The translations under genes were made by a program, and so were the position numbers. From positions 1 to 58,215 of the IMG/VR virus record IMGVR_UViG_3300009417_000001: a stretch of 58,215 bases of DNA. The stretch is one strand, 5' to 3'. Positions 1 to 58,215 of the stretch are shown here, piece by piece (position 1 is the first letter of the stretch; the number at the start of each line of letters is the position of its first letter). A model generated the notes under the pieces. The model saw nothing but the letters and a program-made list of their open reading frames with translations, was not told the origin of the DNA and searched no databases. The DNA is from a virus.

Positions 1-123
1 GGAAAAACCCGAGCAGACGACTGAGGAGAAGGTGGCCGAGCGCGTAGATGCAGGTGACCTAGAAGGCGCAGTAGAAATTTTAGATCAGGAGGCCGGAGGT
101 GCGGCCGAGGCCCTAGGGCTGAC
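1..123. repeat. terminal overlap, identical to 58093..58215 (circular closure or assembly overlap)
   Basis: Base-by-base comparison of the first and last 123 nt. The unique length is 58,092 bp. The overlap lies inside an open reading frame. Confidence 0.95.
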
Positions 124-3100
124 AGAGACTGAGTTGAACGAGCAGCTTGGTGTTTCCCCACCCCCGACACAACTCGACCTGGGGTTAGAGAATACTGAGA
201 CCCCAACCCCGGCTGAAGACCCGGTCGCAGATGAGGACCCGGTCGCAGATGAGGACCCGGTCGCAGATGAGGCCCCGGTCGCAGATGAGGCCCCAACTAC
301 TCCGGCCACCACGCAACCTGAGTTACCTGTTGGCCCGGCCACCACGCAACCTGAGTTACCTGTCGCCGAGCAGCCTGAGTCATCAACTACTCCGGCTACC
401 GAGCAACCTGAGTCATCAACTACTCCGGCTACCGAGCAACCTGAGTTACCTACCCAAACCGAGGAACAAAATGACCCCGCACAACCTAGCCGAGACACAG
501 AAGTACCGGGCGCAGGATCGAACCCAACTACAGAACCGCTGGTCCCGACAGACAGAACAACAGGAGATGGAGAAACATCAAATCCTCCAACAACAACTGG
601 AAACCCTACCGACGTTGCCGGAGAACAAAAGGATGTAACTGAGACCACACAAGCGACTAACGAAAATAGTCAAGAAACTCAACCCGCAGCGGCAGTTCCA
701 AGCCCCACACAGGTGGTAGAAGATCAAAAACCGAAAGTACCTACGGTAAACATCCCGGCTAAAGACCTGACCCCATCTACAGTCCGGGCCGCAGTTAAAG
801 CGGGAGCCCACTTGAATGAAGACGGTTCTTTGACCTTGCGTACCAGCATTAAAGACCGTGTGGACGTGGCAATCGCCCAGGAGAAAAAGCGGGAGGCCGA
901 CAAAGAGAAGATGGCCGACAAACCCGTGACTGTCCCCAAGGACAAGAAGGAGAAGCCGAAGACCGTCCATGACATCCGTCGAGAGAAACTCGAAGCCCTC
1001 CCTTCCCGAAGATCTGCGGAAGACGCGGAAGAGATTTTGGGCGAAGAAATAGTGGCTGCGGTTCGGCTAGGGGTGAACTTTGGTATGCCCATGCGTGTTC
1101 TGGATCAGCAGATCGAAGATGCAGCCAACATAGTCCGGGCGTTTGAGCGTGGCGACCCAGCTTTCACTTTAGCCTCAAGTCCTGGGTACGGTAAAACGTT
1201 TGTTGCCGCCGCAGCCATAAAAGCATTGCAGAACCGAGGTTTCAAAAACTTTACCTACGTCACCAAAAACAAAGGTCTTATCAACCAGTTTAAAGCAGAT
1301 ACCAAAGCATTCAACTTAGGGCCTGTCGATGTGATAAGTTATGCTGGGATGCGAGGTAAAGGGGACTACCTTCCCCCCAAAGACACAGTTTTGTTTTTCG
1401 ATGAGTTTCATGAGCAAGTGGCCAAATTCCCTGCTGGGGGGTCTCGTAACGAGGTGAACAAGGGGCATGTCCTGGGTAAACCCATGCGGCCCAGCGTGAG
1501 AAGACGGGGTTACACCATTTCCAGTCTACAGGCATCTATATGGATGCAACATGTTAAAATGAATGTCTTGGTTTCGGCGACCCCTTTTAGTGATTGGAAG
1601 GGGATGAAAATCCTAGAACATGCTGGGATGTTTGATGAGAATTTCGAGGGGGACCTCAAGACGTTTGGTCAAACGTTTGGGGCCATCGGTAACTCGGATG
1701 GATCACTCACCTCGCGACCAGGTGTCCTGGGGGGCCAAGATCGGGTACGCGCCCGACAGCACCTGTACAACCAAGGACTTTTCGATCACCGTCAAATTGA
1801 GTTGCCTCCCGGCATGGTAGATGCCGAAACCGTGAGTGTTCCCGGAGACCCAGAAATAATTAAAATCAGTAACGCCATCGATCAAGCCTACAATGAAATG
1901 CAGGAAGGGGGTCAGGTAGATCGTAACCTCGCACAGAATATCAAGAACGTTAAGAAGTCGGTGTTGGAATCTATCAAACTCAAAGACGCTATCCTACTGG
2001 CCAAGGACCGGGTAGAGAACCACGGCAAGAGCGTGGTCATCTTTACCGACCGGAAAACATCCACCCGTTGGGACTTAAAGAAACTTGAGTCCGAGTACGC
2101 CCGAGCCAAAGAAAGAAAACGGTTGGGGCAGTTTGTAGATTTCCAGGGGTGGATTGGGGTGGATGGTAAGCCTTACCCACTACCTGTGTCCGAGAATATC
2201 GTTAAGTTTCGACTGCGCGTTGGGGAGATTGTCGGGACCGACCTGATCGTCACCCCCGGGATCGCAGACATCCAGGACTACATCCGAGACACCCTGCAAG
2301 CACCTTTTGGCATGTACATGGGTAGTGGAGAACAGACGAACACTTTGGATGATTTTCGATCAGGTCGGGTTAAATATTTGTTCGCCACTCTTAGTAAAGG
2401 AAGTACTGGCCTAAGCCTTCACGATAAGGTGGGTAACCGACCTACGGAGGCCATTGTTGTGGCACTACCGTGGACCGCAGCCACCGTGCGCCAGGTCGCC
2501 GGACGCACAGCAAGGTTTGGTATGAAGTCACCGACGAAATACCACTGGTTGGTCACCGACGCTAGCCCGTTTGAAAGTGAGATGGCTTCTCGAATGGAGG
2601 AGATGCTTCTGTCGATGGGTGCCTTGGTTAATGGCCGAGTCATGAAAAATGCATCTGTTACAGGCGAGTTCGACATGGAATCCGAGTTAGAAGATCGACT
2701 CGTCAATGGTATGAGTCCCTCGGAACTGCAAGTTGGGGAGCAAACCGCAGGCCCCGTGTCGGCCAACCCGACAAAACTGGGTCAGCCGAAAGCCCAGTCC
2801 AAACCCAAAGCGAAGCCCAAAGCGAAGCCCAAAGCGAAGCCCAAAGCGAAGCCCAAAGCGAAGCCCAAAGCGAAACCCAAAGCGAAACCGGAATCCAAGT
2901 CGGATCTGGACGCACGTATGGATGTCGAAAGAGCCGCCGTGGCCATCGAGCTCCAGGCTGAGGAATTGATGGGTGACCTCCGCACCGTTTTGGGTGAGCG
3001 GGTTCGATTAGTCAAACGTTTGAAAGAGTCTGGGTTTGCCCCTGGGACGGAACAGTTTGCCCGTGCCGCAGCGGCCAACGCCCGAGAAACTCAGTTCGAC

Positions 3101-6100
3101 CAGCAGATGGTCAACTTCCGCAAAGCGTTTGATCAAATGAACATGCCCGTTGAAAGTATGGTTGACGAGGCCTTGCGCCAGATTCAATCCTCTCGCGACG
3201 TGTGGTCTGAATTAGGGGACCTGACTCAACCACTCCCCACCGAAGTAACCGAGGCCGCATCGAAACCTAAAGCCAAGGCGACCCGGAGACCTCGTGCCAA
3301 GCACCTGGGTGAAGTATTGCCTACAGATGTTAAGTCTTTAAAAGCCCACCCTTGGGTCGAGTCCGTTCGCAAGAAGGGGGATAGTGTCATAGTCTCCTTG
3401 AAAGACGGGTACCGAGGTAACTTTAATCGGGTTGTAGAGATGGATCTGGATAACATCTCGGAGGAGTTCCGAGCAATCTCCCGCACTGCCGGGGGCGACG
3501 CATATACCAGAGGCGACGGGGAGTTCGGGGTATTTGCATCTTCAGAAGATGCGGTCCAGGCCGTGTTCGACTTGGACCTTCCCTTGGACACTCAAGCGTT
3601 TAAGATCGAGGAAGTCTTTGACGTTGTTGTGCTTCATATCCGTCCAACACGATTGCCGAAAAACCACCGCCTGATCAAAGAGGGGTTCTTCAACACTGTC
3701 CGCGAAGACAGTTTCTCCCTGGACGACACGCCCACACCTACCCACTTCGGTGAAAACGGCATCATTCGCCTCTACGGACCTCCGAACGGGGCGACCCGAC
3801 GTAGTATTCGAGAATCCCTAGAAAGTGCCGGGTATGGAGGAATAACCATGCGCTCGGGATCATCAGTGAACACTTTAGAGGGACCTGCGGAGGATTTCGA
3901 GAAAATGATGACTGCTGTGGATAGTTGGTACCGATCCCAAGACTCTTTGTCTGTGTCGGATACGGGGATTCCTTTGGGCGGTCACACTCACCCGGACCCC
4001 GCTTCAGAGGCCAAGATCCAAGAGTACGCGGAGAAACTCCGTCGGGAACCACTCACCGAAAAAGAAGACAAAGACTTCAAAAAACTGACGCAGGAGAAAC
4101 GGTCAGCGACCTTCTTTTCCCAGGGTTTGAATTGGCAGTCCACCCCAGGTCTCCAAAAGACCACACTGCTCACCAACCAGGAAAACACTTCCCCTCTCTT
4201 CTCGGGCCTAAATTTCGAAGAGTACCAGACGCGGGATGTTCAGTCCATGTGGGATGTCGGGACCGCCTTCGTCACCGGGATGACGAGCGACAGTGACTTC
4301 TGGGATGCTTACGAAAGTATCAACTCCGACGACTTTGTGCTGCGCCAGTCGGCCCTGGCCAACTTCATCCATGTCCTAAACATGATGGCTGTCAAAGGCC
4401 AAGGTGACCTTGGATCACTACGGGCGAACTCCCGTCGGGCCGAAGCACTGCTCCGTCGGTTGCAGACCACCACAGGTCAGGCGAATAATGTCGCCAAGCT
4501 GTTCCAGTACTACATCCGACAGACTCCACAAGCGTTGCAGGCCACTGCGCTCACGAACCTCTACAACGCATATGTAGGTGAGACGGGGTTGAACGAGAAC
4601 GACGTCAAGCAGACCATGCAGAAGGCCGACGACATGATCCAAGATGCTGCCGACGACGTCATCAAAGGCCAACAACCAGATATGAGGACGGTCGAAGAGA
4701 TTCGCCGGGACGCCCAAAACGATATGCGCCGAGTCGCATCCCTGGACATTATCCAAGGTTTGAAAACTATGAAGGGTAAGTTGGCTGACCTGCTCAAGAA
4801 CAACAAAGACAAATTGTCGGTTGAAGATAACGAAATCGAGGCCCTTGTGTTTGAGATGCTTGGGGAGCCTCAGAAGTGGTTGGACGCGATGGAACAGCGG
4901 CCAGAGATCTATGAGGAATTCACAGAAGACCAAATGGAATTCCTACGAGACCGCCTGACCAACTTCATGCAGGAAACCCAGGCGTTGAACGAGACGATGG
5001 AAACCCCCAAGGCCGAGGCACCAATGAGCCAAGGAGCCAAGGACATTCAGGACGCAGCACAAAAAGCGCACAAACGTAGGAAGCGTAAGAAGCGTAAGAA
5101 AAAGGAAGCTGCTGCTGAAACTCCGGCCACTGCCGAAACTCCTCCACCTGCTGATGCACCTGCCGCTGCTGAAACTCCTGCGGTTGAAGAGCAGTTAGAG
5201 GAAGATCCGAAAGCGTTACTCAAGAAGCGGGTCCGGGCGTGGCTGAAACGTCGTAACCGCACCAAAGATCCAGAGACCGTGGACGAGATCGATGTGGATG
5301 AGCTCACTTTCCAAGAGTGGAAAAAACGTTTGGATAAAATCGCCTACAGGTCGCTCAGGTTTCAGAGCGGCGGGGTAGCCAAGCTAGCCAACGACATGGG
5401 GGAATACCTCGGGGTTAACGAAGCCGACGCAAAAAAGTTGGCTAAACTCTACTACGGAGAGTTCCGCGAGAAGTTAAAGAACCGCAAGGCAGCCATCTTG
5501 TACGCCCGAGAGAACCAACGCCTGAAGCCCAAGATGCTCAGTGTACGTAAAACCTACCTCCAGAAAATCGTGGACCTGGCTCAACTCGGAGCCCTGGAAG
5601 ACCAGGACAACCGATATGAAGAGGCCATGTTGGAGGCGATCGATGAGCATGTCAAACGGAAGAACCCCCTCACTGGGGAGAAATTCCGAGACATGGCTGA
5701 CACGCTCGTAGAGCATTCAGAACTGGTTGCCCAGGCTGCCGATCTCGCCATCGAAGCCGGAGTCGCTCTGGACGTAGACCTCCCCTACCTCGTGCAAGTG
5801 AACGCCATGAATGTGGCTATGCTCAGTGCTTTGGGAGTTAAACTAAGTTCCGCTGCCAGAGTCGTTTTTTACACGAACATGCTGTCTGGGATGTCTACCA
5901 TTCTTGTTAATAATCCAGTTGGCACGGCGTTCAACTTACTTGCATCCACAATCAACGAGATATTTATCGCTCTGTCAGGTAACGATACCGCAGGTACCAA
6001 GGCCAAAGACATTCCCGCAATCCTCCGGTCGGTTATTGGGGGTGTTGCTTCAGGGAAAGACTACGCGACTGTGCTCAAAAACACTGGGGCCGACCCTGTC

Positions 6101-7885
6101 AGAATCACTCGGAAAAATAATGCCGACGTGGACACTGGAAAAGCAATGGCGAACTCCAAACATATCTTTGTGAGGAATTTGGGTCGTGTCGCGGAATTGG
6201 TTTCCAACGCAATGGGCATGGGAGACCTCATGTTCTTCGGGTCGGGTGAGAGTATGTACGCAACGGTTGAAGCGTTGGCTCAGGCCCGACGTCAGGCTGT
6301 GGCCGAGGGTAAAGACCCAAATGACCCTTCGATCCCCGCAAGGGCTCAAAAACTCCTGGAACCTATTTCCCGAGAGGCGGCCATCAACTCTGCTCGTCAG
6401 CGTGCGAGGCAGTTGGGTATGCTGGATCAGCTTGGTGAGTCTGGTGTCCGGGTTATGGCGCAGCAAGTCATGGAGGCGGCCCAGAATCCCTCCATTCGTC
6501 GAGCCGCCAATCACGGGGGGCGCAAGGTTACCTTTACCGAAGAGTCGGGCCGAGGGTTCGGTTACAAGTTGAGTGATATCCTGGGCGACATGAACCGCTC
6601 GCTGCCTACCTGGACAGTCATCCCATTCACGTCGGTTGTCGGGCGGGTTCTCGACCAGAGCCTAGATTACACGATCTTCCGAACCCCTCGGGCAATTGAG
6701 GAATCAATAAACCGCATTAAGACTGGGGAGGCCGTCCCCCGCGAATTGGCCAAAGACGAGATCCAGCACGAAGCTAATCAGAAAGACTCCATCCGACTGG
6801 CCGCTCGTCAGGTTCAAGGGGCCGCCCTCTGGGGTATGTTCCTGCTGACACTGGCCCTCAAAGACGAAGAGGACGAACCGTTCATGGAGTTGTTTGGTGC
6901 AGGGCCCCGCGACTTCTCTAAGAAATTCCAGTGGCGTGCCGCAGGCGGCCGTGAATACACCATGCGGATCGGACCAGTGTACATCCCCTACCGCTTGTCA
7001 CCCCTCGTCATGCAACTGGGTGTCCTCGGCACATATATGGACAACATCAAATACGATGAGAACTTCCAAGACCCGGGGCTGGTGGACCGATTCCAGTTCT
7101 TCCTGACCCAGAACTTTTCCACCATGGTGGACCAGTCGTTCTTGTCGGGCTTACAAGATTTCATGGAAGCTATCGGGGAGCAGAACTCTGAACGGGCGGC
7201 TCAACGTTGGGCAGCTCTTTCGGGCCGTGCGGCTGGGTCGTTCGTACCCTTCAACCTGAACTTCACCCGTCAGATGCACCGTATCATTGTGGGAGAGGCC
7301 TACCAGACCGACCGAAGTGCACTCAAAGTATTTGCGTCTACAATCCCCATCGTGAACGACATCCTCCTCGACGAGCAACTGAACGTCCTGGGCGACCCGG
7401 TCAACATCGACAAACCCGTGTTGGAGTCCTTCACACCTGACCTGTTCAGCGGCCCCTATGACGAGGTGTCCAATCGGATCTTCGACTACGCGGCTGATCG
7501 ACGTGCTTGGGTACCTGTACCATCGGTGCGCGGGACCAGTGTGATCTCTCACGGAGACATGAACATCCAAGAGCGTAAGAGGTTCAAGGACTTACTTGGC
7601 ATGACGTTGACGCTGCCCCAATACCGGGATTATATAAAACTGCGTGGGAAATACATCAAAGAATTGTATGTCCAGCAGGAGGCCGAGATGATGCAAATAC
7701 CTGCCGGACCTTTGGCCAAGAAAGCCATGTCTGACCTGGCCTCCGCAGCGAGTCGCCGAGCCAAACGAGAGTTGATCGGTCTCCCGGGAACCAAGCCGCC
7801 TTCAGCCCGGGCGACCCCGGTAAAAGGAAGGCCGTCTACTAAGAAGACGACCTACCCTAAGAAGACTTCGTTTTACTTGCCTTGA
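2..7885 (+). CDS. giant polyvalent protein, remainder (SF2 DExH helicase module plus long C-terminal region)
   Basis: The frame is open from window position 2, and the GTG at 32 is internal. Helicase motifs: I SPGYGKTF (about 1175..1201), II DEFH (1400..1411), III SAT, V LSKGSTGLSLHD, VI QVAGRTARFG (2492..2521). Low-complexity linkers are present. The stop is at 7883..7885. Confidence 0.85.
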   Translation, partial: EKPEQTTEEKVAERVDAGDLEGAVEILDQEAGGAAEALGLTETELNEQLGVSPPPTQLDLGLENTETPTPAEDPVADEDPVADEDPVADEAPVADEAPTTPATTQPELPVGPATTQPELPVAEQPESSTTPATEQPESSTTPATEQPELPTQTEEQNDPAQPSRDTEVPGAGSNPTTEPLVPTDRTTGDGETSNPPTTTGNPTDVAGEQKDVTETTQATNENSQETQPAAAVPSPTQVVEDQKPKVPTVNIPAKDLTPSTVRAAVKAGAHLNEDGSLTLRTSIKDRVDVAIAQEKKREADKEKMADKPVTVPKDKKEKPKTVHDIRREKLEALPSRRSAEDAEEILGEEIVAAVRLGVNFGMPMRVLDQQIEDAANIVRAFERGDPAFTLASSPGYGKTFVAAAAIKALQNRGFKNFTYVTKNKGLINQFKADTKAFNLGPVDVISYAGMRGKGDYLPPKDTVLFFDEFHEQVAKFPAGGSRNEVNKGHVLGKPMRPSVRRRGYTISSLQASIWMQHVKMNVLVSATPFSDWKGMKILEHAGMFDENFEGDLKTFGQTFGAIGNSDGSLTSRPGVLGGQDRVRARQHLYNQGLFDHRQIELPPGMVDAETVSVPGDPEIIKISNAIDQAYNEMQEGGQVDRNLAQNIKNVKKSVLESIKLKDAILLAKDRVENHGKSVVIFTDRKTSTRWDLKKLESEYARAKERKRLGQFVDFQGWIGVDGKPYPLPVSENIVKFRLRVGEIVGTDLIVTPGIADIQDYIRDTLQAPFGMYMGSGEQTNTLDDFRSGRVKYLFATLSKGSTGLSLHDKVGNRPTEAIVVALPWTAATVRQVAGRTARFGMKSPTKYHWLVTDASPFESEMASRMEEMLLSMGALVNGRVMKNASVTGEFDMESELEDRLVNGMSPSELQVGEQTAGPVSANPTKLGQPKAQSKPKAKPKAKPKAKPKAKPKAKPKAKPKAKPESKSDLDARMDVERAAVAIELQAEELMGDLRTVLGERVRLVKRLKESGFAPGTEQFARAAAANARETQFDQQMVNFRKAFDQMNMPVESMVDEALRQIQSSRDVWSELGDLTQPLPTEVTEAASKPKAKATRRPRAKHLGEVLPTDVKSLKAHPWVESVRKKGDSVIVSLKDGYRGNFNRVVEMDLDNISEEFRAISRTAGGDAYTRGDGEFGVFASSEDAVQAVFDLDLPLDTQAFKIEEVFDVVVLHIRPTRLPKNHRLIKEGFFNTVREDSFSLDDTPTPTHFGENGIIRLYGPPNGATRRSIRESLESAGYGGITMRSGSSVNTLEGPAEDFEKMMTAVDSWYRSQDSLSVSDTGIPLGGHTHPDPASEAKIQEYAEKLRREPLTEKEDKDFKKLTQEKRSATFFSQGLNWQSTPGLQKTTLLTNQENTSPLFSGLNFEEYQTRDVQSMWDVGTAFVTGMTSDSDFWDAYESINSDDFVLRQSALANFIHVLNMMAVKGQGDLGSLRANSRRAEALLRRLQTTTGQANNVAKLFQYYIRQTPQALQATALTNLYNAYVGETGLNENDVKQTMQKADDMIQDAADDVIKGQQPDMRTVEEIRRDAQNDMRRVASLDIIQGLKTMKGKLADLLKNNKDKLSVEDNEIEALVFEMLGEPQKWLDAMEQRPEIYEEFTEDQMEFLRDRLTNFMQETQALNETMETPKAEAPMSQGAKDIQDAAQKAHKRRKRKKRKKKEAAAETPATAETPPPADAPAAAETPAVEEQLEEDPKALLKKRVRAWLKRRNRTKDPETVDEIDVDELTFQEWKKRLDKIAYRSLRFQSGGVAKLANDMGEYLGVNEADAKKLAKLYYGEFREKLKNRKAAILYARENQRLKPKMLSVRKTYLQKIVDLAQLGALEDQDNRYEEAMLEAIDEHVKRKNPLTGEKFRDMADTLVEHSELVAQAADLAIEAGVALDVDLPYLVQVNAMNVAMLSALGVKLSSAARVVFYTNMLSGMSTILVNNPVGTAFNLLASTINEIFIALSGNDTAGTKAKDIPAILRSVIGGVASGKDYATVLKNTGADPVRITRKNNADVDTGKAMANSKHIFVRNLGRVAELVSNAMGMGDLMFFGSGESMYATVEALAQARRQAVAEGKDPNDPSIPARAQKLLEPISREAAINSARQRARQLGMLDQLGESGVRVMAQQVMEAAQNPSIRRAANHGGRKVTFTEESGRGFGYKLSDILGDMNRSLPTWTVIPFTSVVGRVLDQSLDYTIFRTPRAIEESINRIKTGEAVPRELAKDEIQHEANQKDSIRLAARQVQGAALWGMFLLTLALKDEEDEPFMELFGAGPRDFSKKFQWRAAGGREYTMRIGPVYIPYRLSPLVMQLGVLGTYMDNIKYDENFQDPGLVDRFQFFLTQNFSTMVDQSFLSGLQDFMEAIGEQNSERAAQRWAALSGRAAGSFVPFNLNFTRQMHRIIVGEAYQTDRSALKVFASTIPIVNDILLDEQLNVLGDPVNIDKPVLESFTPDLFSGPYDEVSNRIFDYAADRRAWVPVPSVRGTSVISHGDMNIQERKRFKDLLGMTLTLPQYRDYIKLRGKYIKELYVQQEAEMMQIPAGPLAKKAMSDLASAASRRAKRELIGLPGTKPPSARATPVKGRPSTKKTTYPKKTSFYLP
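215..455 (+). repeat. in-frame tandem repeats (18 bp x4, then 33-bp units) encoding an acidic Pro-rich linker
   Basis: GA(A/G)GACCCGGTCGCAGAT occurs four times at 215..286. CCGGCCACCACGCAACCTGAGTTACCTGT occurs at 302 and 335. GAGCA(G/A)CCTGAGTCATCAACTACTCCGGCTACC occurs at 368 and 401. Confidence 0.95.
2804..2887 (+). repeat. 12-bp tandem repeat x7 (CCCAAAGCGAAG) encoding (PKAK)n
   Basis: Seven contiguous units counted at 2804, 2816, 2828, 2840, 2852, 2864 and 2876. Confidence 0.95.
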
Positions 7886-7887
7886 AA

Positions 7888-7899
7888 TCAAACGTTTGA
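7888..7899. repeat. TCAAACGTTTGA palindrome, 3 nt after the giant-gene stop
   Basis: Exact 12-mer read in the sequence. Confidence 0.95.
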
Positions 7900-8125
7900 A
7901 TTACGCCGTTTGCGACGTCGGTTGTTTCGAACTCGGTTGCGGGGATTACGTGCCTGCCAGTCCGAAACTTTCGGCCTCAGACGCTGTTGCTCTCGCACCA
8001 AAGTTGTCTTGGCAATATGCCAAGGTTCAGAGGGGAGCGGGGGTAGGGTGGGTTGGCAACGCCCTACGCACCCGTATTCGTACTCAAAGGTTGGGAAATC
8101 CCCAGGACAGCCAAGGTCTTCTGAA

Positions 8126-8812
8126 TCACTCATTTGTTTCCGGGGGTCGAGCGTCAGCAATGATGTGAAGTCCAGATAGGTTCGACTTTTGAACCTCTTC
8201 TCCGGGCCGCCACTCTGGGTCGAGAATGACCACTTCCTTGTCCCCGGTCGCGTGTTCTTGCATCAGACGCTCGTGTGGGGTCTCCGGGGGCTTCATGCCC
8301 TTGTCTTCTTTGATCGCGTTCTCATAGGTCTCTCGATCAACGCCTCGGTCGGCCAAGGTCTTCTGAGCAAACGCAAACAGTTCCAGGTCATCACCACATG
8401 CCTCGCGGATGGTAGAAACGTACTTATCCCAGGTGTCAGTGTCTGCGTCGTTCTTTCCAGACAGGGCCCGGTGCATAACGCCAGAGAACTTAGCTTGGTC
8501 GGGAGTCAACTCGTGGCCAGACCAAACGGTCATCAGGCCGTAGAACTTGTTATCTGTCTTCCGAACAACACTGATCTCCCCGCAGAAGTACTCGTGGTCT
8601 TGGGTGTTGGCAAATACAGAAACCCGGTCTCGCAGGTCGTTGGCCCACTTCTCCAAAACGTCAGGCTCCAACCCCTCCAGAGCGATTGTCTCGGGGACAG
8701 AGGCCTGGGAAATAAAGTGGGTCAGGGTGCCTAGTCCCTCGGGAGCCAGGTTTTCATAGTTCCATTTCGCCATGCGTTGGATCAGGTCTTTTGATACGTC
8801 GGGTTCATTCAT
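8126..8812 (-). CDS. hypothetical protein
   Basis: 228-aa ORF. Its start lies 1 nt downstream of the polymerase stop. It is the last gene of the leftward module. Confidence 0.75.
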   Translation of the reverse strand: MNEPDVSKDLIQRMAKWNYENLAPEGLGTLTHFISQASVPETIALEGLEPDVLEKWANDLRDRVSVFANTQDHEYFCGEISVVRKTDNKFYGLMTVWSGHELTPDQAKFSGVMHRALSGKNDADTDTWDKYVSTIREACGDDLELFAFAQKTLADRGVDRETYENAIKEDKGMKPPETPHERLMQEHATGDKEVVILDPEWRPGEEVQKSNLSGLHIIADARPPETNE

Positions 8813-8813
8813 C

Positions 8814-10736
8814 TTATGTCTTCATGTAATGGTCTAATAATAATCCCTCCGCAGCAATCGGCAGCCCGGTCGCCCAGGAAGGGGTTTTGATAACTTCCTT
8901 GTGGATAGCATCATAGTACTTCTGAGCCCCTTCGAGGGGGACTTCGCAAATTAACTCGTCGTGGACCGTCCACATCAACAGGACGCCTGGGATTTTGTCC
9001 ACCCGAAACAGGGCGTCCCGCAGTACATCCCGCGCAATGGCCTGGATGACGTTCTCGCACATCAGCCCGCCGTAGAGCTTGTGGATTGAATCTCCTGGCT
9101 TTTTGCGGCGTCCTCCGTGGACTGAGTACCCCGTGTACTCCCACCCGTACTCACCCATCTTACGAGTGATGTTGATGTAGTGTAGTACCCGTCCCGAAGG
9201 GAGCACAAGCTCCAACGTCTTGTCGGGAGAGTCGTAGGCTTCTATCACTCTTTGGTGTAGTGTTTTCCAGAATCCTGTGATCAGGGGGTTCTTACGTCGG
9301 AAGTCGGCCACCACTTCGCGAGCCTTGTGCTCGGGGATAAAGATACCCATCTTCTCAAGCATCCCTTGGTACTTCGCCCAACCCACCTGGTACCCGAGAG
9401 ACAGAACCATCTGCTTGGTGATTTTATATTCATCTGGCGGGACTGTTTCTGCATACGGGGCTGGGTCTGTGTACCCGAGGTAAAGGCGAGCAAACGCCTC
9501 GTACGGGGATTGACCCAAGTGCATCAGTTCCAACATCTTTGTGTTACCTGTCATCCAGGCAAGTACGCGGGGTTCGATCTGGGAGAAGTCAATCGCAGCC
9601 AACTTCTTACCAGGAGGTGCGGCAAACACCTTCCGAATCTCATACCCCCAACGAGGTTTCGAAGTTAAGTTCTCCATGTTGAACCCCCCGACCGAAGTCC
9701 ACCTCCCTGTGTGAGCACCGTGGTAAAACTTAGAGTATGGGAATCGACCGTCTTCTCCGATGCGATTCATGACTTTGGCGAACTTATTCCAGTGGGTGTG
9801 TATCTGAGAAAACTCACTTTTAGCAATGGCCCAAGGAGCCCGTTCTCCATAATCCTCTTGCCATTTGTGCCACCGGGGGTCTTCTTTATTTTGGCTGGGT
9901 GGGATAGGTATCCCGGCCTCCTCGCAAGCGTGGGTGAATGCGTACTTACTTGCCACCCCGGCAATGACGGGTTGGCCTTTACGCGCCATCCGACCACTGG
10001 GGCAAGGTTGGCCCACCCAAGGTATCAAAGCCAAACGTTTTGCTTTTTCGGCCTCCAGGTTTTCAAGGGCCTCGGCGACATATTCCTGGTTGACCCAGAC
10101 GCCTTTCCAACCGAGACGCCGGGTCATTTGGCTAAGACGGCGTTCCGCATCATCCCAATGGTCACATAAGTCGAACCAGAACCGCAGGCAGGAAATTGTA
10201 TCTTGACGACAATACACCACGTATTCCAACCACTCATCATCGGTAAAGTCTGCCCGACGTTTACCCCTCGCTTTGCGGCGGGGGTCCTTATCCATCTCGA
10301 TACCGAACCGATGTTTGAGACAGCCTGCCAGGCTCCTTGGATACCCAGCAGATGCGGCGAGGTCGGCAGAGCATTGGAAGGTAATGTCGGCTTCCCAACC
10401 GCCCAAGTGACTGTTACGTAATATATATTCGTCGAACTCGGCGTTGTGGCAGACTACGGTCAGGCCTTCGAGCCGATCGAACAGGGCTTTGAGGTCGTCT
10501 TCATCGGGGCATTCAAGGCTGATGTCGAGGAAGCCGTATTTGGTCTGTCCGTAGACGTGTACCAGGAGTATTTCAAAATCGGGGTGGGCTTCGTAATTCA
10601 CAACTCCCAGTTCTTTGACGGAGCATTCTTTATCCCAGTAGGATTCGACGTCCGCAGATACTGTCCCGACCTGCCATATAGGCATTGTTTGGGACCCGGG
10701 ACCAGATGACATCTTCAGTGTGGTTGGGCTTGGCAT
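8814..10736 (-). CDS. family A DNA polymerase with 3'-5' exonuclease domain
   Basis: Exonuclease motifs VVCHNAEFDEYIL and YCRQDT. PolA motif A AAIDFSQIEPRVLAW, motif B KQMVLSLGYQVG, motif C WTVHDELICEV. Confidence 0.9.
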   Translation of the reverse strand: MPSPTTLKMSSGPGSQTMPIWQVGTVSADVESYWDKECSVKELGVVNYEAHPDFEILLVHVYGQTKYGFLDISLECPDEDDLKALFDRLEGLTVVCHNAEFDEYILRNSHLGGWEADITFQCSADLAASAGYPRSLAGCLKHRFGIEMDKDPRRKARGKRRADFTDDEWLEYVVYCRQDTISCLRFWFDLCDHWDDAERRLSQMTRRLGWKGVWVNQEYVAEALENLEAEKAKRLALIPWVGQPCPSGRMARKGQPVIAGVASKYAFTHACEEAGIPIPPSQNKEDPRWHKWQEDYGERAPWAIAKSEFSQIHTHWNKFAKVMNRIGEDGRFPYSKFYHGAHTGRWTSVGGFNMENLTSKPRWGYEIRKVFAAPPGKKLAAIDFSQIEPRVLAWMTGNTKMLELMHLGQSPYEAFARLYLGYTDPAPYAETVPPDEYKITKQMVLSLGYQVGWAKYQGMLEKMGIFIPEHKAREVVADFRRKNPLITGFWKTLHQRVIEAYDSPDKTLELVLPSGRVLHYINITRKMGEYGWEYTGYSVHGGRRKKPGDSIHKLYGGLMCENVIQAIARDVLRDALFRVDKIPGVLLMWTVHDELICEVPLEGAQKYYDAIHKEVIKTPSWATGLPIAAEGLLLDHYMKT

Positions 10737-10760
10737 TGTTTTTCTCTTAGTTTGTGGGCA

Positions 10761-10804
10761 ATAAAAAACCCCTTACATCGCCACGTTAAAAACGATGTAA
10801 GGGG
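10761..10804 (-). terminator. rho-independent terminator (minus strand)
   Basis: 12-bp perfect stem CCCCTTACATCG (10769..10780) pairs with CGATGTAAGGGG (10793..10804). On the minus strand it is followed by a T6 run (10763..10768). Confidence 0.75.
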
Positions 10805-10834
10805 AGCATTTCCTAGAAAGAAGAAATGTAAATT

Positions 10835-11140
10835 TTAGACGACTCGGACCTGAGTTGGGTCACCCATTTTGACTTTGATGGTCGCTCCGGGCCGAGATCC
10901 GGTGACTCCTGGGCCAGGGTCGACGTAACTGACGATTCGGGCGTAGGCAGTGCAGGTCTGTTTGCAGCGGCCCCATAAGTAAGCGCAGTGCCACTTGCCT
11001 TTGTAAAAGACTTGCATGTGTGGGGCGCTGGGTAGGAGGTAACCTTTGCATCCGCAGGAGGAGCAAGGGTCACAGGTTTTGTTGGTATAAGCGTTGAGAG
11101 GCATGGTGTTTTCCAGTTTGGATTTATATCGATTAAACAC
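10835..11140 (-). CDS. small Cys-rich protein
   Basis: The ORF contains CDPCSSCGCKGY...CAYLWGRCKQTC. The more likely start is the ATG at 11104 (MPLNAY...), which is preceded by an A-rich leader. Confidence 0.6.
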   Translation of the reverse strand: MFNRYKSKLENTMPLNAYTNKTCDPCSSCGCKGYLLPSAPHMQVFYKGKWHCAYLWGRCKQTCTAYARIVSYVDPGPGVTGSRPGATIKVKMGDPTQVRVV

Positions 11141-11176
11141 ATAATATGCCCCTCAACGGTCACTGTCAAGGGTGGT

Positions 11177-12469
11177 TTAGCCCAGGTTTAGTGAGATTGT
11201 ATCCACCGCTCCTTGGCTCAAAGTACCTGCGCCTTTTACTACGAGGGTCGAGTACATGCCTCGTTTGCCCTCTTTGATTTGGGTGGCGATCTCGAAGATG
11301 CCTGCCCAAGCAGGTAGATTTGCAGGACGTAGAGCTTGACGCTCAATGGTTTTCCAAGGAGCCACGATCTTTTTGACGTCATATCCACGGACTCGGAACT
11401 GCATCATTGCAATTTCACCGTCGTCAGTTTCCAACGTTTGAATCCACTCTGGCCACTCAAAACCTTCTGGTGGGAATACCCCGACAACAAGGTCGATGAC
11501 ATCTTGTAGGGTCCCTTGGTACGGGGCACCATCCAAATCCAGGCAGACACTTCCGTTTTCCTTGACGTATTCATGACCTCGAAGGTCAGCTTCGAGTTCG
11601 CGCTTCTCAACCACGGTTCGAGCAATACGTTTTTCCCCGACGTACGTTTTAGATTCTTCGTCGTAGGGGATGCGTTCCTCCCAGTACGTGTCGCCACGCA
11701 AGAAGCAAAGTTTCAAGAATTCGGACTTCTCGTCTTTCTTGCCCGAGTGTTCGTACAAGGTACCACACTCATCCCCCTGTAGGAAGATTAGGTCTCCGCG
11801 CCCAGCCCCAAAATCAGATTGGGTTTTACCCGATCCAGGAGCGATCAGGAGCCACGGGTGGCTTTCCCGGATGTCTTCTGCCAGTTCGCCTTGTAGCCCC
11901 CCGATGGAGCCGCGAGGGTCCCCGGTTGCCGTGCGACGGGCGACCTCGTTGGCCATTTCATCTGCGACTTGGTGAGTTGTTTTCACAACTTTGGTTTCTG
12001 TCTTTTCGACTGCTTTGGTCTCAACGTCAGATTCTGGTTCTGGATCAGATCCAGTTTCGACTGGTTGGTTGCCTGGAAAACGTGGGTCATTGGGGTCGAT
12101 GGAAAGGATCTCGTCTTCGTCAGTAAGCTCGAAGTCAAAAACCCCGTCTCCGATTTTGGTCCCTTCGCGGATAGTCGATACAGATCCGACGATCTCGCCG
12201 TCATCTGGGTTGTGATACCAGAAGGACCCCCCGACATCAGGTACCTGTTGGATCACCATATCGGGCTTAACGACAATCGGTTTCTTAGTGTTGTCCCGGA
12301 GGACTTTGTAATTGGTGTCGGTCACTGCGGTGACCTTGCCCACGGATTTCTTGTCTTTGTACTCGATGAAGAGTAGGTCGCCCTCTTGGAAAAGGAGTTC
12401 GACTTTGGAGGTGTCTTCCTTTTGAGAGGTTTCATTTTTAGGCGGTGTTAATGTGCTACGTTTTGGCAT
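11177..12469 (-). CDS. hypothetical protein (replication/recombination module)
   Basis: 430-aa ORF with an acidic central region. It has a non-canonical P-loop-like APGSGKT. No function is assigned. Confidence 0.8.
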   Translation of the reverse strand: MPKRSTLTPPKNETSQKEDTSKVELLFQEGDLLFIEYKDKKSVGKVTAVTDTNYKVLRDNTKKPIVVKPDMVIQQVPDVGGSFWYHNPDDGEIVGSVSTIREGTKIGDGVFDFELTDEDEILSIDPNDPRFPGNQPVETGSDPEPESDVETKAVEKTETKVVKTTHQVADEMANEVARRTATGDPRGSIGGLQGELAEDIRESHPWLLIAPGSGKTQSDFGAGRGDLIFLQGDECGTLYEHSGKKDEKSEFLKLCFLRGDTYWEERIPYDEESKTYVGEKRIARTVVEKRELEADLRGHEYVKENGSVCLDLDGAPYQGTLQDVIDLVVGVFPPEGFEWPEWIQTLETDDGEIAMMQFRVRGYDVKKIVAPWKTIERQALRPANLPAWAGIFEIATQIKEGKRGMYSTLVVKGAGTLSQGAVDTISLNLG

Positions 12470-12502
12470 GTGTTATCCTTATTAAGGTTTTATTTAGTTA
12501 GG

Positions 12503-13660
12503 TTAAATTTTTTCTTTGTTGCGTCGGATGTACGCCGAAGATTCATTCTGTCGGGTAATGTCGGAAGCCAGGTCGTTGAAGTTTTCCAGGGCCTGCTTAC
12601 GTGCATCTTTATCCGTAATTACTCCTTCGATGTAATTCTCCAACTTGGACACGTTTACGGTGGCCAACCCCTCTAGACGGATCATGTCGAGGTGGTGGTC
12701 TTCACCCGTTGCTTCTTCGATGGCTCGCTCCATGTGCGAGAAGGCCATACTCAGGTCGGTTATGGTGCGTGTCCCCTTGCGGTGGGCTAGTACGTGACCC
12801 GGCAGTGGGAGGTTCTCCTTGACTACGATTCGGTGCGTCAGTGCCTTAACCTTGTCCAGAGATTTTGCGACGAAGGTTAGGGTCTCTCGGAGCCGGGCAA
12901 TCTCCCGCAGATCTCCATTTTCCAAACGTTTGATATCTAGGTCTTCTTGGGCGGTGAAACCCATCACTTTCGAAATGTCGTTCACCTTCTCGACGTGAGC
13001 CGGGCAAATAGGTTGCCGACCACACCAATCGCAGGCAGTGCCGGGATTTAAGCGGCTTAGATAATCCTCACACCGCACGGAGATCCGAGCTAGATCCGTC
13101 ATGATGGTTTCCATGTCGGCCAGACTCATGTCGTGGACCTGGTCGATTTCGAGTCGGGGGTACACTACGTGAAGTTGAACCGGCAATTGGTAAAGGAGCC
13201 ACGAGGCAGCCCCGTACGCTAGTTGCTGTTTGTTTTTTCCAGGTTCGTCCTGCATGGATCGACCAAATTTCCAGTCAACAATGATGACTTGGTCCTTGGT
13301 GCGGATGAGCACGTCGATGAAGCCCTTTTTTGGGTTTCCTTTTTCGTCCTTACAAAAGGGGATTGCGATCGCCCGTTCAAATTCTACTTTGGCTCCGGGG
13401 TACTGCCCCAACAGTCGGTCCCTGTAATCCATTGCGTATTGGACTAGCTTCTCGTGATCCTTTGAGAGCCCTGCGAGCGTATCGTTCTCGACACATTCGT
13501 GGAGCATGGTGCCTTCTTCGGCGGCAGGTTTATCGACCCATCGGGGTTCAGAAATATATCCCGGGCAGGTGGCCATCGACGACAGTCGGGAGGGGCTCAT
13601 GGTGGGCCGTTTCAGTAAGTCAGAGACGGACTTCGAACGGAATTTGGTTGGTTTTGGCAC
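12503..13660 (-). CDS. PD-(D/E)XK nuclease, Cas4/RecB-like with a Cys cluster
   Basis: Core GFIDVLIRTKDQVIIVDWKFGR. An N-terminal Cys (MATCPGY) plus C-terminal CDWCGRQPICPAH gives a four-Cys pattern. The GTG at 13660 overlaps the upstream gene by 41 nt, so the ATG at 13600 is an equally plausible start. Confidence 0.75.
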   Translation of the reverse strand: MPKPTKFRSKSVSDLLKRPTMSPSRLSSMATCPGYISEPRWVDKPAAEEGTMLHECVENDTLAGLSKDHEKLVQYAMDYRDRLLGQYPGAKVEFERAIAIPFCKDEKGNPKKGFIDVLIRTKDQVIIVDWKFGRSMQDEPGKNKQQLAYGAASWLLYQLPVQLHVVYPRLEIDQVHDMSLADMETIMTDLARISVRCEDYLSRLNPGTACDWCGRQPICPAHVEKVNDISKVMGFTAQEDLDIKRLENGDLREIARLRETLTFVAKSLDKVKALTHRIVVKENLPLPGHVLAHRKGTRTITDLSMAFSHMERAIEEATGEDHHLDMIRLEGLATVNVSKLENYIEGVITDKDARKQALENFNDLASDITRQNESSAYIRRNKEKI

Positions 13661-14207
13661 TCGTTAATATCCTTTCTAGGGAGAGGTATAATGCATATGC
13701 ATCTGCCGATCGCAACCCCAAAGACCCATCTTTTAGCTGTTTTTTCACAATCTTTAGGACATCATCTTTACGGCTTGACTTTTGCCTATTTCGGAAGGTG
13801 GGGCTAAAGAGGTCTTCGGTGCCTACGTCGGCGTCGCCAAATGCATTATAAAATACTTTCTGCCAACTCTGTGGAGCGATCCACCAAACGGTGGGGACTG
13901 CCAGTAGCTCTTGCTCCAGGGCTCCCCGATGCTGGCAGAAAGTCGTGGCTGCCTTCAGACCGTCGCCGGGCAGGACCTTCCCCACATCCTCGACAAAAGC
14001 GAGGCCGACGTCGAGGCCTTCGATCCAGGATCGCATGTCGGCGTGGTCTGGGAGTGGACCTTCGCTCAGGATGTTGAACTGGCAGTCGCACTGAACATAC
14101 CACCCCGACTCGCTTCCAGGATCGATCACCAAAACTGTCCGGTCGGGGTGCATCCCCCAACTCTCCAAAATCCGATCCCGATCATACGATTTTTTAGATA
14201 TTTTCAT
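13620..14207 (-). CDS. RuvC-like Holliday-junction resolvase (putative)
   Basis: VLVIDPGSESGWYV is an N-terminal catalytic-Asp strand. There is an ATGA overlap with the upstream gene. Confidence 0.5.
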   Translation of the reverse strand: MKISKKSYDRDRILESWGMHPDRTVLVIDPGSESGWYVQCDCQFNILSEGPLPDHADMRSWIEGLDVGLAFVEDVGKVLPGDGLKAATTFCQHRGALEQELLAVPTVWWIAPQSWQKVFYNAFGDADVGTEDLFSPTFRNRQKSSRKDDVLKIVKKQLKDGSLGLRSADAYALYLSLERILTSAKTNQIPFEVRL

Positions 14208-14440
14208 CGCAACCCATTCAACGCTCCCGGGTTTCGGCGGTACCTGTAGGAGGGTCGAACGTAGCCGCCGAACTGACGGCGAGTGACTAACCCCATGCGT
14301 ACCAACATAATTAAATCGTCGCTGTGGGTACTTCCATAAAAACCCCCAACGTCCATCGGACGCAGGTATTTTTTATCACTCAAACACATTAGGATTTCCA
14401 GCCTACGTTCGTGGATGTCTTGGCTCTTGGCGAGCATCAT
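14204..14440 (-). CDS. small hypothetical protein (possible winged-helix)
   Basis: 78-aa ORF with start/stop overlaps on both sides. Confidence 0.6.
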   Translation of the reverse strand: MMLAKSQDIHERRLEILMCLSDKKYLRPMDVGGFYGSTHSDDLIMLVRMGLVTRRQFGGYVRPSYRYRRNPGALNGLR

Positions 14441-14790
14441 GCCTCGACCTCGACCTCGACCTCGACCAGTTTCATGATGACTTCTTTTTCATCGATCAGG
14501 TAATACCGGGCGTAGTCGATCTGGATGTTGACCAGATTGAATTGGTTTGTTGCGACGACCAAATCTCCAATTTCAATGTTGTCTGATACATCTGGCCCCA
14601 CATCGACAACTCGCGCCCACTCTCCTGACTGAGCTTGTGTCGAGACTGTTTCTGGGATGTAGATGTCCCCCACCTTCTCCTCCTCGGCTTTATAGTTGAC
14701 TGGGGTGGCCAATACTCGGGTGCCTAGCGGGGCCGGGATTCGTTTGATGCCTTTCGGGGCTTTTTGCTTTGTGAATCTGTCTTTACTCAT
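14437..14790 (-). CDS. GroES/Gp31-like co-chaperonin (putative)
   Basis: 117 aa. The pattern IPAPLGTRVLATPV...GDIYIPETV...GEWARVVDVGPDV...IGDLVVA is GroES-like. The C-terminal (VE)4 is encoded by (CCTCGA)4 at 14442..14465. Confidence 0.5.
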   Translation of the reverse strand: MSKDRFTKQKAPKGIKRIPAPLGTRVLATPVNYKAEEEKVGDIYIPETVSTQAQSGEWARVVDVGPDVSDNIEIGDLVVATNQFNLVNIQIDYARYYLIDEKEVIMKLVEVEVEVEA

Positions 14791-16099
14791 GATCTTCTCC
14801 GTACTGTAGGTCGCCGTCGTTAAGGCAATCTAGGTTTTTTAGCTTACTGGTTACGTTGTTATAAACTTCTTCTTCGAGGGTCCCGGCCAGGTAGCAAATG
14901 TATTGAAGTGACTTCGTCGCCGAGTCGGCCCGGTGGACCCGCCCCAAAACCTGCTTCAACTCTGTGGAACTGTACATGGGGGATATCAAAGATACTCGGG
15001 GGTACTTCCCGACCCGGTCTTGCAGGTTGACTGCGATGCCCCCGGCCTGGACCATGCAGATACAGACTCGGGCCTCGTCTCGGGCGAACCGGGTTAAAGC
15101 GTCCCCGCGTTGCACGTCGGTTTGGTCGCCGTGTATCGTGCAAATAGGGATCTTGGCGACCAAAAGCTTTTCGACCAGCCACTGAAGGCTGGCGCGGAAG
15201 TTGACGAACATGACAACACTGTGTCCCCCAGTCACATACTCTTGAGTCCAAGCCAACATTGGCTTGATCCGAGCTAATTCAAGAACCTGTCTTTGGTACC
15301 CGTAGACTTCCAAATCTCCCGCCCCCGAAGAAACAGATATAGACAACTTCTTTCGGAGTAGTTTGTTTTCTTCTAGGACTTTATTTAAATCCCGCACCCC
15401 ATTAGTGTGCAGTAGTTTGCCCTCGATCACCGTCTCGGGGAAACCCGCAATGTCTTCCTTTCGGAGCCTGGACCCCCACGTTGGGAAAATCTGCTGGTGC
15501 AGTTGGTTCATGTGGTGGCGTTGATCTTCGATGTCAGACGTCCACTCGAAAGCAAATCGGTTGAAGTACGATACGTGGCACCCGTAGGTGATGGCAAATC
15601 GGTCCCAGTGTTTCCGCGCAAACAACCCCAGGAAGGGGCCAAGTGACCTCAGTTTGAGTGGATTATCGGCTAGTGTGGCTGAGAGTAGAATGGCGGCAAA
15701 GTCCTGCTGCAGCGCGTGGCGAACCAGGTGGGATGTCAGGGACTTGTATTGTGCCGTCTTGTGCACTTCGTCGAATATGAGCACTGCGTGATCCGGTATA
15801 TCCCATTTGAAGGCCTTCTTACCCCGCTTCTTTACCCAGGTTGTCTTGCCCCCACGCATCTTTGCGTAGGACTCGATAAACACGGGCTCCAACCCCATCT
15901 TCTCGCAGTGATCTGCCCAACCATGTTTGGCCACTGCGGGGCATACGATGGCCGGGGAATACCCGAGGCGGCGAACCAATTCCAAAGAACAAAACGTTTT
16001 GCCGACCCCGGTCGAACTTGCGTCCAACACAATGCCTTTGTCGAGAAACACTTCCATCATGTGTTGGATGTGGGGTTCTTGATAGTCAAAAGGCTTCAC
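14783..16099 (-). CDS. SF2 (SNF2/DEAD-like) helicase
   Basis: Motif I ASSTGVGKTFCS, II LIFDEVHKT, III LLSATL, VI QVLGRVHRADS. GTG start. Confidence 0.85.
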   Translation of the reverse strand: MKPFDYQEPHIQHMMEVFLDKGIVLDASSTGVGKTFCSLELVRRLGYSPAIVCPAVAKHGWADHCEKMGLEPVFIESYAKMRGGKTTWVKKRGKKAFKWDIPDHAVLIFDEVHKTAQYKSLTSHLVRHALQQDFAAILLSATLADNPLKLRSLGPFLGLFARKHWDRFAITYGCHVSYFNRFAFEWTSDIEDQRHHMNQLHQQIFPTWGSRLRKEDIAGFPETVIEGKLLHTNGVRDLNKVLEENKLLRKKLSISVSSGAGDLEVYGYQRQVLELARIKPMLAWTQEYVTGGHSVVMFVNFRASLQWLVEKLLVAKIPICTIHGDQTDVQRGDALTRFARDEARVCICMVQAGGIAVNLQDRVGKYPRVSLISPMYSSTELKQVLGRVHRADSATKSLQYICYLAGTLEEEVYNNVTSKLKNLDCLNDGDLQYGEDHE

Positions 16100-16599
16100 T
16101 GTGCGAGGAACCCGAAGTTGATAGTTACTTTACCTTTGTCCGACGACTTGGGGTCAATGAACTTATCGGTGCCGAGTAGTTTGTCCTTCCTAGATTCGAT
16201 CTTGTCTTCTGCGGTGGCTAGCTTCAGCAGCGCGTCGGCCCCCTCAGCGTATATTGGGTCACCGTCTAGGGTGTACCTACCTGTGGGCAGAGTCCCCTTT
16301 CTGAACTCTTCTTTGGCGTGGTCGATTAACTCACTAGTTCGAGTGGCACGGTTGAAAGACGACTCAACGTGTGCTTCGACGTTGTCGAGTTGCCCCTCCA
16401 AGATGTTAGTCTGAACCGCAGCAACCCGCTGCTTCTGCATCTCTCGTTTTGAGGCCCACCCCAACTCGCTCTTCCAATTCCATAGAGTCTTGACGGGGAC
16501 CTCTGTCAGTTGTGAAATCTGGGGCATGGTGTAGGTACCAGTATCCCAAAGGTTTTTGGCAATGCGGACGTTGGGATTTTCGATTCTTTTCATTTTCAA
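16096..16599 (-). CDS. HTH DNA-binding protein, small-terminase (Terminase_5)-like
   Basis: The N-terminal pattern TMPQISQLTEVPVKTLWNWKSELGW is HTH-like. The track start is TTG at 16599; the ATG at 16593 is more likely. Confidence 0.4.
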   Translation of the reverse strand: MKMKRIENPNVRIAKNLWDTGTYTMPQISQLTEVPVKTLWNWKSELGWASKREMQKQRVAAVQTNILEGQLDNVEAHVESSFNRATRTSELIDHAKEEFRKGTLPTGRYTLDGDPIYAEGADALLKLATAEDKIESRKDKLLGTDKFIDPKSSDKGKVTINFGFLAQ

Positions 16600-17159
16600 A
16601 CGTTTTTATGAGTGGATTCTCTTTTGTACCCGATGCGTTTCTCGATGCGGTCAATCCGATCGATTTTCTCTTCACTCATTTCACTGAGGTACTTGGCTTC
16701 CCGGAGGCCTTCTAGATTTCGACTGACCCGGTAGTTACTGATCCCAAGTTTCCGGGCGATCCCGGCCTGAGTCATCCCGGACGCATAGAGGTTCACGATC
16801 TTCCGGTGCATCTCTAGCTTGTCGGGGTCTACAGCGGGTTGCACCTTTATCTCGTGCCTTTTAGGTACATCTGGGTTGGTCTCGTCGCCCCAAACCTCGT
16901 AGGTGCGTGCGATGTGCCACATGTGTTGATCTCGGGACCCTTCCTTCCTAAGAATTACTGGGCGTCGCAAGAAATAATATAACTTGGGTTTCCCGGGGGC
17001 TGCCCCTCGGGTCTGTAATTCGCTGGGTGCGGTTGCCATCGACATCCGCTTACCTTGGACGACAAAGTACGTGGCGGCTCGGCGAACCACCCCATCTCGG
17101 TTGACTTCGAAGATGCCGTCCCACTCGGGGACGCACCTCCATTCGGTTAGTTGGGGCAT
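16596..17159 (-). CDS. NUMOD4-like plus HTH DNA-binding protein
   Basis: EWRCVPEWDGIFEVNRDGVVRR is NUMOD4-like. The C-terminal HTH is MTQAGIARKLGISNYRVSRNL. No HNH catalytic motif was seen. Confidence 0.5.
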   Translation of the reverse strand: MPQLTEWRCVPEWDGIFEVNRDGVVRRAATYFVVQGKRMSMATAPSELQTRGAAPGKPKLYYFLRRPVILRKEGSRDQHMWHIARTYEVWGDETNPDVPKRHEIKVQPAVDPDKLEMHRKIVNLYASGMTQAGIARKLGISNYRVSRNLEGLREAKYLSEMSEEKIDRIDRIEKRIGYKRESTHKNV

Positions 17160-17755
17160 GTATCTCCCTCAAAAAAGGATTCAATGAGTTCGCAAATCAA
17201 CCCCGCACTGGGGTTAAATTTTGGATCTTCTGGAGTAGACCCCTCGGCTCGACGTACGTGGTGCTTGAATAGGCTCGGGTGGAGGCCTGTTTCAGATATG
17301 TGGTCAGCTTCCGGCCCTTTCAAGACGGCCGGGTGGTCTAGAAAAATCGTGAATGTTTTGGCCCCTTCGATGGCCTCCACTCGGAGGAGTTCATTCATGT
17401 ACCTGAGATCCGTCACCCAGATGTACACGGGTTGATCGTCCCCCGCAGTATACCTCCGGTGTAGTTCTAGATCTGTTTGGACGTCGCCCCACCAAGTGTT
17501 TATCCAGCGGTCTTCGTCGTAGCTGCGGCCCAAGGACCCCAAATCCTGCATCTCTTTCCGAAAATTAATTTTGTGGGCTTCTAAATCGTCGAGGCCTATG
17601 TTGTGTATCAAGCATATTGCCGCTTTGATTCGGTCCGCGAAGTTCACCTGGTGGTGGTACCCCGGGAGTTTACTTTTTACCGACTTCATCAAAGTGTCTT
17701 TCCCCGTCTCTGCAGGGGCGTGTATTGCTATAAATCGTATTTTATTCATTTTCAT
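17147..17755 (-). CDS. deoxynucleoside monophosphate kinase (T4 gp1-like)
   Basis: P-loop HAPAETGKDTL, then FADRIKAAI, RKEMQDLG and VTDLRYMNE. Confidence 0.55.
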   Translation of the reverse strand: MKMNKIRFIAIHAPAETGKDTLMKSVKSKLPGYHHQVNFADRIKAAICLIHNIGLDDLEAHKINFRKEMQDLGSLGRSYDEDRWINTWWGDVQTDLELHRRYTAGDDQPVYIWVTDLRYMNELLRVEAIEGAKTFTIFLDHPAVLKGPEADHISETGLHPSLFKHHVRRAEGSTPEDPKFNPSAGLICELIESFFEGDTCPN

Positions 17756-18041
17756 TTACATTTCTTTTCATCTTCCCTGCATCCCACATTCGGCAGTAGG
17801 ACTCACACTCGGAAATATTCCTGTGGGTAAAGACGATTATCTCTTCGCCCGGGACCTTCTCGTAATACACTTCCCACTCTGGCCCACACCTGCGTACGTA
17901 GTGCTCAAACAACTGGTTCAACATGTGGGTGTGGTGTCCCCTATCCTCGACGAGCCCCGGCATGTTTTCCTGTCGGGCATTGCCAAAACTCCTAAGCACT
18001 GCCTCAGGACGGTAGTCACTCCCTTTGTAAGCCTTACCCAC
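17742..18041 (-). CDS. hypothetical protein
   Basis: 99-aa ORF with a GTG start that overlaps the upstream stop. Confidence 0.6.
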   Translation of the reverse strand: MGKAYKGSDYRPEAVLRSFGNARQENMPGLVEDRGHHTHMLNQLFEHYVRRCGPEWEVYYEKVPGEEIIVFTHRNISECESYCRMWDAGKMKRNVNENE

Positions 18042-18601
18042 TAATCTACCCTCGTTCCACCGTCGCCAATATCGTAGGTCTCTCCGGTCTCCGAGGAGAC
18101 AGTGATGTTTTGCCCATATGCGGTGCCTGGGGCCGAAAAGCGAAACGTCGGCCTGTCGCCGTTGGTTCGCCCGACGTAGTTGCCTTGCTCACTGCCTCCA
18201 GAGTACTCGATGCCGACTGACGTGGTTGACGAGTAACTAGGGATCAAGATCACCAGGTTGCCGTCTCCCTCGGAAATAGGCTTCCACACAAACCCAGAGC
18301 CATGGGTTGGGTTATCCGCCAAGGAGGGCGAATGAGGGTCGGAGGTAACCCCCTCATCTTGGGCTACTGGGATTTGTGTGGAAGTTAAAAGGGCCTGAGT
18401 CTGGTCGCCTTCTTGACCAGTTTCCAGAGTGTTATTTTCGATGGCGACGGTGGCGCGATCAACTGCGTCAACAATCTGCTGCGTACCACCTCCATCACCG
18501 TCGTCTTGTAAAGTCAAACGTTTGAAATATTCTTCACCTTCGCATCCGGTTAAGAGGGCGAGGATCGGCAGGAGGGCCGTTCGGGAAATGAAAGTTTTCA
18601 T
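18041..18601 (-). CDS. lipoprotein (lipobox LLTGC)
   Basis: The internal ATG at 18601 gives MKTFISRTALLPILALLTGCEGE, a signal peptide plus lipobox. There is an ATGA overlap with the upstream gene. The track ORF extends to 18706. Confidence 0.65.
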   Translation of the reverse strand: MKTFISRTALLPILALLTGCEGEEYFKRLTLQDDGDGGGTQQIVDAVDRATVAIENNTLETGQEGDQTQALLTSTQIPVAQDEGVTSDPHSPSLADNPTHGSGFVWKPISEGDGNLVILIPSYSSTTSVGIEYSGGSEQGNYVGRTNGDRPTFRFSAPGTAYGQNITVSSETGETYDIGDGGTRVD

Positions 18602-18741
18602 ACGGTGTAAGTAAAGTTGAGTGTGATCCATTTGAGAACTCTGAATAGGAAGTAGGCGATGCCGAGGAGTCCGCACCCTGCGAGGAAGACAAGGACTCGC
18701 AACCACGGAGTGGGGTCGGGATAATTCGGAAGGTAACCCAT
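18598..18741 (-). CDS. small single-pass membrane protein (47 aa)
   Basis: The ATG at 18741 gives MGYLPNYPDPTPWLRVLVFLAGCGLLGIAYFLF.... There are ATGA overlaps at both ends. Confidence 0.55.
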   Translation of the reverse strand: MGYLPNYPDPTPWLRVLVFLAGCGLLGIAYFLFRVLKWITLNFTYTV

Positions 18742-19040
18742 CAAAAGGCGCTCCTTGCCGCCCAGCCCATAAGTGCGGCAGCGGCGTTCCGGTTCTGAAC
18801 TTGGTCTTGGACGGGCAATCCCCCAGCCTCCATGTGTAATTCTTTTTGAGTTTTTATCCAGGCGACCTGAAATCTTTTCCACTCTTCGAGCTTGGCGGCT
18901 CGGGCTGCCATAAGCCCGTAGTCCATCGCATCAAGTTCTGTGGCCGTCGGCATGAGGGTAGTCTGCGGGGCTTTGACAACCATGTTAGTCGTCGCGCACC
19001 CCGAGGCCAAGACCAATAATATAAAGGTTAAATGTTTCAT
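18741..19040 (-). CDS. lipoprotein (lipobox LASGC)
   Basis: MKHLTFILLVLASGCATT is a signal peptide plus lipobox. Confidence 0.7.
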   Translation of the reverse strand: MKHLTFILLVLASGCATTNMVVKAPQTTLMPTATELDAMDYGLMAARAAKLEEWKRFQVAWIKTQKELHMEAGGLPVQDQVQNRNAAAALMGWAARSAF

Positions 19041-19306
19041 GAAATCACCATAATGTCAGTTAACTTAGAATAGGTCACCGGGTGACCAAAGTCAAGGTTG
19101 TAATCTTCCAGGATGCCTTGCAGATCAAAGGTTGAATCAACTACCCAGATGTACGACACAGTCAACCCGGTGTCTTCGCTGATCATCGCGCCGTGGAATT
19201 CAATGTGTGATACTTCTTCCAGTAGTTTGATGTGTAGTTGGTTGGCGGCTTCGAGAAACTTTTCCTGCGTCTTCCCTTCGCCGGGTATCGTGTTGATTAT
19301 TTTCAT
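19037..19306 (-). CDS. hypothetical protein
   Basis: 89-aa ORF with overlapping start and stop. Confidence 0.65.
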   Translation of the reverse strand: MKIINTIPGEGKTQEKFLEAANQLHIKLLEEVSHIEFHGAMISEDTGLTVSYIWVVDSTFDLQGILEDYNLDFGHPVTYSKLTDIMVIS

Positions 19307-19671
19307 AAGTCCCCCGCCCTGTCACACTCCCCGCAACTGGCTGGGATTATCCGGGCGATCCCTTCGACAACTCTGGTTATCTCCTCTCGGAAAAACCACT
19401 TCCCGAAATCTGCACAGAACTCCTCTATCAAGTCCTGGAATTCTTCTCGGACAAAAATTTCATATTTGAATTCCTCTACCCGATCGTTTCCTAGCTTAAC
19501 TTTAAAAGTGACAAAACGTTTGTCAGATTCCAATTCTTGGAAAACCCGGCCTTGGACGGTTAATCCAGGCAGTCCATGAGGGGGGAAAATTGTCGCTCTC
19601 TTCTGAGCCTCTTTCAGGCATGCTTCATAGTATTTCGCCAACTGATTTGCGTAGTCTTCGGGATGACTCAT
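19303..19671 (-). CDS. hypothetical protein
   Basis: 122-aa ORF with overlapping start and stop. Confidence 0.65.
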   Translation of the reverse strand: MSHPEDYANQLAKYYEACLKEAQKRATIFPPHGLPGLTVQGRVFQELESDKRFVTFKVKLGNDRVEEFKYEIFVREEFQDLIEEFCADFGKWFFREEITRVVEGIARIIPASCGECDRAGDL

Positions 19672-21947
19672 ATTTTTATCTCTTTCTCTGGAGGTACATA
19701 AAATGCCGAAATGCCTTTGGCTCTTCGGACTGGGTTGTGGACAATTTCATATCCTTCGGTGTTTGTGGACTCAAGGCGGTATCCCTTCAAGATGTTGCAG
19801 TCTTCGAGGCGGCGGTACAAAATGTTGCGCCCCAACTGTGGGCTTCGGGGCCGGGCTTTTTGGTATGCGTAGTCGTACGCAGCCCCAATCATCCGGGAGC
19901 TAATAAGAGCCCCAAGCGGTAAGGCCTGGTCGGGACTGTCCCCCCAAAAGATCTCCCCTTCGGCACACCAGTTCGCCACCATCTGCTCGAAGTGATCTCT
20001 GCCGTATGCTTCCTGCTGCTCCAATGCCTCTGTCCGAGGTGCCGAGCGCAATCGGTCGATGTCGTAAGGACGTACAGACATGGCATCCATAAAGGCAGCC
20101 AGGCCGCCCGACAGCATGTGATTCTCCAAAGCGCGGAAGTACTTAAAGTTGCCCTTCATTTTTGGGTTGCAGTCGATCACGCACCAACGCCGACTGTCGG
20201 TCTCGGCGGGGATCGCCCAATCTTCATTTGTCGCCATGATGATGTTGAGCTTGTTCGGCTCGTCCACCGCATCCTGGAATTTATACTCGATTGAATATGT
20301 GTCCTCGGTGACCAACGCTTTGAGAGTCGATGCGTTCCTAGGGTCCCCTGCAAAAAAGGCTTCCTCGGCGACCAGGAGTATCTTGGCCGCAAGCAGAGAA
20401 TTGAACCTCCCCACCACTTTCTCGGCCTTGGAAATTCGCACCCCGTGCGTCCCCGCGATGTCGAGCACCCACCGCAAGGCCTCTCCCTTACCGATGCCTT
20501 TTTCCCGCGAACGAAAAACCAGGACGGTTCCAGGGCGTTTGCCCCCGGGGTCCTGGATCATCCGGGCTATCCAGTCGAACACATATTCGGACAACTCTTT
20601 GTTGCCGTTGCACATGACGTTCTCCCAGTGCTTGCGGTACATACCCCAATCACCTGGCTTCGGAGCGACGTTCCAACCCGTCCAAAAATCAAACGAGTCC
20701 GGCCTCGGATCGAGGAAAGTACAGTGTTTAAGTTCCCGGCGGTCTTCGGATTTCATCCACATTTTAAACTGGGATACCTGCTTACCTTCATACGTTTCGA
20801 CCGTCTTGTTTTCGTACCAGTCTTCGAGAGATTTTTTCTCCTTGATCTCGTGCTGAACTTGGATGCCGGGTGACTTGGGTCCGTGTGTCACGACGAACGC
20901 ATTTTTCACCCCTCGGCCCACGATGGCCAATTGGTCGTTGAGTTGGTCGATGTAGTTACCTGAAGGCAGGTCAAACCTGTATGCCAAGGAGCCGTACCCC
21001 CGGAAGCGGCAAGAAGAGTGGAAACACTTGTATATGATGTCTCCACTGTCCAGGCGTATTAAGTCACTGGCGTTGTCCCGGCCGGTGGTGTGCTCGGCAG
21101 CCCAAGGACATTCCATGTTCCAAAAAGTGGCTTCTTGGCCTTGGAAGTCCTTGCGGGTCTCTCGGCCCGTAAGGTAGGGCGTCAACTCAGAGAGTACAAA
21201 CTGCATGCCTTGGTCGGTCAGGTTACGGAGAGATGAGCGAGTCAAACGTTTGACATCTTCAACCCCGCTGACCTCCTTCCAAATTTTAATCATCTCGCGG
21301 AGGCGAGCCCCATTACCTTTGACTTCACTATATGGCATCGACCCAGGGACCATGCGGCCTGTCACGGTCATGAGGCAGTGCTTCCGAAATACCTCTACAC
21401 CAATGGGTGAGAATTTGTGGTTTTGAATACCCAGGGAATCCGCGTGGAGGAAAATGTGAATGCCGTTGCCACTTGGCGAAAACTCGGTAAAGCTTGCGAA
21501 TTCGTTGATGACGTCGATGGCTGCATCATTGATCGTGCCGTCTGGCTCCACGCAGTGGTCTAAATCGATCCCCACAATGTCCTCATCGGGCTGGAAGACA
21601 CGGGCCAACCTAATGTGCCGATTCCACCTATCCTTCCTCTGAGAGCGAATGACGGCCTTTTTGGCGGCCTCGTATGACATGAGCGCGTCACCCCCGCGCC
21701 ACTTGAGAGCCCTCCAAGAATCTAGGTTCCAGGGCACCTTGTTCCACTTCAGAGTACCGTCTTTACCACGAGTCGGAAAAACCAGTAGGGCCATCCAAGT
21801 GTCCTTTTTCTGCATCTGTTTCGGGATGTCCTCCCAAGACTCGCGGAGAGGTACAGACAAGGCCGCTTGGACTTCTTCCCGGGTGTATCGTTTCGAGGGG
21901 TCGTGGCCTTCCGGCTCGGCCAAAGGACCGCTCAGACCTAACTTCAA
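19668..21947 (-). CDS. bifunctional primase-polymerase / SF3 (D5/P4-alpha-like) helicase
   Basis: Prim-pol motifs IVGIDLDHCV and SPSGNGIHIFLH. Zn motif CPWAAEH...YKCFHSSC. P-loop SREKGIGKGEAL and Walker B LLVAEEAF. Confidence 0.85.
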   Translation of the reverse strand: MKLGLSGPLAEPEGHDPSKRYTREEVQAALSVPLRESWEDIPKQMQKKDTWMALLVFPTRGKDGTLKWNKVPWNLDSWRALKWRGGDALMSYEAAKKAVIRSQRKDRWNRHIRLARVFQPDEDIVGIDLDHCVEPDGTINDAAIDVINEFASFTEFSPSGNGIHIFLHADSLGIQNHKFSPIGVEVFRKHCLMTVTGRMVPGSMPYSEVKGNGARLREMIKIWKEVSGVEDVKRLTRSSLRNLTDQGMQFVLSELTPYLTGRETRKDFQGQEATFWNMECPWAAEHTTGRDNASDLIRLDSGDIIYKCFHSSCRFRGYGSLAYRFDLPSGNYIDQLNDQLAIVGRGVKNAFVVTHGPKSPGIQVQHEIKEKKSLEDWYENKTVETYEGKQVSQFKMWMKSEDRRELKHCTFLDPRPDSFDFWTGWNVAPKPGDWGMYRKHWENVMCNGNKELSEYVFDWIARMIQDPGGKRPGTVLVFRSREKGIGKGEALRWVLDIAGTHGVRISKAEKVVGRFNSLLAAKILLVAEEAFFAGDPRNASTLKALVTEDTYSIEYKFQDAVDEPNKLNIIMATNEDWAIPAETDSRRWCVIDCNPKMKGNFKYFRALENHMLSGGLAAFMDAMSVRPYDIDRLRSAPRTEALEQQEAYGRDHFEQMVANWCAEGEIFWGDSPDQALPLGALISSRMIGAAYDYAYQKARPRSPQLGRNILYRRLEDCNILKGYRLESTNTEGYEIVHNPVRRAKGISAFYVPPEKEIKI

Positions 21948-22150
21948 AATAACCTCAGCGTTACTTGGGCGGGGAACTTGTACCGTTTGGCCTTGGGGCC
22001 TCGGTTTCGGTTCTCTTTGTCAATGGGCATTTCCTCGATCAGGCCATTGGCTACCAGGAGGGCGACAACCCCCCTGGCTCCCGGCTGATCCAGATCGTGC
22101 GACCGGGCGAACTCGGATATCGACATAGTCTTTTTTGATCTCTGAGGCAT
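21944..22150 (-). CDS. small DNA-binding (winged-helix-like) protein
   Basis: 68 aa with MSISEFARSHDLDQPGARGVVALLVANGLI. It lies immediately upstream of the primase. Confidence 0.45.
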   Translation of the reverse strand: MPQRSKKTMSISEFARSHDLDQPGARGVVALLVANGLIEEMPIDKENRNRGPKAKRYKFPAQVTLRLF

Positions 22151-22734
22151 TATTTACTCCAACTAGTTAGCATTTCGTCGAGCTCGACGAGAATCTCATC
22201 CTCCATGTCGGTTTGGATGGCTTGGTGCTCTTCGATCTTGGGGTGCATTTTTGCAGTCTTGCGTAGGTTATAATACCCCATCCGGTGTTCGGTCTCCAAC
22301 ATGCGGAGCAGACAGTGGGTTGAAAAACTAGATTTGCAAAAGGTGTTTACGAGCAAATCCAAAACCATCTGGATCGATGTCATTTGGGGGTTGAAGTGCT
22401 TGGTCCAAAAATCACTGCAATCGTCAAGTCGCTCTCCGATACCCCTTGCAGAATCCAAAAGAAAGGGGGCGAGGGTGGGTCGGAGTTCTTTCACCTCTTC
22501 GGGGGTGAAATTAGTGTAATTAGGTATCAGGGCCGACTCTCTCGGATTCTGCGCGGCGTGAGTGAGTGTCGCTTGAATCAACTCGTTGACTCGATGTTCC
22601 AGGTCGGTTGGGGCTTCGACGTTGATCTTGTGGTCCCGGAGTATCACAGATATGTTGAACTCGGGATAATAGTGTACCAACTCTTTGAGTCGAAACTTTA
22701 ACTCTTCCAAACGTTTTTCTTTTTTAGGGTCCAT
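22150..22734 (-). CDS. hypothetical protein
   Basis: 194-aa ORF. Confidence 0.7.
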   Translation of the reverse strand: MDPKKEKRLEELKFRLKELVHYYPEFNISVILRDHKINVEAPTDLEHRVNELIQATLTHAAQNPRESALIPNYTNFTPEEVKELRPTLAPFLLDSARGIGERLDDCSDFWTKHFNPQMTSIQMVLDLLVNTFCKSSFSTHCLLRMLETEHRMGYYNLRKTAKMHPKIEEHQAIQTDMEDEILVELDEMLTSWSK

Positions 22735-22738
22735 GTGA

Positions 22739-22918
22739 TTACTTGGGTTTTACGATGATAGTTATTAGCAGCATTACTGCCATGCCGACGGCCATGCCGA
22801 TGAAAAAAGGCACCAGCCAACCAGGCATTGATTGGGGGAAGGGACTAATCTGAAAGAAGGAGCAGGCAATTAAAAAGTAAAAGCCCACCCCCACCAAGAC
22901 GGCCAGGACGTTAGTCAT
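22739..22918 (-). CDS. small two-TM membrane protein (59 aa)
   Basis: The ATG at 22918 overlaps the DHH gene stop by 8 nt. The product is MTNVLAVLVGVGFYFLIACSFF...FFIGMAVGMAVMLLITIIV. Confidence 0.55.
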   Translation of the reverse strand: MTNVLAVLVGVGFYFLIACSFFQISPFPQSMPGWLVPFFIGMAVGMAVMLLITIIVKPK

Positions 22919-23822
22919 CAAGGTCTTGATAATCAACCTCCCGGGGGTTTTCGAAACCTTTGTAGAAAGCGTTGTCGTCCTTACTTGCCGTGAACCCGGC
23001 AGCGCCTTTGTGACCTCCCCCACCCTTCGTCGAAGCAATCTCCCCACAATGGCCAGAGAAGCCCGGGTTACCCGAGTACAGGCCTACTTTGATGCCTTTG
23101 GCTGAGGATACCCAGGTTAGTACGCCGACATCGTCGCCGACGTAAGGTAGGATGCCCTGCGCCCAAAGTGACCCACGCTGTCCGTTACCTGCGACCCAAG
23201 TATGTCCGGCAAAATCGACCAAAAACGCAGTCTTCTTCGCTTCCCGGGTTATATTTTGTCCTTCACAAACGTAAGCAAGGGTACTCCGAGATTCGTTGGG
23301 TAATTCTCTACCTTCGAGCCAAAAACCCCACTCTTCCGAATCCGGCCCCAAGGGCAGCAAGTTAAAATTGAGTTCGCGCTGCCAAGTGCAGACTTTAGTC
23401 CAATCCCCACTTTGATCCCAAACATCGTAGGCGGCAATCATTTCAACCGCTGTCGGGACCTCTTCCCGGTACGATGTGTATTCCCAACAGAGTTTGGACG
23501 CTGCTGTGCCGTCCCGGAGCAGACCTCTGGTCGTGAACCCAGCTTCCTCGGCCGCCTTGATGGCTGTGGCGTGGTGGTCGATCCAATGGAAATCAGCCAC
23601 CCGGTCTTTGATAAAGGACATCAAGTCCATCGGTAGGCTGAAATCGACGAGGAAGACGGTATCCGTGGGGGTGAGTTCCTCTAATTCTTCTTTCAACTCT
23701 TCTTCGTCATACCCAAAATCAATGCCTCGGAGCTCGACATAGTTCAGGTTGAATTTTTTGATAATGGCAGCGGATGCGTGGCCATCTAAGTCTGCGGAGG
23801 GGTAGTAGCAAATAGTGTGCAT
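22911..23822 (-). CDS. DHH/DHHA1 family phosphoesterase
   Basis: ADLDGHASAA, HWIDHHAT (the DHH motif) and GGGHKGAAGF (DHHA1). Confidence 0.8.
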   Translation of the reverse strand: MHTICYYPSADLDGHASAAIIKKFNLNYVELRGIDFGYDEEELKEELEELTPTDTVFLVDFSLPMDLMSFIKDRVADFHWIDHHATAIKAAEEAGFTTRGLLRDGTAASKLCWEYTSYREEVPTAVEMIAAYDVWDQSGDWTKVCTWQRELNFNLLPLGPDSEEWGFWLEGRELPNESRSTLAYVCEGQNITREAKKTAFLVDFAGHTWVAGNGQRGSLWAQGILPYVGDDVGVLTWVSSAKGIKVGLYSGNPGFSGHCGEIASTKGGGGHKGAAGFTASKDDNAFYKGFENPREVDYQDLDD

Positions 23823-23844
23823 GTTGTTTCTTCTTTCTTAGTTT

Positions 23845-23855
23845 TCAAACGTTTT
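23845..23855. repeat. TCAAACGTTTT motif copy, 23 nt upstream of the DHH start codon
   Basis: Read in the sequence. It is part of a roughly 30-nt cassette shared with the thyX upstream region. Confidence 0.9.
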
Positions 23856-23867
23856 GTTGTGGGGTGC

Positions 23868-24251
23868 TTAGGAGGATGCTTTCCAGATTTTTTCAACCAG
23901 ACTACTGCCTTTAGACGTTGTGTTTGGTCCGTCGGTCCCGGCATAGGTGATCAAACCTTGACTCACCAACTTATCTAAGAACTTGGCATCTGTGATGTCC
24001 CCGAACATTGTGGTGGGCTTTTCCATGTGGACAAGTAGTAATATAAGTATTTCGGGCAGGGATAGGGGGGTAAATGTCGGGCCCTCTTCAGGTTGGCCTT
24101 TGATAACCTGTCGGATCTCCTCGTTGATCTCTCCGGTGATAGATGCGTAGTCGCAACACCACTCCCCTAATTTAGACCTGTCGTGTCGGGCGCGTTCTAT
24201 GACCATCTCCTTGTCGAGCAGGAGATTTTTCAATTTCATTTCGTAGTTCAT
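23868..24251 (-). CDS. hypothetical protein
   Basis: 127-aa ORF. Confidence 0.7.
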   Translation of the reverse strand: MNYEMKLKNLLLDKEMVIERARHDRSKLGEWCCDYASITGEINEEIRQVIKGQPEEGPTFTPLSLPEILILLLVHMEKPTTMFGDITDAKFLDKLVSQGLITYAGTDGPNTTSKGSSLVEKIWKASS

Positions 24252-24679
24252 ATTCCTGCCCGTTCCAACGCGTCGGCCATTGCGAGTAAGTCTTTTTTAA
24301 ACTCTTTGGGGTCTTCGTTATAGGGTGTGATTTCGAAACTACTGAATCCAGGGGGGCAGGGTATGCCTAGTTCTTGGCAAGCCTCGTAAACATCCCCTTC
24401 GCGGAAATTGTCTAAGGCGATTAATTTCTTCTCGGTTTCCCTATCAAATTCAAAAGGCTGTTTAGAGATCTTGGAATCCAACCCGAGTCTCCGAGATATG
24501 GAGCATCCGGCTAGGCACTGTTGGCAAATGCCGTCGTGGTAGGGGCGGTGCCAGTCCCACATGCGTATTTTGACACTTTTTAAACCTTCCTGGTGGAGGG
24601 AGAGGTCGTGCACGGCGTCTCGTATCAAACGTACCGGGTCGTCTATTGGGGCAAGTTCGCCCGTCTGCTTAAATATCAT
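24248..24679 (-). CDS. hypothetical protein
   Basis: 143-aa ORF with overlapping start and stop. Confidence 0.7.
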   Translation of the reverse strand: MIFKQTGELAPIDDPVRLIRDAVHDLSLHQEGLKSVKIRMWDWHRPYHDGICQQCLAGCSISRRLGLDSKISKQPFEFDRETEKKLIALDNFREGDVYEACQELGIPCPPGFSSFEITPYNEDPKEFKKDLLAMADALERAGI

Positions 24680-25335
24680 TTTGCACCTCCCTCTGGAGGT
24701 GCTTCGACGTGGTAAAGGGCCTGAGCAATAGCTGGCAACTCCGCATCGAAAATCTCTTGGATCTCCAGGGCTATGTCACGGTGCTCCTTTTGCGCCCCCT
24801 CGTATGTCCGGGCTTGCAGGTAGTGAATCCAACTGCGGATGGTACCTGTCATGTGCAGCGTGGTACTAACGCACATGGGGAGGATCATCCTTGCGGACTC
24901 ACGGGCGACCCCTGCTTCGAGAAGATGGGAGTACAACACTTTGGCCTCATGCAAGAACTTCGCAATCTGCTCGTTCGCGGAATGCCCCCCATCACTAATC
25001 TCGGGGTTAAACACTTCGTCGCCGACTTGGCGGTTGGTCTTTCCCTGCTTCCGCAGTTCGAACGGCTCGAAGTCTGTCGCCTCGGCGTACCGTTGCGAAA
25101 ACTCCTGGAAGCTAAAGCTACGGTGTCGCAGGATCTGTGCGCTAATCGCCCGTGACGTTTGGATGGTGACGCACATCGAAGCCATCTCGAAGATACTCCA
25201 ATGCCCGTGCTTCATACAATAGCGGAGTAACTTTTCAGGCTCAGCCGTCTTGTCACCTCGCGGCGATGAGACCCGGGCCATTTCCACCATCTGTCTCTCT
25301 GCCTCGGGGGCGATCCATTTCAATTCAATATTCAT
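24676..25335 (-). CDS. thyX: flavin-dependent thymidylate synthase
   Basis: ThyX signature RHRSFSFQEFSQRY. 219 aa. Confidence 0.9.
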   Translation of the reverse strand: MNIELKWIAPEAERQMVEMARVSSPRGDKTAEPEKLLRYCMKHGHWSIFEMASMCVTIQTSRAISAQILRHRSFSFQEFSQRYAEATDFEPFELRKQGKTNRQVGDEVFNPEISDGGHSANEQIAKFLHEAKVLYSHLLEAGVARESARMILPMCVSTTLHMTGTIRSWIHYLQARTYEGAQKEHRDIALEIQEIFDAELPAIAQALYHVEAPPEGGAK

Positions 25336-25354
25336 GTTTCTTCTTTTTTGGTTT

Positions 25355-25365
25355 TCAAACGTTTT
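25355..25365. repeat. TCAAACGTTTT motif copy, 20 nt upstream of the thyX start codon
   Basis: Read in the sequence. Confidence 0.9.
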
Positions 25366-25606
25366 AAAATAGTGCGGTCTTTCCCGCCGTCACCTCGTCT
25401 ATCCGAAGCGTCTATGCTAATCTCTAAACAGAAGGTTTAGGATATTCTTTCAGTTTGCTCATCGTACGAAACCCAAGGGTGGTGGGAAGTGGGAAATTTG
25501 GATGACCTCCCACCGCCGGGAAAAGGATTTCTGGGTAATGTTGTAGTGTGTTGGCACTCCCTGCTTGTTGGAGGGGGTGATTGTGAAAGTAGTTCTCATA
25601 TTGTCC

Positions 25607-25903
25607 TTAGTTCAGTGTCTGTGATATGTCGGCGATGTCCTCTAAATTTACGCAAAAATCCCCTAAGAGAGCCCCATCGAGGGAGTATTGGTGGGTCCAG
25701 GGGTTTAGCACCAACGTGGTTCCCATGGCGAAAAAGCCGAACCCGTAAGGGCCTTTGTAGTCCTGAACCAACATCACGCGTGGAGGCAAGTGGTATGCCT
25801 TGTGGCTGTGGCAATACTTTTCGAGGGGTTTGCCCAGGCAACCTGGCACCGCGCAAGTAAGTGCGTAGAAATCTGGGTTGCCGGTACACGCTTCTCCAAT
25901 CAC
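25607..25903 (-). CDS. hypothetical Cys/His-containing protein
   Basis: 98-aa ORF with a GTG start overlapping the upstream stop. Contains CAVPGCLGKPLEKYCHSH. Confidence 0.55.
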   Translation of the reverse strand: MIGEACTGNPDFYALTCAVPGCLGKPLEKYCHSHKAYHLPPRVMLVQDYKGPYGFGFFAMGTTLVLNPWTHQYSLDGALLGDFCVNLEDIADISQTLN

Positions 25904-26838
25904 TAGTCGTTGATTCCGTTGATCAGGGCAGTGGGTGCCGGGGCAACAGCGTACTGAGTGGCCAAGGCAGCCAGGTCTCCTCCTTCGAGGATGTGACGTG
26001 TGATCGCCGCCTCTGCTTGACGTGTGGCGCGGACCCGGCAGAACCCGGTTGAGTTATCCATTCGGACCTTCCGACGCTCTTTGACCAACGCATTAATGGC
26101 TTTGATACCATCTTCCATTTTCGCGTCTGGGGGTAATATCATGTCGGCGACGATTGTGAAGGATTTGGTGTCGGCGTCCTTGAAGCGGACGTACACACTC
26201 ACGGGGATTGACCAGGCCCCGGAATTGCCAGAGAGGCGGTCGAGTAGCAGGTCACAACCTCGGTCTAGTAGACCGTACCGGGGTGAAACACTTGCATACT
26301 CGACCTCCCCTTGGGTGAGACTCATGAGTTGGTCGTACACATCTGCCAACCGCGCGCAGGGTTGACTGAGCAAACGCTCGTGGATGTCTTGGGCGACCTC
26401 CTCCTCCTTGGCCTGCATTTGGTCATACAGTGCTGACAACCGTGCGGCAGTCTCATTGGACTTGGCGTTGTGCTCGGCTGCTTGGTGTTCGACGATTAGC
26501 CCAGCCACGTCAGACTTGGTAATGGTAACGTCGATGTTGATTGGGGTTGCGGACGGGGCGATGATTTGAGGTGCTTTTTGTTCTGTGTTTTCCATAACTT
26601 CTTTCTGGTTCATTTTAAGTTGGTGCTTTAGTTCGCGAATAGCTTGCCTAGCTTCCCAACATTCTAATTTTAAAATAGGTCGTATTTCTTCGACCAACAA
26701 GCCTGCGACGTTTAACTCTTCGCCGCATTCGGAGCAGTTGAATGATCGACTGATGTTCAGGTGTCCTTGTGGCTTACCATTCGGAGATTTCAGCATTGTA
26801 CGCGTCACACACGTCGCCTTGCATAATTCGTAGTTCAC
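25903..26838 (-). CDS. hypothetical protein (N-terminal zinc-ribbon-like, central coiled coil)
   Basis: 311 aa with CKATC...CSECG. Confidence 0.7.
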   Translation of the reverse strand: MNYELCKATCVTRTMLKSPNGKPQGHLNISRSFNCSECGEELNVAGLLVEEIRPILKLECWEARQAIRELKHQLKMNQKEVMENTEQKAPQIIAPSATPINIDVTITKSDVAGLIVEHQAAEHNAKSNETAARLSALYDQMQAKEEEVAQDIHERLLSQPCARLADVYDQLMSLTQGEVEYASVSPRYGLLDRGCDLLLDRLSGNSGAWSIPVSVYVRFKDADTKSFTIVADMILPPDAKMEDGIKAINALVKERRKVRMDNSTGFCRVRATRQAEAAITRHILEGGDLAALATQYAVAPAPTALINGIND

Positions 26839-27125
26839 GACATATCCTTAATCAAACGTGCGGCAATAAATTCGATCTTGGCCAAGGTTTCTTTTGCGTC
26901 TTCCCACTCTGCGTAGCGGATGTGCTCCGAAAAGGCCTGACCCGCTTCGAAAATATCTGGGTCTAGCGGACCCCCATCACTATCTCGGGGGATCGAGGCA
27001 CACTGGTTACCGACAGCACATGTTACCCAGCTACGTGCGCGTTTTGTTAGTTGCAGATGTCTCGGGGTGCCAACTTTAGGGGGTGTGTCTAGGGCGGCGT
27101 TCCAATCGTACGAACCACGTCCCAC
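26835..27125 (-). CDS. hypothetical protein, paralog B of a tandem pair
   Basis: Shares WVTCAVGNQCASIPR and EWEDAK with 27143..27457. Confidence 0.7.
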   Translation of the reverse strand: MGRGSYDWNAALDTPPKVGTPRHLQLTKRARSWVTCAVGNQCASIPRDSDGGPLDPDIFEAGQAFSEHIRYAEWEDAKETLAKIEFIAARLIKDMS

Positions 27126-27142
27126 ATCTTGGGCGTAAGTTT

Positions 27143-27457
27143 TCAGGACCCCCTCTCAATCAGATGTGCGGCAATACCTTCGATCTCAACCAACGTGGTT
27201 TTTGCGTCTTCCCACTCGCCCTCTCCTATTTGGTCGTTGAATCGGGTTCCTAGGTATTCTAGTTCTGAGCTAATTGGTTGGCCTCCAGGCCGCCTAGGTA
27301 TAGATGCACACTGGTTACCGACAGCACAGGTAACCCATGTGTTGGCCGCATCCCGAGCCTCGTAATGCTGCTTTGAGTCGTACAGGGGTGGGTTGTCTAG
27401 AAAAGCATTCCAATCGAACGTAGCGTCCTGGTATCTGTCTTGGGCGAAGGTTCTCAT
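27143..27457 (-). CDS. hypothetical protein, paralog A of a tandem pair
   Basis: Shares WVTCAVGNQCASIPR and EWEDAK with 26835..27125. Confidence 0.7.
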   Translation of the reverse strand: MRTFAQDRYQDATFDWNAFLDNPPLYDSKQHYEARDAANTWVTCAVGNQCASIPRRPGGQPISSELEYLGTRFNDQIGEGEWEDAKTTLVEIEGIAAHLIERGS

Positions 27458-27565
27458 AATTTTCTTTCTAGGAATTTAAAATTGAAATTGCGCCCTGCAT
27501 ATGGATGTCGGGCAGTCTCCGAGCGCAATAAGTACCCTAGGGGGTTTGGACTAAGTTCCAAATTA

Positions 27566-27575
27566 AAAACGTTTT
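27566..27575. repeat. AAAACGTTTT motif copy overlapping the ParB-like gene stop codon
   Basis: Read in the sequence. Confidence 0.9.
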
Positions 27576-28539
27576 ACTCGGAAGCAGCGGCGTCTTCCCA
27601 ACCGAGTTTCTTCTTGGCTTTAGCCGTAGTAGCCTGGCCACCTGTCAGCAGGTCGTGTGCTTCTTTGAGCGCGGTGACCAGTTGAGAGTATGTAGGGGCC
27701 CCCTTCTCACCTTCCTGCTTGGCAGTGAAGTTGGAATACTTCTCCAACTTGGCGACCGCCTTAGCCCGGTAGCCTTTGACCTCGGCACGGAGCAGGTCGA
27801 GTTCCTCTTGCTCAGATGCACTGAGCTTGGGCTTGCGCTTGGCATCTTGTGAGGCGAGTTTGAGTGCTTTGGCCGTCAGTGCGTCCCACAACGGGGTCTC
27901 AGGCTCTGGGTCAGCCTCGGGGGGTTCGTTCGCGTCCTTAGTCCACCAGTTTTTGTACCAAGTGCGGTAGGCTTTGACTTCCTTCTTCCACCCTTTGAAT
28001 TTCGGGTCAGCGAAGAGATCTACAAGGACACCCACTTTGAGTTTGCCGTTGCCGACTGCGACCCGGACTTCGTCCTTCATCTGGGCGATAAAGATGCAGT
28101 TGCGGACGTGCTGTCCGCTCTTAGTGGTCAGGGCGGCAATCTCCTTAATGGGCTGGCCAAAATCTTCGACCATGCGGATGAACCCGTCGCCTTGTTCCAG
28201 GGGCGTCAATTCAACCCCGGAATTGATTGAGTATATAAAGGCTAAGCGGCCTAAGTCGCTTAGCGGCCCAGTGTACTCATTCACCGGGACATCTTGCAGC
28301 CCGGCCTCCAAACAAGCGTAGTAACGGCGGTGGCCGTCGCGGAGGATGTCACCCTCTACTACGAGCGGACTCAGGAGTCCGTTGGTCTGGATATCTGCGA
28401 CCAGTGCCTTGTCGGCACCATTGGAAATGTGAAACTCGCGGAGGTTGTATCCTTCATCTACCTTAATGTCAGCGAGAGCCATAGTGGTTGGAGTAAAGTC
28501 GGGGGCGACTGTGGATGGGGTGTTAGTTGGTTTTGGCAT
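27574..28539 (-). CDS. ParB-like (ParB/Srx N-terminal domain) protein
   Basis: NGLLSPLVVEGDILRDGHRRYYA is a ParB N-terminal-domain GxRR-type motif. It is the first gene of the leftward module. Confidence 0.75.
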   Translation of the reverse strand: MPKPTNTPSTVAPDFTPTTMALADIKVDEGYNLREFHISNGADKALVADIQTNGLLSPLVVEGDILRDGHRRYYACLEAGLQDVPVNEYTGPLSDLGRLAFIYSINSGVELTPLEQGDGFIRMVEDFGQPIKEIAALTTKSGQHVRNCIFIAQMKDEVRVAVGNGKLKVGVLVDLFADPKFKGWKKEVKAYRTWYKNWWTKDANEPPEADPEPETPLWDALTAKALKLASQDAKRKPKLSASEQEELDLLRAEVKGYRAKAVAKLEKYSNFTAKQEGEKGAPTYSQLVTALKEAHDLLTGGQATTAKAKKKLGWEDAAASE

Positions 28540-28587
28540 GTCTCAGTCCTATTAAATTAACGTTGCGGCTTCTATTGGCCGTACCTC

Positions 28588-28617
28588 AGCCTACCACAGG
28601 TTGGTTTTGGAGGTCAA
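28588..28617 (-). promoter_or_regulatory. candidate sigma70-type leftward promoter
   Basis: On the minus strand: TTGACC (28612..28617), an 18-nt spacer, then TGgTAGGCT (-10 at 28588..28593). An AT-rich tract lies upstream. Confidence 0.3.
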
Positions 28618-28785
28618 CACCTAATTCATATAAATTAATTTGGCAAAAAGTTGCGGCTTTTTTAGGGGGGTTGCGGCTTTTGTGCGGGTTTTGTGCGGGT
28701 TTTGTGCGACTTTTGGAAATCCATATAAATTAATTCCCCTTTAAAATTGAGAATCGTGCGTCTTTTGCGGTTTTTCTCTTATATT

Positions 28786-28823
<38 letters not shown>

Positions 28824-28871
28824 ATAATATAACTGAGGAATGTCGGAAAAAAGCCGAAAAGTCGCACGATT

Positions 28872-28900
28872 TTGAAAACAAAGGGAAACTAATTTATATG
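28872..28900 (+). promoter_or_regulatory. candidate sigma70-type rightward promoter
   Basis: TTGAAA (28872..28877), a 17-nt spacer, then TATATG (28895..28900). Confidence 0.3.
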
Positions 28901-28983
28901 AATTAAAAAAAGTCGCACAAAAGCCGCACAAAACCCGCAATTGGGGGTAAAAAGCCGCAACTTTTTGCCAAATGTGGTAAAAC

Positions 28984-29013
28984 TGTGGATTTTAAGGGGG
29001 TAACTGTGGATCG
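28984..29013. promoter_or_regulatory. two DnaA-box-like sites (TGTGGATTT, TGTGGATCG)
   Basis: AACTGTGGAT is repeated at 28981 and 29002. The reverse complement resembles TTATCCACA at 7 of 9 positions. Confidence 0.35.
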
Positions 29014-29058
29014 TGGTAAACCTATTTGGGAGAGGGGTCACCAGGCGACCTGGCGGCC

Positions 29059-29122
29059 GGGGGTGGGGGTCCCCGGTGCGCGTGTTTTTAGGGGGTGGGG
29101 GTCCCCGGTGCGCGTGTTTTTA
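29059..29122. repeat. 32-bp perfect tandem repeat x2 (GGGGGTGGGGGTCCCCGGTGCGCGTGTTTTTA), plus a partial third copy
   Basis: Units at 29059..29090 and 29091..29122 are identical. GGGGTGGT follows. Confidence 0.95.
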
Positions 29123-29204
29123 GGGGTGGTCATAAATCCCGGTAGGCGGTAAGGTGGAGATCAACCCAGCAAAAGAAGAAACAAACTAGAAAGAAGTACA
29201 CGTT

Positions 29205-29627
29205 ATGATTGATCAAGTAATCACCTATTTTGACCCGGAGGACGGGGAGCTATGTTTGCAATGCCCATCTTGTAGCCAAGGGGCTGAGCCGGAAATGTTT
29301 CCCGACGTTTTCTACCCGGAGCACGACCTCGCCAATGAACCTGTATACCGGGCCGGTGTCGCCTTCAACACCTCTTTGCAAGCGCGTGGGCTCAACCTCG
29401 TTTCCTGCCCCCATTGCGGGACGGTGTGCACGCATCCTTACCCGTTGAACGAGGGGGAAATGGATTTTTTCCGAAATTACAAGTTGGGTCGAAATGTAGA
29501 CCTAGGCACCTTTGAGTTTGAGGAAGCCTTACAAGCCTTTTGCAACTCGCACGGGATCAACTTTGAAACCGAGACTTTTACACACCGTGAGGTTATGGGG
29601 GGTCCAGATGGATTTACTACCCGATAA
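29205..29627 (+). CDS. zinc-ribbon protein
   Basis: CLQCPSC...CPHCGTVC. It is the first rightward gene. Confidence 0.7.
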   Translation: MIDQVITYFDPEDGELCLQCPSCSQGAEPEMFPDVFYPEHDLANEPVYRAGVAFNTSLQARGLNLVSCPHCGTVCTHPYPLNEGEMDFFRNYKLGRNVDLGTFEFEEALQAFCNSHGINFETETFTHREVMGGPDGFTTR

Positions 29628-30177
29628 TTACAAAGACACATTAGAATATTTCCGCGACATTCTCGAAACGTTGGACGGTCAACGATATGAATATGAAACC
29701 GAACACATGGATGCACGGGATGACTACCGCCATTTACCTGCTGAAGGCCTCTGGACCTATTCGAACGGCAATGACCGCCTGAAAAAGTGGATTGCTGAAA
29801 ATTTCCCGGCAGACATTGCTGATTTTGGCGCATCCAATATCGATGAAATCAGCAACACGATTTTAGACGTCTTCGAGATGATTCACGACGGGCACACTAT
29901 GTCTGCCTATACGGGGCCGGATTTCGTTGTCGCCACGTTCGAGGTAGGCGAAATTGAAAGTCAGATTGAGGTGGCCGATGTGGCCAAGATGGCCGACGTA
30001 TCACCCGAGGTGGCCACTCGGTGGATCAAAGAACTTGGCCATGATGTGCAAACCGATTACTTCTTAACACATCAACCATGCGACGTTGTCCTTGTCGCTT
30101 CGGTTGACCGTGACCGTGTCGAAGAAATCATTACGGAATTATTTTGTGACCGTGCCGAGGAAGGAGGCAAAGCATGA
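29608..30177 (+). CDS. hypothetical acidic protein
   Basis: Internal ATG at 29608 (MDLLPDNYKD...). The track ORF starts at 29512 and overlaps the upstream gene. Confidence 0.65.
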   Translation: MDLLPDNYKDTLEYFRDILETLDGQRYEYETEHMDARDDYRHLPAEGLWTYSNGNDRLKKWIAENFPADIADFGASNIDEISNTILDVFEMIHDGHTMSAYTGPDFVVATFEVGEIESQIEVADVAKMADVSPEVATRWIKELGHDVQTDYFLTHQPCDVVLVASVDRDRVEEIITELFCDRAEEGGKA

Positions 30178-30848
30178 AACTATTAGGAAAGAATGCCAGC
30201 TACAAAGTGGCGAAAGGCCAGGGGTTCGGGTATGATACGTATATCATGTACCTCGCACCGTCTACGCTGTCGGGCTGGAACACCTGCGCCAAAGCATCAG
30301 AGGGATGCGCGAAAGCGTGCCTGTTTTCTTCGGGCCGGGGAGCTCAAACCCAAGTGCGAAATGCCCGATTGCGGAAAACAGAAATGTATTTCCAGAACCG
30401 GGGTGAATTCATGCGCCAACTTGAACACGAATTGACCGGAATCGTTGAAAGGCGTAGGAGTAAAAACCCGGTCGCCGTTCGCTTGAATGGCACGTCTGAT
30501 CTGGCTTGGACGACAGTGATCCGAAAGTTTCCGAACCTCCAATTCTATGACTACACTAAGCGCGTCGCAATCGTCAAAGCGTCGCAAGGTATCGACAATT
30601 ACAACGTGACGTTTTCCCGTAGCGAATCAAACCAACGCGACGTGGAAACCGTGTTACAAGGGTACCCGGAAACGAATGTTGCGGTGGTGTTTGATGAATT
30701 GCCGGATGAATACCTAGGCCGAGAAGTGATTGACGGTGACGAAACGGATTTGCGGTTTCTAGGTCGGTCTGGTGTGATCGTCGGATTAACCCCAAAAGGA
30801 AAGGCCGGACGAGTTGATGAATCCGGGTTTGTGGTGCGTCATGCGTAA
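30174..30848 (+). CDS. conserved phage protein, GP88-like (Cys cluster)
   Basis: LAPSTLSGWNTCAKASEGCAKACLFSSGRG. The family assignment is from memory of the motif only. Confidence 0.35.
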   Translation: MKLLGKNASYKVAKGQGFGYDTYIMYLAPSTLSGWNTCAKASEGCAKACLFSSGRGAQTQVRNARLRKTEMYFQNRGEFMRQLEHELTGIVERRRSKNPVAVRLNGTSDLAWTTVIRKFPNLQFYDYTKRVAIVKASQGIDNYNVTFSRSESNQRDVETVLQGYPETNVAVVFDELPDEYLGREVIDGDETDLRFLGRSGVIVGLTPKGKAGRVDESGFVVRHA

Positions 30849-30935
30849 CGCACTTTTATTCCTGATTGCCTGCATTCAACCCATTACCCTTGTTATAGTT
30901 TGCGTGGTTCTGTGGCTCCTTAAAAAATAGATAGA

Positions 30936-30947
30936 TCAAACGTTTGA
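30936..30947. repeat. TCAAACGTTTGA palindrome immediately upstream of a terminator hairpin
   Basis: Exact 12-mer. Confidence 0.95.
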
Positions 30948-30984
30948 AAAACCCCGGTGGCCGAAAGCACCGGGTTTTTTTTTT
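30946..30984 (+). terminator. rho-independent terminator
   Basis: Stem CCCGGTG (30953..30959) pairs with CACCGGG (30968..30974), loop GCCGAAAG, followed by T10 (30975..30984). An A-run lies upstream. Confidence 0.85.
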
Positions 30985-31141
30985 GTAGGCGTCTGTGGAT
31001 ACCTTACAACACATTCGGGGCGGGGCAAATCGGCCGCCATTCCCGGGGGGCGGGTCGCGTTTTCAGGGGGTGGTCGTCTGCGCTGGTTTGGTGTAGGGTG
31101 GAGGCCGGGGCGACCTGCCGACCAAAAGAAAGAAGAACACA

Positions 31142-31225
31142 ATGAACCCTAAACTAATATCCCTCACGTTGGCCGTCCTCGGCCACGCGATATTTGTAAT
31201 ACTCCTTTGGGCTTTAGGCCTGTAA
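31142..31225 (+). CDS. 27-aa hydrophobic peptide (MNPKLISLTLAVLGHAIFVILLWALGL)
   Basis: ATG preceded by the shared leader AAAAGAAAGAAGAACAC. Not in the ORF track because it is too short. Hand translated. Confidence 0.4.
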   Translation: MNPKLISLTLAVLGHAIFVILLWALGL

Positions 31226-31242
31226 TCAATCAACCCCTAGAA
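31217..31242. repeat. 26-bp direct repeat, copy 1 (GGCCTGTAATCAATCAACCCCTAGAA)
   Basis: Identical to 31591..31616. Confidence 0.95.
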
Positions 31243-31252
31243 AGTAACACAC

Positions 31253-31567
31253 ATGAAACACTATTACTTATCAGTAGGCAACTTCGACAACTGTCGCGAC
31301 ATCGTCGCGTTCGGTTCCAAAAAAGCGAGGGATGAATACCACTCGGACAGAGTGCGGTACTACCCGCTAACCCGGGCGGAAGCACGGAAAGCGCTAGTCG
31401 AGGACCACGATTACAATGAGGTGCGGGGCGTCGGGTGCTACGTAGGTAGCGCCAACATAGCAACCGACGCCCGTCGATACGATTGGGCAGAGGCCGATTT
31501 GCGGGACGCTGAGACCTACCGCTATCTGGACGCAACGGGCTTGGCCATGATTCCCGTAAGGCTATAA
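31253..31567 (+). CDS. hypothetical protein
   Basis: 104-aa ORF starting 10 nt after repeat copy 1. Confidence 0.65.
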   Translation: MKHYYLSVGNFDNCRDIVAFGSKKARDEYHSDRVRYYPLTRAEARKALVEDHDYNEVRGVGCYVGSANIATDARRYDWAEADLRDAETYRYLDATGLAMIPVRL

Positions 31568-31590
31568 GAGCGACATCTGAATGGTCTTTG

Positions 31591-31616
31591 GGCCTGTAAT
31601 CAATCAACCCCTAGAA
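31591..31616. repeat. 26-bp direct repeat, copy 2
   Basis: Identical to 31217..31242. Confidence 0.95.
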
Positions 31617-31625
31617 CAAGAAACC

Positions 31626-31766
31626 GTGTCGGAGATACTCCTACAGATTAACCTCTCCCAGAAACCAACGCCCTTGAGACAAGCGGACCTGCATAACGCG
31701 GGTGACCGTGACAAACTAGACATTGATATTTGGGACATTGACGTCATCGAGTCGCCCGTCGACTAG
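31626..31766 (+). CDS. small acidic hypothetical protein
   Basis: The GTG lies 9 nt after repeat copy 2, analogous to the ATG 10 nt after copy 1. The track ORF starts at 31581, inside the repeat. Confidence 0.45.
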   Translation: MSEILLQINLSQKPTPLRQADLHNAGDRDKLDIDIWDIDVIESPVD

Positions 31767-31788
31767 GCTTTGCGGTCGCCTTGTTACC

Positions 31789-31822
31789 ATGCCTCCGTGT
31801 TTGGCGACACGGAGGCATTTTT
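31789..31822 (+). terminator. rho-independent terminator
   Basis: 11-bp stem ATGCCTCCGTG pairs with CACGGAGGCAT, 8-nt loop, then TTTT. Confidence 0.75.
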
Positions 31823-32088
31823 GCGCGTTTTTCCCCCACCTCCAACGTCGTATAATAAGCATTATGTCTACTTGGCGACAGGGCAGCCAAGCCACCATGC
31901 TGCTAAAGCCAAATGCCCCCGCCCCCTAAACGATCCCTTTGCACGCGCGGACACCCCCACCCCCACCCCCCTCCGCAACTTTCCCGCCTCTCCCTCCCGC
32001 GTTCGCTATACATGGGTACCCCACCCCCGGCTACCCGGTTTCCTGGAATCCCAGGCAACAATTACCTTGAGTTTAAAAATAAAAAAAA

Positions 32089-32100
32089 TCAAACGTTTGA
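32089..32100. repeat. TCAAACGTTTGA palindrome abutting the terminase ATG
   Basis: Exact 12-mer, ending 1 nt before ATG 32102. Confidence 0.95.
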
Positions 32101-32101
32101 A

Positions 32102-34195
32102 ATGCTTCAGCCCCAAGACATCGATTACCTACTCGACCCGGAGACCGCAGATACCCGGGAACCAGGCTCCTGGTCCGGCCCGGAACCAACGGAGTGTTAT
32201 TTACCAGAGTTGGAAAATCGAACCCAGTTGGAGCGAGAGTTGTACATGGTCGCCCAAGGCCCCCCGGACAGAAGGCACATCCATTTTCGAAACGCCCGGA
32301 ACATGCTCTTTAGCGAAGTGGCTTTGGCAAAGCACAGGTGGGCTGACCACAGGTCGCAAAGCATCTGGGCAGACAGTTTCACTTCCTGGTGGGGTCCCGC
32401 TGCGTCAGTTAAGACGACAGATGCTGCCGCGAACGCCCTCACGTACTGGCTGGCCGCCCCGCAGCGAACATACATCTGCTGCTGCTCAACGACGGTACCT
32501 CAATTGGACAAACGGGTTTGGGGCGAGATCCTCCGGCTGTACCGAGACATCTGTACTCGGTTCCCCGAGATCGAGGCCGTCACCGCGTACCGGAAGCAAG
32601 ATCGGGAAATCCAGTACATAGGTCCCAGCCCCAAGGGAGTCAGTACGAAGAACGTCATTCGGGGTGTCGCGATCATGAGTGGTGACCCTGACGAAGCGAT
32701 CGGTAACGTGATTGGAACTCACAACGATCGAATCATGCTCATCGTAGACGAGGCCCAGGTTTCGAGAACCGCGTTGATTGACGCCCGGATTAATCTTCGT
32801 AAAGGGACAGAGGATTTTAAACTACAATTGATGGGAAACCCCACCGCCCAACTGGACCCTCTCGGCCTCCACTCCGAGCCGACCGAAGGATACGCATCCA
32901 TTCTTCAAGAGATGGTGCACAAGCCCTACGAGTACGTCTCACCCGGACTGACAAAACTCTTCGTGGCCAAGCATGGTCGGCAGCCTGATCCAGAAGAGAT
33001 GTACAAGGTAACCAAGGTCGCCGAGATACCTACCACCAAGGTGAACTGGTGGAGGACAGCGATAAATGGAAACCCCTTGGGAATATGTTTTTTCTACAAT
33101 GGGTTTTTGGCCCCAAGTCTCGACTCCCCCGAGGAGGCCAAGCGACTGAAGTTCATGATCCAGGGGACAGACATCCACGAGGATTTGGACGAGTACGGGC
33201 CGGAAGACAGATACTTCTTCACGATGTCCTTGGGTTTCCTGCCGCCAGAGGGAACGACTACGCAGCCCTTCACGTTGGCACACTTCACAACAGCCGACTG
33301 TATCGACCGCACCCCCTGGGCAGAAGAGTACACCACGATCATGTCGGTGGACCCCTCGTTCTCAATGGGTGGGGATAAATTCATGATCAAGATTGCCAAG
33401 GTGGGGGTTGATGTTGAGGGAAGACGCCGAATCCATTTCGAGCCCCCGCTGCCCGTTCGAACAACCCGGTTGAGCGGAGCACCTTTTGATAATTTCACAT
33501 GTTTGGAAACTGCTCGCACGATGCACCAGTGGGGAGTGACCCCCCGCAACACAATCTGTGACACCTCAGGGAACCACGGCACTCACCCAAGGCTAATCGA
33601 AGCATACTACGGACTACTTAAAAAATACCCAGAATACTTGGAGTTGCCATTCGCCACGATTTGGAGCGAACTCAAAGACCAGAACAACCACGACTACAAC
33701 GACCAGATCCTCCGGTTCAGCGCACAAGTTAAAGCGGAGACCTGGGTGGACGTGGATCAGGGTACCGCTGGCGACAAGAAGTTCAGGAACATCCGCACCC
33801 AGGCATATTATCTACTCAGATCCTTTTTGAACCACAACCACCTGAGTGGGGTCTCTGCTTCGAACCGCCGGGTATTGTCGAACATTAAATCCAAGAAGGA
33901 TGACCCGACTCGCCCCAGCCCGTTCATCCAATTGGAAGATAAGGCCGATATTAAAAGTCGAATTCGGCAGAGCCCCGATGAGGAAGACGCCATGTCGATG
34001 GCCGCCTTCTTACTACGCAAACGTTTTGCTTTTACTCCCGGCGACCACAACACCTTTGAAGTTTATTTGGGAGACACACATGAACCCGAATTTGAGGATT
34101 TAGATATAACTGTGAACATGCACCAACTACCATCTTTTCACGGCATTGACTTTGTAATTGCGGGTAGGTATGAGGGGAGCTTCGATTATGACTGA
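32102..34195 (+). CDS. terL: terminase large subunit
   Basis: Deviant Walker A GPAASVKTT, Walker B IMLIVDEAQ, coupling motif LMGNP. The C-terminal nuclease block begins IMSVDPSFSMGGDKF. The start is set at ATG 32102; the track extension from 31913 is Pro/C-rich and unlikely to be coding. Confidence 0.85.
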   Translation: MLQPQDIDYLLDPETADTREPGSWSGPEPTECYLPELENRTQLERELYMVAQGPPDRRHIHFRNARNMLFSEVALAKHRWADHRSQSIWADSFTSWWGPAASVKTTDAAANALTYWLAAPQRTYICCCSTTVPQLDKRVWGEILRLYRDICTRFPEIEAVTAYRKQDREIQYIGPSPKGVSTKNVIRGVAIMSGDPDEAIGNVIGTHNDRIMLIVDEAQVSRTALIDARINLRKGTEDFKLQLMGNPTAQLDPLGLHSEPTEGYASILQEMVHKPYEYVSPGLTKLFVAKHGRQPDPEEMYKVTKVAEIPTTKVNWWRTAINGNPLGICFFYNGFLAPSLDSPEEAKRLKFMIQGTDIHEDLDEYGPEDRYFFTMSLGFLPPEGTTTQPFTLAHFTTADCIDRTPWAEEYTTIMSVDPSFSMGGDKFMIKIAKVGVDVEGRRRIHFEPPLPVRTTRLSGAPFDNFTCLETARTMHQWGVTPRNTICDTSGNHGTHPRLIEAYYGLLKKYPEYLELPFATIWSELKDQNNHDYNDQILRFSAQVKAETWVDVDQGTAGDKKFRNIRTQAYYLLRSFLNHNHLSGVSASNRRVLSNIKSKKDDPTRPSPFIQLEDKADIKSRIRQSPDEEDAMSMAAFLLRKRFAFTPGDHNTFEVYLGDTHEPEFEDLDITVNMHQLPSFHGIDFVIAGRYEGSFDYD

Positions 34196-34907
34196 AAAGA
34201 TTAAAATGAAGGTCTTGAACAGGCCGGAAGTATCCCCGCCGGGTGGGTATTCACTCTACCAGGTTGAACCTACAAAAGTCCGCATCACGGCCAAGTCCCT
34301 AGCTGGTTTGGAACAGGCGGTTCGAAAACACTACAAGTTGAACGAGATCCCCATCCCCCCGAACATTCGGCAGCTTGTGGAAACCTGGCTGTGCGATCGC
34401 CTTGGGGAAGAGTTCTGGCGTTACCGAGGCGGCCCCGCCATCGAGTATAAGAGGCCCCTTCCAGAAACCCTGCCGAAGACACCCGGAGGACCTGCCCGAA
34501 AGACGAAGAAGCGGAAGTTTACGATGAGTCAGATCGAGAACTTCACTCGTGCCTTGGTAGGCCCAATTCGGCGCAAGGAGTTTGTTACGGAGCAGGAGTT
34601 CATGCGTCGGGACGCCAAGTGCGCGAACTGCCCTTTGACCAGCAGCGAGCCGGGGTGTTTTTCATGCACTGCGGTTTTAGCACCCATCCTCCGCATGTTG
34701 ATGGGGGGCAAACGTTGGAATCGGGTGTCCAAAAACAAGTTAAAAGTCTGTACCGCATGTGGATGCCTGCTGAGGGCAAAAAACTGGTTGTCTGAAGAGG
34801 CGATCACCCAACTGACCGCCGAGTCAGATTACCGACAGTTGCACTCGCAATGTTGGATTCGAGACATCGAACCAATCAAAAACAAATACTCCCAGGAATC
34901 GAAATGA
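34188..34907 (+). CDS. Cys-rich hypothetical protein
   Basis: The ATG at 34188 overlaps the terL stop. Contains CANCPLTSSEPGCFSC...CTACGC. Confidence 0.65.
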   Translation: MTEKIKMKVLNRPEVSPPGGYSLYQVEPTKVRITAKSLAGLEQAVRKHYKLNEIPIPPNIRQLVETWLCDRLGEEFWRYRGGPAIEYKRPLPETLPKTPGGPARKTKKRKFTMSQIENFTRALVGPIRRKEFVTEQEFMRRDAKCANCPLTSSEPGCFSCTAVLAPILRMLMGGKRWNRVSKNKLKVCTACGCLLRAKNWLSEEAITQLTAESDYRQLHSQCWIRDIEPIKNKYSQESK

Positions 34908-35506
34908 AAGAAATCGTAAAGAAGTACAACATCATCCACAACGCTCAAACAGGTAAGTGGACGACATCTGTAACCATGACATGTGACGGCCGGGCCAGAT
35001 CCAAGGTCATATCTCAGTCCAGCAACACGGAGACCCAGGCGCGAAACGCCCCTTACACCCCAAAGGGAGTTCAAGTCATGGAGGGCATGGAGCGACAACT
35101 GTTGGCACACCTCCCGACAAACGCAAAAACAGGGGCAAAAAAAAAGTCCCTCTACGAAGCAGCCCTACCAAACACCCCTTCGAAGGAGCAGGTAGTTCGG
35201 CAGCAAGTCGCCCGAGGTAACCCAAACATCGAGCGCATGTACCGAGGTGGCGCACCCGTCCACCAGACCCCTGCTAAAAACATCGGGCAGCGCACATCGA
35301 GAACCGACGGCGTAGTATCGATTCAGCAGGAGCACACCTATGTGGATGCCAACGAGAACGGCCAAAAGCAGTCTCGGGCAGCCAGCCCCCGGGCAGTAAC
35401 CCAAGTAGGCCCTCGAAATGCACCTCCAGTGGCGGTAGAAGGGTCATCCCCTCAACCATCGACCCGAGAAATTTTAAACGACCCTTCATCTAGAGCCCAC
35501 GTATGA
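34904..35506 (+). CDS. hypothetical protein
   Basis: ATGA overlaps at both ends. 200 aa. Confidence 0.65.
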   Translation: MKEIVKKYNIIHNAQTGKWTTSVTMTCDGRARSKVISQSSNTETQARNAPYTPKGVQVMEGMERQLLAHLPTNAKTGAKKKSLYEAALPNTPSKEQVVRQQVARGNPNIERMYRGGAPVHQTPAKNIGQRTSRTDGVVSIQQEHTYVDANENGQKQSRAASPRAVTQVGPRNAPPVAVEGSSPQPSTREILNDPSSRAHV

Positions 35507-37911
35507 GTTACATTGGTAGAGAAGAAAAAGGCCCCGACGAGTACTTCAAAAAGTTTTCTGGGGCTGTCGAGGCTCGGAAGCTTTTTGAGACCTATGAGTC
35601 TGCCGCCGCAAGCAGCTTACGGCACCTAGGACGTATTGAGAACCTGCTGTCCGGCAAACCCCCATACAGCCCCGAGAAGTTAAAGACTTTGGGGTATGGA
35701 GACATGGCGAACTACAACACCCGGGAGGCCATGCAACGGGCTCGCCGGAAGGTACGGTCTCGGGTCGATCTAATGATCTCTACCAATTCCCTGGTAAAAA
35801 CGAACATCCCTCAGACTGAGTTTGAGGGGACAGAATCAGAACGCATCGAAGTTGAGAACATCCTTGAGGAAGAGGTCAAAACCCTTTTCCGCAAAGCCGG
35901 TTTGAAAAAGGTACGCCTCCACCGCACCCGGTCATCGGTTGAGAAAGGTGCAGGCATTGTGTTCTTCCCCAACAAAGAAGATTTCCGACCTGTAAACGCC
36001 GAGAGAGGCCGCTGTTTCGTAGAGAAGAATGCCCCGATGGACCCACGCGGGTGGGATTGCTTTTTCATCGCCGATTCTCGGAAGCCTTTCTCACTAATGC
36101 AGGTGTTGGAAGCTCCGGGGTGGGAAGGACCCGAAGAGAAGAACCAACACCTAAGAGGTTGGAATCGAGAAGCGGTTCGAGAAGCCCTATACAACAGCCA
36201 GAACCCCGACGCCGCCACGGACCCAGAGAAAGCATACGACGTTTCTAAATGGGAGGTGTTTGCAAAATCCTTGAAAATGGGGTCGACCGCAGCCGAGTCG
36301 AGAGTGATGTCTCAGAAGATCCCTGTGGTGCACCTGTACCAACGTAACACTCGCGGAGGAGTAGACAGATACATGTTCGCCCAGGAAGGGACTGGAAAGT
36401 CATTCATGCTTTGGGAAGAGGATGCCTACGAAGATTTTAACCAGTGCGTCCACGTATTGTATTATGACAACCTCCAAGAACACTACTGGGAGGCCGAGGG
36501 ACTTGGCCACGAGGTGTTCGATCTCGAACTTGTCCAACTCCGACTTTTGAACCGGACCATCGACAACATCGACTTGGTCATGACGCCTGTGTGGAAGCAC
36601 TCCACGTCTCCCGATCACCAGGGACGCCGGACCCGAGGTAAGCGAAGCAAGCCGATCCAAATCGATAGGTTTATCCACGTCAACGAGAACGACGATTTGG
36701 ACATGCTTCCCAACACTTCTGGCGCGGTGTCAGGTCCACTCGCGGTCAAAAACTACTTGGACGAGCTTTCCGAAGGCCACGTCAACGGGTCGCAAGTCAG
36801 TTCAAGCGACCGGGGGTCTAGCAAACAACCAATCTCCTCTCGTGAAGCAGCCAATATCCAAGCCCAGATATCTGAGCAGCAAGTGGTAGAGGCAGACTCT
36901 TTCTACGACCAGGAAGACGAGCTACTCGAAGAGATTATAAAGCGGGTCTTGGCACCTAATTATCCAAAAGAACGCCGATATGGATATCACCTAGTTAAGC
37001 AATTTCTCAAACGTTTGGAAGATAGGGGAGTCCCGAGCAAATTTAGAAAGTTGAAAGCGATCAAGCACGATCGGCACGACGACAGTGAAAAAGAGAGTTA
37101 CGAACTCCCCTTCGACATTCACTTCGAGAGGGCCATCGGGGCCGGATCTCTCCAGGAGAGAATGCAACGACTTCAACTAGGTTACCGGGAACGGGGGGCT
37201 CTAAGCCCAAAGGGTCGCGCCCGGATCTCCCGAGACTTCTTCCAGGAGTTATTTGGAGAGGATAAAGCCAACCAGTACTCTGGAGACATTTCAGATAAGA
37301 CGGAGAACTTACCATCTAAAGCCGACGATGACATTCGTCAGGAGAATTGCTTCTTCATACTAGGATGTGATCCCGGAGTGGCGCAGGACCACAACCACCA
37401 ACTGCACGCAGGCAATCACATAGCTTTTGTAGAAGACTTTATTCAGAAGTCGCAGCAGCCGGGGCCAGATGGTCAACCGACCATACCCCCTGGGAAAGTA
37501 CTAACCATCTTGAACTACGGCAACCCGCACATCGCCCGACACATCGACGAGTTTCGAGTTCAGGCAACCACTGAAGAATTGTCGAAGATTCACGGAGACC
37601 TCACCCAACGCCTTACAGCTTTAGAAGGGTATCGCAAACGTTTGGAAAACGACATCAAACAAGAGCAAGAGGCCGCCGCGAACGAACAGCAGAAGCAGCA
37701 GCAGGCAATCCTGGAGAACATCAACAAAGTGGATTCCGAGAATCGAAACCTTCGTATTAGTCTGATGGAGCTCCAAGGCAAGCGGGATATCCAGGAGCGG
37801 GAACACCAATTGAAAACTCGCCGAGACGAAGAGCGACACGCAGGCGAAACCCGCCGAATGGAAGAGAAACACGAGTTAGAAAAGAGAAGATTAGATGGCG
37901 ACACCACTTAA
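35503..37911 (+). CDS. portal protein (putative)
   Basis: 802 aa. It lies between the terminase and the scaffold. It has a charged coiled-coil C-terminus. Confidence 0.6.
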   Translation: MSYIGREEKGPDEYFKKFSGAVEARKLFETYESAAASSLRHLGRIENLLSGKPPYSPEKLKTLGYGDMANYNTREAMQRARRKVRSRVDLMISTNSLVKTNIPQTEFEGTESERIEVENILEEEVKTLFRKAGLKKVRLHRTRSSVEKGAGIVFFPNKEDFRPVNAERGRCFVEKNAPMDPRGWDCFFIADSRKPFSLMQVLEAPGWEGPEEKNQHLRGWNREAVREALYNSQNPDAATDPEKAYDVSKWEVFAKSLKMGSTAAESRVMSQKIPVVHLYQRNTRGGVDRYMFAQEGTGKSFMLWEEDAYEDFNQCVHVLYYDNLQEHYWEAEGLGHEVFDLELVQLRLLNRTIDNIDLVMTPVWKHSTSPDHQGRRTRGKRSKPIQIDRFIHVNENDDLDMLPNTSGAVSGPLAVKNYLDELSEGHVNGSQVSSSDRGSSKQPISSREAANIQAQISEQQVVEADSFYDQEDELLEEIIKRVLAPNYPKERRYGYHLVKQFLKRLEDRGVPSKFRKLKAIKHDRHDDSEKESYELPFDIHFERAIGAGSLQERMQRLQLGYRERGALSPKGRARISRDFFQELFGEDKANQYSGDISDKTENLPSKADDDIRQENCFFILGCDPGVAQDHNHQLHAGNHIAFVEDFIQKSQQPGPDGQPTIPPGKVLTILNYGNPHIARHIDEFRVQATTEELSKIHGDLTQRLTALEGYRKRLENDIKQEQEAAANEQQKQQQAILENINKVDSENRNLRISLMELQGKRDIQEREHQLKTRRDEERHAGETRRMEEKHELEKRRLDGDTT

Positions 37912-38176
37912 CGAGCACCCGGCAATCTCAGAGGGAGAGTCCGACGCCCTTGTAAAATTTCGAATTTCTGCCGAGGGGTGTCGGATTGCTGACATCATGA
38001 TGAAGATATCGACCTTGGCACGGACCAACAACCCAGAAGAACTAACCGAGTCATCCAGCGCATACCGACTCGGTTACCTGGAAGGGTACCAAGCGATGGC
38101 CCAAGCTTTTAATAGTATTGGTGACCGAGAAGATTTCAAAACCCTCCCCAACCCCTGGGGCGAAGACGCATATTAA
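37895..38176 (+). CDS. hypothetical protein
   Basis: 93-aa ORF. Confidence 0.6.
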   Translation: MATPLNEHPAISEGESDALVKFRISAEGCRIADIMMKISTLARTNNPEELTESSSAYRLGYLEGYQAMAQAFNSIGDREDFKTLPNPWGEDAY

Positions 38177-38197
38177 ACCCAGTACTAGGAGTACCAC

Positions 38198-39271
38198 ATG
38201 GCCGAATTAGACGACATTTTAAAACGAGTTCAAGAGGGTGAAGACCCAGCAGACATTCAGAAAGAAGAAGAGGGGGTCGCAGCGTCAGAGGCGACTTCCG
38301 AAGACCCACCCCCAGAAACACCTCCAGGGGAGGGCGGGACTGAAGAAAGCACGTTTAACCCGACGGATCTCTTGGGAGATGAGGTTGAGAAAGAAGTACC
38401 TTCTGACAAAGAGACTAATTTTTCAAACCTTCGATCTCTCCTCGAAGCCGAAAAGAAAAGCAACCAGGAGTTGAAAGAAACCAATGAGAAATTGCAGAAG
38501 GCTGTGTCACAAGTTGACATTAGACTTTCTCCAGAATTTCAAAAGGAGTTTGACGCCCCTTTGATGGAACTTCAAAAATCATTTACCGCAGGTATCGGCC
38601 ACCTGGATCTCCCTGCCGAGGTTGCCGGGCAACTGAACCAGATGAGTCTGACAGACCTTACAAAAACCCTCAACGATTACCAAGTACCCTCGGTACTGCA
38701 AAACAGGTTGGTTTCGGACTTCTTGAAGATGCGGGAGATTGCTGCCAGTCGCCAAGAAGTGTTGACTCACAACTCGGCCGCGCAAGAAGAATACATTTCC
38801 AAAATGCGGTCTGAGAAAGCTAACCACGTCCAAAACCTCGCGGCATCTCGCAACCAAGCTATTCGAGGAGGGATCGACGCCGCCTTTAGTGAGGGTCTCA
38901 CCCTACTCGGGGAACCTGGAACACCAGAAGAAAAGGAAGCCTTGAAGGCCGACCTTCAAGAAGTGGTGAACTTAGTAAACAACGCGGGGCAAGACCCTCA
39001 GAAAGGCTTTGAGAACCAGGTTAAAAACATGGTTCGGGGAGTCCGGTACGGAGCTTTGGACAAAGAGTACAAGGAGTTGCGCGGCAAGTACAACGACCTA
39101 CTCCAAAAAGCCAAAGCTCAAGGCATCGTCACAGATCACAAACTGGATGTAGAAGTTAAAGGGGGGTCGGCACCCGCCCCCGAAAATCCAACGTTTGAAG
39201 AATTAACCCACGCTTTGAAATCGGGCCAGATGGCACCGGGTGGGTCTTATGACGCGATGAGCAAGCGGTAA
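38198..39271 (+). CDS. scaffolding protein (putative)
   Basis: Acidic N-terminus, helical and coiled-coil composition. It lies immediately upstream of the putative capsid gene and has an AGGAG ribosome-binding site. Confidence 0.55.
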   Translation: MAELDDILKRVQEGEDPADIQKEEEGVAASEATSEDPPPETPPGEGGTEESTFNPTDLLGDEVEKEVPSDKETNFSNLRSLLEAEKKSNQELKETNEKLQKAVSQVDIRLSPEFQKEFDAPLMELQKSFTAGIGHLDLPAEVAGQLNQMSLTDLTKTLNDYQVPSVLQNRLVSDFLKMREIAASRQEVLTHNSAAQEEYISKMRSEKANHVQNLAASRNQAIRGGIDAAFSEGLTLLGEPGTPEEKEALKADLQEVVNLVNNAGQDPQKGFENQVKNMVRGVRYGALDKEYKELRGKYNDLLQKAKAQGIVTDHKLDVEVKGGSAPAPENPTFEELTHALKSGQMAPGGSYDAMSKR

Positions 39272-39291
39272 AAACAATCGTGATATGGGGC

Positions 39292-39321
39292 TTGACAGAT
39301 TTTGGGGTCGGCCCCTATAAT
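39292..39321 (+). promoter_or_regulatory. consensus sigma70-type promoter (TTGACA, 18 nt, TATAAT)
   Basis: TTGACA at 39292..39297 and TATAAT at 39316..39321. It lies about 150 nt upstream of the putative capsid gene. Confidence 0.65.
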
Positions 39322-39468
39322 ATAATTAGTAACTCAAAAGACTTGCGTTTCTAATAGGTGTACTCGGGGACCCGCCGACCCCAAGCGATTTAGTCTGGAC
39401 TGTAAGAAGTGGTTCGTCCCTGCTGGAGTTAAAGTAGAATATTTTTAACTTTAACAGGAGCCCAAAAC

Positions 39469-41319
39469 ATGGCTACCCAAGACACCCTTATGGGTCCGTT
39501 TAGCGGATGCACAGACAAAGTTTTCAACAACTTTTTTATCGCCACCGAATGTAAAATCACCGATGGTATTTGTAACTATCTAGAAAAGAACCCCAGTACC
39601 AACAAGTGGGCAGATACTATCGTAACAACCGAACCCTTTCCTAAAGGTGCCGGATTGAACATGACTCGCTGGGTCTACCACGCAACACCAGCCCCTCAAA
39701 TCCCTACAAACGAACTTTGGCAGAAATACCAAGTATCTCACGAGGGTACTCCAGACCTTAACCCGAATGACCCGGGATACGAAGAGCCGTACAACGCATG
39801 TTTGACCGAGTGTCATACCTTGGGGTACGGCCTCGAAGCCAAGAACTGGTCCATGCAGCGACTTTGTTTGGCTACCACCTGGCTCTGTGCACAAGACCTA
39901 TGGTCCATGACCTACGTCGAGGAACTTCTCGCCGCTCAGGCAGACAACCTCGCCCGTGTAAGCCGCACAATCAAAGCCAACTGGAACCGCGATAAAACGT
40001 TGGAATACTCTCAAATCGTACCCCTCTTCCAAGGGTACCGGGAAGTCATCGACCACATCCGCGCTCCAAAAGGGTGTATGCCTTCGATTCCACCAGGCGG
40101 GATCTGCTGCCTCTCGATCGAGTACTTCTATCACATCTACGACGCGCTCTCGCGCCAGTTCCCAGAATCGGGTATTGGAAGCTACGGCGGCCAACCTGTC
40201 TACGGTGCGATCGCCTCGGCAAAAGCAATTTTCGAAATGTTCCGGTCTGACCCCGAGTGGATCGACCTGTTCAAATACGACCCCGCGATGTCCGACTTCT
40301 ATCGAAATGGGTACAACAAAGGAGTTGGATCAAACGTGTTTGGTTTCAGCTTCATGTACGACCCGGAAGCCCCGCGCTGGAATGAAGATCCAAACCGCCC
40401 TAACCAACTTGTCCGGGTCTACCCGTACGAAGAAGGTGCTGCGTCAATAGGCAGTCGTTTTGATACACCGATCGGTGGATCATACGACATGGCTGAATAC
40501 GAAGCCATCATCATCTTGTTCCGCGACCAATTCACCAACGTACCGTTTGACCTCCCGACCAACTACGGAAGCGGAGTAAACTTCGGCGACGTGGATTACA
40601 ACGGACGAGTCAAATGGCAGCGTCACCGCAACTGTGAAGACGAAGACTCCCTTATGGGTCGTTTCCGTATGCAGTGGATCATGGGTACGAAACCTGGGTG
40701 CCACGATGCGGGACTCGCGTTCCTTTTCAAACGTTGTGAACGCTCTATCCCTTGCTCGATCCTCACCGACGATTGCGACGAAACCGAATCTCCAGACATT
40801 GTCTGCGAGCAAGGCGAAGACAGCACTCAACTTTGCGTGACTCCAGCAGTCGCCCTAGACCCAGCACCTGTTGCCGGAGACGTAGTCTACGTTTCGACAG
40901 CAGACGGATCTACTTTGGCTGCCGAGGCACTGAGTAACGAAGGCGGCAAACTCTGCCTCCAATTCGTATGCCCAGTAGACTGCGGAGTTGGTGGAGGCAT
41001 CACAGGACTCACCACGACACCAGATTGCATCGGGGTATGTGGTCTTCACGTAGACTTGGAAGAGTTTGCCGACGGTGACGCAACTGTCCTTCGCACGGTG
41101 ATCAAGTTCCAACTCTTGGCGGGTAACACCCTCGGAGATGTGACTCCTGGAGCCATGTACACGGCATCCTTCGCGGACGGAACCTCATACACCGTAGTCA
41201 TCGGTGGTGGTCCTGGACCGAACGGAGAGTTCACCATCGTGTTCGATGGAGACTACTCGGAAGACTTGGTCGATTCCTTGAGCTTGGGCGGCCTCACCTG
41301 CCTCAGCCCAACGGCCTAA
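39469..41319 (+). CDS. major capsid protein (putative) with a Cys-rich C-terminal extension
   Basis: Its position after the scaffold, a strong promoter, an AGGAG ribosome-binding site and a terminator-like hairpin downstream. 616 aa. Confidence 0.5.
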   Translation: MATQDTLMGPFSGCTDKVFNNFFIATECKITDGICNYLEKNPSTNKWADTIVTTEPFPKGAGLNMTRWVYHATPAPQIPTNELWQKYQVSHEGTPDLNPNDPGYEEPYNACLTECHTLGYGLEAKNWSMQRLCLATTWLCAQDLWSMTYVEELLAAQADNLARVSRTIKANWNRDKTLEYSQIVPLFQGYREVIDHIRAPKGCMPSIPPGGICCLSIEYFYHIYDALSRQFPESGIGSYGGQPVYGAIASAKAIFEMFRSDPEWIDLFKYDPAMSDFYRNGYNKGVGSNVFGFSFMYDPEAPRWNEDPNRPNQLVRVYPYEEGAASIGSRFDTPIGGSYDMAEYEAIIILFRDQFTNVPFDLPTNYGSGVNFGDVDYNGRVKWQRHRNCEDEDSLMGRFRMQWIMGTKPGCHDAGLAFLFKRCERSIPCSILTDDCDETESPDIVCEQGEDSTQLCVTPAVALDPAPVAGDVVYVSTADGSTLAAEALSNEGGKLCLQFVCPVDCGVGGGITGLTTTPDCIGVCGLHVDLEEFADGDATVLRTVIKFQLLAGNTLGDVTPGAMYTASFADGTSYTVVIGGGPGPNGEFTIVFDGDYSEDLVDSLSLGGLTCLSPTA

Positions 41320-41337
41320 TTCTCCTAACTAACTGGA

Positions 41338-41365
41338 CCCCTCCCTATAACTGGGGAGGGTGTTT
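41338..41365 (+). terminator. terminator-like hairpin after the capsid gene
   Basis: CCCCTCCC (41338..41345) pairs with GGGGAGGG (41353..41360), followed by TGTTT. The U-tract is weak. Confidence 0.45.
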
Positions 41366-41371
41366 AATCAC

Positions 41372-41707
41372 ATGAGTGTAAAAGACTTACTTAGCCAAAT
41401 CCTCTGTCTCTTAAAGGACAAGGTGACCCCTATCGGGGGAGCCTCCTGCGAAGACCCCATATTTGTCCAAACGTGTAACGTACCGGACACTACTGGGATT
41501 GAGACCGTAGGTCCTTTACCAATGTGTGTTGACGGTGAGCCTGTTGGGTTCGCCGTGATTTTGATCGGAGAGGACGGGGTCGCACAACCTACCAGGTTCT
41601 ACGACGCCTCTCTCAACCCGGTCGCCTCGCTGCCAGAAGGAGCCACTTTTTGCCCGGCTGCCAGCGAACCCCAATTTGTTGACACTCTTAAATGTTTGAA
41701 CACCTAA
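41372..41707 (+). CDS. virion-module hypothetical protein
   Basis: ATG at 41372 with GGAGG upstream. Confidence 0.65.
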   Translation: MSVKDLLSQILCLLKDKVTPIGGASCEDPIFVQTCNVPDTTGIETVGPLPMCVDGEPVGFAVILIGEDGVAQPTRFYDASLNPVASLPEGATFCPAASEPQFVDTLKCLNT

Positions 41708-41719
41708 CGAAACCAGAAC

Positions 41720-42100
41720 ATGTCCTGTAAATACACCGAACGATTCAACCCCATCACGGGGGAAACCACCGTCTACGGCCCTGATGGGGTTGTAACCGAT
41801 GAGACCATCTTGGCCAACCTCGTATGTTGCCCAACGTTGACTCCTGACAAAGAAGAAGTCTGCCTCCAGCCTATTAAGAATACCGACCCAGCCTTGATCA
41901 CTCCTGGTTGGCTCGTATCCACCATGTCCACCAGTCACGAAGGGGTTACGACTGTTGTCGGAACGCCGACATTGATGGACCACGGAATGCTGAAAGACAT
42001 CTCCGCGACCCACGAAGTCGTACCTTGCCCAAATGACGCCCCAGTTGACACCCAGCTTTGCTTTGTTCCCCCAAAAGGCAAAAAAGTAAAAGGCAAATAA
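41720..42100 (+). CDS. virion-module hypothetical protein (N-terminus MSCK)
   Basis: 126-aa ORF. Confidence 0.65.
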   Translation: MSCKYTERFNPITGETTVYGPDGVVTDETILANLVCCPTLTPDKEEVCLQPIKNTDPALITPGWLVSTMSTSHEGVTTVVGTPTLMDHGMLKDISATHEVVPCPNDAPVDTQLCFVPPKGKKVKGK

Positions 42101-42104
42101 TCCG

Positions 42105-43091
42105 ATGAGTTCATGCTGCTCTAAATCTACACATACGGCTCGCTCCTTAAATGGAGTTACCCGGTTCATTCGAAATAGCGACGGGGTTGTCGAAACCGAC
42201 CCCGACGTCATTGCCCAACTTCAAGCCATGTTGGACGCGGCGGATGATTCTGTAGATTGTGATGCATGTACGATTGAGGACGCCCTAACGACCTGCGACG
42301 GTTCAACCGGTGGTAAGGTCACTAAAGAATACATCCCCGTTGGGTTCAGCCCCCCACAGGCTTTTCCCAACGGTTCCTCTGTCACGTTCGGCGGGGTTAC
42401 AGTACCTGTGCCGGACGGGCAGCTTTTTGACGAGTCGCCCGATAACCCAAATGCGGTTCCGGCTTCGATCCCGTGGATTGCTTGGCTTAATGATCAGTTT
42501 CCTACGGCCAATTTTGCGTATGTCCCGACTAGCGGTCAGGATTCAACCTGGGCCTGTGGTTCATGGTCGATCCAAGTTGGTGCTCGGACCCTTGATTCTA
42601 TCGATGTCACAACCATCGACCCCGATTTCCCAGACGCTTATTGTGAACCTAAATGCGCGATCCGAGTGAAGGTCTGCGGCTTCGACACGCTTCTTGACAA
42701 ACTAGACACGTTGATCGAGCAGACAGCTCCTCAGATTTGTGCTTACTGCACAGACATCGTATTCGATGGTCGATTATGGAACACGACGAGTGCCATCCAG
42801 TTTGGTCAGCTCGCTCCCCAGGATACTTGGGCCGACGTAGAGACATATCTCACGAGCCTCGGATATACCGTGGAAGACGTGATCAACATTTTACCCGGCG
42901 GGATTCGAGTATCCCGCGACATCAAACGGATTTGCGGACCTGTACCCCTCGGCGATATAACCCACGCCAGAGGAACGGTCGCTCTTGAGTGGGTAGGGAA
43001 AACTGACTGTTGCTGTGAGACTCCGACAGAGGCCACATGCGACTGCCCTGAGACCCCGACTAAAATCACCACCTATAACCAAGGACGATAA
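42105..43091 (+). CDS. virion-module hypothetical protein (N-terminus MSSCC)
   Basis: 328-aa ORF. Confidence 0.7.
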   Translation: MSSCCSKSTHTARSLNGVTRFIRNSDGVVETDPDVIAQLQAMLDAADDSVDCDACTIEDALTTCDGSTGGKVTKEYIPVGFSPPQAFPNGSSVTFGGVTVPVPDGQLFDESPDNPNAVPASIPWIAWLNDQFPTANFAYVPTSGQDSTWACGSWSIQVGARTLDSIDVTTIDPDFPDAYCEPKCAIRVKVCGFDTLLDKLDTLIEQTAPQICAYCTDIVFDGRLWNTTSAIQFGQLAPQDTWADVETYLTSLGYTVEDVINILPGGIRVSRDIKRICGPVPLGDITHARGTVALEWVGKTDCCCETPTEATCDCPETPTKITTYNQGR

Positions 43092-43660
43092 TGAGTTGCT
43101 GCGAAACTGAAATTAAAGACCTGCAAGACGCGGTCGTAAAACTAATCGATGACCTACCGGGTCCCTGCGCCCTTACCCCTTTGTCTGACAACGAGTTGGA
43201 CACGGCTATCCGCACAGGAACCCCCGGCACATCGAGCGAATTCGCCCGGTGTGATCACAACCACCCGATCCGTCGTCAGGCGAACCCCGGCACCCCAACC
43301 CTTACTTTTTCGGGCAACGCGACTTTTCCTCAAACCATCTTATTGGATTTCAATTCCACAGAGGAATGGGTGTCCTACGAGTGGCGAGTCCGTGTAGACT
43401 TTGCTACTGGCAATGGGTGGCGCACGATCGTCGTGCCGAACATACCAGGGTTTCAACGCCCAATCATCGAAAGTGATTCTTACCGGAATGTCGGTAACCC
43501 GGAGCCTGACGCCGCGACGCTGGGGGCTCGACCTGAGCAACCGTACATGGGCGATGAAGTAGCACACTGGTCTTCAACCCAGCGACTCTATTTCGGCCTC
43601 CGCGTCGAAGAAGCGGGACGGATTTACGTCCGGGTCCGCGCTAAATTTATTCGGAACTAA
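43091..43660 (+). CDS. minor tail / fibre protein (N-terminus MSCC)
   Basis: GTSSEFARCDHNH resembles the G-x-S-x3-AR-x-DH-x-H motif that recurs in tail-fibre proteins. Confidence 0.5.
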   Translation: MSCCETEIKDLQDAVVKLIDDLPGPCALTPLSDNELDTAIRTGTPGTSSEFARCDHNHPIRRQANPGTPTLTFSGNATFPQTILLDFNSTEEWVSYEWRVRVDFATGNGWRTIVVPNIPGFQRPIIESDSYRNVGNPEPDAATLGARPEQPYMGDEVAHWSSTQRLYFGLRVEEAGRIYVRVRAKFIRN

Positions 43661-43662
43661 TT

Positions 43663-44076
43663 ATGAGTTATTTTACAGCGACATCCGACCTGCCTATGGC
43701 CCAACCTTTGGACGCCAAGGTCCAGACGATCAAGACTTTGAAAGAAGTCGCGACGCTCGACCTGACAAAGAGCTACGTCATCGATGTTAACTTCCCGGAG
43801 CCTGACGAAGCTATGAGTGATGCCACAATGGACAAGCTCGATTCGAAGTTACGCCTTCGCAACAAGATTCACGCGGCGGTTAACGCGCGGTTCGAGAAAG
43901 AGATGGTTCCCGAGATCGACCCCGTCCAAGAGGCAATCAACGCCGGAATGTCTGACGAACAGATTAAAGAAAAGTTCCTCAAAAAAGACATTATAAAGAC
44001 GGCCAAGGCAAACAAGATATCTGCCCGAGGCAACGAACTAACTATCATCCAACGGATTAGAAAATCAACAAAGTAA
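43663..44076 (+). CDS. hypothetical protein
   Basis: 137-aa ORF. Confidence 0.65.
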   Translation: MSYFTATSDLPMAQPLDAKVQTIKTLKEVATLDLTKSYVIDVNFPEPDEAMSDATMDKLDSKLRLRNKIHAAVNARFEKEMVPEIDPVQEAINAGMSDEQIKEKFLKKDIIKTAKANKISARGNELTIIQRIRKSTK

Positions 44077-44085
44077 AACGTTTTA
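44074..44085. repeat. TAAAACGTTTTA palindrome overlapping a stop codon, 24 nt before the next ATG
   Basis: Read in the sequence. Confidence 0.9.
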
Positions 44086-44108
44086 AAATTATTGGGAAAG
44101 ACCACAAC

Positions 44109-45824
44109 ATGAGTAACTGTAACTGCGGAAAATGTAAGACCTGTACCGGGTCTCTTTGGAAAAAATTCTTGAATCCTCGGGCGGCCGCGCGAGAGATCGC
44201 CAGGCTGTGTGGTTGCCTAGGCGACCTGGAAGCCAAACTCAACGAATGTTGCGAAGGGGCGGGAGAACATACTGTTGACACCGACACAACTACAGAGCTT
44301 GGACCCGGCGTCGTGGACCCGGATACTGGCGTGACCACCTACCAAGTGACCTACGTAAATGTGGTCACGGGGACAACCATTGTGGGACCCGTCATTTCGG
44401 TACCCCCGGATACGGACACCCAGACAGTGATCGGACCTCCAGTTGTAGATCCCGTAACAGGTGTAACTACCTACTCTGTCGCTTACGTTGATGAGGATGG
44501 GGTCGAGACTCCGGGGAATCCCATCGTGGTCCCCGGCCCACCTACGGGAGGAGACGGGAGTCTGGTTCTTTCAGGGGTGGGGTCTGGTCGCATTTTGACC
44601 AACACTAATTCTAACGGTGGTACAAATGAAATTAATATCTGCGATTTAATGCCAGAAGCTTCAGCGGGTAATTCTTTATCGGGCAACTCCACAGGAACTT
44701 TCTCTGAGATCTCTTTCCGAGGCGAGAACGACGAGCCGGTGTCTGGATCTGGTCTGGACACGCCAGTAGCGGACTTTGCGCAGAAGGTTTTTGTAGCAAT
44801 ATCTGGCGGATGCAAGAAGGTATTCAACATCATCGTAGAAGATTGGCACCAGAATACTCTATATGTAGATGGTACATATGGAAACGATTCAACTGGATTG
44901 CGCGAGCGCCATGACCGCCCATTTAAGACGGTTTCTTCGGCCTACGGAGCGAGCCAGTCGGGGGATAAAATTTTCGTCCACACAGGTGTGTACACCGAGC
45001 CGAGAATAACCGTGGCCCACGACATCACTTTTTCGATGGAGGGGGTTACCTACAATGGCGACATATGGGCAGACGGAGATTTGCGTATGCAGATCTTGGG
45101 AAAACCCGATATGCTTGGGGGAGGTAGCGGTCGCACTCTGTTTATAATTAACGGTGCGGATGCGCGTTTGGAGATCGGGCTTTTGCGTAGCATATCTCTT
45201 GCCCTTCAAGTATATGAGCCAACAGAGCTTGGCACGCGCGCATGGTTAGAGGCTGATGAGATTCAAGGTTCTTGCTACGCCACCGGAGTAACTGACGGTT
45301 CTGGAAAGCCACACATGTATGTCAGCGTCGAAAAGGCGCGTCCAACACTAGCACCAAATCCGCTCTTTTACTCAAATCGAGGGGCCTTTATGTGGGTAGA
45401 TGTTCGGGATGCTAGAAACGAATTCCCAAGCGCAGGGGCACCTGGGGCGGGGTCATGCTTTAGTTGCCAATCCTCTTTTATGTGGATTGATTGCGACGAG
45501 GCGGTCTCGGTTAATGCGTCTTGCGTTGTTTCTCTAAGTTTTGGGGCTATCCGAGGCGAGACCCACATGATAACGGGACGATATAAAAGCGAGTCTGCTA
45601 CGCGAGCAACTGTAGACATCCAACCCGCAACAGATCAGCGGGTTAATATCCATGCGGGATCAGTCGTGCTCCATGATGGGACACACCCCCGGGCTATTGA
45701 AAAGCCTGTTGGAGTCGCGGCGGCCGAACTAAGGTTGTACAGCGAGGTGACTATAGAAAAGCCCATAGGTGCGGGCGTGATTCTACTCGTCGGCACGGCA
45801 GATGTTAACCCAAACGCGGAATAA
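44109..45824 (+). CDS. tailspike with right-handed beta-helix (pectate-lyase-like) domain (putative depolymerase)
   Basis: YVDGTYGNDSTGLRERHDRPFKTVSSAYGASQSGDKIFVHTGVYTE is a typical beta-helix N-cap pattern. The N-terminus is MSNCNCGKCKTC. Confidence 0.55.
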   Translation: MSNCNCGKCKTCTGSLWKKFLNPRAAAREIARLCGCLGDLEAKLNECCEGAGEHTVDTDTTTELGPGVVDPDTGVTTYQVTYVNVVTGTTIVGPVISVPPDTDTQTVIGPPVVDPVTGVTTYSVAYVDEDGVETPGNPIVVPGPPTGGDGSLVLSGVGSGRILTNTNSNGGTNEINICDLMPEASAGNSLSGNSTGTFSEISFRGENDEPVSGSGLDTPVADFAQKVFVAISGGCKKVFNIIVEDWHQNTLYVDGTYGNDSTGLRERHDRPFKTVSSAYGASQSGDKIFVHTGVYTEPRITVAHDITFSMEGVTYNGDIWADGDLRMQILGKPDMLGGGSGRTLFIINGADARLEIGLLRSISLALQVYEPTELGTRAWLEADEIQGSCYATGVTDGSGKPHMYVSVEKARPTLAPNPLFYSNRGAFMWVDVRDARNEFPSAGAPGAGSCFSCQSSFMWIDCDEAVSVNASCVVSLSFGAIRGETHMITGRYKSESATRATVDIQPATDQRVNIHAGSVVLHDGTHPRAIEKPVGVAAAELRLYSEVTIEKPIGAGVILLVGTADVNPNAE

Positions 45825-45827
45825 AAT

Positions 45828-46214
45828 ATGATTGAATTGATTGAAAAGCGAATTTCTTTAACAAGCAAAAAGGACCTGCCCGAAGCGGGGGAGCCGAGAC
45901 AGGTGGTGACCGTGGTTGCCGAAGATGGGGGCGTCAGTATCTTTTTCTGGGACGGAGAATCATGGGGTGAGGGTAATGTGTCTTTAAGCGAAACTTTGGA
46001 TGATCAGGGACTACCCATTAATTCTGCTGTTGAACATGGGGATTCAGTAGATCTGGTGGCCCCAGTGTATGACCCTAGAATCGTAGAAGGGACAGGCCGT
46101 CCAGTATTGACTGGGCGAGAGCGTAACTGGGGTCGGTGGGGCGATGACGACGTTCACTATCGCCACGCTCCCGCTCCTAATGATGGTACGACGACCCTCC
46201 CTTCTAAAAAATGA
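45828..46214 (+). CDS. hypothetical protein
   Basis: 128-aa ORF. Confidence 0.6.
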   Translation: MIELIEKRISLTSKKDLPEAGEPRQVVTVVAEDGGVSIFFWDGESWGEGNVSLSETLDDQGLPINSAVEHGDSVDLVAPVYDPRIVEGTGRPVLTGRERNWGRWGDDDVHYRHAPAPNDGTTTLPSKK

Positions 46215-46531
46215 GCCTACAACAAGCCATCTCAGATACCATTCAGGGTTTTTTGAAACCTCTGAATGCTGCCGTAGGTAGCGTCGGAGGTGGGTCGCTC
46301 TCCGTAGCGGTCGTGACAGCCAGTGATTTCGCTGTATGCCTCTCGATCCTCGCGTGCAGCTTCGCCATATGGAGTAGCTACCACACGGGGGCTGACGCTC
46401 GGGAGTCCCGCCGGGATCGACGGGGCAATCTCCCCACTTCTGCTGACTGTCCCGAGGGGTACACGAAAAGCTTTTGCGACTCCCGGCCCGACGACTGCCC
46501 ATGCAACCAATTAGAATCAGGACCCAGTTAA
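46211..46531 (+). CDS. membrane-anchored small protein (possible holin-like)
   Basis: Hydrophobic segment FAVCLSILACSFAIWSSY. ATGA overlap upstream. Confidence 0.45.
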   Translation: MSLQQAISDTIQGFLKPLNAAVGSVGGGSLSVAVVTASDFAVCLSILACSFAIWSSYHTGADARESRRDRRGNLPTSADCPEGYTKSFCDSRPDDCPCNQLESGPS

Positions 46532-46532
46532 G

Positions 46533-47684
46533 ATGCCAGGACACACCCACAACCCATACCCACACGCGCACATGTATTGCCGAGCGTGCCAGGAAGATAA
46601 GTGCCACGAGTGCAACGAATGTCATAACGACGATTGCCACGAACACATGCACTGCCATCCTCCGAAAACGTGTAACAAATGTCACGAGGACCAGGATTGC
46701 CCAGACCACCCGTGCGAAGAACTGAAGTCCCCCTGGGACGCAGTGTCATCCACTATCGCGGTCTGCGAGTCTTCCCACTACCCCGTGGGATCGTGCATCG
46801 TCGTGTATGGGGATGCCGGGCGAGTAGTTCGCAAGGTCACCGGGCATATAAGCGACAGTGCGTTGGAGGTGGAGCCCCACTACCCAACTCCCGACACCCC
46901 TGAAACGGCCCAGGTGTTTTCAAACGCATATGTGTGTTTATCCCCAATCTGCCCCGAGGAGCCACCAGAGATCCCAGAACCACCGGACGATTTTGAAGAG
47001 ACCCCCCTGTCGATTTCAAACAACAACAGTTCGACAACGTTTCTGGAGGTATCTCAGAATCCTGGAGACAAAGCCCCGCAGACAGTAGGCATCACTCAAA
47101 CCACCGAGTGCTTGTTGACCAAACTTCAAACATGCGCGCCTCACCGGATTATTCCGGCAGCGCGCCCGTGTCCCCCCGGATCCCCGACCCCAGACTACCC
47201 AAGTAACAACACCCCCACGATTGATGTCGGCACTCTGCAGGATATGAAGGATGGGTACTCTGCGGACAACACGAGTGGCGCAGTACTCACCCGACGTATT
47301 TGTTTTGACGTGGCCTCTGGGGCGTGTGGCACGCCCGAGTTTGTTGACATTGTTGTGTCTCCCTGCGGGTTCGCACCCCCCGGACATTTCCTGCAATATC
47401 AGTTCCCCCCGGTAGTTGGCGGAGATTTCTGCGAAAATTTTGAAAATGTCTCGGAGGTGGAGGACTCATTCACAACGTCGGCATCACGTAAACATGTGGT
47501 TCGAGCACAGGTTATCGGGGGCCAAGCATGCATTGTCATGACGGTAGTCTTAAAAACTCAAACAACTGATACCAACGTTGGTATTGGGGGAGTCTCACAA
47601 GTTGATCTGTCTACTGAGGGCTGGTGGTTTAACAACAACGCCCGTATCTCTCGCTACTACGTCGCACCAACCGAGGATTGCTAA
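46533..47684 (+). CDS. tail fibre-like protein with a Cys/His-rich N-terminus
   Basis: The first ~65 aa are MPGHTHNPYPHAHMYCRACQEDKCHECNECHNDDCHEHMHCHPPKTCNKCHEDQDCPDHPC. It is a paralog of the next gene. Confidence 0.6.
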   Translation: MPGHTHNPYPHAHMYCRACQEDKCHECNECHNDDCHEHMHCHPPKTCNKCHEDQDCPDHPCEELKSPWDAVSSTIAVCESSHYPVGSCIVVYGDAGRVVRKVTGHISDSALEVEPHYPTPDTPETAQVFSNAYVCLSPICPEEPPEIPEPPDDFEETPLSISNNNSSTTFLEVSQNPGDKAPQTVGITQTTECLLTKLQTCAPHRIIPAARPCPPGSPTPDYPSNNTPTIDVGTLQDMKDGYSADNTSGAVLTRRICFDVASGACGTPEFVDIVVSPCGFAPPGHFLQYQFPPVVGGDFCENFENVSEVEDSFTTSASRKHVVRAQVIGGQACIVMTVVLKTQTTDTNVGIGGVSQVDLSTEGWWFNNNARISRYYVAPTEDC

Positions 47685-48917
47685 ATGGGAAAATGTAACG
47701 ATTGTAACCAGTCGCACGAAGACCCAGTTTGCCCAAACTGCGAACCGATGCGGACCAACAGCCCCAGCTTCCTGGGGCCGTCGGCCCCGGGGTGCTCAAC
47801 ATGCGGTCAAAACCAATGTGGTTGTGACGGAGAAGTGTCCCGTCCGATCATGCCTCCCGAGGTTAATTACCTGGGGGAGACACACGTACGTTACTGCCCG
47901 GAAGAAGATTTAAAAACTAAGTCTTTTGGCCAAGTTCCTTTTGGCGACACCCGCATACTTCGAGTTCGAGATGCGAGTTGTTACCGCGTGGGGGCCTGCG
48001 TTCGTTTGATCGACGATCGAGGAAATCAAAACGTTTTAAAAATCACTCAAGTAGATCACAGGAATTGTGAGATACATGTAACCGCGTACCGCAACGATTT
48101 CAGTTCTGAGGACGTTTCTCTGTCGGGGTGCATCTCCATCGCTTATCTCCCTCTCTGCCCATTAGAGATCGAAGAAGAGACCCTGGATGACTGCATCCAC
48201 CTGACAGTCAAGACTTCGGAAAGCTTTATCATGCCTGCGGCCCCAGGAGACCCTGCCGACCCTGGACAACCTGTCAAGGTCTGCTTCGAGGAGTGCTTCC
48301 ACATCTGCCCGGGAACAACCATGTACATCCCCGACGCCGGATTCATGGATGTAGCTTGCGACCCAAGTGACTCTTCATTCACATCTCCAGCAAACTGCTA
48401 TTGGTTCACCAACAGCGGAAACCCGAACAACCGAGATAAGGGGCTAACGGTACCTTCTGGAAAATGCGCGTACCCGTCTGTGTCTCAGCCAACGGAAATT
48501 ACCACTGGGGCTGGCCTCGTGACTGAGGACGACGGGACCATCTCCCTGGACTTCTCTTCCGCAGTTTGCGTAGCCGGAGATGGGGGGATCATCAAAGACG
48601 ACGATGGCTGCCTCGCACTCGACCCATATTATTGCCCTCCTAAGAAGGTCCTTGAAGATGTACCGGTTGATAGCTGGGTACAGCCATCCGCTGACGGGAA
48701 CCCTGTAGGGGGCAACCTAACATTCTGTGCCACTGATGACGCCGCATCTGTTGGGGGTACGATCACCATCGAAGTGGCCGACGACGCCTCGGGAACCAAT
48801 TCCGTGGAGCATGTATCTCCCAATGAGGCCCTTTGCTTCACTGTAAATGTCCCTTGCGGTAGTTACGTCAAAGTGTCATTGTTCTCTCTCGAAGCCCCTA
48901 TAACGGTGACGGGATGA
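47685..48917 (+). CDS. tail fibre-like protein with a Cys-rich N-terminus (paralog of 46533..47684)
   Basis: MGKCNDCNQSHEDPVCPNCEP...CSTCGQNQCGCDG. Both proteins share a Y-x-VG-x-C block and a PxCP block. Confidence 0.6.
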   Translation: MGKCNDCNQSHEDPVCPNCEPMRTNSPSFLGPSAPGCSTCGQNQCGCDGEVSRPIMPPEVNYLGETHVRYCPEEDLKTKSFGQVPFGDTRILRVRDASCYRVGACVRLIDDRGNQNVLKITQVDHRNCEIHVTAYRNDFSSEDVSLSGCISIAYLPLCPLEIEEETLDDCIHLTVKTSESFIMPAAPGDPADPGQPVKVCFEECFHICPGTTMYIPDAGFMDVACDPSDSSFTSPANCYWFTNSGNPNNRDKGLTVPSGKCAYPSVSQPTEITTGAGLVTEDDGTISLDFSSAVCVAGDGGIIKDDDGCLALDPYYCPPKKVLEDVPVDSWVQPSADGNPVGGNLTFCATDDAASVGGTITIEVADDASGTNSVEHVSPNEALCFTVNVPCGSYVKVSLFSLEAPITVTG

Positions 48918-48918
48918 T

Positions 48919-50700
48919 ATGGCTCAAAACTCAAAATATGATTTCGATGGAACTTTTACGTTTCACGATGCGGTAAACTCCGGGATCGCTGCCGAGAACG
49001 TCGGCTTGTTCCAGGCGTCTCGGGCGATCAACATGACGTTCCGAGATGGTTACGTCGGTCCCAGACCGTCTATCCGCAAAGTAGATGTTGCCTGGGGTCC
49101 CGAGATACAGCGGGGGAGGTTCCAAGGCAATGCCCGGGAGAACCGGACCGGAAAACTAACCTTTGCCGTGGATGGTCATATTTACCAGTTCGACCCAAGC
49201 ACGTCGGACACCCGCCGGATCACTGACCAAGTAGTCCAGCGGGACCCATGCATGTTCCGACTTTTCTTTACCGAAACGTGCGAATACATGATTGTAAATG
49301 ACGGGAAGCGACTACCCGTCCTTATCAGCAACACTCAAGTCAGCGAGACCGACCCCGACCTACCATCCACGATCGATGTGGGTCAAGGCGGCCAGTGGGG
49401 TCCGTTCACCCACGGGGTATTTTCCCAGGGGTATCTCTCAGGAGCCCTCTCAGGAACTAATTCGTTTGTAGTGAGTGATCCTTCCGTCCCTGGACGCGCC
49501 GAGGACAATTACCTTTGGACCACTTTGACTGAGTACCTGAATGGTGGGGGATACATCAACGTCGGCACCTGTGATGAGTGCATCACCGCCATGTTCGAGA
49601 GGCCTGTCTTAAATACCCCCACAGGTACCGGAGGCCTCCTCGTAGCCACCCGCGACGCTATTTACGCGAACGACTTATCTCGGGAGCGAGACTCCTGGGG
49701 CTACGGAGGTTTCCAAACTAAAATTTTAAGTCGGGGCGTCGAGTCGGCTGACTCAGTCATAACCGTGAACAACGACATTCGGTTTCGAAACCGCGACGGG
49801 GTGTACAGCATCAACCACGGGCTGACCGAAGACGGGTCACGTATTTTCCTATCCCTATCCAAAGGCAACAGCTATTGGATGCGAGACGATGATCCCACCC
49901 TGCTCCGCTACACGGTCGGATCTCTTTGGAACAACCGATCAATGATGTCTACTCGACCCCGCCAAGTAATCTTGGACGACGGTCGGATCGACTTTGTTTG
50001 GGACGCCTTGGCAGTCTGGGATCACGACCTCAACCGGACAGTCCGCAGCGAAGCTAATGAAGTTTCAGAAGGTATTTGGACGGGGTTGCAGTGGATGGGC
50101 ATCGCCAAGACCCCAGAGCAACTATTCTTTTTTGCCAAGGATTCAGACGGCAACAACGCACTATACGAGCTTATGGACGACGGGTACCCGAACTCTGGGT
50201 ACGACTATGCCGGGGATCGAGAGATCCCCATCGAGCAGGTCCTGTACCCCAAGGCATACACTTTTAAAACCCCGTTCAACCGTAAGAGTTTGAAGCGGGT
50301 CGATCTGTACATCAAGCACGTCGTGGGCCAAGCCGAGTACCAACTGGGAGTCCGGGGCCGTACATCGGAGTGTTGGTCCGACATAACGGATCGGAAGATC
50401 ATCTGCCAAACAAGTGGTTACGAGGGCGTCGAGTCCTGCCACTGCGAGGAAGACATCCCCGTGTACCCGTCGGGCCACTTCCCTCAAAACTCCGCTGGGT
50501 TCATTGAGGAGCCCGGCAGCCGGGAATCCTGGGAACTGAGAATCCGAAAATGGGGTCCCGGCCAGATTGAGAAATTGAGAATTTCGGCAACTAACAAGGA
50601 GTTGGAGCCTGGGAGCGGAAGCTCAGAAGACGAAAATCAAGGTTGCGAAGGCGAACCATGCTGTGGTAGTGATGAGCAGTACAACTACCGAATGGACTGA
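48919..50700 (+). CDS. tail structural protein (nozzle-like, putative)
   Basis: 593 aa, assigned from its position in the tail module. Confidence 0.4.
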   Translation: MAQNSKYDFDGTFTFHDAVNSGIAAENVGLFQASRAINMTFRDGYVGPRPSIRKVDVAWGPEIQRGRFQGNARENRTGKLTFAVDGHIYQFDPSTSDTRRITDQVVQRDPCMFRLFFTETCEYMIVNDGKRLPVLISNTQVSETDPDLPSTIDVGQGGQWGPFTHGVFSQGYLSGALSGTNSFVVSDPSVPGRAEDNYLWTTLTEYLNGGGYINVGTCDECITAMFERPVLNTPTGTGGLLVATRDAIYANDLSRERDSWGYGGFQTKILSRGVESADSVITVNNDIRFRNRDGVYSINHGLTEDGSRIFLSLSKGNSYWMRDDDPTLLRYTVGSLWNNRSMMSTRPRQVILDDGRIDFVWDALAVWDHDLNRTVRSEANEVSEGIWTGLQWMGIAKTPEQLFFFAKDSDGNNALYELMDDGYPNSGYDYAGDREIPIEQVLYPKAYTFKTPFNRKSLKRVDLYIKHVVGQAEYQLGVRGRTSECWSDITDRKIICQTSGYEGVESCHCEEDIPVYPSGHFPQNSAGFIEEPGSRESWELRIRKWGPGQIEKLRISATNKELEPGSGSSEDENQGCEGEPCCGSDEQYNYRMD

Positions 50701-50705
50701 TAAAG

Positions 50706-51182
50706 ATGGCGAATAAAGACGAAAAAGGGATACTCACCCTACCGGTCAAAGGTAGGGTCGGCAACCGCTTGGGTTCCTGTTGGGGTACGCCCAAAGAGTT
50801 TTTCAAACGTTTGATTGAGGCTCTGTACATTCAGATCGATTCGCGCGAGTTTGGTAAGGCCTACCCCGGACACGCCCCTCCCGAGGACCTATCAAGCATT
50901 TGGTTTCAGACCGACAAAGACGGCCGCCCGATTTGTGCGAAGTCTTACTACAATGGGAAGTGGGTACCTCTGTTCCCTTGCTTCCCCGCGCAAATGAAAT
51001 TCCCGTTCTGCGGAGATCCCGACGACATCCAAGAGCCTTGGTGCGTTGCTGACGGCCGGGGCGGTACTGACGATACCCGTGACCAGTGGGTCATGGCTGA
51101 CGGGAGCGATGTACCTGGGGCCGGAACCAACATCGACGATGACGTAGCTTTGGGCTACTTACAATACTGCGGTTACTCCTGA
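50706..51182 (+). CDS. virion-module hypothetical protein
   Basis: 158-aa ORF. Confidence 0.6.
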   Translation: MANKDEKGILTLPVKGRVGNRLGSCWGTPKEFFKRLIEALYIQIDSREFGKAYPGHAPPEDLSSIWFQTDKDGRPICAKSYYNGKWVPLFPCFPAQMKFPFCGDPDDIQEPWCVADGRGGTDDTRDQWVMADGSDVPGAGTNIDDDVALGYLQYCGYS

Positions 51183-52183
51183 TGCTGACACTAGGCCAAG
51201 CTAAACAAGACCTGGCGATCCAGGATGCGATGGGTTCGGGCGAACCGAAATCCCCACAGGCACACCTACGGTATAACCGCTCCATCGACCGAGCAGTTCG
51301 ACAACTGTTGCGGAAAGGTGACTGGCACACTGCGTTGCAAGAGTACTGCTTTAACACCTGCGAGGGATGCCTCCACCTACCCCCCGAGATCAAACGGGTG
51401 GTTTCGATCGATTTAAATTGCAACCTGGCCCGAGTATTCGACAGACACTTTCGGTACCTCGATCAAGGTCCTGGCATGTGTTCTACGACCATGTGCGGAC
51501 CCGAGGGAATTCACGACGCCGGGTTGACCCAAGTACTTCAGCAGCCGAAGAGCCCCACAGGGCTGGCCGTAATCTTAGACAGTTGTGATAGTGGTGTCGA
51601 GGTGTCCATCCAGGCCCGAGACCAACATGGGAAAACCATCACGACTTTCGGGCAGTGCGGCGAAGGATGCCAGCAGTCCATTAAGATCAAACCCACCTTT
51701 GGAAAGATTCAAACGTTTGAATTCCCGATCGTGGCCGAGATCTGCCAAGTAACCAAGGGAGCCACCTGCGGGGCGGTATACCTCTACGAATACGATTGTC
51801 ACACCCGCAAGGTAGGAAATCTAATCACGACGTTATATCCCGAAGACACTTTCCCACAGTACCGGAAATACAATCTGGGAGACATGTTTAACCCCGCCCC
51901 TCAGGCGATCCGACTACTGGCCAAACGGAAGCACCGAGTGTTGCACGATGACACGCAGGCTCTGATGGTAGATAGCCCCGACGCCGTGGCCATGATGTTG
52001 AAGTACAACGAGGCCTTGAAAGACGAAAACCCAACAATGGCTGATTTTTATCTTAACGAGGCGTTAAACTTCATGGATGATTCTGAAATGGATTACTCTG
52101 ATGAGAGCGACGAAGTTCGTTACAATTTTGAAAGAACTGTCCGAGTTTCTGGCGAGCCTGGACTTAGAAGCGGAGGTTGGTAG
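51182..52183 (+). CDS. head-tail adaptor / tail tubular A-like protein (weak)
   Basis: The N-terminal pattern IQDAMGSGEPKSP...NRSIDRAVRQLLRKGDWHT recalls the T7 gp11 N-terminus. Confidence 0.3.
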   Translation: MLTLGQAKQDLAIQDAMGSGEPKSPQAHLRYNRSIDRAVRQLLRKGDWHTALQEYCFNTCEGCLHLPPEIKRVVSIDLNCNLARVFDRHFRYLDQGPGMCSTTMCGPEGIHDAGLTQVLQQPKSPTGLAVILDSCDSGVEVSIQARDQHGKTITTFGQCGEGCQQSIKIKPTFGKIQTFEFPIVAEICQVTKGATCGAVYLYEYDCHTRKVGNLITTLYPEDTFPQYRKYNLGDMFNPAPQAIRLLAKRKHRVLHDDTQALMVDSPDAVAMMLKYNEALKDENPTMADFYLNEALNFMDDSEMDYSDESDEVRYNFERTVRVSGEPGLRSGGW

Positions 52184-53799
52184 TGGTTATTACAAACAGG
52201 TTTGGCACGCAGACAGAAGGTGGGTCTGGATCTGGATCTACCACCGGAACTAATGTAGATTCTAGTAGGTTTGGCGCAGGCAGCGGTGGGTCTTCAGGAC
52301 CGGGGGCTTTTCCCGACCTCCCCGGATTAGGACCTGCGGCATTTGCAGATTTCATTTCTTACACACCTGATTTTGCCGACTATGCGGAGGCCGACTTCAC
52401 GGGAGTTGACTTTTCGACCATACCGGAATTTGCGGCTATTGATGTAGATGCAATCTTAAACGAGGTCTCCGAGCGCAACCGAGCGCAGTACGGAGAGAAC
52501 ATTCCCCTGGCCCTCGACTTTGGCTCCCAGGTTTCCAATGCCGCTTTCGACAGTTTCGAACAGTACTTGGACGAACTCCTACCCAACAACAAAGAAATTC
52601 TAGCCAACACGTCCCGCGAGGTAAATAACTTTGTGACTCGGGGGTTACCCACTGCGGCGGCTAATAATGCAACCCTACGTGACGCAGCTTTCCAAAACAC
52701 CGCAGGGGTCGGGGGCTCCCTGGCGACCAGAACCGCCGTGGCTGCCGAGGCATCCCGCGACGTGGCTGCCGTGCAGTACGGTATCGGGGAAGCCCAGAGC
52801 CTAATCAACAGTGCTCGATCTACAGGTCAGTACTTTGCAGGCATCAATGCAAGTGCATCGCAGAATGCCCAAAACGCTTTGACCCAGTTGACAACGATCA
52901 CTCCGGCCCAAGGGGTACAGTTTGGGTTCTCTGAAAGGGACTTCCAATACAATGCGGCTCTGAACAACGCCCAGATCTTGAACTCCGAGTCTCAATTCAA
53001 TGCGAATGCTTACAACGCAAACCAGCAGTTCAATACGAACTCCTTCAACGCGAATCAGCAGTTCAACACGAGTTCTACGAACAGTGCTAGGGCCTTTGAA
53101 GCTTCGGCTTACAACGCTACCAGTCAGTTCAACACAGGGGTTGAGAACCAATTCAACATAGCCAACACGGCGGCCGACCGGGAAGAGATCTTAGCGAACT
53201 TTAACTACCAATACGCATTAGAACAGCAACGTCAGGCCAAAAAGGATTCCCGGACATCTGCCATTGGGACCCTTGTGGGGGCTGCCGCTGGGTTTGCCCT
53301 GAGTTTGGGGAACCCCGCCGGGGCTGTCATTGGTGCCGGGATCGGTCAGGCACTCGCAGGAGGCGCAACTGGAAATTCTGGAGCGGTCGCCGGAGGCACT
53401 CAACTCGCCGCAACGGGGGTAGGCCTTGCAGCATATGCCGGTAGGACCGCATCTGTAACCCCGCAAGGGGTTCCCGGGGCCGCCTTGACCGCAGGCAACC
53501 AAGTGTCCGCACCTATTAATGGTACTTCAGCCTTCTTGGAAGGTGCATCCACAGGTAACGTAACCGCGTCCAATACTTTCACACCTGTGCCACTACCTGT
53601 GGCCCAGACAGTGGCTCCCGTGTCCCAGAGCACACCCACCATTTACTCTGGGGCCAATACGGCTTACACACCGACATCTGGGTACTCCACACCCATTACG
53701 AACATAACTGGGTCGATCAACCCCGGAGCCCCTGGACCCGCAGGATATAGCTCTTTTAATGGTCGGACCACCCCAGCCTCTAAACTTCTTCGGAACTAA
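52177..53799 (+). CDS. internal virion protein (Q/N-rich repeats, Gly-zipper hydrophobic segment)
   Basis: Non-ATG start. (Y/F)NANQQFNT repeats. AIGTLVGAAAGFALSLGNPAGAVIGAGIGQALAGG. Confidence 0.5.
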   Translation: MVVVITNRFGTQTEGGSGSGSTTGTNVDSSRFGAGSGGSSGPGAFPDLPGLGPAAFADFISYTPDFADYAEADFTGVDFSTIPEFAAIDVDAILNEVSERNRAQYGENIPLALDFGSQVSNAAFDSFEQYLDELLPNNKEILANTSREVNNFVTRGLPTAAANNATLRDAAFQNTAGVGGSLATRTAVAAEASRDVAAVQYGIGEAQSLINSARSTGQYFAGINASASQNAQNALTQLTTITPAQGVQFGFSERDFQYNAALNNAQILNSESQFNANAYNANQQFNTNSFNANQQFNTSSTNSARAFEASAYNATSQFNTGVENQFNIANTAADREEILANFNYQYALEQQRQAKKDSRTSAIGTLVGAAAGFALSLGNPAGAVIGAGIGQALAGGATGNSGAVAGGTQLAATGVGLAAYAGRTASVTPQGVPGAALTAGNQVSAPINGTSAFLEGASTGNVTASNTFTPVPLPVAQTVAPVSQSTPTIYSGANTAYTPTSGYSTPITNITGSINPGAPGPAGYSSFNGRTTPASKLLRN

Positions 53800-53800
53800 C

Positions 53801-56269
53801 ATGCCTTCTAACTTCGTTGCATCTGATTTACTCAACCGCGCTGCTGAGGACCGGGCGAACGCAGGCCGTATTGGCCCTGCCGCCGCAACTGGGTTCCTCG
53901 CTGGCCTGGACGCCAGTTACAAGATGGCCAAGTTTGACTTTGACGTTCAAACCCAGGCTAAGAAGTTCGCCTTGGCTGAACAAGAGTTACAATACACGAA
54001 GACGGAACAGGATCGCCAGTTTGCCTTAAAGTCGGCTTCTACGGAACTGGACGACCGAATCAAAAATGAAACGTTTGAATTGACCAAGGTGAACCTGGGT
54101 CTTCAGCAGGACGCCCGTAAGCTCGAACTCAGTCGTCAGGGAGCCCTCATGCGGGACACCCTGCAAAAGATCAACTTCGAGAAACAAGACGTCCAACTCC
54201 AATCCGAGTACGATTCACTAGCATCCCAACTCCCCCCAGACAAGGTGATGCCTTTCACGCAGACGTACGTGCAAGACTTGTTCAAGGAAGCCAAGGCGAC
54301 CGAGAACCCCGATGAGCGAAATGTACTCATGCAACGAGCCAGTCGGTTCCAGCAAAAGTGGGAAGGGGAAGTCAAACAGCAGTTGGACGAACTCCGTACG
54401 GCTCGACAAGAGGCCATTTTACAGGGCGACCACACCGCCGCTGAGAACTTTAGAAAACAAATTCAAGCCATCGGCGGTGACCTAGCAGTTTACCAAGTCA
54501 ACAAAGGCACGTACGCACTTCAAGAGCAGGTGGCTAAGATGCAGTTGGCTGTGGCGAAGCTGGAAGAATTCAAGGATAACAAACAAGGTAAAGATGACGA
54601 CGCAGACATCCGAGTCGGCCTGGCCGGACTTGCGGCTGACGAAGACCCCTACGAATTTTTAGACGGTTTGACTGAGAAAGCGACCAACAACCCTAACCTA
54701 ACCCAGGGTGAAAGACGTAGGGCTGTACAAGCCATCACGTCGAATCGGGAGCGGCTAAAGGCGGCCGAGCTAGGGGATGTGGTGGAGGCCACAGCCTTCG
54801 AAGAGGCCAAAAACATTTATACGCAGAACCAAAATAATCAGAATGCCTTGGTAGCCGGTACCGAACTTCTTCAACAAATCTCTACATCTACAAGTAGTTT
54901 TTTGCAATCTCACCAGAACGCCGCCCCACACTTGGTCGGACCTCTCGTCCAAATGGATCAAGTGGCTCTGGTAACCGACTACATCGCCAACGCCACCGAG
55001 GCTGCCGGAGGCACTTTAGACCCGGTCACTTTCAAAGCCTTGGGCGAGGTTCGATCTAAGATCCTATCCGAAGGTTTCTCGGCGGCCAAGGCTGCCGTGC
55101 AAACTGGGACCCAAGAGTTTGATGAGGCCTTCTCACTGTTTAAAAACTCCCCTGCCTTGGCCGCCTTAACTCCCGAGGAGCAGAAGGTTCAGATCACCAA
55201 CAAATACCAAGAGTTGTACGGAGTGCATTTGAAAACCCCTGTCGAAGTCCTAGGAGTGTACACAGGTAAGGTTAATGGAGATTCTCAAAGAACTCTGGAC
55301 CGGGCGAAAGGGACCCCTGAGAACTTCGACGCCTTTGAGTTTGCTTCTGGGGCTTCTGAAGCTACCCCCGCTGCCGATGCGTTGGGGGACGAAGCTAATT
55401 TCCAAAATCCTGAGTTTACCTTAGAGAATGCCCTCGCCTTTGACGCTGACCCAGATGAGGTGGCATCAATTCAACAGTCCGTTCTGGAAGATTCTCAAGC
55501 GGAGGTATCGAGAATTGCGTCTAAGAATGTAGACATCGACCTGTACCAAAGTTCAGTCAAAGGAACCCGGTTAACGGAGTCTTCACTTAAAACGGGCAAC
55601 TACGATGCAGGAAGGATTAAAAAATATAGTTCTATATTACGCGGTTTGGAGAAAACTGAGCAAGTCAAAGGATCTGAGGAACTCCAGAAAGACCTCACTG
55701 GACTACTAAGTGTGATGCAGACGTTGCAGGATGCCCGTAAAAAGGATAATGGTTCGGACCCGGCCAACGACGTTCGCGCCCTAACCCTTAATGTGAATGC
55801 TCGTTTAGATAAGTTGGGTGGTAAACTAGGTACCGAATTCAAAAAATTCAGTACCGGGGTGAAAACACCCCCGCCCGACGTAAGGTCGGTTCCAGACGTC
55901 CTTTCTAGGCTCTCCCCCAAAGAATTAGACATTGACTTGTACCAAAGTTCGGTCAAAGGAACTCGGTTAACGGAGTCGTCTCTTAAATCAGGTAATTATG
56001 ACGCTGGGCGAATTAAAAAATATAGTTCTATATTACGCGGTTTGGAGAAGACTGACCAAGTCAAGAAATCTGAAGCTCTTCAGAAAGACCTCACCGGATT
56101 ACTGAGTGTGATGGACACGTTGCACAAGGCCCGTAAGGATGACAACACCTCGTCAGGCAAACCTGGCAGTAGTGTCCGATCACTAGTACTCAACGTGAAC
56201 GATCGATTAGATAAATTGGGCGGTAAATTAGGCACGGAGTTGCAAAAAATTAGTTTACCTGGTGGGTAA
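53801..56269 (+). CDS. internal virion / ejection protein (coiled-coil rich)
   Basis: The ATG at 53801 lies 1 nt after the upstream stop. 822 aa. It has a C-terminal tandem duplication. Confidence 0.5.
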   Translation: MPSNFVASDLLNRAAEDRANAGRIGPAAATGFLAGLDASYKMAKFDFDVQTQAKKFALAEQELQYTKTEQDRQFALKSASTELDDRIKNETFELTKVNLGLQQDARKLELSRQGALMRDTLQKINFEKQDVQLQSEYDSLASQLPPDKVMPFTQTYVQDLFKEAKATENPDERNVLMQRASRFQQKWEGEVKQQLDELRTARQEAILQGDHTAAENFRKQIQAIGGDLAVYQVNKGTYALQEQVAKMQLAVAKLEEFKDNKQGKDDDADIRVGLAGLAADEDPYEFLDGLTEKATNNPNLTQGERRRAVQAITSNRERLKAAELGDVVEATAFEEAKNIYTQNQNNQNALVAGTELLQQISTSTSSFLQSHQNAAPHLVGPLVQMDQVALVTDYIANATEAAGGTLDPVTFKALGEVRSKILSEGFSAAKAAVQTGTQEFDEAFSLFKNSPALAALTPEEQKVQITNKYQELYGVHLKTPVEVLGVYTGKVNGDSQRTLDRAKGTPENFDAFEFASGASEATPAADALGDEANFQNPEFTLENALAFDADPDEVASIQQSVLEDSQAEVSRIASKNVDIDLYQSSVKGTRLTESSLKTGNYDAGRIKKYSSILRGLEKTEQVKGSEELQKDLTGLLSVMQTLQDARKKDNGSDPANDVRALTLNVNARLDKLGGKLGTEFKKFSTGVKTPPPDVRSVPDVLSRLSPKELDIDLYQSSVKGTRLTESSLKSGNYDAGRIKKYSSILRGLEKTDQVKKSEALQKDLTGLLSVMDTLHKARKDDNTSSGKPGSSVRSLVLNVNDRLDKLGGKLGTELQKISLPGG
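55532..56254 (+). repeat. tandem duplication of a roughly 110-aa module (period 396 to 402 nt) inside 53801..56269
   Basis: DIDLYQSSVKGTRLTESSLK...RLDKLGGKLGTE occurs twice. An exact 37-nt match links 55616..55652 and 56012..56048. Confidence 0.9.
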
Positions 56270-56287
56270 AGCTGCCTAGGTTCCGGG

Positions 56288-58215
56288 ATGCCTGTTAACG
56301 GACTTTACCCACTACCTGAAATCCTAGCCAGCACCGAGTACCAGTCAATGGAGCCTGATAACCAGGTTGCATTACTGCGTGACCAACGTCGTATAGCCAC
56401 AGAGATGGCTCCAGACCAAACGGATCAATTGGTCTCCCTGTACGATTCAGCGATCTTGGACGTAGCCCTAAAGCCACCAACGATCCCAACCTCGACAAAC
56501 ATGTCGAATGCATTCCAGAAGTCTTTTGACGCCCTCTGGTCTAATGCATATTACGGCCTGATCGACACAGACGTAGAAGCAGCTAAGATGCACCGCACGC
56601 TGTTAGAGCGTCGTCAACCCACGCGGGAGGGGTTTTCAGAAGATGTGGGTGAAGTGGCGGGTATGGTGCTTCCCTCGATCGCAGCCCTATTCATTCCAGG
56701 CGGCCAAGGAACCTCGGCGGCCGGGATTCTTAATCTAGCTCGTTACGCCACGGCAGCACTACCCCTCGCCACCAGTTCCGGGGGTGGAGCCTTAATTGAT
56801 GCTCGCGAGTACCAAGATTTAATCGGAGGTCCCGAACTCTCCAAAACTCGACAGACAGCCATCTTCGCAGGTAACTTCCTGACTGAGGCAGCCACAGAGG
56901 CCCTCGGGTTCAAAGTTATCGACGGTATCTTGGGCAAGGCGGGTCAGAAACTAGGCGGCAAGGCCTTTGCTAAAATGGGTACCGAGGCTGCCGAGGCGAT
57001 GGGCGACGCTCTCCTCCGAGGCGATACAGCAGGTATGGGGCAGGCATCCAAGAAATTCTTTGCTACGGCCCTCCCGGCCGCATTCGGTGTAGCCGCGTCT
57101 GAGGGTACCGAGGAAGTGGTCGCCCAGATAGCTCAGAACGCTTTGAAGAACTCCCTGTACTTGCAGGACCAAGATGAAGTGAGTCTGGGTGACGGCCTAG
57201 GAGATGCGTTTTATAAGGGGGCTTTGGGTGGCCTGATGATCACCCCTTTCGGCCTGGCGGTTGGTAATTCAAGCGCAGGTAAATATCGAGAAAAATTGGA
57301 GGCCAACCTCCGCGAACGCCATTCACTAATTCAACAGGTATCAGAAACTGTAGCTCCTTCGACCTTTGCCCCCGAGGCACTGAGTCACCCAAGTTACCAG
57401 ACGTTAGCAGGCATCTTGGCATTCCATGAAGTCAATGTCATCCCAGTCCGAGGCCTCAGTGGGGCTCGAGGTGTAGTTCCCGGTGAAAGCTCGAATGACG
57501 TTTTGGTAGACGTTGATCGGTTGATCAAACCTGCGGAAGGATTCTCCGCGATGCTCCAATATACCTTGGGTCACGAGATGAACCACATCGTGGAAAACAA
57601 GGTGCCGGGTTACCGAGAGGCTTTGGAAGGGTTGGTCAAGTCAGACCCCGAATATTCAAAACGTTTGAATGACTTACGGGCGAACAGCAACCTTGACAAC
57701 GCCACCGAAGAGCAGGCCGTGTCGGAGCTCATCGCCGACTATGCAGCCCCCAAATTCTTTACCCCGGAGTTTCAGCAAGCTTTGTTCGATTCTCTGCCCG
57801 AAGGAGAGGCTAAAAAGTCCTACGTTCAAGCAGTGTCTTCGAACTCAGATTCGATCACCCGTGCGACGGCCGCCCTTGAAACCTTTTTGGAACAACCTAC
57901 AGGCACTCCTGCCCTAGTCACTCGGGCGCGGGAAGCAGTCGAGGGGATGCCTGACGTGAAGGCCATCGACACCTTGCTAACCCAGGGGTTGGCGGCATCT
58001 ATCTTGGACGGCGAGATCATCAATCAAACAGTCCCCGGAACTGCGGCCACAGGCGACCAGGCGACCGAGGAACAAGCTGAACAGGCGACCGAGGAAAAAC
58101 CCGAGCAGACGACTGAGGAGAAGGTGGCCGAGCGCGTAGATGCAGGTGACCTAGAAGGCGCAGTAGAAATTTTAGATCAGGAGGCCGGAGGTGCGGCCGA
58201 GGCCCTAGGGCTGAC
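56288..58215 (+). CDS. giant virion-module polyvalent protein, N-terminal part (continues at 2..7885 across the junction)
   Basis: ATG at 56288 lies 18 nt after the stop of the upstream gene. I translated the frame by hand and found no stop before the window end, which is why it is absent from the ORF track. It is in phase with ORF 32..7885 through the 123-nt overlap. It has Gly/Ala-rich hydrophobic segments followed by LGHEMNHIVE (HExxH at 57572..57586). Confidence 0.85.
   Translation, partial: MPVNGLYPLPEILASTEYQSMEPDNQVALLRDQRRIATEMAPDQTDQLVSLYDSAILDVALKPPTIPTSTNMSNAFQKSFDALWSNAYYGLIDTDVEAAKMHRTLLERRQPTREGFSEDVGEVAGMVLPSIAALFIPGGQGTSAAGILNLARYATAALPLATSSGGGALIDAREYQDLIGGPELSKTRQTAIFAGNFLTEAATEALGFKVIDGILGKAGQKLGGKAFAKMGTEAAEAMGDALLRGDTAGMGQASKKFFATALPAAFGVAASEGTEEVVAQIAQNALKNSLYLQDQDEVSLGDGLGDAFYKGALGGLMITPFGLAVGNSSAGKYREKLEANLRERHSLIQQVSETVAPSTFAPEALSHPSYQTLAGILAFHEVNVIPVRGLSGARGVVPGESSNDVLVDVDRLIKPAEGFSAMLQYTLGHEMNHIVENKVPGYREALEGLVKSDPEYSKRLNDLRANSNLDNATEEQAVSELIADYAAPKFFTPEFQQALFDSLPEGEAKKSYVQAVSSNSDSITRATAALETFLEQPTGTPALVTRAREAVEGMPDVKAIDTLLTQGLAASILDGEIINQTVPGTAATGDQATEEQAEQATEEKPEQTTEEKVAERVDAGDLEGAVEILDQEAGGAAEALGL
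58093..58215. repeat. terminal overlap, second copy of 1..123
   Basis: Identical to 1..123. Confidence 0.95.

Follow-up and report, generated by a model that had tools for sequence, protein, structure and literature searches.

A predicted SNF2-clade ATPase in a giant phage protein with a C-terminus resembling that of internal virion proteins

It has long been asked by what means podovirus DNA is brought into the cell once the pressure-driven phase is over. In T7, entry depends on RNA polymerases and an ill-defined 'ratchet' involving gp16, while N4 uses an ejected RNA polymerase. The latter enzyme, vRNAP of the podovirus N4 (gp50, ~3,500 aa), is a giant packaged protein that is ejected with the DNA and acts on the entering genome, and its transcription helps to bring in the DNA. 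For T7, gp16-C was described as a cytoplasmic DNA-binding hub and was implicated in a step in which the leading DNA enters independently of transcription (PMC8954989). Phage polyvalent proteins, another class of giant proteins, are injected early effectors that have been interpreted as counter-defence (Iyer, Burroughs, Anand, de Souza and Aravind, 2017; PMC5512222). The domain found most often in this class is a zincin peptidase, LPD38 and DdrB-ParB were described as phage-only, a module composed of LPD36, an adenine methylase and a SNF2 ATPase is prevalent, and a Strawberry-notch-like ATPase is mentioned only 'in a few instances' (PMC5512222). P1 DarB, which has a SNF2-related ATPase, is reported to be a component of the virion head and to protect the incoming DNA in cis (PMC5512222). 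The terms 'internal virion', 'gp16' and 'ejection' do not occur in the text of the same paper, and the link to a C-terminal domain of internal virion proteins is not made there. Here we describe a phage protein in which such a domain and an ATPase of this type occur together, and which we read, with a probability of roughly 45%, as a giant internal virion (ejection) protein of the polyvalent type, encoded by an uncultured and probably short-tailed phage and carrying a tethered dsDNA motor that acts at entry.

The window analyzed comprises 58,215 nucleotides (positions 1 to 58,215 of the IMG/VR virus record IMGVR_UViG_3300009417_000001). Since its first 123 bases recur as its last 123 (58093-58215 = 1-123), the contig represents a circle of 58,092 bp. 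A giant ORF starts at ATG 56288, crosses the circular junction and continues in an uninterrupted frame to position 7885, yielding a product of 3,229 aa (Table 1). Its delimitation as 32-7885 (2,617 aa) was discarded as too short because the frame extends back over the junction. Here and in relatives, the giant gene is the final large gene of a 27-kb block of large ORFs on the same strand, and in one relative a Collar-domain (tail) gene is located just downstream of it; the label 'late/virion block' for these surroundings is positional only. Replication genes are found on the opposite strand between 8.8 and 28.5 kb, among them a primase-helicase and an SF2 helicase. The two helicases named in the initial annotation, at 19668-21947 and 14783-16099, both exist, the former as a primase/DUF5906 (D5-like) protein and the latter as an SF2 helicase. 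Its suggestion that a third helicase is unlikely to serve replication agrees with our results, since the module in the giant protein is additional to these separate opposite-strand genes. The replicative helicase was consequently rejected as an identity of the ATPase module, which lies outside the replication module and has its relatives in giant late proteins.

Table 1. Features of the giant gene and its product, with nucleotide positions in the window and amino acid (aa) positions in the 3,229-aa protein.
Feature	Position	Strand	Basis
Giant gene, 5' part, aa 1-602	56288..58092	+	Terminal overlap and open frame from ATG 56288
Putative zincin-like metallopeptidase region, HExxH in LGHEMNH and downstream Glu-rich helix EEQAVSELIADY	57470..57787	+	Motif level only
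Giant gene, 3' part, aa ~602-3229 plus stop	1..7885	+	Reading frame
Acidic Pro/Thr/Glu-rich low-complexity linker, aa ~603-881	2..838	+	Composition, Tandem Repeats Finder
Predicted SWI2/SNF2-clade ATPase module, aa ~945-1482, two RecA-like lobes and helical insertions	1028..2641	+	Profiles, homologues, alignment, model, Foldseek, hhalign
Motif I / Walker A, SPGYGKTF, aa 995	1178..1201	+	G, G, K, T invariant in family
Motif II / Walker B, DEFH, aa 1069	1400..1411	+	Family consensus DEAHxVKN, SNF2-like
Arg/Lys-rich lineage-specific insertion after motif II, ~22 extra residues within aa ~1079-1104	1430..1507	+	Alignment columns 167-198
Motif III, SAT, inside VSATP	1574..1582	+	Family alignment
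Motif V region, LSKGSTGLSLHD	2390..2425	+	Family consensus MAKGGTGLSLHD
Motif VI, QVAGRTARFG, with arginine fingers	2492..2521	+	Family alignment
Basic (KPKA)x7 stretch immediately following the ATPase, 6.9 tandem copies of a 12-bp unit	2801..2884	+	Tandem Repeats Finder
Basic patch KRRKRKKRKKK, then Ala/Pro/Glu/Thr-rich repeat (5111-5181)	5072..5104	+	Repeat finding
Conserved C-terminal domain, aa 2872-3188	6809..7759	+	Iterated HMM, Foldseek, tblastn, hmmsearch, hhalign

All five core motifs of the module that had been listed in the initial annotation were recovered in order and with family-invariant catalytic residues, and the extent of 1150-2560 proposed there locates the module correctly, although the conserved module is slightly wider (1028-2641). 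In an alignment of 22 sequences the window copy retains every catalytic residue that is invariant in the family (GxGKT, DE.H, the TP of motif III, AT..KG.TGLSLHD and QV.GR..R.G), despite an identity of only ~35% to its nearest relatives. Among Pfam profiles ResIII matched the window protein above its gathering score (E 1.3e-6), with weaker matches to Helicase_C_4 and Helicase_C, and a further match was obtained to PHROG 16, 'DNA helicase' (E 3e-6); taken with the homologue search below, the agreement is well above what chance would give. The AlphaFold (AF2) model of the module (pLDDT 78, pTM 0.76) places motifs I-III and V-VI in beta-alpha lobes, with long helices between the lobes (model residues 290-347). 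The family consensus of motif II, DEAHxVKN, fits the SNF2 signature DE(A/G)HxxKN, whereas the window copy has DEFHEQVAKF and then the 22-aa insertion, which takes the place of the missing 'KN'. This insertion is present in none of the 21 aligned relatives and is predicted to be disordered (pLDDT <50 at model residues 150-174). Such a disruption might indicate that the ATPase is a catalytically inactive relic that only adds mass or acts as a scaffold within a very large core protein. However, motifs I, II, III, V and VI have lost none of their invariant residues at such a low identity, and the ATPase is the sole region of the giant protein conserved across the family while its flanks vary, which makes this explanation highly improbable. 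With profiles and alignment revealing intact motifs and none that are degenerate, the module is predicted to be a complete, catalytically intact SF2 ATPase.

The previous designation of the module as an 'SF2 DExH helicase' holds with respect to SF2 and its motifs, but the label is misleading because fold and profile place the module in the SWI2/SNF2 clade. In a Foldseek comparison of the model with the PDB, which gave 380 matches at E<1e-3, the top 50 were without exception dsDNA translocases of the Snf2 family and included Chd1, ISWI, Sth1, CSB/Rad26, Mot1 and RapA; likewise, the top matches in BFVD were SNF2-like proteins or a 'chromatin remodeling complex ATPase'. The best profile match was to Strawberry notch (Sno/SBNO; AAA_34 plus Helicase_C_4), with the family profile aligning to a Strawberry notch protein of PF13872+PF13871 architecture over 432 columns (hhalign, probability 99%, E 8e-18). 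AAA_34 (PF13872) also matched 12 of 13 relatives, with a best score of 36.4 bits against a cut-off of 27. In contrast to Strawberry notch proteins, Pfam matches of the window copy mostly remain below gathering scores (23.3 bits for Helicase_C_4, PF13871, with a cut-off of 30.5), and the module is located mid-way in a 3,229-aa protein of virion type. Positions 172-271 of the Helicase_C_4 profile, corresponding to the C-terminal winged-helix (SnoC) extension, were unmatched in the window protein, and in the family alignment conservation is lost directly after the ATPase. Word-indexed searches with two profiles returned one protein each, among them a Strawberry notch protein, P0151. A DEAH/RHA or DEAD-box identity was rejected, as the fold matches were to Snf2 only and the Pfam DEAD and Helicase_C scores were marginal. 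The profile placement, for which SNF2, DarB-like and DEAH types had been considered, thus came out as the SNF2 clade: judged by predicted fold and profile, the module is a SWI2/SNF2-clade ATPase with Strawberry notch as its closest relative, and it is most likely a dsDNA translocase rather than a strand-separating helicase.

The occurrence of RapA and CSB/Rad26 among the structural matches is in line with a different function, in which the ejected ATPase would act on host RNA polymerase or nucleoid proteins, similar to RapA/HepA or Mfd/CSB, and load or recycle RNA polymerase on the entering genome. Establishing transcription is considered the main early problem for phages (PMC5512222), an RNA polymerase was not detected by any match in the window genome, and one relative carries a Sigma70_r2 domain fused to the module. 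On the other hand, the likeness to RapA covers only the common Snf2 core and appears at rank 34 and below, an RNA polymerase-binding domain was not recognized in the giant protein, and the sigma fusion is confined to 1 of 13 relatives, so that we regard such a role in starting transcription as improbable.

An exhaustive phmmer search of 1.84 billion representatives with the module retrieved 821 matches at E<1e-3 (counted as cluster representatives at 50% identity), 124 of them at E<1e-30 and the best at 2.7e-70. Nearly all of these relatives are giant proteins of 2,000-7,800 aa with the module in an internal position. Similarly, the family profile identified 55 IMG/VR phage loci, in which the module nearly always resides in ORFs of 3,000-6,800 aa. 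Relatives were detected only by the exhaustive HMMER search and the family profile: searches with the single module sequence gave no match among PDB sequences, in a word-indexed set of 5.8 billion proteins or in an IMG/VR peptide-pattern search, and tblastn did not find the module in 50,697 genomes of isolate phages (P1, AF234172, included). One relative was located in Azospirillum canadense DS2 (NZ_JAOQNG010000005.1, 391,696-399,399), where it forms part of an ORF longer than 2,568 aa. In relatives the polyvalent domains LPD38, DdrB-ParB and ART-PolyVal are present, and other fusions involve a cell-wall peptidase (M15/VanY) and a phosphatase. The window protein itself combines several unrelated domains, a SNF2-like ATPase and an internal-virion domain plus an unverified HExxH region. 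It is similar to the polyvalent class in being giant and multidomain and in having a SNF2-related ATPase and probably a zincin HExxH peptidase, and its gene ends a block that is putatively late by position. We class it with the phage polyvalent proteins, as a previously undescribed variant.

Within this class the initial annotation had drawn an analogy to P1 DarB, which is borne out at the level of a polyvalent protein with a SNF2-related ATPase and does not extend to the specific module. Both proteins are very large (DarB, 2,255 aa) and possess an SF2/SNF2-related ATPase. In DarB, however, an N6-adenine methylase is located N-terminal to the ATPase, whereas an adenine methylase and LPD36, the partners of the SNF2 ATPase in the prevalent polyvalent module (PMC5512222), are absent from the window protein and from 16 relatives scanned in full, and a DNA methylase is also absent from the window genome including its 61 other ORFs. 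In addition, the family profile aligned to DarB (AAQ13985.1) over only 61 columns that cover motifs V-VI (hhalign, probability 74.5%), and P1 is a myovirus, while the C-terminal domain of the window protein points to core proteins of the podovirus type. Membership in a DarB-type module was rejected on account of the missing methylase and LPD36 and of the similarity being confined to motifs V-VI. Nevertheless, the giant protein might be an injected anti-restriction or anti-defence cargo similar to DarB, that is, a free ATPase effector that coats or tracks along the entering DNA and shields it in cis against restriction systems of type I/III or against other defences that sense DNA, with other parts of the protein being freed by the putative HExxH peptidase. 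This possibility, which we consider doubtful, draws on the precedent of DarB itself, a virion head protein with a SNF2-related ATPase and a protective action on DNA in cis (PMC5512222), on the conflict domains ART-PolyVal and DdrB-ParB nuclease fused to the module in relatives, and on the HExxH motif of the window protein, which has a counterpart in 94 of 150 relatives, a count uncorrected for chance in such long proteins. It is weakened by the lack of the methylase and LPD36 in protein, relatives and genome, by the short DarB alignment, and by the fact that the module represents the conserved core between variable flanks.

Evidence for the location of the protein in the virion comes from its C-terminus. 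An iterated HMM of the C-terminal domain converged at 40 giant relatives, in which the domain always occupies the extreme C-terminus; it is found in just 18 of 150 representatives, and this anchor is thus not universal in the family. Over 282 columns the domain aligned to the internal virion protein STIP28_48 of the cyanophage S-TIP28 (hhalign, 97.5%, E 7.6e-12), which is itself annotated by position and similarity, and this relationship was also seen by hmmsearch (58 bits) and by tblastn with a family member. Foldseek matches in BFVD were to internal virion proteins and fragments of polyvalent proteins, with a low-confidence model (pLDDT 65, TM ~0.2 to its matches), and no hmmsearch match was obtained to T7 gp14, gp15 or gp16, even with filters off. 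The S-TIP28 gene occupies the position of gp16, directly before the tail fibre gene, and as the last large gene it closes the structural block, as the giant gene closes its putative counterpart. These profile comparisons relate the last ~320 aa by homology to the C-terminal end of an internal virion protein found in T7-like cyanophages (S-TIP28 STIP28_48, S-CBP3), and in both proteins the domain is placed at the extreme C-terminus. In contrast to the window protein, which is 2.7 times longer, the cyanophage protein comprises 1,192 aa and is without an ATPase. This remote homology supports the assignment of the giant protein as an internal or ejected virion protein. The alternative assignment as a tape-measure protein was rejected, given that the C-terminal matches were to internal virion proteins of podoviruses and that a tape measure ranked only 31st (E 1.5).

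The C-terminal homology, the polyvalent domains of the relatives and the position at the end of the block favour the earlier description of a giant protein of the virion module, although hallmark genes of such a module remain unrecognized: searches of the window with PHROGs, Pfam and tblastn recognized none of the capsid, portal, terminase or tail genes. With neither a terminase nor another packaging enzyme recognizable in the genome, the protein could instead be made late and work in the producing cell, in genome processing, recombination, concatemer handling or packaging, with its similarity to internal virion proteins reflecting a shared scaffold only. To our knowledge, SNF2-type enzymes do not serve as packaging motors, a function carried out by terminase/ASCE ATPases. 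Moreover, the C-terminal domain shares homology with an internal virion protein in which it occupies the same terminal position. The relatives have domains for which the only descriptions are from injected polyvalent proteins of phages, and one relative has a peptidoglycan peptidase as well. Hence, there is little to recommend a function restricted to the producing cell.

Outside the ATPase and the C-terminal domain the giant protein offers few clues. A phmmer search of 150 relatives and 58 loci yielded no homologue of aa 1-930 or 1510-2800 at E<1e-3, NCBIfam gave no match for the other segments of the protein, and weak N-terminal BLASTP matches (aa 102-344) were to the proteins P0097 and P0119. 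A single HExxH (aa 429-433, nt 57572-57586) has a chance probability of 2.6% in shuffles, and the region received no support from profiles, PDB sequences or homologues. In-frame repeats in the acidic linker have units of 18 bp (214-294) and 33 bp (366-446) according to Tandem Repeats Finder, and the (KPKA)x7 repeat is possibly a flexible DNA-binding linker. By hydropathy, the protein has no more than three segments of weak hydrophobic character (aa 120-138, 2540-2558 and 2575-2593), too weak for a firm transmembrane assignment.

For the reading as an ejection protein with a tethered motor, we infer the packaging of the giant protein into virions, its ejection, its DNA substrate and its biological effect. 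Through its C-terminal domain the protein would first be anchored in the core of the capsid and later, once ejected, at the channel that carries DNA across the envelope, where the ATPase would meet host ATP and translocate along the incoming phage dsDNA without unwinding it. Being attached to the ejection complex, the motor would draw the genome in or along by its translocation, and it would also sweep host proteins such as restriction enzymes and nucleoid proteins off the DNA. As the main effect, internalization of the genome is only slightly more probable than protein clearing or defence evasion, and neither is likely on its own. In its most specific form, which must be regarded as speculative, the SNF2-type ATPase would be the internalization motor of this lineage, fixed by a gp16-like domain to the cytoplasmic side of the ejectosome and pumping dsDNA with host ATP, thereby replacing the transcription-driven or undefined 'ratchet' entry of T7 and N4. 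Such a pump can be likened to an anchored chromatin remodeller that moves DNA past a histone octamer. The size of the protein speaks against the reading as an ejection protein with a tethered motor, since ~350 kDa would need to be threaded through the portal and the tail channel, a passage for which N4 vRNAP is the known precedent; the missing 'KN' with its disordered insertion and the lack of similarity to T7 gp14, gp15 and gp16 also count against it. The giant protein would resemble vRNAP as a very large packaged enzyme that is ejected with the DNA and acts on the entering genome, but the enzymes differ, an RNA polymerase in one case and a SNF2 ATPase in the other, and no sequence relationship was found between them.

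The module family is large yet experimentally untouched, being common in environmental phages and absent from all isolate genomes searched. If the reading as an ejection protein with a tethered motor is true, an ATP-dependent dsDNA translocase in an ejection-type protein would represent a third solution to DNA entry besides those of T7 and N4. If the motor instead serves to remove restriction or defence proteins and does so with no methylase as partner, the DarB paradigm would be split into its two halves in these phages.

The giant protein is best read as a polyvalent protein of the internal-virion (ejection) kind, into which an intact dsDNA translocase of SNF2 type is built; its packaging, ejection, DNA substrate and effect are inferred. 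The two ends of the window carry the same 123 bp (1-123 and 58093-58215), so that its assembly closes into a circle of 58,092 bp, which is probably a complete phage genome. The ORF that hosts the ATPase module, initially judged to encode 2,617 aa, in fact encodes 3,229 aa, its frame being open throughout from an ATG at 56288 across the junction to a stop at 7885. The artificial break of the circular assembly falls inside this giant gene.

When their positions were checked in the window, the five helicase motifs quoted in the initial annotation were all found where it had placed them (see table). Matches of the giant protein to Pfam ResIII (E 1.3e-6, which exceeds its gathering threshold), Helicase_C_4, known as the C-terminal domain of Strawberry notch (E 6e-5), Helicase_C (E 0.0085) and PHROG 16 'DNA helicase' (E 3e-6) confirm that the module is a real SF2 ATPase, and the degenerate or inactive motifs that profile searches might have revealed were not seen, all family-invariant catalytic residues of a 22-sequence alignment being kept in the window copy. 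In this alignment the family consensus following Walker B reads DEAHxVKN, the SNF2 signature; at the same site the window copy has DEFHEQVAKF, followed by a 22-residue, Arg-rich, lineage-specific insertion for which the AlphaFold model predicts disorder. An AlphaFold model of the module built on the same alignment (pLDDT 78, pTM 0.76) retrieved exclusively Snf2-family enzymes among its top 50 Foldseek matches in the PDB (E 1e-11 to 1e-9), including Chd1, ISWI, Rad5, Sth1, CSB/Rad26, Mot1, INO80, ALC1 and RapA, and its best matches among viral predicted structures were SNF2-like helicases and pieces of large proteins from phages. Together with a profile-profile match to a protein that has the two Pfam domains of Strawberry notch (prob 99%, E 8e-18, 432 columns) and the finding of AAA_34 in 12 of 13 relatives by Pfam scan, these structural matches place the module in the SWI2/SNF2 clade, nearest to Strawberry notch. 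On what is established for this clade, the module is most likely a translocase on dsDNA and not a helicase that separates strands, and the earlier designation as a DExH helicase is misleading.

Coordinates and features of the window and of the giant protein
Feature	Position	Strand	Details
SPGYGKTF motif	1178-1201		
DEFH motif	1400-1411		
SAT motif	1574-1582		
LSKGSTGLSLHD motif	2390-2425		
QVAGRTARFG motif	2492-2521		
ThyX thymidylate synthase	24676-25335	-	Pfam E 2.5e-46; ORF placed by RHR...S...SxR motif
GP88-family protein	30174-30848	+	E 2.3e-40
249-aa product	34158-34907	+	homologues in relatives' loci L027, L028, L041, L052 (~18.7-19.9 kb), 29-33% identity
Tandem repeat, period 18 bp	214-294		in-frame; PVADE(D/A) peptide repeat
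Tandem repeat, period 33 bp	366-446		in-frame; TEQPESSTTPA peptide repeat
Tandem repeat, period 12 bp	2804-2886		in-frame; KPKA peptide repeat
Tandem repeat, period 18 bp	5111-5181		in-frame; Ala/Pro/Glu/Thr-rich peptide repeat
Acidic Pro/Thr-rich repeat linker	giant protein		
(KPKA)x7 repeat	immediately C-terminal to ATPase		
KRRKRKKRKKK patch	giant protein		

Fast searches with the single module sequence gave no match in PDB sequences, 50,697 isolate phage genomes, a word-indexed protein set or IMG/VR. When 1.84 billion cluster representatives were searched exhaustively with HMMER, 821 matched at E<1e-3, 124 of them at E<1e-30 (best E 2.7e-70, ~35% identity), and nearly all were giant proteins of 2,000-7,800 aa with the module internal. 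In a BLASTP comparison of the whole window protein with the best 150 relatives, aa ~900-1510 formed the sole region common to nearly all, a C-terminal stretch being shared by a few and aa ~100-345 weakly matching two. In a separate alignment of relatives P0003-P0025, many show a pair of short conserved elements, 'GEQxxGFGKYxxxxxKD...DPxYxxWL' and 'GKTYDxKDxIKxxGGRxDxxxxxW', just before the ATPase; both are absent from the window protein. The module is carried by 55 IMG/VR loci, nearly always within ORFs of 3,000-6,800 aa, and beyond it these loci and the window phage have almost nothing in common. Cellular genomes of 185,579 species contained only 10 loci with the family, mostly on MAG contigs; the sole cultured isolate was Azospirillum canadense DS2 (locus L069, NZ_JAOQNG010000005.1 391696-399399), where the relative sits within an ORF of >2,568 aa in a possible prophage. 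Plasmids yielded a single distant match, annotated 'DEAD/DEAH box helicase family protein', on the Thermus thermophilus SG0.5JP17-16 megaplasmid (NC_017273.1 9048-10421; 29% identity, E 1e-38 to a family member).

ORFs on the plus strand follow one another over 27 kb of the window (29.2-56.3 kb) and end with the giant gene, beyond which the genome turns to a minus-strand replication block encoding PolA, exonuclease, SF2 helicase, primase/D5-like helicase, DHH phosphoesterase, ParB and ThyX; both separate helicases noted initially are part of this block. The same arrangement was found in relatives on phage-sized contigs of 33-78 kb, where the giant gene comes last in a stretch of genes that have no annotation; in one relative it is closely followed by a tail gene with a Collar domain and preceded by a CHAP domain. 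The assignment to a virion module is a positional label, since none of the ~20 large plus-strand ORFs of the presumed late block (29205-56269) matched a Pfam or PHROG family, and tblastn with two of them gave no match in isolate phages. Genes for a terminase, portal, capsid or tail could not be recognised in this block, nor any virion gene in the genome as a whole, which speaks against the ejection-protein reading; the window phage looks like a member of a deeply divergent, uncultured lineage. The nearest genome-level relative seen is the viral contig L058 (IMGVR_UViG_3300005805_000002, 74 kb), at 21-34% identity only: within L058 3397-15830 lie the sole detectable homologues of five window genes, namely PolA, exonuclease, the SF2 helicase at 14783-16099, and two large late ORFs (31913-34195 and 35503-37911). 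A GroES-like Cpn10 (E 1e-7) is encoded in the window genome and in the relative on locus L060. Gene order has been rearranged: four relatives encode homologues of the 249-aa product around the giant gene 3' end, either overlapping the final bases or <1 kb downstream, whereas in the window 22 kb separate this gene from the start of the giant gene, to which it is upstream.

An HMM seeded with window aa 2851-3200 and iterated to convergence retrieved 40 giant proteins, 18 within the 150 representatives, and in every one the domain lies at the extreme C-terminus. This domain had no Pfam match, and its AlphaFold model, of moderate confidence only (pLDDT 65), matched two kinds of viral structures by Foldseek (E 1e-5 to 2e-3, low TM-scores), namely polyvalent-protein fragments (ART-PolyVal, LPD-containing) and the 'internal virion protein' of Synechococcus phages S-CBP3 and S-CBP2 and of a Pelagibacter phage. 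With a family member as query, tblastn matched the internal virion proteins of Synechococcus T7-like virus S-TIP28 and of S-CBP3. The family HMM scored 58 bits against S-TIP28 STIP28_48 (aa 854-1031), and hhalign of a window-headed alignment paired window aa 2872-3188 with aa 851-1155 of this 1,192-aa protein (prob 97.5%, E 7.6e-12, 282 columns), confirming by sequence comparison the link to a cyanophage internal virion protein. STIP28_48 lies directly 5' of the tail fibre gene, whose product matches T7 gp17 at its N-terminus, and occupies the gp16 position of T7-like phages; T7 gp14, gp15 and gp16 themselves had no detectable similarity. The virion link is remote and partly of low confidence, and most family members lack the C-terminal anchor, both of which weigh against an ejection protein.

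Signature domains of polyvalent proteins, which Iyer et al. (2017; PMC5512222) read as injected with DNA, occur in the module relatives. When 13 full-length relatives were scanned with Pfam, LPD38, DdrB-like ParB and ExoX-like_C turned up next to the ATPase in two each and ART-PolyVal, Peptidase_M15_4/VanY, Sigma70_r2 and His_Phos_1 in one each, the ATPase being the sole domain detected in three additional relatives; LPD38 and DdrB-ParB are listed as confined to phage-type polyvalent proteins (PMC5512222). The giant protein has one HExxH (aa 429; chance probability 2.6%) with a plausible Glu helix downstream, consistent with a putative zincin peptidase typical of the class, and this region had no match in profiles, structures or homologues. 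The remainder includes long stretches without domain assignment, and the linker repeats might differ in length from strain to strain.

The class of phage polyvalent proteins that contain SNF2-related ATPases has already been described; its archetype is DarB, LPD36 and an adenine methylase 'nearly always' accompany the ATPase, and Strawberry-notch-like ATPases were noted only in a few instances (PMC5512222). The likeness to DarB proposed initially extends to a polyvalent protein with such an ATPase but no further: no DNA methylase was found in the giant protein, the 13 + 3 relatives or the 61 other genome ORFs, and P1 DarB aligned with the ATPase profile over motifs V-VI alone (61 columns, prob 74.5%). 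In the literature searched we found no description of a large methylase-free Strawberry-notch-like family, of its confinement to uncultured phages or of the fusion of the ATPase to an internal-virion-protein domain.

DarB-like protection of DNA without methylation is about as plausible a function as a role as entry motor, and remodelling of RNA polymerase by the ATPase is less likely. T7 gp16-C is a DNA-binding hub reaching into the cytoplasm and has been implicated in leading-DNA entry independent of transcription (review PMC8954989). Once ejected and fed by host ATP, the translocase would act on the incoming phage genome; the role of entry motor is attractive because of tethering through the gp16-like C-terminal domain, and we consider it rather unlikely.

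Follow-up and report, generated by a model that had tools for sequence, protein, structure and literature searches.

A palindrome iterated across a complete 58-kb phage genome forms an array of candidate binding sites, possibly for a ParB-like protein

An uncultivated phage whose complete genome spans 58 kb has the palindromic octamer AAACGTTT in 27 exact copies against 0.7-1.5 expected, and this word is maintained by selection acting on the DNA itself. Its copies lie preferentially in non-coding or weakly constrained positions. We suggest that they constitute an array of candidate binding or loading sites for a dimeric protein, of which the phage ParB-like protein (27574-28539) may be the likeliest binder, a reading that we favor tentatively.

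The window, meaning the whole analyzed stretch of 58,215 nucleotides, assembles as a circle whose ends overlap by 123 bp, which gives a unique genome length of 58,092 bp; the same circular 58,092-bp genome was found in three independent datasets. AAACGTTT is the commonest 8-mer of the window, whose runner-up palindromic 8-mer has 6 copies. Dinucleotide-preserving shuffles contained 1.43 ± 1.09 copies (maximum, 5), and a third-order Markov model predicted 1.47 (Poisson P = 7e-25), so that the enrichment noted in a preliminary description of this DNA held under the exact count and Markov control that it had proposed. The best non-motif 8-mers reached P values of only ~1e-4 to 5e-6, which is the chance level for 65,536 tests. 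The 12-mer TCAAACGTTTGA occurs 8 times compared with 0 expected, and the shuffles contained none. Every one of the 27 octamer and 8 12-mer positions obtained by the earlier manual scan was reproduced exactly, and the longer palindromes that it had placed at 21241 (14 bp) and 51707 (16 bp) are visible in the flanks. The copies are listed below without strand; the giant gene encodes 3,229 aa and wraps the assembly junction (56288..junction..7885).

1194..1201: octamer AAACGTTT as TAAAACGTTTGT, within the giant gene, frame 1
1671..1678: octamer as TCAAACGTTTGG, giant gene, frame 1
3012..3023: full 12-mer TCAAACGTTTGA, giant gene, frame 0 (K-R-L)
5324..5331: octamer as AAAAACGTTTGG, giant gene, frame 0
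7888..7899: full 12-mer, non-coding, in the convergence zone
10033..10040: octamer, in the DNA polymerase A gene, encoding K-R-L of a homolog-variable linker
12924..12931: octamer, in the DUF2800 / PD-(D/E)XK exonuclease gene, frame 0
15992..15999: octamer, 100 nt into the SNF2-type helicase gene, frame 1
16598..16605: octamer, junction of the HTH-protein genes 16596-17159 and 16096-16599, coding strand AAACGTTTGAAA-ATG
18514..18525: full 12-mer, in gene 18041-18706, frame 0
19514..19521: octamer, in gene 19303-19671, frame 0
21241..21254: 14-bp palindrome GTCAAACGTTTGAC, in the primase (DUF5906) gene, frame 0
22709..22716: octamer, 18 nt into gene 22150-22734
23847..23854: octamer, non-coding, 24 nt upstream of the DHH-phosphoesterase start, followed by the leader GAAAACTAAGAAAGAAGAAAC
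25357..25364: octamer, non-coding, 21 nt upstream of the ThyX start, followed by the 21-nt leader GAAAACTAAGAAAGAAGAAAC
27567..27574: octamer, overlapping the stop codon of the ParB-like gene (coding strand TAA-AACGTTT)
30936..30947: full 12-mer, non-coding, adjoining a bidirectional intrinsic terminator
32089..32100: full 12-mer, A-rich surroundings, 3 nt before the in-frame ATG (32102) of a 760-aa gene
34019..34026: octamer, in gene 31913-34195, frame 0
37009..37016: octamer, in gene 35503-37911, frame 0
37636..37643: octamer, in gene 35503-37911, frame 0
44076..44083: octamer, across the stop of gene 43663-44076, with gene 44109-45824 starting 25 nt downstream
48029..48036: octamer, in gene 47685-48917, frame 2
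50803..50814: full 12-mer, in gene 50706-51182, frame 0
51707..51722: 16-bp palindrome ATTCAAACGTTTGAAT, in gene 51182-52183, identical to an Acidobacteriaceae LacI-type operator
54069..54076: octamer, in gene 53759-56269, frame 1, alone among the copies in having G at -1
57659..57666: octamer, 5′ part of the giant gene, frame 0

The sites are spread more evenly than chance would place them. Their mean spacing is 2,152 bp with a coefficient of variation of 0.59 compared to 0.97 for random placement (P = 0.0017), as the earlier impression of an even spread at roughly 2 kb had implied, and 91% of the genome lies within 1.5 kb of a site, compared to 76% under random placement (P = 0.002). Non-coding DNA makes up 6.0% of the genome in the corrected gene map and is touched by 6 of the 27 copies (P = 0.006), which bears out the reported enrichment at gene boundaries; a further two, 16598 and 32091, coincide with a gene junction or an alternative start. 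The other placements are genic, with 21 of the 27 sites within genes, and the copy at 57659, previously read as intergenic, is in fact inside the junction-wrapping gene. Among the non-coding copies, one lies where the giant gene (end at 7885) and the minus-strand replication block (8126) converge on each other, another adjoins the terminator at 30953-30974, and the copies at 23847 and 25357 have the 21-nt leader GAAAACTAAGAAAGAAGAAAC in common. The 670-bp divergent control region, beside which the ParB-like gene comes first, is without any site, although a classical operator would be expected there.

Several observations indicate that the DNA word, and not a peptide, is what selection maintains. 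Genic copies are read in three frames and from genes on both strands, as first described. Synonymous-codon shuffling left 7.7 ± 1.2 copies compared with the 27 observed, the survivors being mostly non-coding copies that the procedure leaves unshuffled; the excess thus passes a codon-aware null model. A bias among synonymous codons was also found: 12 of the 17 K-R-[L/F] tripeptides use the motif spelling (~5% expected), as do 6 of the 9 [KQE]TF tripeptides, and the KR[LF] tripeptide itself is enriched 2.4-fold. In PolA, the motif-encoded KRL falls in a linker that varies among homologs. Together with the background-level frequency of mismatched variants, these data give good support to the preliminary claim of selection on the word.

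The eight central base pairs are invariant across all 27 copies, and MAAACGTTTK is fitted by 26. Preferred flanks carry the symmetry further out, with a symmetrized half-site of W-W-T-[C/A]-A-A-A-C (~10 bits per half), making the whole site a symmetric 12-16 bp element of ~20 bits. One-mismatch variants of AAACGTTT are at background except at the outermost position (CAACGTTT/AAACGTTG, 7 observed compared to 2.3 expected). The exact core, the symmetry and the background-level mismatches together are the combination typical of a dimeric HTH site of 12-16 bp. Outside the octamer, AACGTT is not enriched (12 observed compared to 15-17 expected), and no methyltransferase, restriction-type nuclease or nicking nuclease was found in any scanned phage protein; the earlier ideas of a modification target or a nicking site found no support. 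The site might still be a recombination hotspot, as also suggested earlier, but the Chi-type sites that are known lack symmetry.

The following phage proteins are candidate binders:

27574..28539, minus strand: 321-aa orphan protein of ParB/Spo0J/Noc-like type, encoded by the opening gene of the leftward early/replication block; lead candidate
16596..17159, minus strand: 187-aa protein with a sigma-70 region-4 / MarR-like HTH; alternative candidate, weak matches only
16096..16599, minus strand: 167-aa protein with an N-terminal HTH, small terminase/DNA-binding-like; alternative candidate, weak matches only

ParB-family proteins bind palindromes of 13-16 bp. Almost the whole of the lead candidate is matched by phrog_1033, 'ParB-like partition protein' (E = 7.5e-28). 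Through its N-terminal and HTH domains it aligns to Spo0J (1vz0; E = 7e-9), to CTP-bound ParB (7bnk/7bnr), and also to 6sdk and 6t1f, and it matches TIGR00180. Its match to the Noc model TIGR04285 is weak (E = 3e-6; 26.7 bits compared to a 315-bit cut-off). The GLLxPLxV motif and the G-x-R-R-x-x-A patch (GHRRYYA) are retained, and the ENLQR-type hydrolysis motif is not conserved (SINSG); scores lie below the curated cut-offs for TIGR00180 and Pfam ParB_N, with HTH_ParB just passing. Because of the SINSG motif and these sub-cut-off family scores, clamp or CTPase activity is uncertain. The preliminary proposal of this protein as a candidate is upheld insofar as it has a real ParB/Spo0J-type N-terminal domain and HTH, but nothing ties the protein to the word. 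A search of 5.8 billion proteins detected no close homologs, and no iterated palindrome occurs in four cultured phages with distant ParB-like homologs (FoX3, ep3, PHB09 and 7-7-1). We count in favor of a ParB-like binder that a motif copy overlaps the stop codon of its gene, since parS beside parB is the usual arrangement in partition systems; that no methyltransferase or nuclease was found among the scanned proteins as another reader of the word would point the same way. Phages and mobile elements often carry orphan ParB-fold proteins, whose roles are mostly unknown (PMC12704722).

On this basis, we propose a putative mechanism. Selection would spread sites along the whole phage chromosome until almost every base is within ~1.5 kb of one. 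The ParB-like protein would bind these high-affinity sites as a symmetric dimer. On the model of KorB of the plasmid RK2 and of Noc on the Bacillus chromosome, it would load at each palindrome and might then spread or slide over adjacent DNA so that the whole phage genome becomes marked or coated. Such coating could serve global transcriptional control, the organizing or positioning of the DNA, or the distinction of phage from host DNA.

The binder could also be a host protein, since exactly this word serves bacteria as a LacI-family operator, and this counts against the ParB reading. This identity in cellular genomes did not figure in the preliminary description. The hallmark of LacI-family operators is a central CG between A/T tracts. 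When the 16-mer ATTCAAACGTTTGAAT was scanned across 185,579 species genomes, it was strongly over-represented in Acidobacteriaceae (~25 of the 80 matches listed), where it lies between a TTGACA-N17-TACATT promoter and the RBS/start of genes for TonB-dependent receptors (~1,230 aa), with a LacI-family regulator gene running divergently beside it in 6 of the 7 loci tested. Moreover, the PurR box of E. coli and the MalR sites of S. pneumoniae both have CAAACGTTTG as their core (PMC3159470, PMC4451989), and titration of PurR by multicopy PurR boxes has been reported (PMC3266220). A phage that has amassed perfect copies of a host LacI/PurR-family operator, itself encoding no LacI-like protein, might soak up the repressor as it replicates and switch on a host nutrient-uptake regulon, or might tie its own transcription to host nutrition, in which case repressor sitting on the in-gene sites would form a roadblock until inducer arrives. 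We nevertheless regard this as rather unlikely. Bound repressor would hinder the phage's own expression at the 21 of 27 in-gene sites, and positions 6-8 from the center, which discriminate LacI paralogs, are weakly conserved (0.3-0.55 bits). Many dimeric proteins use central-CG palindromes, so the operator identity may be a coincidence. Shine-Dalgarno use is weak in the phage genes (18/50) and their leaders are A-rich, in contrast to the GGGAGG sites of the Acidobacteriaceae loci, which makes a host from this family doubtful. Additionally, the distant relative L004 iterates a different palindrome, GCTAGC, which has no central CG and is not LacI-like. It occurs 46 times in 21.8 kb, falling to 11 after synonymous shuffling, and at one 6-mer per 475 bp its density is too high for a typical operator or parS; no ParB-like gene was found within the 22 kb available of L004, and both points weigh against the ParB reading.

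The L004 palindrome recalls the 'alternate HIPs' that certain lineages have in place of HIP1, and the phage word might be a counterpart of cyanobacterial HIP1 (GCGATCGC) instead of a classical phage-regulator site, building up by a methylation- or repair-linked process or through chromosome structure, possibly imposed by the host. The signature is the same, an 8-bp palindrome in tens-of-fold excess at about one per 1-2 kb, in all frames and in coding and non-coding DNA, and its spatial distribution is likewise non-random. Even the restriction of above-background variants to the outermost position (CAACGTTT/AAACGTTG) has reportedly been described for HIP1 by Elhai. However, the scanned phage proteins include no methyltransferase, the inner hexamer is unenriched outside the octamer, and a symmetry of 12-16 bp exceeds any methyltransferase site. 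The deamination neighbors AAATGTTT/AAACATTT are not depleted (4 observed compared to 2.4 expected) and thus give no hint of a drive by VSP-type repair. A scan of the genome collection likewise gave no genome with the word iterated among the matches listed, around which 874 kb held 33 extra copies. HIP1 function itself has no settled answer (PMC4390886, PMC5861425), and we consider such an origin to be unlikely, less probable than binding by our ParB-like candidate and also less probable than a host repressor. Least probable, in our judgment an outside chance, is that some phage enzyme acting on DNA ends or concatemers recognizes the word as a frequent 'self' tag. The tag could be a packaging recognition site read by the TerS-like HTH protein (16096-16599), or a Chi-like signal that halts a helicase-nuclease, either host RecBCD/AddAB or the phage helicase with its DUF2800 nuclease, and thereby spares phage DNA from degradation from either direction. 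Even coverage suits packaging or protection, a palindrome is identical when read from both ends, a motif copy lies at the start of the 167-aa gene, and the phage has both an SNF2-type helicase and a PD-(D/E)XK/DUF2800 exonuclease, which are fused into one protein in the relatives L004 and L007. However, all characterized Chi sites, uptake signals and packaging signals are, to our knowledge, asymmetric; the TerS-like matches are weak (E ~1e-3 to 2e-4), and that gene lies in the replication block and not beside a large terminase. The search for the word in related phages also went against a tag, as no relative with the same helicase-nuclease module has it. Relatives other than L004 have no iterated palindrome.

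Comparison with the closest known systems places the ParB reading in context. RK2 has about a dozen OB sites. These are perfect palindromes dispersed on a ~60 kb replicon and bound by KorB, a global regulator of the ParB-CTPase family, which slides up to ~1.5 kb from them and acts at a distance (PMC11790492). The phage similarly combines a ParB-family protein with dispersed palindromes that leave 91% of the genome within 1.5 kb. However, OB sites are mostly near promoters, whereas 21 of the 27 phage sites are in genes and none is in the divergent control region; RK2 has the partners KorA and IncC/ParA, of which no equivalent was found in the phage; and the OB sequence is TTTAGCGGCTAAA compared with TCAAACGTTTGA, for which binding is a candidate property. 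Noc, which acts in nucleoid occlusion, is an orphan ParB-family protein without a ParA partner that has many 14-16 bp palindromic NBS across the Bacillus chromosome. The phage protein is also of orphan ParB type with a weak TIGR04285 match, but Noc is cellular, places the division site and has a membrane-targeting N-terminus. The stoperators of Cluster A mycobacteriophages number about two to three dozen copies in a ~50 kb genome, many in or between genes, where one phage protein binds them and blocks transcription elongation (PMC9283540, PMC6550527). Unlike the perfect phage palindrome, they are asymmetric 13-mers oriented with transcription, and what binds them is a monomeric immunity repressor that temperate phages encode; neither a repressor nor an integrase module was found here. 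HIP1 is maintained by selection at tens-of-fold to hundreds-of-fold excess in all frames and non-coding DNA with a non-random distribution (PMC5861425), and it has been linked to cognate methyltransferases (PMC4390886). In contrast, HIP1 is GC-rich and belongs to cellular genomes, while the phage word is AT-rich, has no methyltransferase found beside it and has flanks that lengthen its symmetry to 12-16 bp. The operators of LacI/PurR regulators share sequence identity over 10-16 bp with the phage sites, including the PurR-box core (PMC3159470) and the operator position of ATTCAAACGTTTGAAT beside LacI-family genes in Acidobacteriaceae. They differ in that such regulators have one or two operators per promoter, whereas the phage, with no LacI-family protein, carries 27 copies that lie mostly in genes.

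The iteration of the palindromic octamer AAACGTTT in this phage genome is real and robust. An exact search returned lists identical to the 27 positions of the octamer and the 8 positions of its 12-mer extension TCAAACGTTTGA that the preliminary description had collected by manual scan, whereas dinucleotide-preserving shuffles averaged only 1.43 ± 1.09 occurrences of the 8-mer, never more than 5, and the 12-mer was absent from them. A third-order Markov model predicts 1.47 copies of AAACGTTT (P = 7e-25). The word ranks first among all 8-mers in the window, the runner-up palindromic 8-mer having 6 copies, and the best unrelated 8-mers reach P values of only ~1e-4 to 5e-6, which is the chance yield of 65,536 tests.

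The sites are uniform in structure. All but one of the 27 copies fit MAAACGTTTK, with T/A preferred at position -2/+2 and A/T-rich flanks, and the symmetrised half-site reads W-W-T-[C/A]-A-A-A-C, corresponding to ~10 bits per half and ~20 bits per site. One-mismatch variants of the octamer occur at background level with the sole exception of the outermost position (CAACGTTT/AAACGTTG; 7 observed versus 2.3 expected), and AACGTT copies that do not belong to the octamer show no enrichment (12 observed versus 15-17 expected). Another, strand-polar motif (ACCCGGTC and others) was not significant once multiple testing was taken into account.

The core inference of the preliminary description, that selection acts on the DNA word, proved right, with synonymous shuffling and the spelling of tripeptides in agreement. 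Under the codon-aware null model that it had called for, synonymous shuffling within genes yielded 7.7 ± 1.2 copies versus 27 observed, and the copies that survived were mainly the non-coding ones, which were left unshuffled. Shuffle, Markov, k-mer and codon controls thus rule out chance or composition as the source of the word. Twelve of 17 K-R-[L/F] tripeptides are spelled with AAACGTTT, compared with the ~5% predicted from codon usage, and the word is present in 6 of 9 [KQE]-T-F tripeptides. This exact spelling and the occurrence of copies in three reading frames and on both coding strands rule out a peptide-driven repeat. Moreover, K-R-[L/F] occurs at 2.4 times the frequency expected from amino-acid composition, and the word has therefore distorted protein sequences. 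In the family-A DNA polymerase (PolA), the KRL encoded by the motif belongs to a linker that is not conserved among 20 homologs; the copies have settled at weakly constrained protein positions.

The last 123 bp of the window exactly repeat its start, which shows that the assembly is circular and 58,092 bp long. Matching sequences of at least 99.99% identity are present in ENA, JGI and Logan assemblies; this recurrence rules out an assembly artefact, although copies so nearly identical carry no conservation signal. The features that concern the array are as follows.

Features of the phage genome
8126-28539, minus strand: early/replication block, with the ParB-like gene first, and with ThyX, a DHH phosphoesterase, a DUF5906 primase, two small HTH proteins, an SNF2-type helicase, Cpn10, a DUF2800 exonuclease and a family-A DNA polymerase
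29.2-56.3 kb, plus strand: presumably structural block, its genes mostly without annotation
56288-58092 and 1-7885: giant gene of 3,229 aa that wraps the junction, with an N-proximal zincin-like HExxH motif, a ResIII/Sno-type helicase and an acidic PVADED tandem repeat (~219-270)
23826-23846 and 25336-25356, minus strand: common leader GAAAAC[T/C]AA[G/A]AAAGAAGAAAC, directly after a motif copy and without a Shine-Dalgarno sequence
30953-30974: strong bidirectional intrinsic terminator, CCCGGTGGCCGAAAGCACCGGG, with T-runs on both strands, adjoining the motif copy at 30936-30947

Three relatives (L004-L006) carry giant genes at the equivalent position, whose weak ART-PolyVal matches place the phage giant gene in the "polyvalent protein" type. 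Its coding tandem repeats at 2807-2886 and 219-262 have a 12-nt period with seven AAAGCGAA and an 18-nt period with three ACCCGGTC, respectively. The Cpn10/GroES homolog is encoded at 14437-14790 within the replication block, a position kept in the relatives L005 and L411. None of the scans of the genome and its proteins detected a tRNA, an integrase, ParA, a methyltransferase or a restriction-type nuclease. Megablast against 50,697 phage records found no match, tblastn with PolA found none at E < 1e-30, and the nearest PolA among 5.8 billion proteins is 36% identical; by these comparisons, the phage lineage is very isolated. Neither cultured-phage relatives nor the literature on the sample accessions indicated a host. 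Seven 6-bp palindromes are wholly missing from the window (CCGCGG, GCCGGC, GGCGCC, TCCGGA, CAGCTG, CACGTG and CTTAAG, for which base composition predicts 13-20), and CTCGAG, GGATCC and TGCGCA occur once each, which suggests strong restriction-site avoidance.

The copies are spaced more evenly than chance would place them (coefficient of variation 0.59 versus 0.97 under random placement; P = 0.0017), and 91% of the genome, versus 76% at random, is no more than 1.5 kb away from a copy (P = 0.002). Six copies touch non-coding DNA, which makes up 6.0% of the genome (P = 0.006), and 21 of the 27 are intragenic. Upstream of both the ThyX and the DHH-phosphoesterase genes, a motif copy is followed by the common 21-nt A-rich leader and then by the start codon; two boundary copies read AAACGTTTGAAA(A)ATG, and one copy overlaps the stop codon of the ParB-like gene. 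An SD-like 4-mer precedes just 18 of 50 phage genes. The word is absent from the 670-bp divergent control region, which separates the leftward early block from the rightward structural one. A promoter role was rejected, since sigma-70-like sites are no commoner than in shuffles and the majority of copies are intragenic. The control region also holds a perfect (AG)17 repeat (28787-28820, 34 bp, polypurine/polypyrimidine), which could be slippage-prone or structure-forming.

A search for the 16-bp form of the palindrome in one genome per species (185,579 species) gave only isolated sites among the matches listed. The 874 kb of sequence around them contained 33 extra octamers, and none of these matches came from a host-like genome saturated with the word. 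Viral contigs likewise gave single matches and no second phage with the word iterated; one locus with 5 copies in 11 kb (L292) was insignificant against a dinucleotide-aware background. When ~115 loci related by PolA, each 8 kb or longer, and 4 extra close relatives were examined, an iterated palindrome was found only in L004 (positions 1-21851; ENA ERZ6864471 contig c_000002453566), and there with a different word: GCTAGC occurs 46 times in 21.8 kb, where ~6 copies are expected and ~11 remain after synonymous shuffling. Two-thirds of all CTAG in L004 fall in GCTAGC, and TGCTAGCA occurs 15 times. Its PolA is 36% identical to that of the phage, and the two share an architecture in which the replication module converges on the giant gene. 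The apparent repeat in another relative, L017, is a coding tandem repeat. The single relative with a different word rules out a clade-wide trait; the trait is therefore sporadic in the group, and the word is not conserved.

ParB-family proteins bind palindromes of 13-16 bp, and the gene at 27574-28539 encodes a 321-aa protein that matches phrog_1033, "ParB-like partition protein", over nearly its full length (E = 7.5e-28). It aligns across its N-terminal and HTH domains to ParB/Spo0J structures (1vz0, E = 7e-9; CTP-bound 7bnk/7bnr; 6sdk; 6t1f), and it has the predicted layout of ParB, with an N-terminal CTPase-fold domain and an HTH domain. The match to TIGR00180 (E = 7.6e-10, 38.8 bits) is below the cut-off of 58.45. 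GLLxPLxV is kept, GHRRYYA retains the G, RR and A of GERRxRA (compare GERRYRA), and SINSG occupies the position of ENLQR; a single-sequence AlphaFold model (pLDDT 43) was too poor for use. The protein lacks the ParA-binding motif [LFI]G[KR]G[LFI], and Pfam, PHROG and NCBIfam scans of the phage proteins revealed no ParA or Walker-type partition ATPase. Given its domain matches and the absence of this motif, it is classed as an orphan ParB-family protein, a kind that recent work found to be frequent among phages and mobile elements (PMC12704722). A homolog search returned only the query itself, none of 4 cultured phages with distant ParB-like homologs has an iterated palindrome, and the available 22 kb of L004 contains no ParB-like gene. 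The fit of this predicted protein to the word is good but circumstantial. We tentatively propose, as the best-supported mechanism, that a dimeric DNA-binding protein binds or loads at the sites of this evenly distributed array; the foremost candidate for that protein is the orphan ParB-like one.

The word might instead be read by a host LacI-type repressor that is titrated by the phage or gates it. About 25 of the 80 listed matches to the 16-mer (one genome per species, 185,579 species) belong to Acidobacteriaceae, where the site lies between a TTGACA-N17-TACATT promoter and the RBS/start of TonB-dependent receptor genes (~1,230 aa; CarboxypepD_reg and beta-barrel), and a divergent LacI-family regulator adjoins it in 6 of 7 loci tested. 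The word has the form of LacI operators (palindromes of 14-20 bp with a central CG, beside LacI-family genes), and the PurR-box core is CAAACGTTTG (PMC3159470). This operator position and the PurR-box core mark the word as a LacI-family operator in cells, and a host repressor might therefore be its reader; PurR boxes present in multiple copies reportedly titrate the repressor (PMC3266220). However, the outer positions that discriminate LacI paralogs are weakly conserved in the phage copies, weak Shine-Dalgarno use and A-rich leaders set the phage apart from the Acidobacteriaceae loci, and protein scans found no LacI-family gene in the phage. Furthermore, the copies do not lie where promoter operators would, most being intragenic and the divergent control region having none. 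We thus regard reading by a host repressor as rather unlikely. Also unlikely, and slightly more so, is the fuller scenario of a chromosome studded with perfect host LacI-family operators, in which replicating phage DNA would act as a sponge that frees the host's nutrient-uptake genes of the repressor, or the host's sugar-responsive repressor would gate phage gene expression and block RNA polymerase at ~20 intragenic sites until a nutrient signal; gating of this kind would resemble a stoperator system, but one run by a host protein. In the Acidobacteriaceae loci themselves (L173-L250), ATTCAAACGTTTGAAT is a conserved operator upstream of TonB-dependent receptor genes (e.g., L208:2849-2864), some loci carry a second CAAACGTTTG within the promoter spacer, and the whole looks like an undescribed multi-locus regulon of Terracidiphilus, Granulicella and relatives.

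We consider it improbable that the word is an element of unknown function like HIP1, the Highly Iterated Palindrome of cyanobacteria. Both are octamer palindromes whose abundance, in coding as well as non-coding DNA and in every frame, far exceeds what codon usage accounts for, but HIP1 has a cognate methyltransferase in the same genome, whereas no such domain was present in any phage protein scanned, nor did these scans find a restriction enzyme or nickase. A repair drive of the VSP/HIP type, linked to methylation, should leave the deamination neighbours depleted, and it was rejected because AAATGTTT/AAACATTT are undepleted (4 observed versus 2.4 expected). The word reads identically on the two strands, unlike Chi or uptake signals, which are asymmetric and orientation-biased. 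That it serves as a self-tag, for packaging or for nuclease control, seems very unlikely.

To our knowledge, almost nothing is known of the function of the widespread orphan ParB-fold proteins of phages and mobile elements. The phage offers a clean test case, in which a single candidate protein is paired with 27 identical candidate sites, spaced as if covering the chromosome within the sliding range of KorB. If the link to the ParB-like protein is true, a ParB-type loader would serve the phage in marking or controlling the whole of its genome; if the reader is instead a LacI-type repressor of the host, this would be a new viral way of sensing or rewiring host metabolism. The array also reveals selection for a DNA word so strong that protein sequences are distorted. 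Either way, highly iterated palindromes, an unsolved puzzle of cyanobacteria, are extended to a viral genome of experimentally tractable size.

In canonical ParABS systems, a few parS sites matching TGTTNCACGTGAAACA cluster near parB or the origin, whereas the phage has 27 dispersed sites that share with parS a central ACGT and the overall 16-bp symmetry but nothing else. Because ParA, a ParA-binding motif and the parS consensus are all missing, the array stands outside canonical ParABS. Mycobacteriophage stoperators resemble it in their genome-wide layout, but they are asymmetric, oriented with transcription and bound by the immunity repressor of a temperate phage, whereas the phage word is perfectly palindromic; scans of the phage found neither an integrase nor a CI-like repressor. 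Noc binds dozens of dispersed palindromes. Systems of the KorB/Noc type combine many dispersed perfect palindromes with an orphan or regulatory ParB-family protein, and the phage has 27 evenly spaced sites and an orphan ParB-like gene whose product would, by analogy, bind them. KorB loads at dispersed OB palindromes on the 60-kb RK2 and slides up to ~1.5 kb (PMC11790492). We speculate that the phage array works most like KorB with its OB sites or Noc with its NBS sites.

Follow-up and report, generated by a model that had tools for sequence, protein, structure and literature searches.

T7 gp16 is the largest protein of the capsid core and is ejected ahead of the DNA, and an unexplained, transcription-independent 'ratchet' has been ascribed to T7 gp16-C. 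The protein, also termed internal virion protein D (IVP-D), combines an N-terminal accessory enzyme, a transglycosylase, with a conserved C-terminal ejection module, and the part N-terminal to its membrane segments stays in the periplasm (PMC8954989). In phage Syn5, gp43, gp44 and gp45 form a core like that of T7 gp14, gp15 and gp16 (PMC5850374). Enzymes embedded in IVP-D homologues have already been described for N4 gp50 and for gp60 of the Pseudomonas phage H66 (PMC4819975). In N4 gp50, the virion RNA polymerase, a zincin-like region accompanies the central cytoplasmic enzyme, and an IVP-D-like region at the C-terminus is required for encapsidation (PMC5512222, PMC4819975); the protein is packaged unprocessed, the zincin region included (PMC5512222). 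H66 gp60 is likewise described as a homologue of IVP-D into which an intracellular enzyme is built (PMC4819975). In addition, polyvalent proteins that join a zincin and a SWI2/SNF2 module are encoded among virion genes (PMC5512222; Iyer et al. 2017); gp16 and internal virion proteins are absent from Iyer et al. 2017 (PMC5512222).

The viral DNA analysed here, IMG/VR record IMGVR_UViG_3300009417_000001 (58,215 nt, the window in the following), encodes a giant protein that is a large further example of the design known from N4 gp50, H66 gp60 and the polyvalent proteins.

Results

One gene across the contig ends

The last 123 nt of the window (58093..58215) recur letter for letter at positions 1..123, so that the unique circle comprises 58,092 bp. 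The giant gene lies across this overlap:

56288..58215, + strand: 5' part of the giant gene, codons 1-643, starting with ATG at 56288
1..123, + strand: terminal overlap, codons 602-643 in an acidic linker, duplicate of 58093..58215
124..7885, + strand: remainder of the giant gene, codons 644-3229, stop codon at 7883-7885

The ATG at 56288 is the earliest start codon available in its frame, 18 nt past an in-frame TAA (56267-56269) that doubles as the stop codon of the upstream ORF 53759..56269. Translation from this ATG is open up to the window end and continues in phase, across the overlap, with ORF 32..7885. The GTG at position 32 is therefore an internal codon, and the 5' part is missing from the list of ORFs for the sole reason that it runs off the window end, both as proposed in the first-pass annotation. 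Its central claim, a single gene of 9,690 nt including the stop codon and 3,229 codons, is confirmed by the exact overlap and the two in-phase, stop-free frames, and its estimate of about 17% of the genome agrees with the computed 16.7% of 58,092 bp; the predicted product has a mass of 354 kDa.

The giant gene is one real, continuous gene across the junction, and the contig is a complete, circular-looking phage assembly that was cut by the assembler inside one late gene. At the base composition of the genome, the chance of 3,229 stop-free codons is about 10^-61, and the order GC1 > GC3 > GC2 is uniform along the gene and recurs in the other genes. The periods of all six tandem arrays inside the gene (9, 12, 18, 18, 24 and 33 nt) are multiples of three. 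The contig break falls in the 24-nt array at 58054-58119, which spans it, and the copy number could be mis-assembled there; since the periods are multiples of three, any such error would stay in frame.

Gene neighbourhood and absence of cysteine

The genome consists of two convergent arms, and the giant gene is the last gene on the + strand, with the convergent replication genes coming next. This terminal position is also kept in distant relatives; the gene of the homologue P0008 (2,686 aa) is the last one after an SU10-type portal and a capsid gene and precedes convergent genes. Two ORFs directly precede the giant gene:

52177..53799, + strand: 540-aa ORF without cysteine, rich in N/Q/G/A; candidate small ejection protein by position and composition
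53759..56269, + strand: 836-aa ORF without cysteine, helical-looking; candidate IVP-C (gp15-like) analogue by position only

The 540-aa ORF contains a Gly-zipper hydrophobic segment, and contig L003, which is syntenic, encodes a homologue. The 836-aa ORF, for which no homologue was found, carries an in-frame internal duplication (55530-55749 and 55926-56145). Profile and iterative searches linked neither ORF to T7 gp14/15, Syn5 gp43/44 or HTVC011P gp32/33, nor to the genes upstream of homologues of the giant protein, and tblastn of three upstream ORFs against GenBank phages yielded no match.

The first-pass annotation had described the giant gene as the last gene of the virion module, directly after two internal-virion-type proteins. 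It is indeed the last gene of the + strand block, but none of the + strand ORFs 31913..56269 matched Pfam, PHROGs or GenBank phages; likewise, the position, size, helical or Gly-zipper sequence and lack of cysteine of the two preceding ORFs fit the description, but homology to their T7, Syn5 or HTVC011P counterparts was not detected.

The giant protein contains no cysteine in 3,229 residues, compared with 1.9% in the other ORFs (P ~2e-27). Both ORFs just upstream also have none, while ORFs 39469..52183 are rich in cysteine. Cysteine is likewise absent from T7 gp15/16, Syn5 gp44/45, HTVC011P gp33/34 and N4 gp50/51/52, and H66 gp57-60 have the same signature (with a single cysteine in gp60), as do the other homologues of the giant protein and most of their upstream neighbours.

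The C-terminal module

From the N- to the C-terminus, the giant protein comprises an N-terminal module (N-module), a zincin-like region, an acidic linker, an SF2 ATPase, an orphan region of about 700 residues and a C-terminal module (C-module). The C-module has the following features:

4985..7774, + strand: C-module, IVP-D-like internal virion/ejection module, aa 2264-3193 (about 930 aa)
5072..5104, + strand: polybasic tract KRRKRKKRKKK, aa 2293-2303, in the N-terminal part of the module
6617-6649, + strand: conserved motif VIPFTSVV
6896-6913, + strand: conserved motif GAGPRD
6944-6973, + strand: conserved motif GGREYTMRIG

A profile built from 60 relatives, with the giant protein left out, matched its aa 2264-3193 at E 6e-100 and also recovered HTVC011P gp34 (E 3e-64) and Syn5 gp45 (E 2e-54); in the profile searches overall, the two phage proteins were matched at E 2e-54 to 5e-79. 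This likeness is detected by profiles but not by pairwise comparison. Among all GenBank phages, the C-module matched the last structural gene of the podovirus MW202801 (E 9e-16; BLAST with the giant protein, E 1e-21). The MW202801 protein in turn matches phrog_6651 'internal virion protein' (E 2e-24), which the giant protein does not match directly, as well as annotated IVP-D genes of T7-like phages of Pelagibacter, Synechococcus, Prochlorococcus and Roseobacter. By profile similarity, the last ~930 aa of the giant protein are thus shown to be related to 'internal virion protein D' of marine T7-like podoviruses as members of one family. This accords with the first-pass annotation, which had placed the protein where T7-like podoviruses encode their largest ejected core protein.

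The same profile matched none of T7 gp16, N4 gp50 and H66 gp60, and retrieved coiled-coil noise only from all PDB chains. Because T7 gp16 is missed, the link to this protein is one of position and of the Autographiviridae annotation, not of homology. The AlphaFold model of the C-module (three alignment rows) had a pLDDT of 38 and was unusable.

In IMG/VR, the C-module was found at 61 loci, always at the C-terminus of ORFs that range from 950 to more than 3,700 aa and contain zero to two cysteines. The upstream parts of the ORFs scanned carry varied domains (ADP-ribosyltransferase, methylase, acetyltransferase): Pfam searches with the ORFs of 18 of the 61 loci revealed ART-PolyVal and DUF7178 three times each, and DNA methylase, LPD23, LPD14 and GNAT once each. 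The first-pass annotation had regarded the domain combination as unusual for this position, which does not hold in view of the same layout at 61 loci and of the published examples (PMC4819975, PMC5512222).

The SF2 ATPase

971..2743, + strand: SF2 (SWI2/SNF2-clan) ATPase/helicase, probably Strawberry-notch-like, aa 926-1516, predicted from Pfam, PHROGs and motifs
1184-1201, + strand: SF2 motif I, GYGKTF
1394-1411, + strand: SF2 motif II, DEFH
1574-1588, + strand: SF2 motif III, SAT
2492-2521, + strand: SF2 motif VI, QVAGRTARFG

The prediction of an SF2 ATPase is firm: motifs I, II, III and VI are all intact, Pfam ResIII matches with 28.8 bits (cut-off 22.5), and helicase families of PHROGs match the same region. 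Helicase_C_4, the C-terminal domain of Sbno, scores 23.3 bits, under its cut-off of 30.5. The region is 28-31% identical across about 600 aa to the closest homologues, P0001 and P0002, which bear AAA_34, Helicase_C_4 and ddrB-ParB. Neither the giant protein nor its neighbours contain a methylase domain; the helicase is therefore devoid of a methylase partner, and the methylase-helicase dyad of P1 DarB is absent. A DarB-like identity was rejected for lack of the methylase domain, and an N4-like virion RNA polymerase for lack of an RNA polymerase domain.

The N-terminal, linker and orphan regions

56432..57307, + strand: N-module, aa ~49-340, Gly/Ala-rich, predicted helical
57425..57847, + strand: putative zincin-like metallopeptidase, aa ~380-520, with an HExxH...E motif and no Pfam match
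58054..58119, + strand: 24-nt x 2.8 tandem repeat at the start of the acidic Pro/Thr-rich linker (aa ~585-905)
214..446, + strand: linker tandem repeats with units of 18 nt (DPVADE, 4.5 copies, 214-294) and 33 nt (2.5 copies, 366-446)
2801..2890, + strand: basic (KPKA)n repeat, 12-nt period, about 7 copies
2903..4984, + strand: orphan middle region, aa 1570-2263, about 700 residues

The N-module is also found at the N-terminus of the giant phage proteins P0004, P0007, P0008 and P0009, with the invariant residues P111, G121, P129 and A132 and an E-G-x-E-E motif at 273-276. In P0007 it is joined to ART-PolyVal and in P0008 to the C-module, so that the latter unites both terminal modules in a single polypeptide. 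P0004 (943 aa) was rejected as a stand-alone N-module protein, since its last ~150 residues are Arg/Ser/Pro-rich and look out of frame; this odd tail and a protein-like frame that runs on to the contig end indicate that contig L003 is probably frameshifted within a longer gene. Searches with the N-module in metagenome, genome and viral contigs returned no match, nor did tblastn of the N-terminal part against GenBank phages.

In the zincin-like region, HEMNH (57572-57586, aa 429-433) is followed by a conserved S-E-L-I-A-D helix (57722-57739, aa 479-484), a combination conserved in two sequences only, the giant protein and P0004. An AlphaFold model of aa 1-581 (six-row alignment, pLDDT 56.7) displays three short strands and then helices in this region; a Foldseek search with the model against PDB gave no hit below E 0.1, and Pfam MPTase does not match the giant protein. 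The region is a putative protease, a weak assignment based on the motif and the model.

For the orphan region, no homologue was retrieved with any tool used. All segments yielded only repeat and coiled-coil noise in sequence and profile searches against PDB, and helicase matches only in Pfam, PHROGs and NCBIfam. Word-indexed homology searches with the whole protein produced three matches only, and none with the N-terminal or the C-terminal part alone. MPTase-PolyVal, ART-PolyVal, LPDs and ddrB-ParB are not present at E <= 1 (Pfam), and neither an SLT nor a lysozyme domain was found in Pfam or PHROGs. The follow-up analyses suggested in the first-pass annotation thus succeeded in part: Pfam searches of segments identified the helicase but left the other segments unmatched; structure prediction displayed strands and helices in the zincin-like region, but both models were too poor for fold comparison; and the ortholog search detected the C-module at 61 loci and both terminal modules in P0008, but no ortholog with the full architecture in metagenome, genome or viral contig searches.

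Discussion

The closest characterized counterparts are Syn5 gp45 (1,415 aa) and HTVC011P gp34 (1,230 aa), which by profile belong to the same sequence family as the C-terminal ~930 aa of the giant protein. Like them, it is cysteine-free and the product of the last and largest gene in a run of cysteine-free genes. Unlike them, it is 2.3-2.6 times longer, with the N-module, zincin-like region, helicase and orphan region added upstream, and it is encoded by a genome that is not T7-like, having convergent arms and no single-subunit RNA polymerase in the ORFs scanned. T7 gp16 (1,318 aa) occupies the same slot after two other core proteins, is cysteine-free, and is likewise large, with its enzyme toward the N-terminus and a conserved ejection module at the C-terminus. 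However, the C-module profile reveals no sequence similarity between the two, the giant protein has no N-terminal lytic transglycosylase, and its predicted accessory enzymes would need the cytoplasm, whereas the transglycosylase of T7 gp16 acts in the periplasm.

N4 gp50 (3,500 aa) shares with the giant protein a length of more than 3,000 aa, the absence of cysteine and the position of its gene, the last of the structural arm adjoining a convergent replication arm. The central enzyme is an RNA polymerase in N4 gp50 and a predicted helicase here, and neither similarity between the two proteins nor an RNA polymerase match in Pfam or PHROGs was found. H66 gp60 (3,787 aa, one cysteine) is also a giant, its gene closing the structural block ahead of the lysis genes, and mass spectrometry has demonstrated its presence in virions; it has a methylase-type SAM site where the giant protein has the helicase, and the C-module profile finds no similarity. 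The giant protein resembles polyvalent proteins in that a late gene encodes an ATPase of the SWI2/SNF2 clan, probably Strawberry-notch-like here, and a zincin-like peptidase, which is putative here. ART-PolyVal, LPD14, LPD23 and ddrB-ParB occur in relatives of its modules, and the homologue P0003 is named in UniRef after the 'large polyvalent protein associated domain'.

The likely reading of these results is that a circular assembly was cut within the gene of a cysteine-free, enzyme-carrying ejection protein of the IVP-D type, which is packaged and ejected. By analogy with the characterized systems, a few copies would share the capsid with the two cysteine-free proteins encoded just upstream, and at infection they would be unfolded and ejected via the tail. 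The C-module would then help to form the section of the DNA conduit that lies in the inner membrane and the cytoplasm, and the upstream enzymes would enter the cell along with the leading end of the DNA. There, the ATPase might track on the incoming DNA and either shield it against restriction, in the manner of P1 DarB, or help to draw it in, and cleavage of the polyprotein into functional parts may be the task of the zincin. We infer that the giant protein is a 'polyvalent' cargo built on an ejection protein, comparable to N4 gp50 and H66 gp60. If its ATPase stayed in the periplasm, where the equivalent part of T7 gp16 is located, no ATP would be available, unless the protein passes into the cell in its entirety, like the N4 virion RNA polymerase, or is cleaved.

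Cleavage is the essence of a variant of this reading, not exclusive of it, according to which the single chain is a polyprotein that is cut at its flexible linkers, by its own zincin or by another protease, into an N-module/protease, a helicase and a gp16-like protein, only some of which would be packaged. The HExxH...E region and the long acidic Pro/Thr-rich and (KPKA)n linkers between the modules are in line with it, and in contig L001 the helicase homologue P0001 and a 1,661-aa protein with an SLT domain are encoded by separate, adjoining genes. Autoprocessing has been proposed for polyvalent proteins, and the processing of P1 DdrB is a precedent (PMC5512222). Nevertheless, N4 gp50 is packaged unprocessed despite its zincin region, a cleavage site is not predictable in the giant protein and the zincin assignment is weak, so that we consider processing possible but rather doubtful.

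It is an unlikely idea that genome entry is powered by the embedded SWI2/SNF2-type dsDNA translocase, which would act as a motor and draw the leading portion of the DNA into the cell. If it were true, the motor would be an ATP-driven version of the T7 gp16-C 'ratchet', and enzyme-driven genome internalization would become directly testable in a podovirus.

Alternatively, the giant protein could be a cytoplasmic late or anti-defence helicase complex that is never packaged and whose gene happens to close the late operon. Its helicase requires ATP and DNA, the upstream genes lack annotation and packaging is deduced by analogy. Against this, the characterized members of the C-module family are core or ejection proteins (PMC5850374), the lack of cysteine is common to packaged proteins such as N4 gp50 and H66 gp60 (one cysteine in the latter), and distant relatives, too, have the gene as the last one on the late strand, all of which makes a purely cytoplasmic protein distinctly improbable.

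An assembly artefact is a further alternative: had the ends been joined only via a common repeat, additional sequence or a stop codon would lie in between, and there would be two genes. The break sits in the repeat-rich linker, the 24-nt tandem array reaches into the beginning of the overlap, and no exact match of an independent contig across the junction was found in IMG/VR and the JGI metagenomes, collections that lack the source contig. Yet the 123-nt overlap occurs nowhere else and its flanking sequences are unique, the two partial ORFs, each open-ended, agree in strand and phase, and errors in repeat number would keep the frame. The 5' part has no stop codon and hence needs a continuation, the 3' part has no start codon, and P0008 unites the same N- and C-modules in one protein. 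With a plausible genome size and both a replication arm and a late arm present, we regard an artefact as very improbable.

Short direct terminal repeats are known from T7-like and N4-like phages, and a collapsed repeat and a circle give identical assembly pictures; to our knowledge, however, the short repeats known so far are non-coding and lie between gene blocks. A genuine 123-bp direct terminal repeat of a linear virion genome, which would split the gene at the physical ends and make it whole only after circularization or concatemer formation, restricting its expression to late infection, deserves hardly any credence, as the repeat would comprise 41 linker codons within a long ORF, an odd length such as 123 is expected from a de Bruijn k-mer overlap, and no terminus signal is readable in the sequence alone.

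The continuous gene has consequences for annotation, because a circular phage assembly that is broken within its largest gene loses this gene in annotation, and re-linearizing before ORF calling restores it. The enzyme-carrying ejection protein would add a very divergent, uncultured 58-kb phage lineage to those that use a gp16-type ejection protein as a carrier of cytoplasmic enzymes. The C-module, common to 61 viral contigs, ties together the literatures on 'polyvalent proteins' and on 'internal virion protein D', and the uncharacterized N-module and the ~700-aa orphan region could represent new effectors that are injected. The cysteine-free signature was present in every set of ejection proteins examined; complete absence of cysteine may be a general marker of tail-ejected phage proteins that can be read from sequence and may spot them where homology fails.

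A single gene across the contig junction

In a sequence comparison, the window begins and ends with the same 123 bases; its unique sequence is therefore a circle of 58,092 bp. The first-pass annotation had proposed that one gene spans the junction of this circle, and that reading holds: the frame opened by the ATG at 56288 contains no stop codon up to the window end, is in phase through the overlap with ORF 32..7885, and terminates at 7883-7885. Upstream, the frame is closed by a TAA (56267-56269) at which the ORF before it also stops, and no start codon lies between this TAA and ATG 56288. Recalculation reproduced the proposed length of 9,690 nt and 3,229 aa; the product, here called the giant protein, has a mass of 354 kDa and a pI of 5.3, and its gene takes up 16.7% of the genome.

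At this base composition a stop would be expected every ~23 codons, and as the probability of finding none in 3,229 codons is ~1e-61, the open frame is not due to chance. The other genes share the GC1 > GC3 > GC2 pattern, which stays constant over the whole giant gene. The tandem repeat arrays within it have periods of 9, 12, 18, 18, 24 and 33 nt, each divisible by three, and the contig break lies inside the 24-nt array of the linker-coding region. Repeat arrays are frequent break sites for assemblers, and a copy-number error at this array would preserve the frame. Exact-match searches of IMG/VR and JGI metagenomes found no independent contig spanning the junction. Independent evidence comes from the database protein P0008, a single polypeptide that contains both the N-terminal module (N-module, aa 23-217) and the C-terminal module (C-module, aa 2251-2570, within a profile match at aa 1932-2645) of the giant protein, which argues, from similarity, that the products coded at both window ends belong to one protein.

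Regions of the giant protein (numbering of the joined product)
aa ~49-340: N-module, Gly/Ala-rich, predicted helical
aa ~380-520: zincin-like region, with HEMNH (429-433) and SELIAD (479-484)
aa ~585-905: linker, acidic and rich in Pro/Thr, with in-frame repeats that include DPVADE
aa 926-1516: SF2 ATPase, with Pfam ResIII above cut-off and matches to PHROG helicase families
aa 1570-2263: orphan region
aa 2264-3193: C-module, IVP-D-like by profile

The C-module resembles internal virion protein D

A tblastn search with the C-module against 50,697 GenBank phages gave one match (E 9e-16), to a 1,121-aa protein of podovirus MW202801 that is encoded by the last structural gene, directly before the endolysin. 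This protein matches phrog_6651 'internal virion protein' (E 2e-24) as well as annotated 'internal virion protein (D)' (IVP-D) genes of Pelagibacter, Synechococcus (Syn5 gene 45), Prochlorococcus, Roseobacter, Desulfovibrio and Methylophilales podoviruses. With a four-sequence alignment, 61 IMG/VR loci carrying the C-module were retrieved; a profile was built from these loci with the giant protein left out, and a version with it included was used as well.

Matches of the C-module profile built with the giant protein left out
Giant protein: aa 2264-3193, E 6e-100
HTVC011P gp34: aa 262-1183 of 1,230, E 3e-64
Syn5 gp45: best stretch aa 747-1391 of 1,415, E 2e-54
P0008: aa 1932-2645 of 2,686, E 4.5e-42

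Since the profile matches Syn5 gp45 and HTVC011P gp34, and Syn5 gp43/44/45 are capsid core proteins corresponding to T7 gp14/15/16 (PMC5850374), the C-module can be assigned on similarity to the IVP-D-like family of marine T7-like phages. The profile did not match T7 gp16, N4 gp50, H66 gp60 or any solved structure; Hardies et al. required stepwise HMM-HMM joining to unite these groups (PMC4819975). Upstream parts are exchanged modularly within the family: a Pfam scan of 18 relatives revealed ART-PolyVal (3), DUF7178 (3), DNA methylase (1), LPD23 (1), LPD14 (1) and GNAT (1).

Absence of cysteine

Not one of the 3,229 residues of the giant protein is a cysteine (other 42 ORFs: 1.9%; P ~2e-27), and the 540-aa and 836-aa ORFs preceding it have none either. 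The eleven ORFs immediately upstream of those two (39469..52183) include very cysteine-rich ones, with a maximum of 6.6%.

Cysteine content of known or presumed ejection proteins and relatives
T7 gp15, gp16: 0
Syn5 gp44, gp45: 0
HTVC011P gp33, gp34: 0
N4 gp50, gp51, gp52: 0
H66 gp57-59: 0; H66 gp60: 1
61 C-module ORFs (IMG/VR): 0-2, in up to 3,720 aa
ORFs directly upstream of these 61: 0 in 77%
P0001, P0007, P0009 (proteins sharing modules with the giant protein): 1, 0, 0

In all phages examined (the T7, Syn5, HTVC011P, N4 and H66 loci together with loci L001-L070), known or presumed ejected core proteins have next to no cysteine; it does occur in the tail and capsid proteins encoded beside them. 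The absence fits proteins that have to unfold on their way through the tail, and near-absence of cysteine may be a marker of ejected proteins that can be read from sequence alone. It is the best available support for regarding the two upstream ORFs as candidate ejection proteins.

Candidate ejection genes upstream of the giant gene
52177-53799, +: 540-aa ORF, rich in N, Q, G, A and S; it has a hydrophobic Gly-zipper segment and imperfect repeats of the type 'FNxN(A/S)(Y/F)NANQQ'
Directly before the giant gene, +: 836-aa ORF that looks helical and contains an internal duplication in frame

The former has a weak match to Pfam Gly-zipper_YMGG and one to phrog_594 (E 5e-5), and its true start may lie further downstream, as its TTG start overlaps the preceding ORF. 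In the latter, a stretch of ~115 aa close to the C-terminus is duplicated by a 220-nt direct repeat (55530-55749 and 55926-56145, +), whose copies are 83% identical and in frame with each other at a spacing of 396 nt. Profile and iterative searches found no sequence link of either ORF to gp14/gp15-type proteins, which is usual for such fast-evolving proteins (PMC4819975).

Predicted enzymatic regions and the N-module

An exhaustive search of representative proteins placed the N-module at the N-terminus of other large proteins, namely P0004, P0007 (2,094 aa, with Pfam ART-PolyVal), P0008 (2,686 aa) and P0009 (1,745 aa). Similarity to P0004 (37% identity) runs from the N-module through the zincin-like region, with both motifs of the latter conserved. 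In the AlphaFold model (pLDDT 70-84 in the helices of this region, 56.7 overall), three short strands precede the HExxH helix, an arrangement that fits the core reported for the zincins of polyvalent proteins (PMC5512222). Because no Pfam model matches the region, its predicted identity as a zincin is only probable.

P0004 is the closest relative of the N-terminal part and is encoded on the closest relative, contig L003, which is syntenic and carries homologues of ORFs 51182-52183 and 52177-53799 upstream. It seemingly ends at 943 aa; as its final ~150 residues are Arg/Ser/Pro-rich, resembling out-of-frame translation, and another frame remains protein-like up to the contig end, the stop is probably a frameshift in a longer gene (region L003:5300-6354) and the database protein a truncated call.

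The SF2 motifs are intact (I GYGKTF, II DEFH, III SAT, VI QVAGRTARFG), and the ATPase is 28-31% identical over ~600 aa to P0001 (3,719 aa) and P0002 (2,846 aa), both of which carry AAA_34 and the polyvalent-protein domain ddrB-ParB. P0002 additionally has Helicase_C_4, the Strawberry notch C-terminal domain, which scores below its Pfam cut-off on the giant protein. A (KPKA)n repeat follows the ATPase and precedes aa 1570-2263, for which no relative was found in any search run (including Pfam, PHROGs, NCBIfam and PDB).

In a 68-kb Logan contig (L001:4528-21160), the helicase-bearing P0001 (ddrB-ParB, 1 Cys) is encoded by a separate gene, which comes after that of an SLT-transglycosylase protein (1,661 aa) and after a ferritin-like ORF; there, cargo and lytic ejection protein are unfused neighbours.

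Known systems and a possible mechanism

The first-pass annotation had regarded the domain combination as unusual at this position, a view that does not stand beside N4 gp50 and H66 gp60 (PMC4819975) and the polyvalent proteins (PMC5512222), which have the same design. Hardies et al. described both N4 gp50 and H66 gp60 (the latter 3,787 aa, verified in virions by mass spectrometry according to its GenBank record) as IVP-D homologues with an embedded intracellular enzyme (PMC4819975). The polyvalent proteins of Iyer et al. combine a zincin with SWI2/SNF2 modules, including Strawberry-notch-like ones, and are encoded among virion genes; gp16 and internal virion proteins are not mentioned there (PMC5512222). 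The design is already known and the novelty is modest: a very divergent uncultured lineage (DNA polymerase at most ~29% identical to that of any GenBank phage), a helicase without a methylase partner within an IVP-D-like protein, and an uncharacterised N-terminal module together with the orphan region.

The giant protein would be packed in the capsid core alongside the 540-aa and 836-aa proteins and ejected at infection, whereupon the C-module would form part of the conduit at the inner membrane and in the cytoplasm, and the upstream enzymes would act inside the cell, on the incoming DNA or close to it. In T7 gp16, the part N-terminal to the membrane segments remains in the periplasm (PMC8954989). 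An ATPase retained in that compartment would serve no purpose, which leaves two routes: entry of the complete chain into the cell, as with N4 gp50, or its cleavage; the zincin-like region may process the chain. That the embedded translocase drives genome entry seems quite improbable.

Genome layout

The giant gene is the final gene of the + strand arm, which converges at 7886-8125 with the replication arm.

8126..28539, −: replication arm, with family A DNA polymerase, exonuclease, helicase, primase and ParB-like protein

Distant relatives share this arrangement, in which the giant gene closes the late arm and a convergent arm comes next. The P0008 gene comes after SU10-type portal and capsid genes, that of P0007 has an SU10-type capsid gene before it and a convergent arm encoding DNA polymerase A after it, and several IMG/VR loci have a homologue of the window helicase (14783-16099) downstream of the giant gene on the opposite strand. 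Because the + strand ORFs at 31913-56269 gave no firm match in Pfam, PHROGs or GenBank phages (tblastn of three ORFs), we infer a 'virion module' from this conserved layout.

Several ORFs in the presumed morphogenesis block (31913-52183, +) are unusually cysteine-rich (3-7%); terminase, portal and capsid genes should be among its ORFs of 760, 802, 616, 328 and 571 aa. Two adjacent ORFs at 46533-47684 (383 aa, 24 Cys) and 47685-48917 (410 aa, 27 Cys), both +, start with dense Cys/His clusters, e.g. MPGHTHNPYPHAHMYCRACQEDKCHECNECHNDDCHEHMHCH, that look like metal-binding sites; no homologue of either was found, and they are not clearly paralogous to each other. The window contains no tRNA genes. 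The sole firm family match on the + strand outside the giant gene is Pfam GP88 (PF17338, E 2e-40) at 30174-30848. A terminator-like hairpin with a T-run (7829-7853, −) lies within the final codons of the giant gene, at the place expected for the end of the convergent − strand arm.
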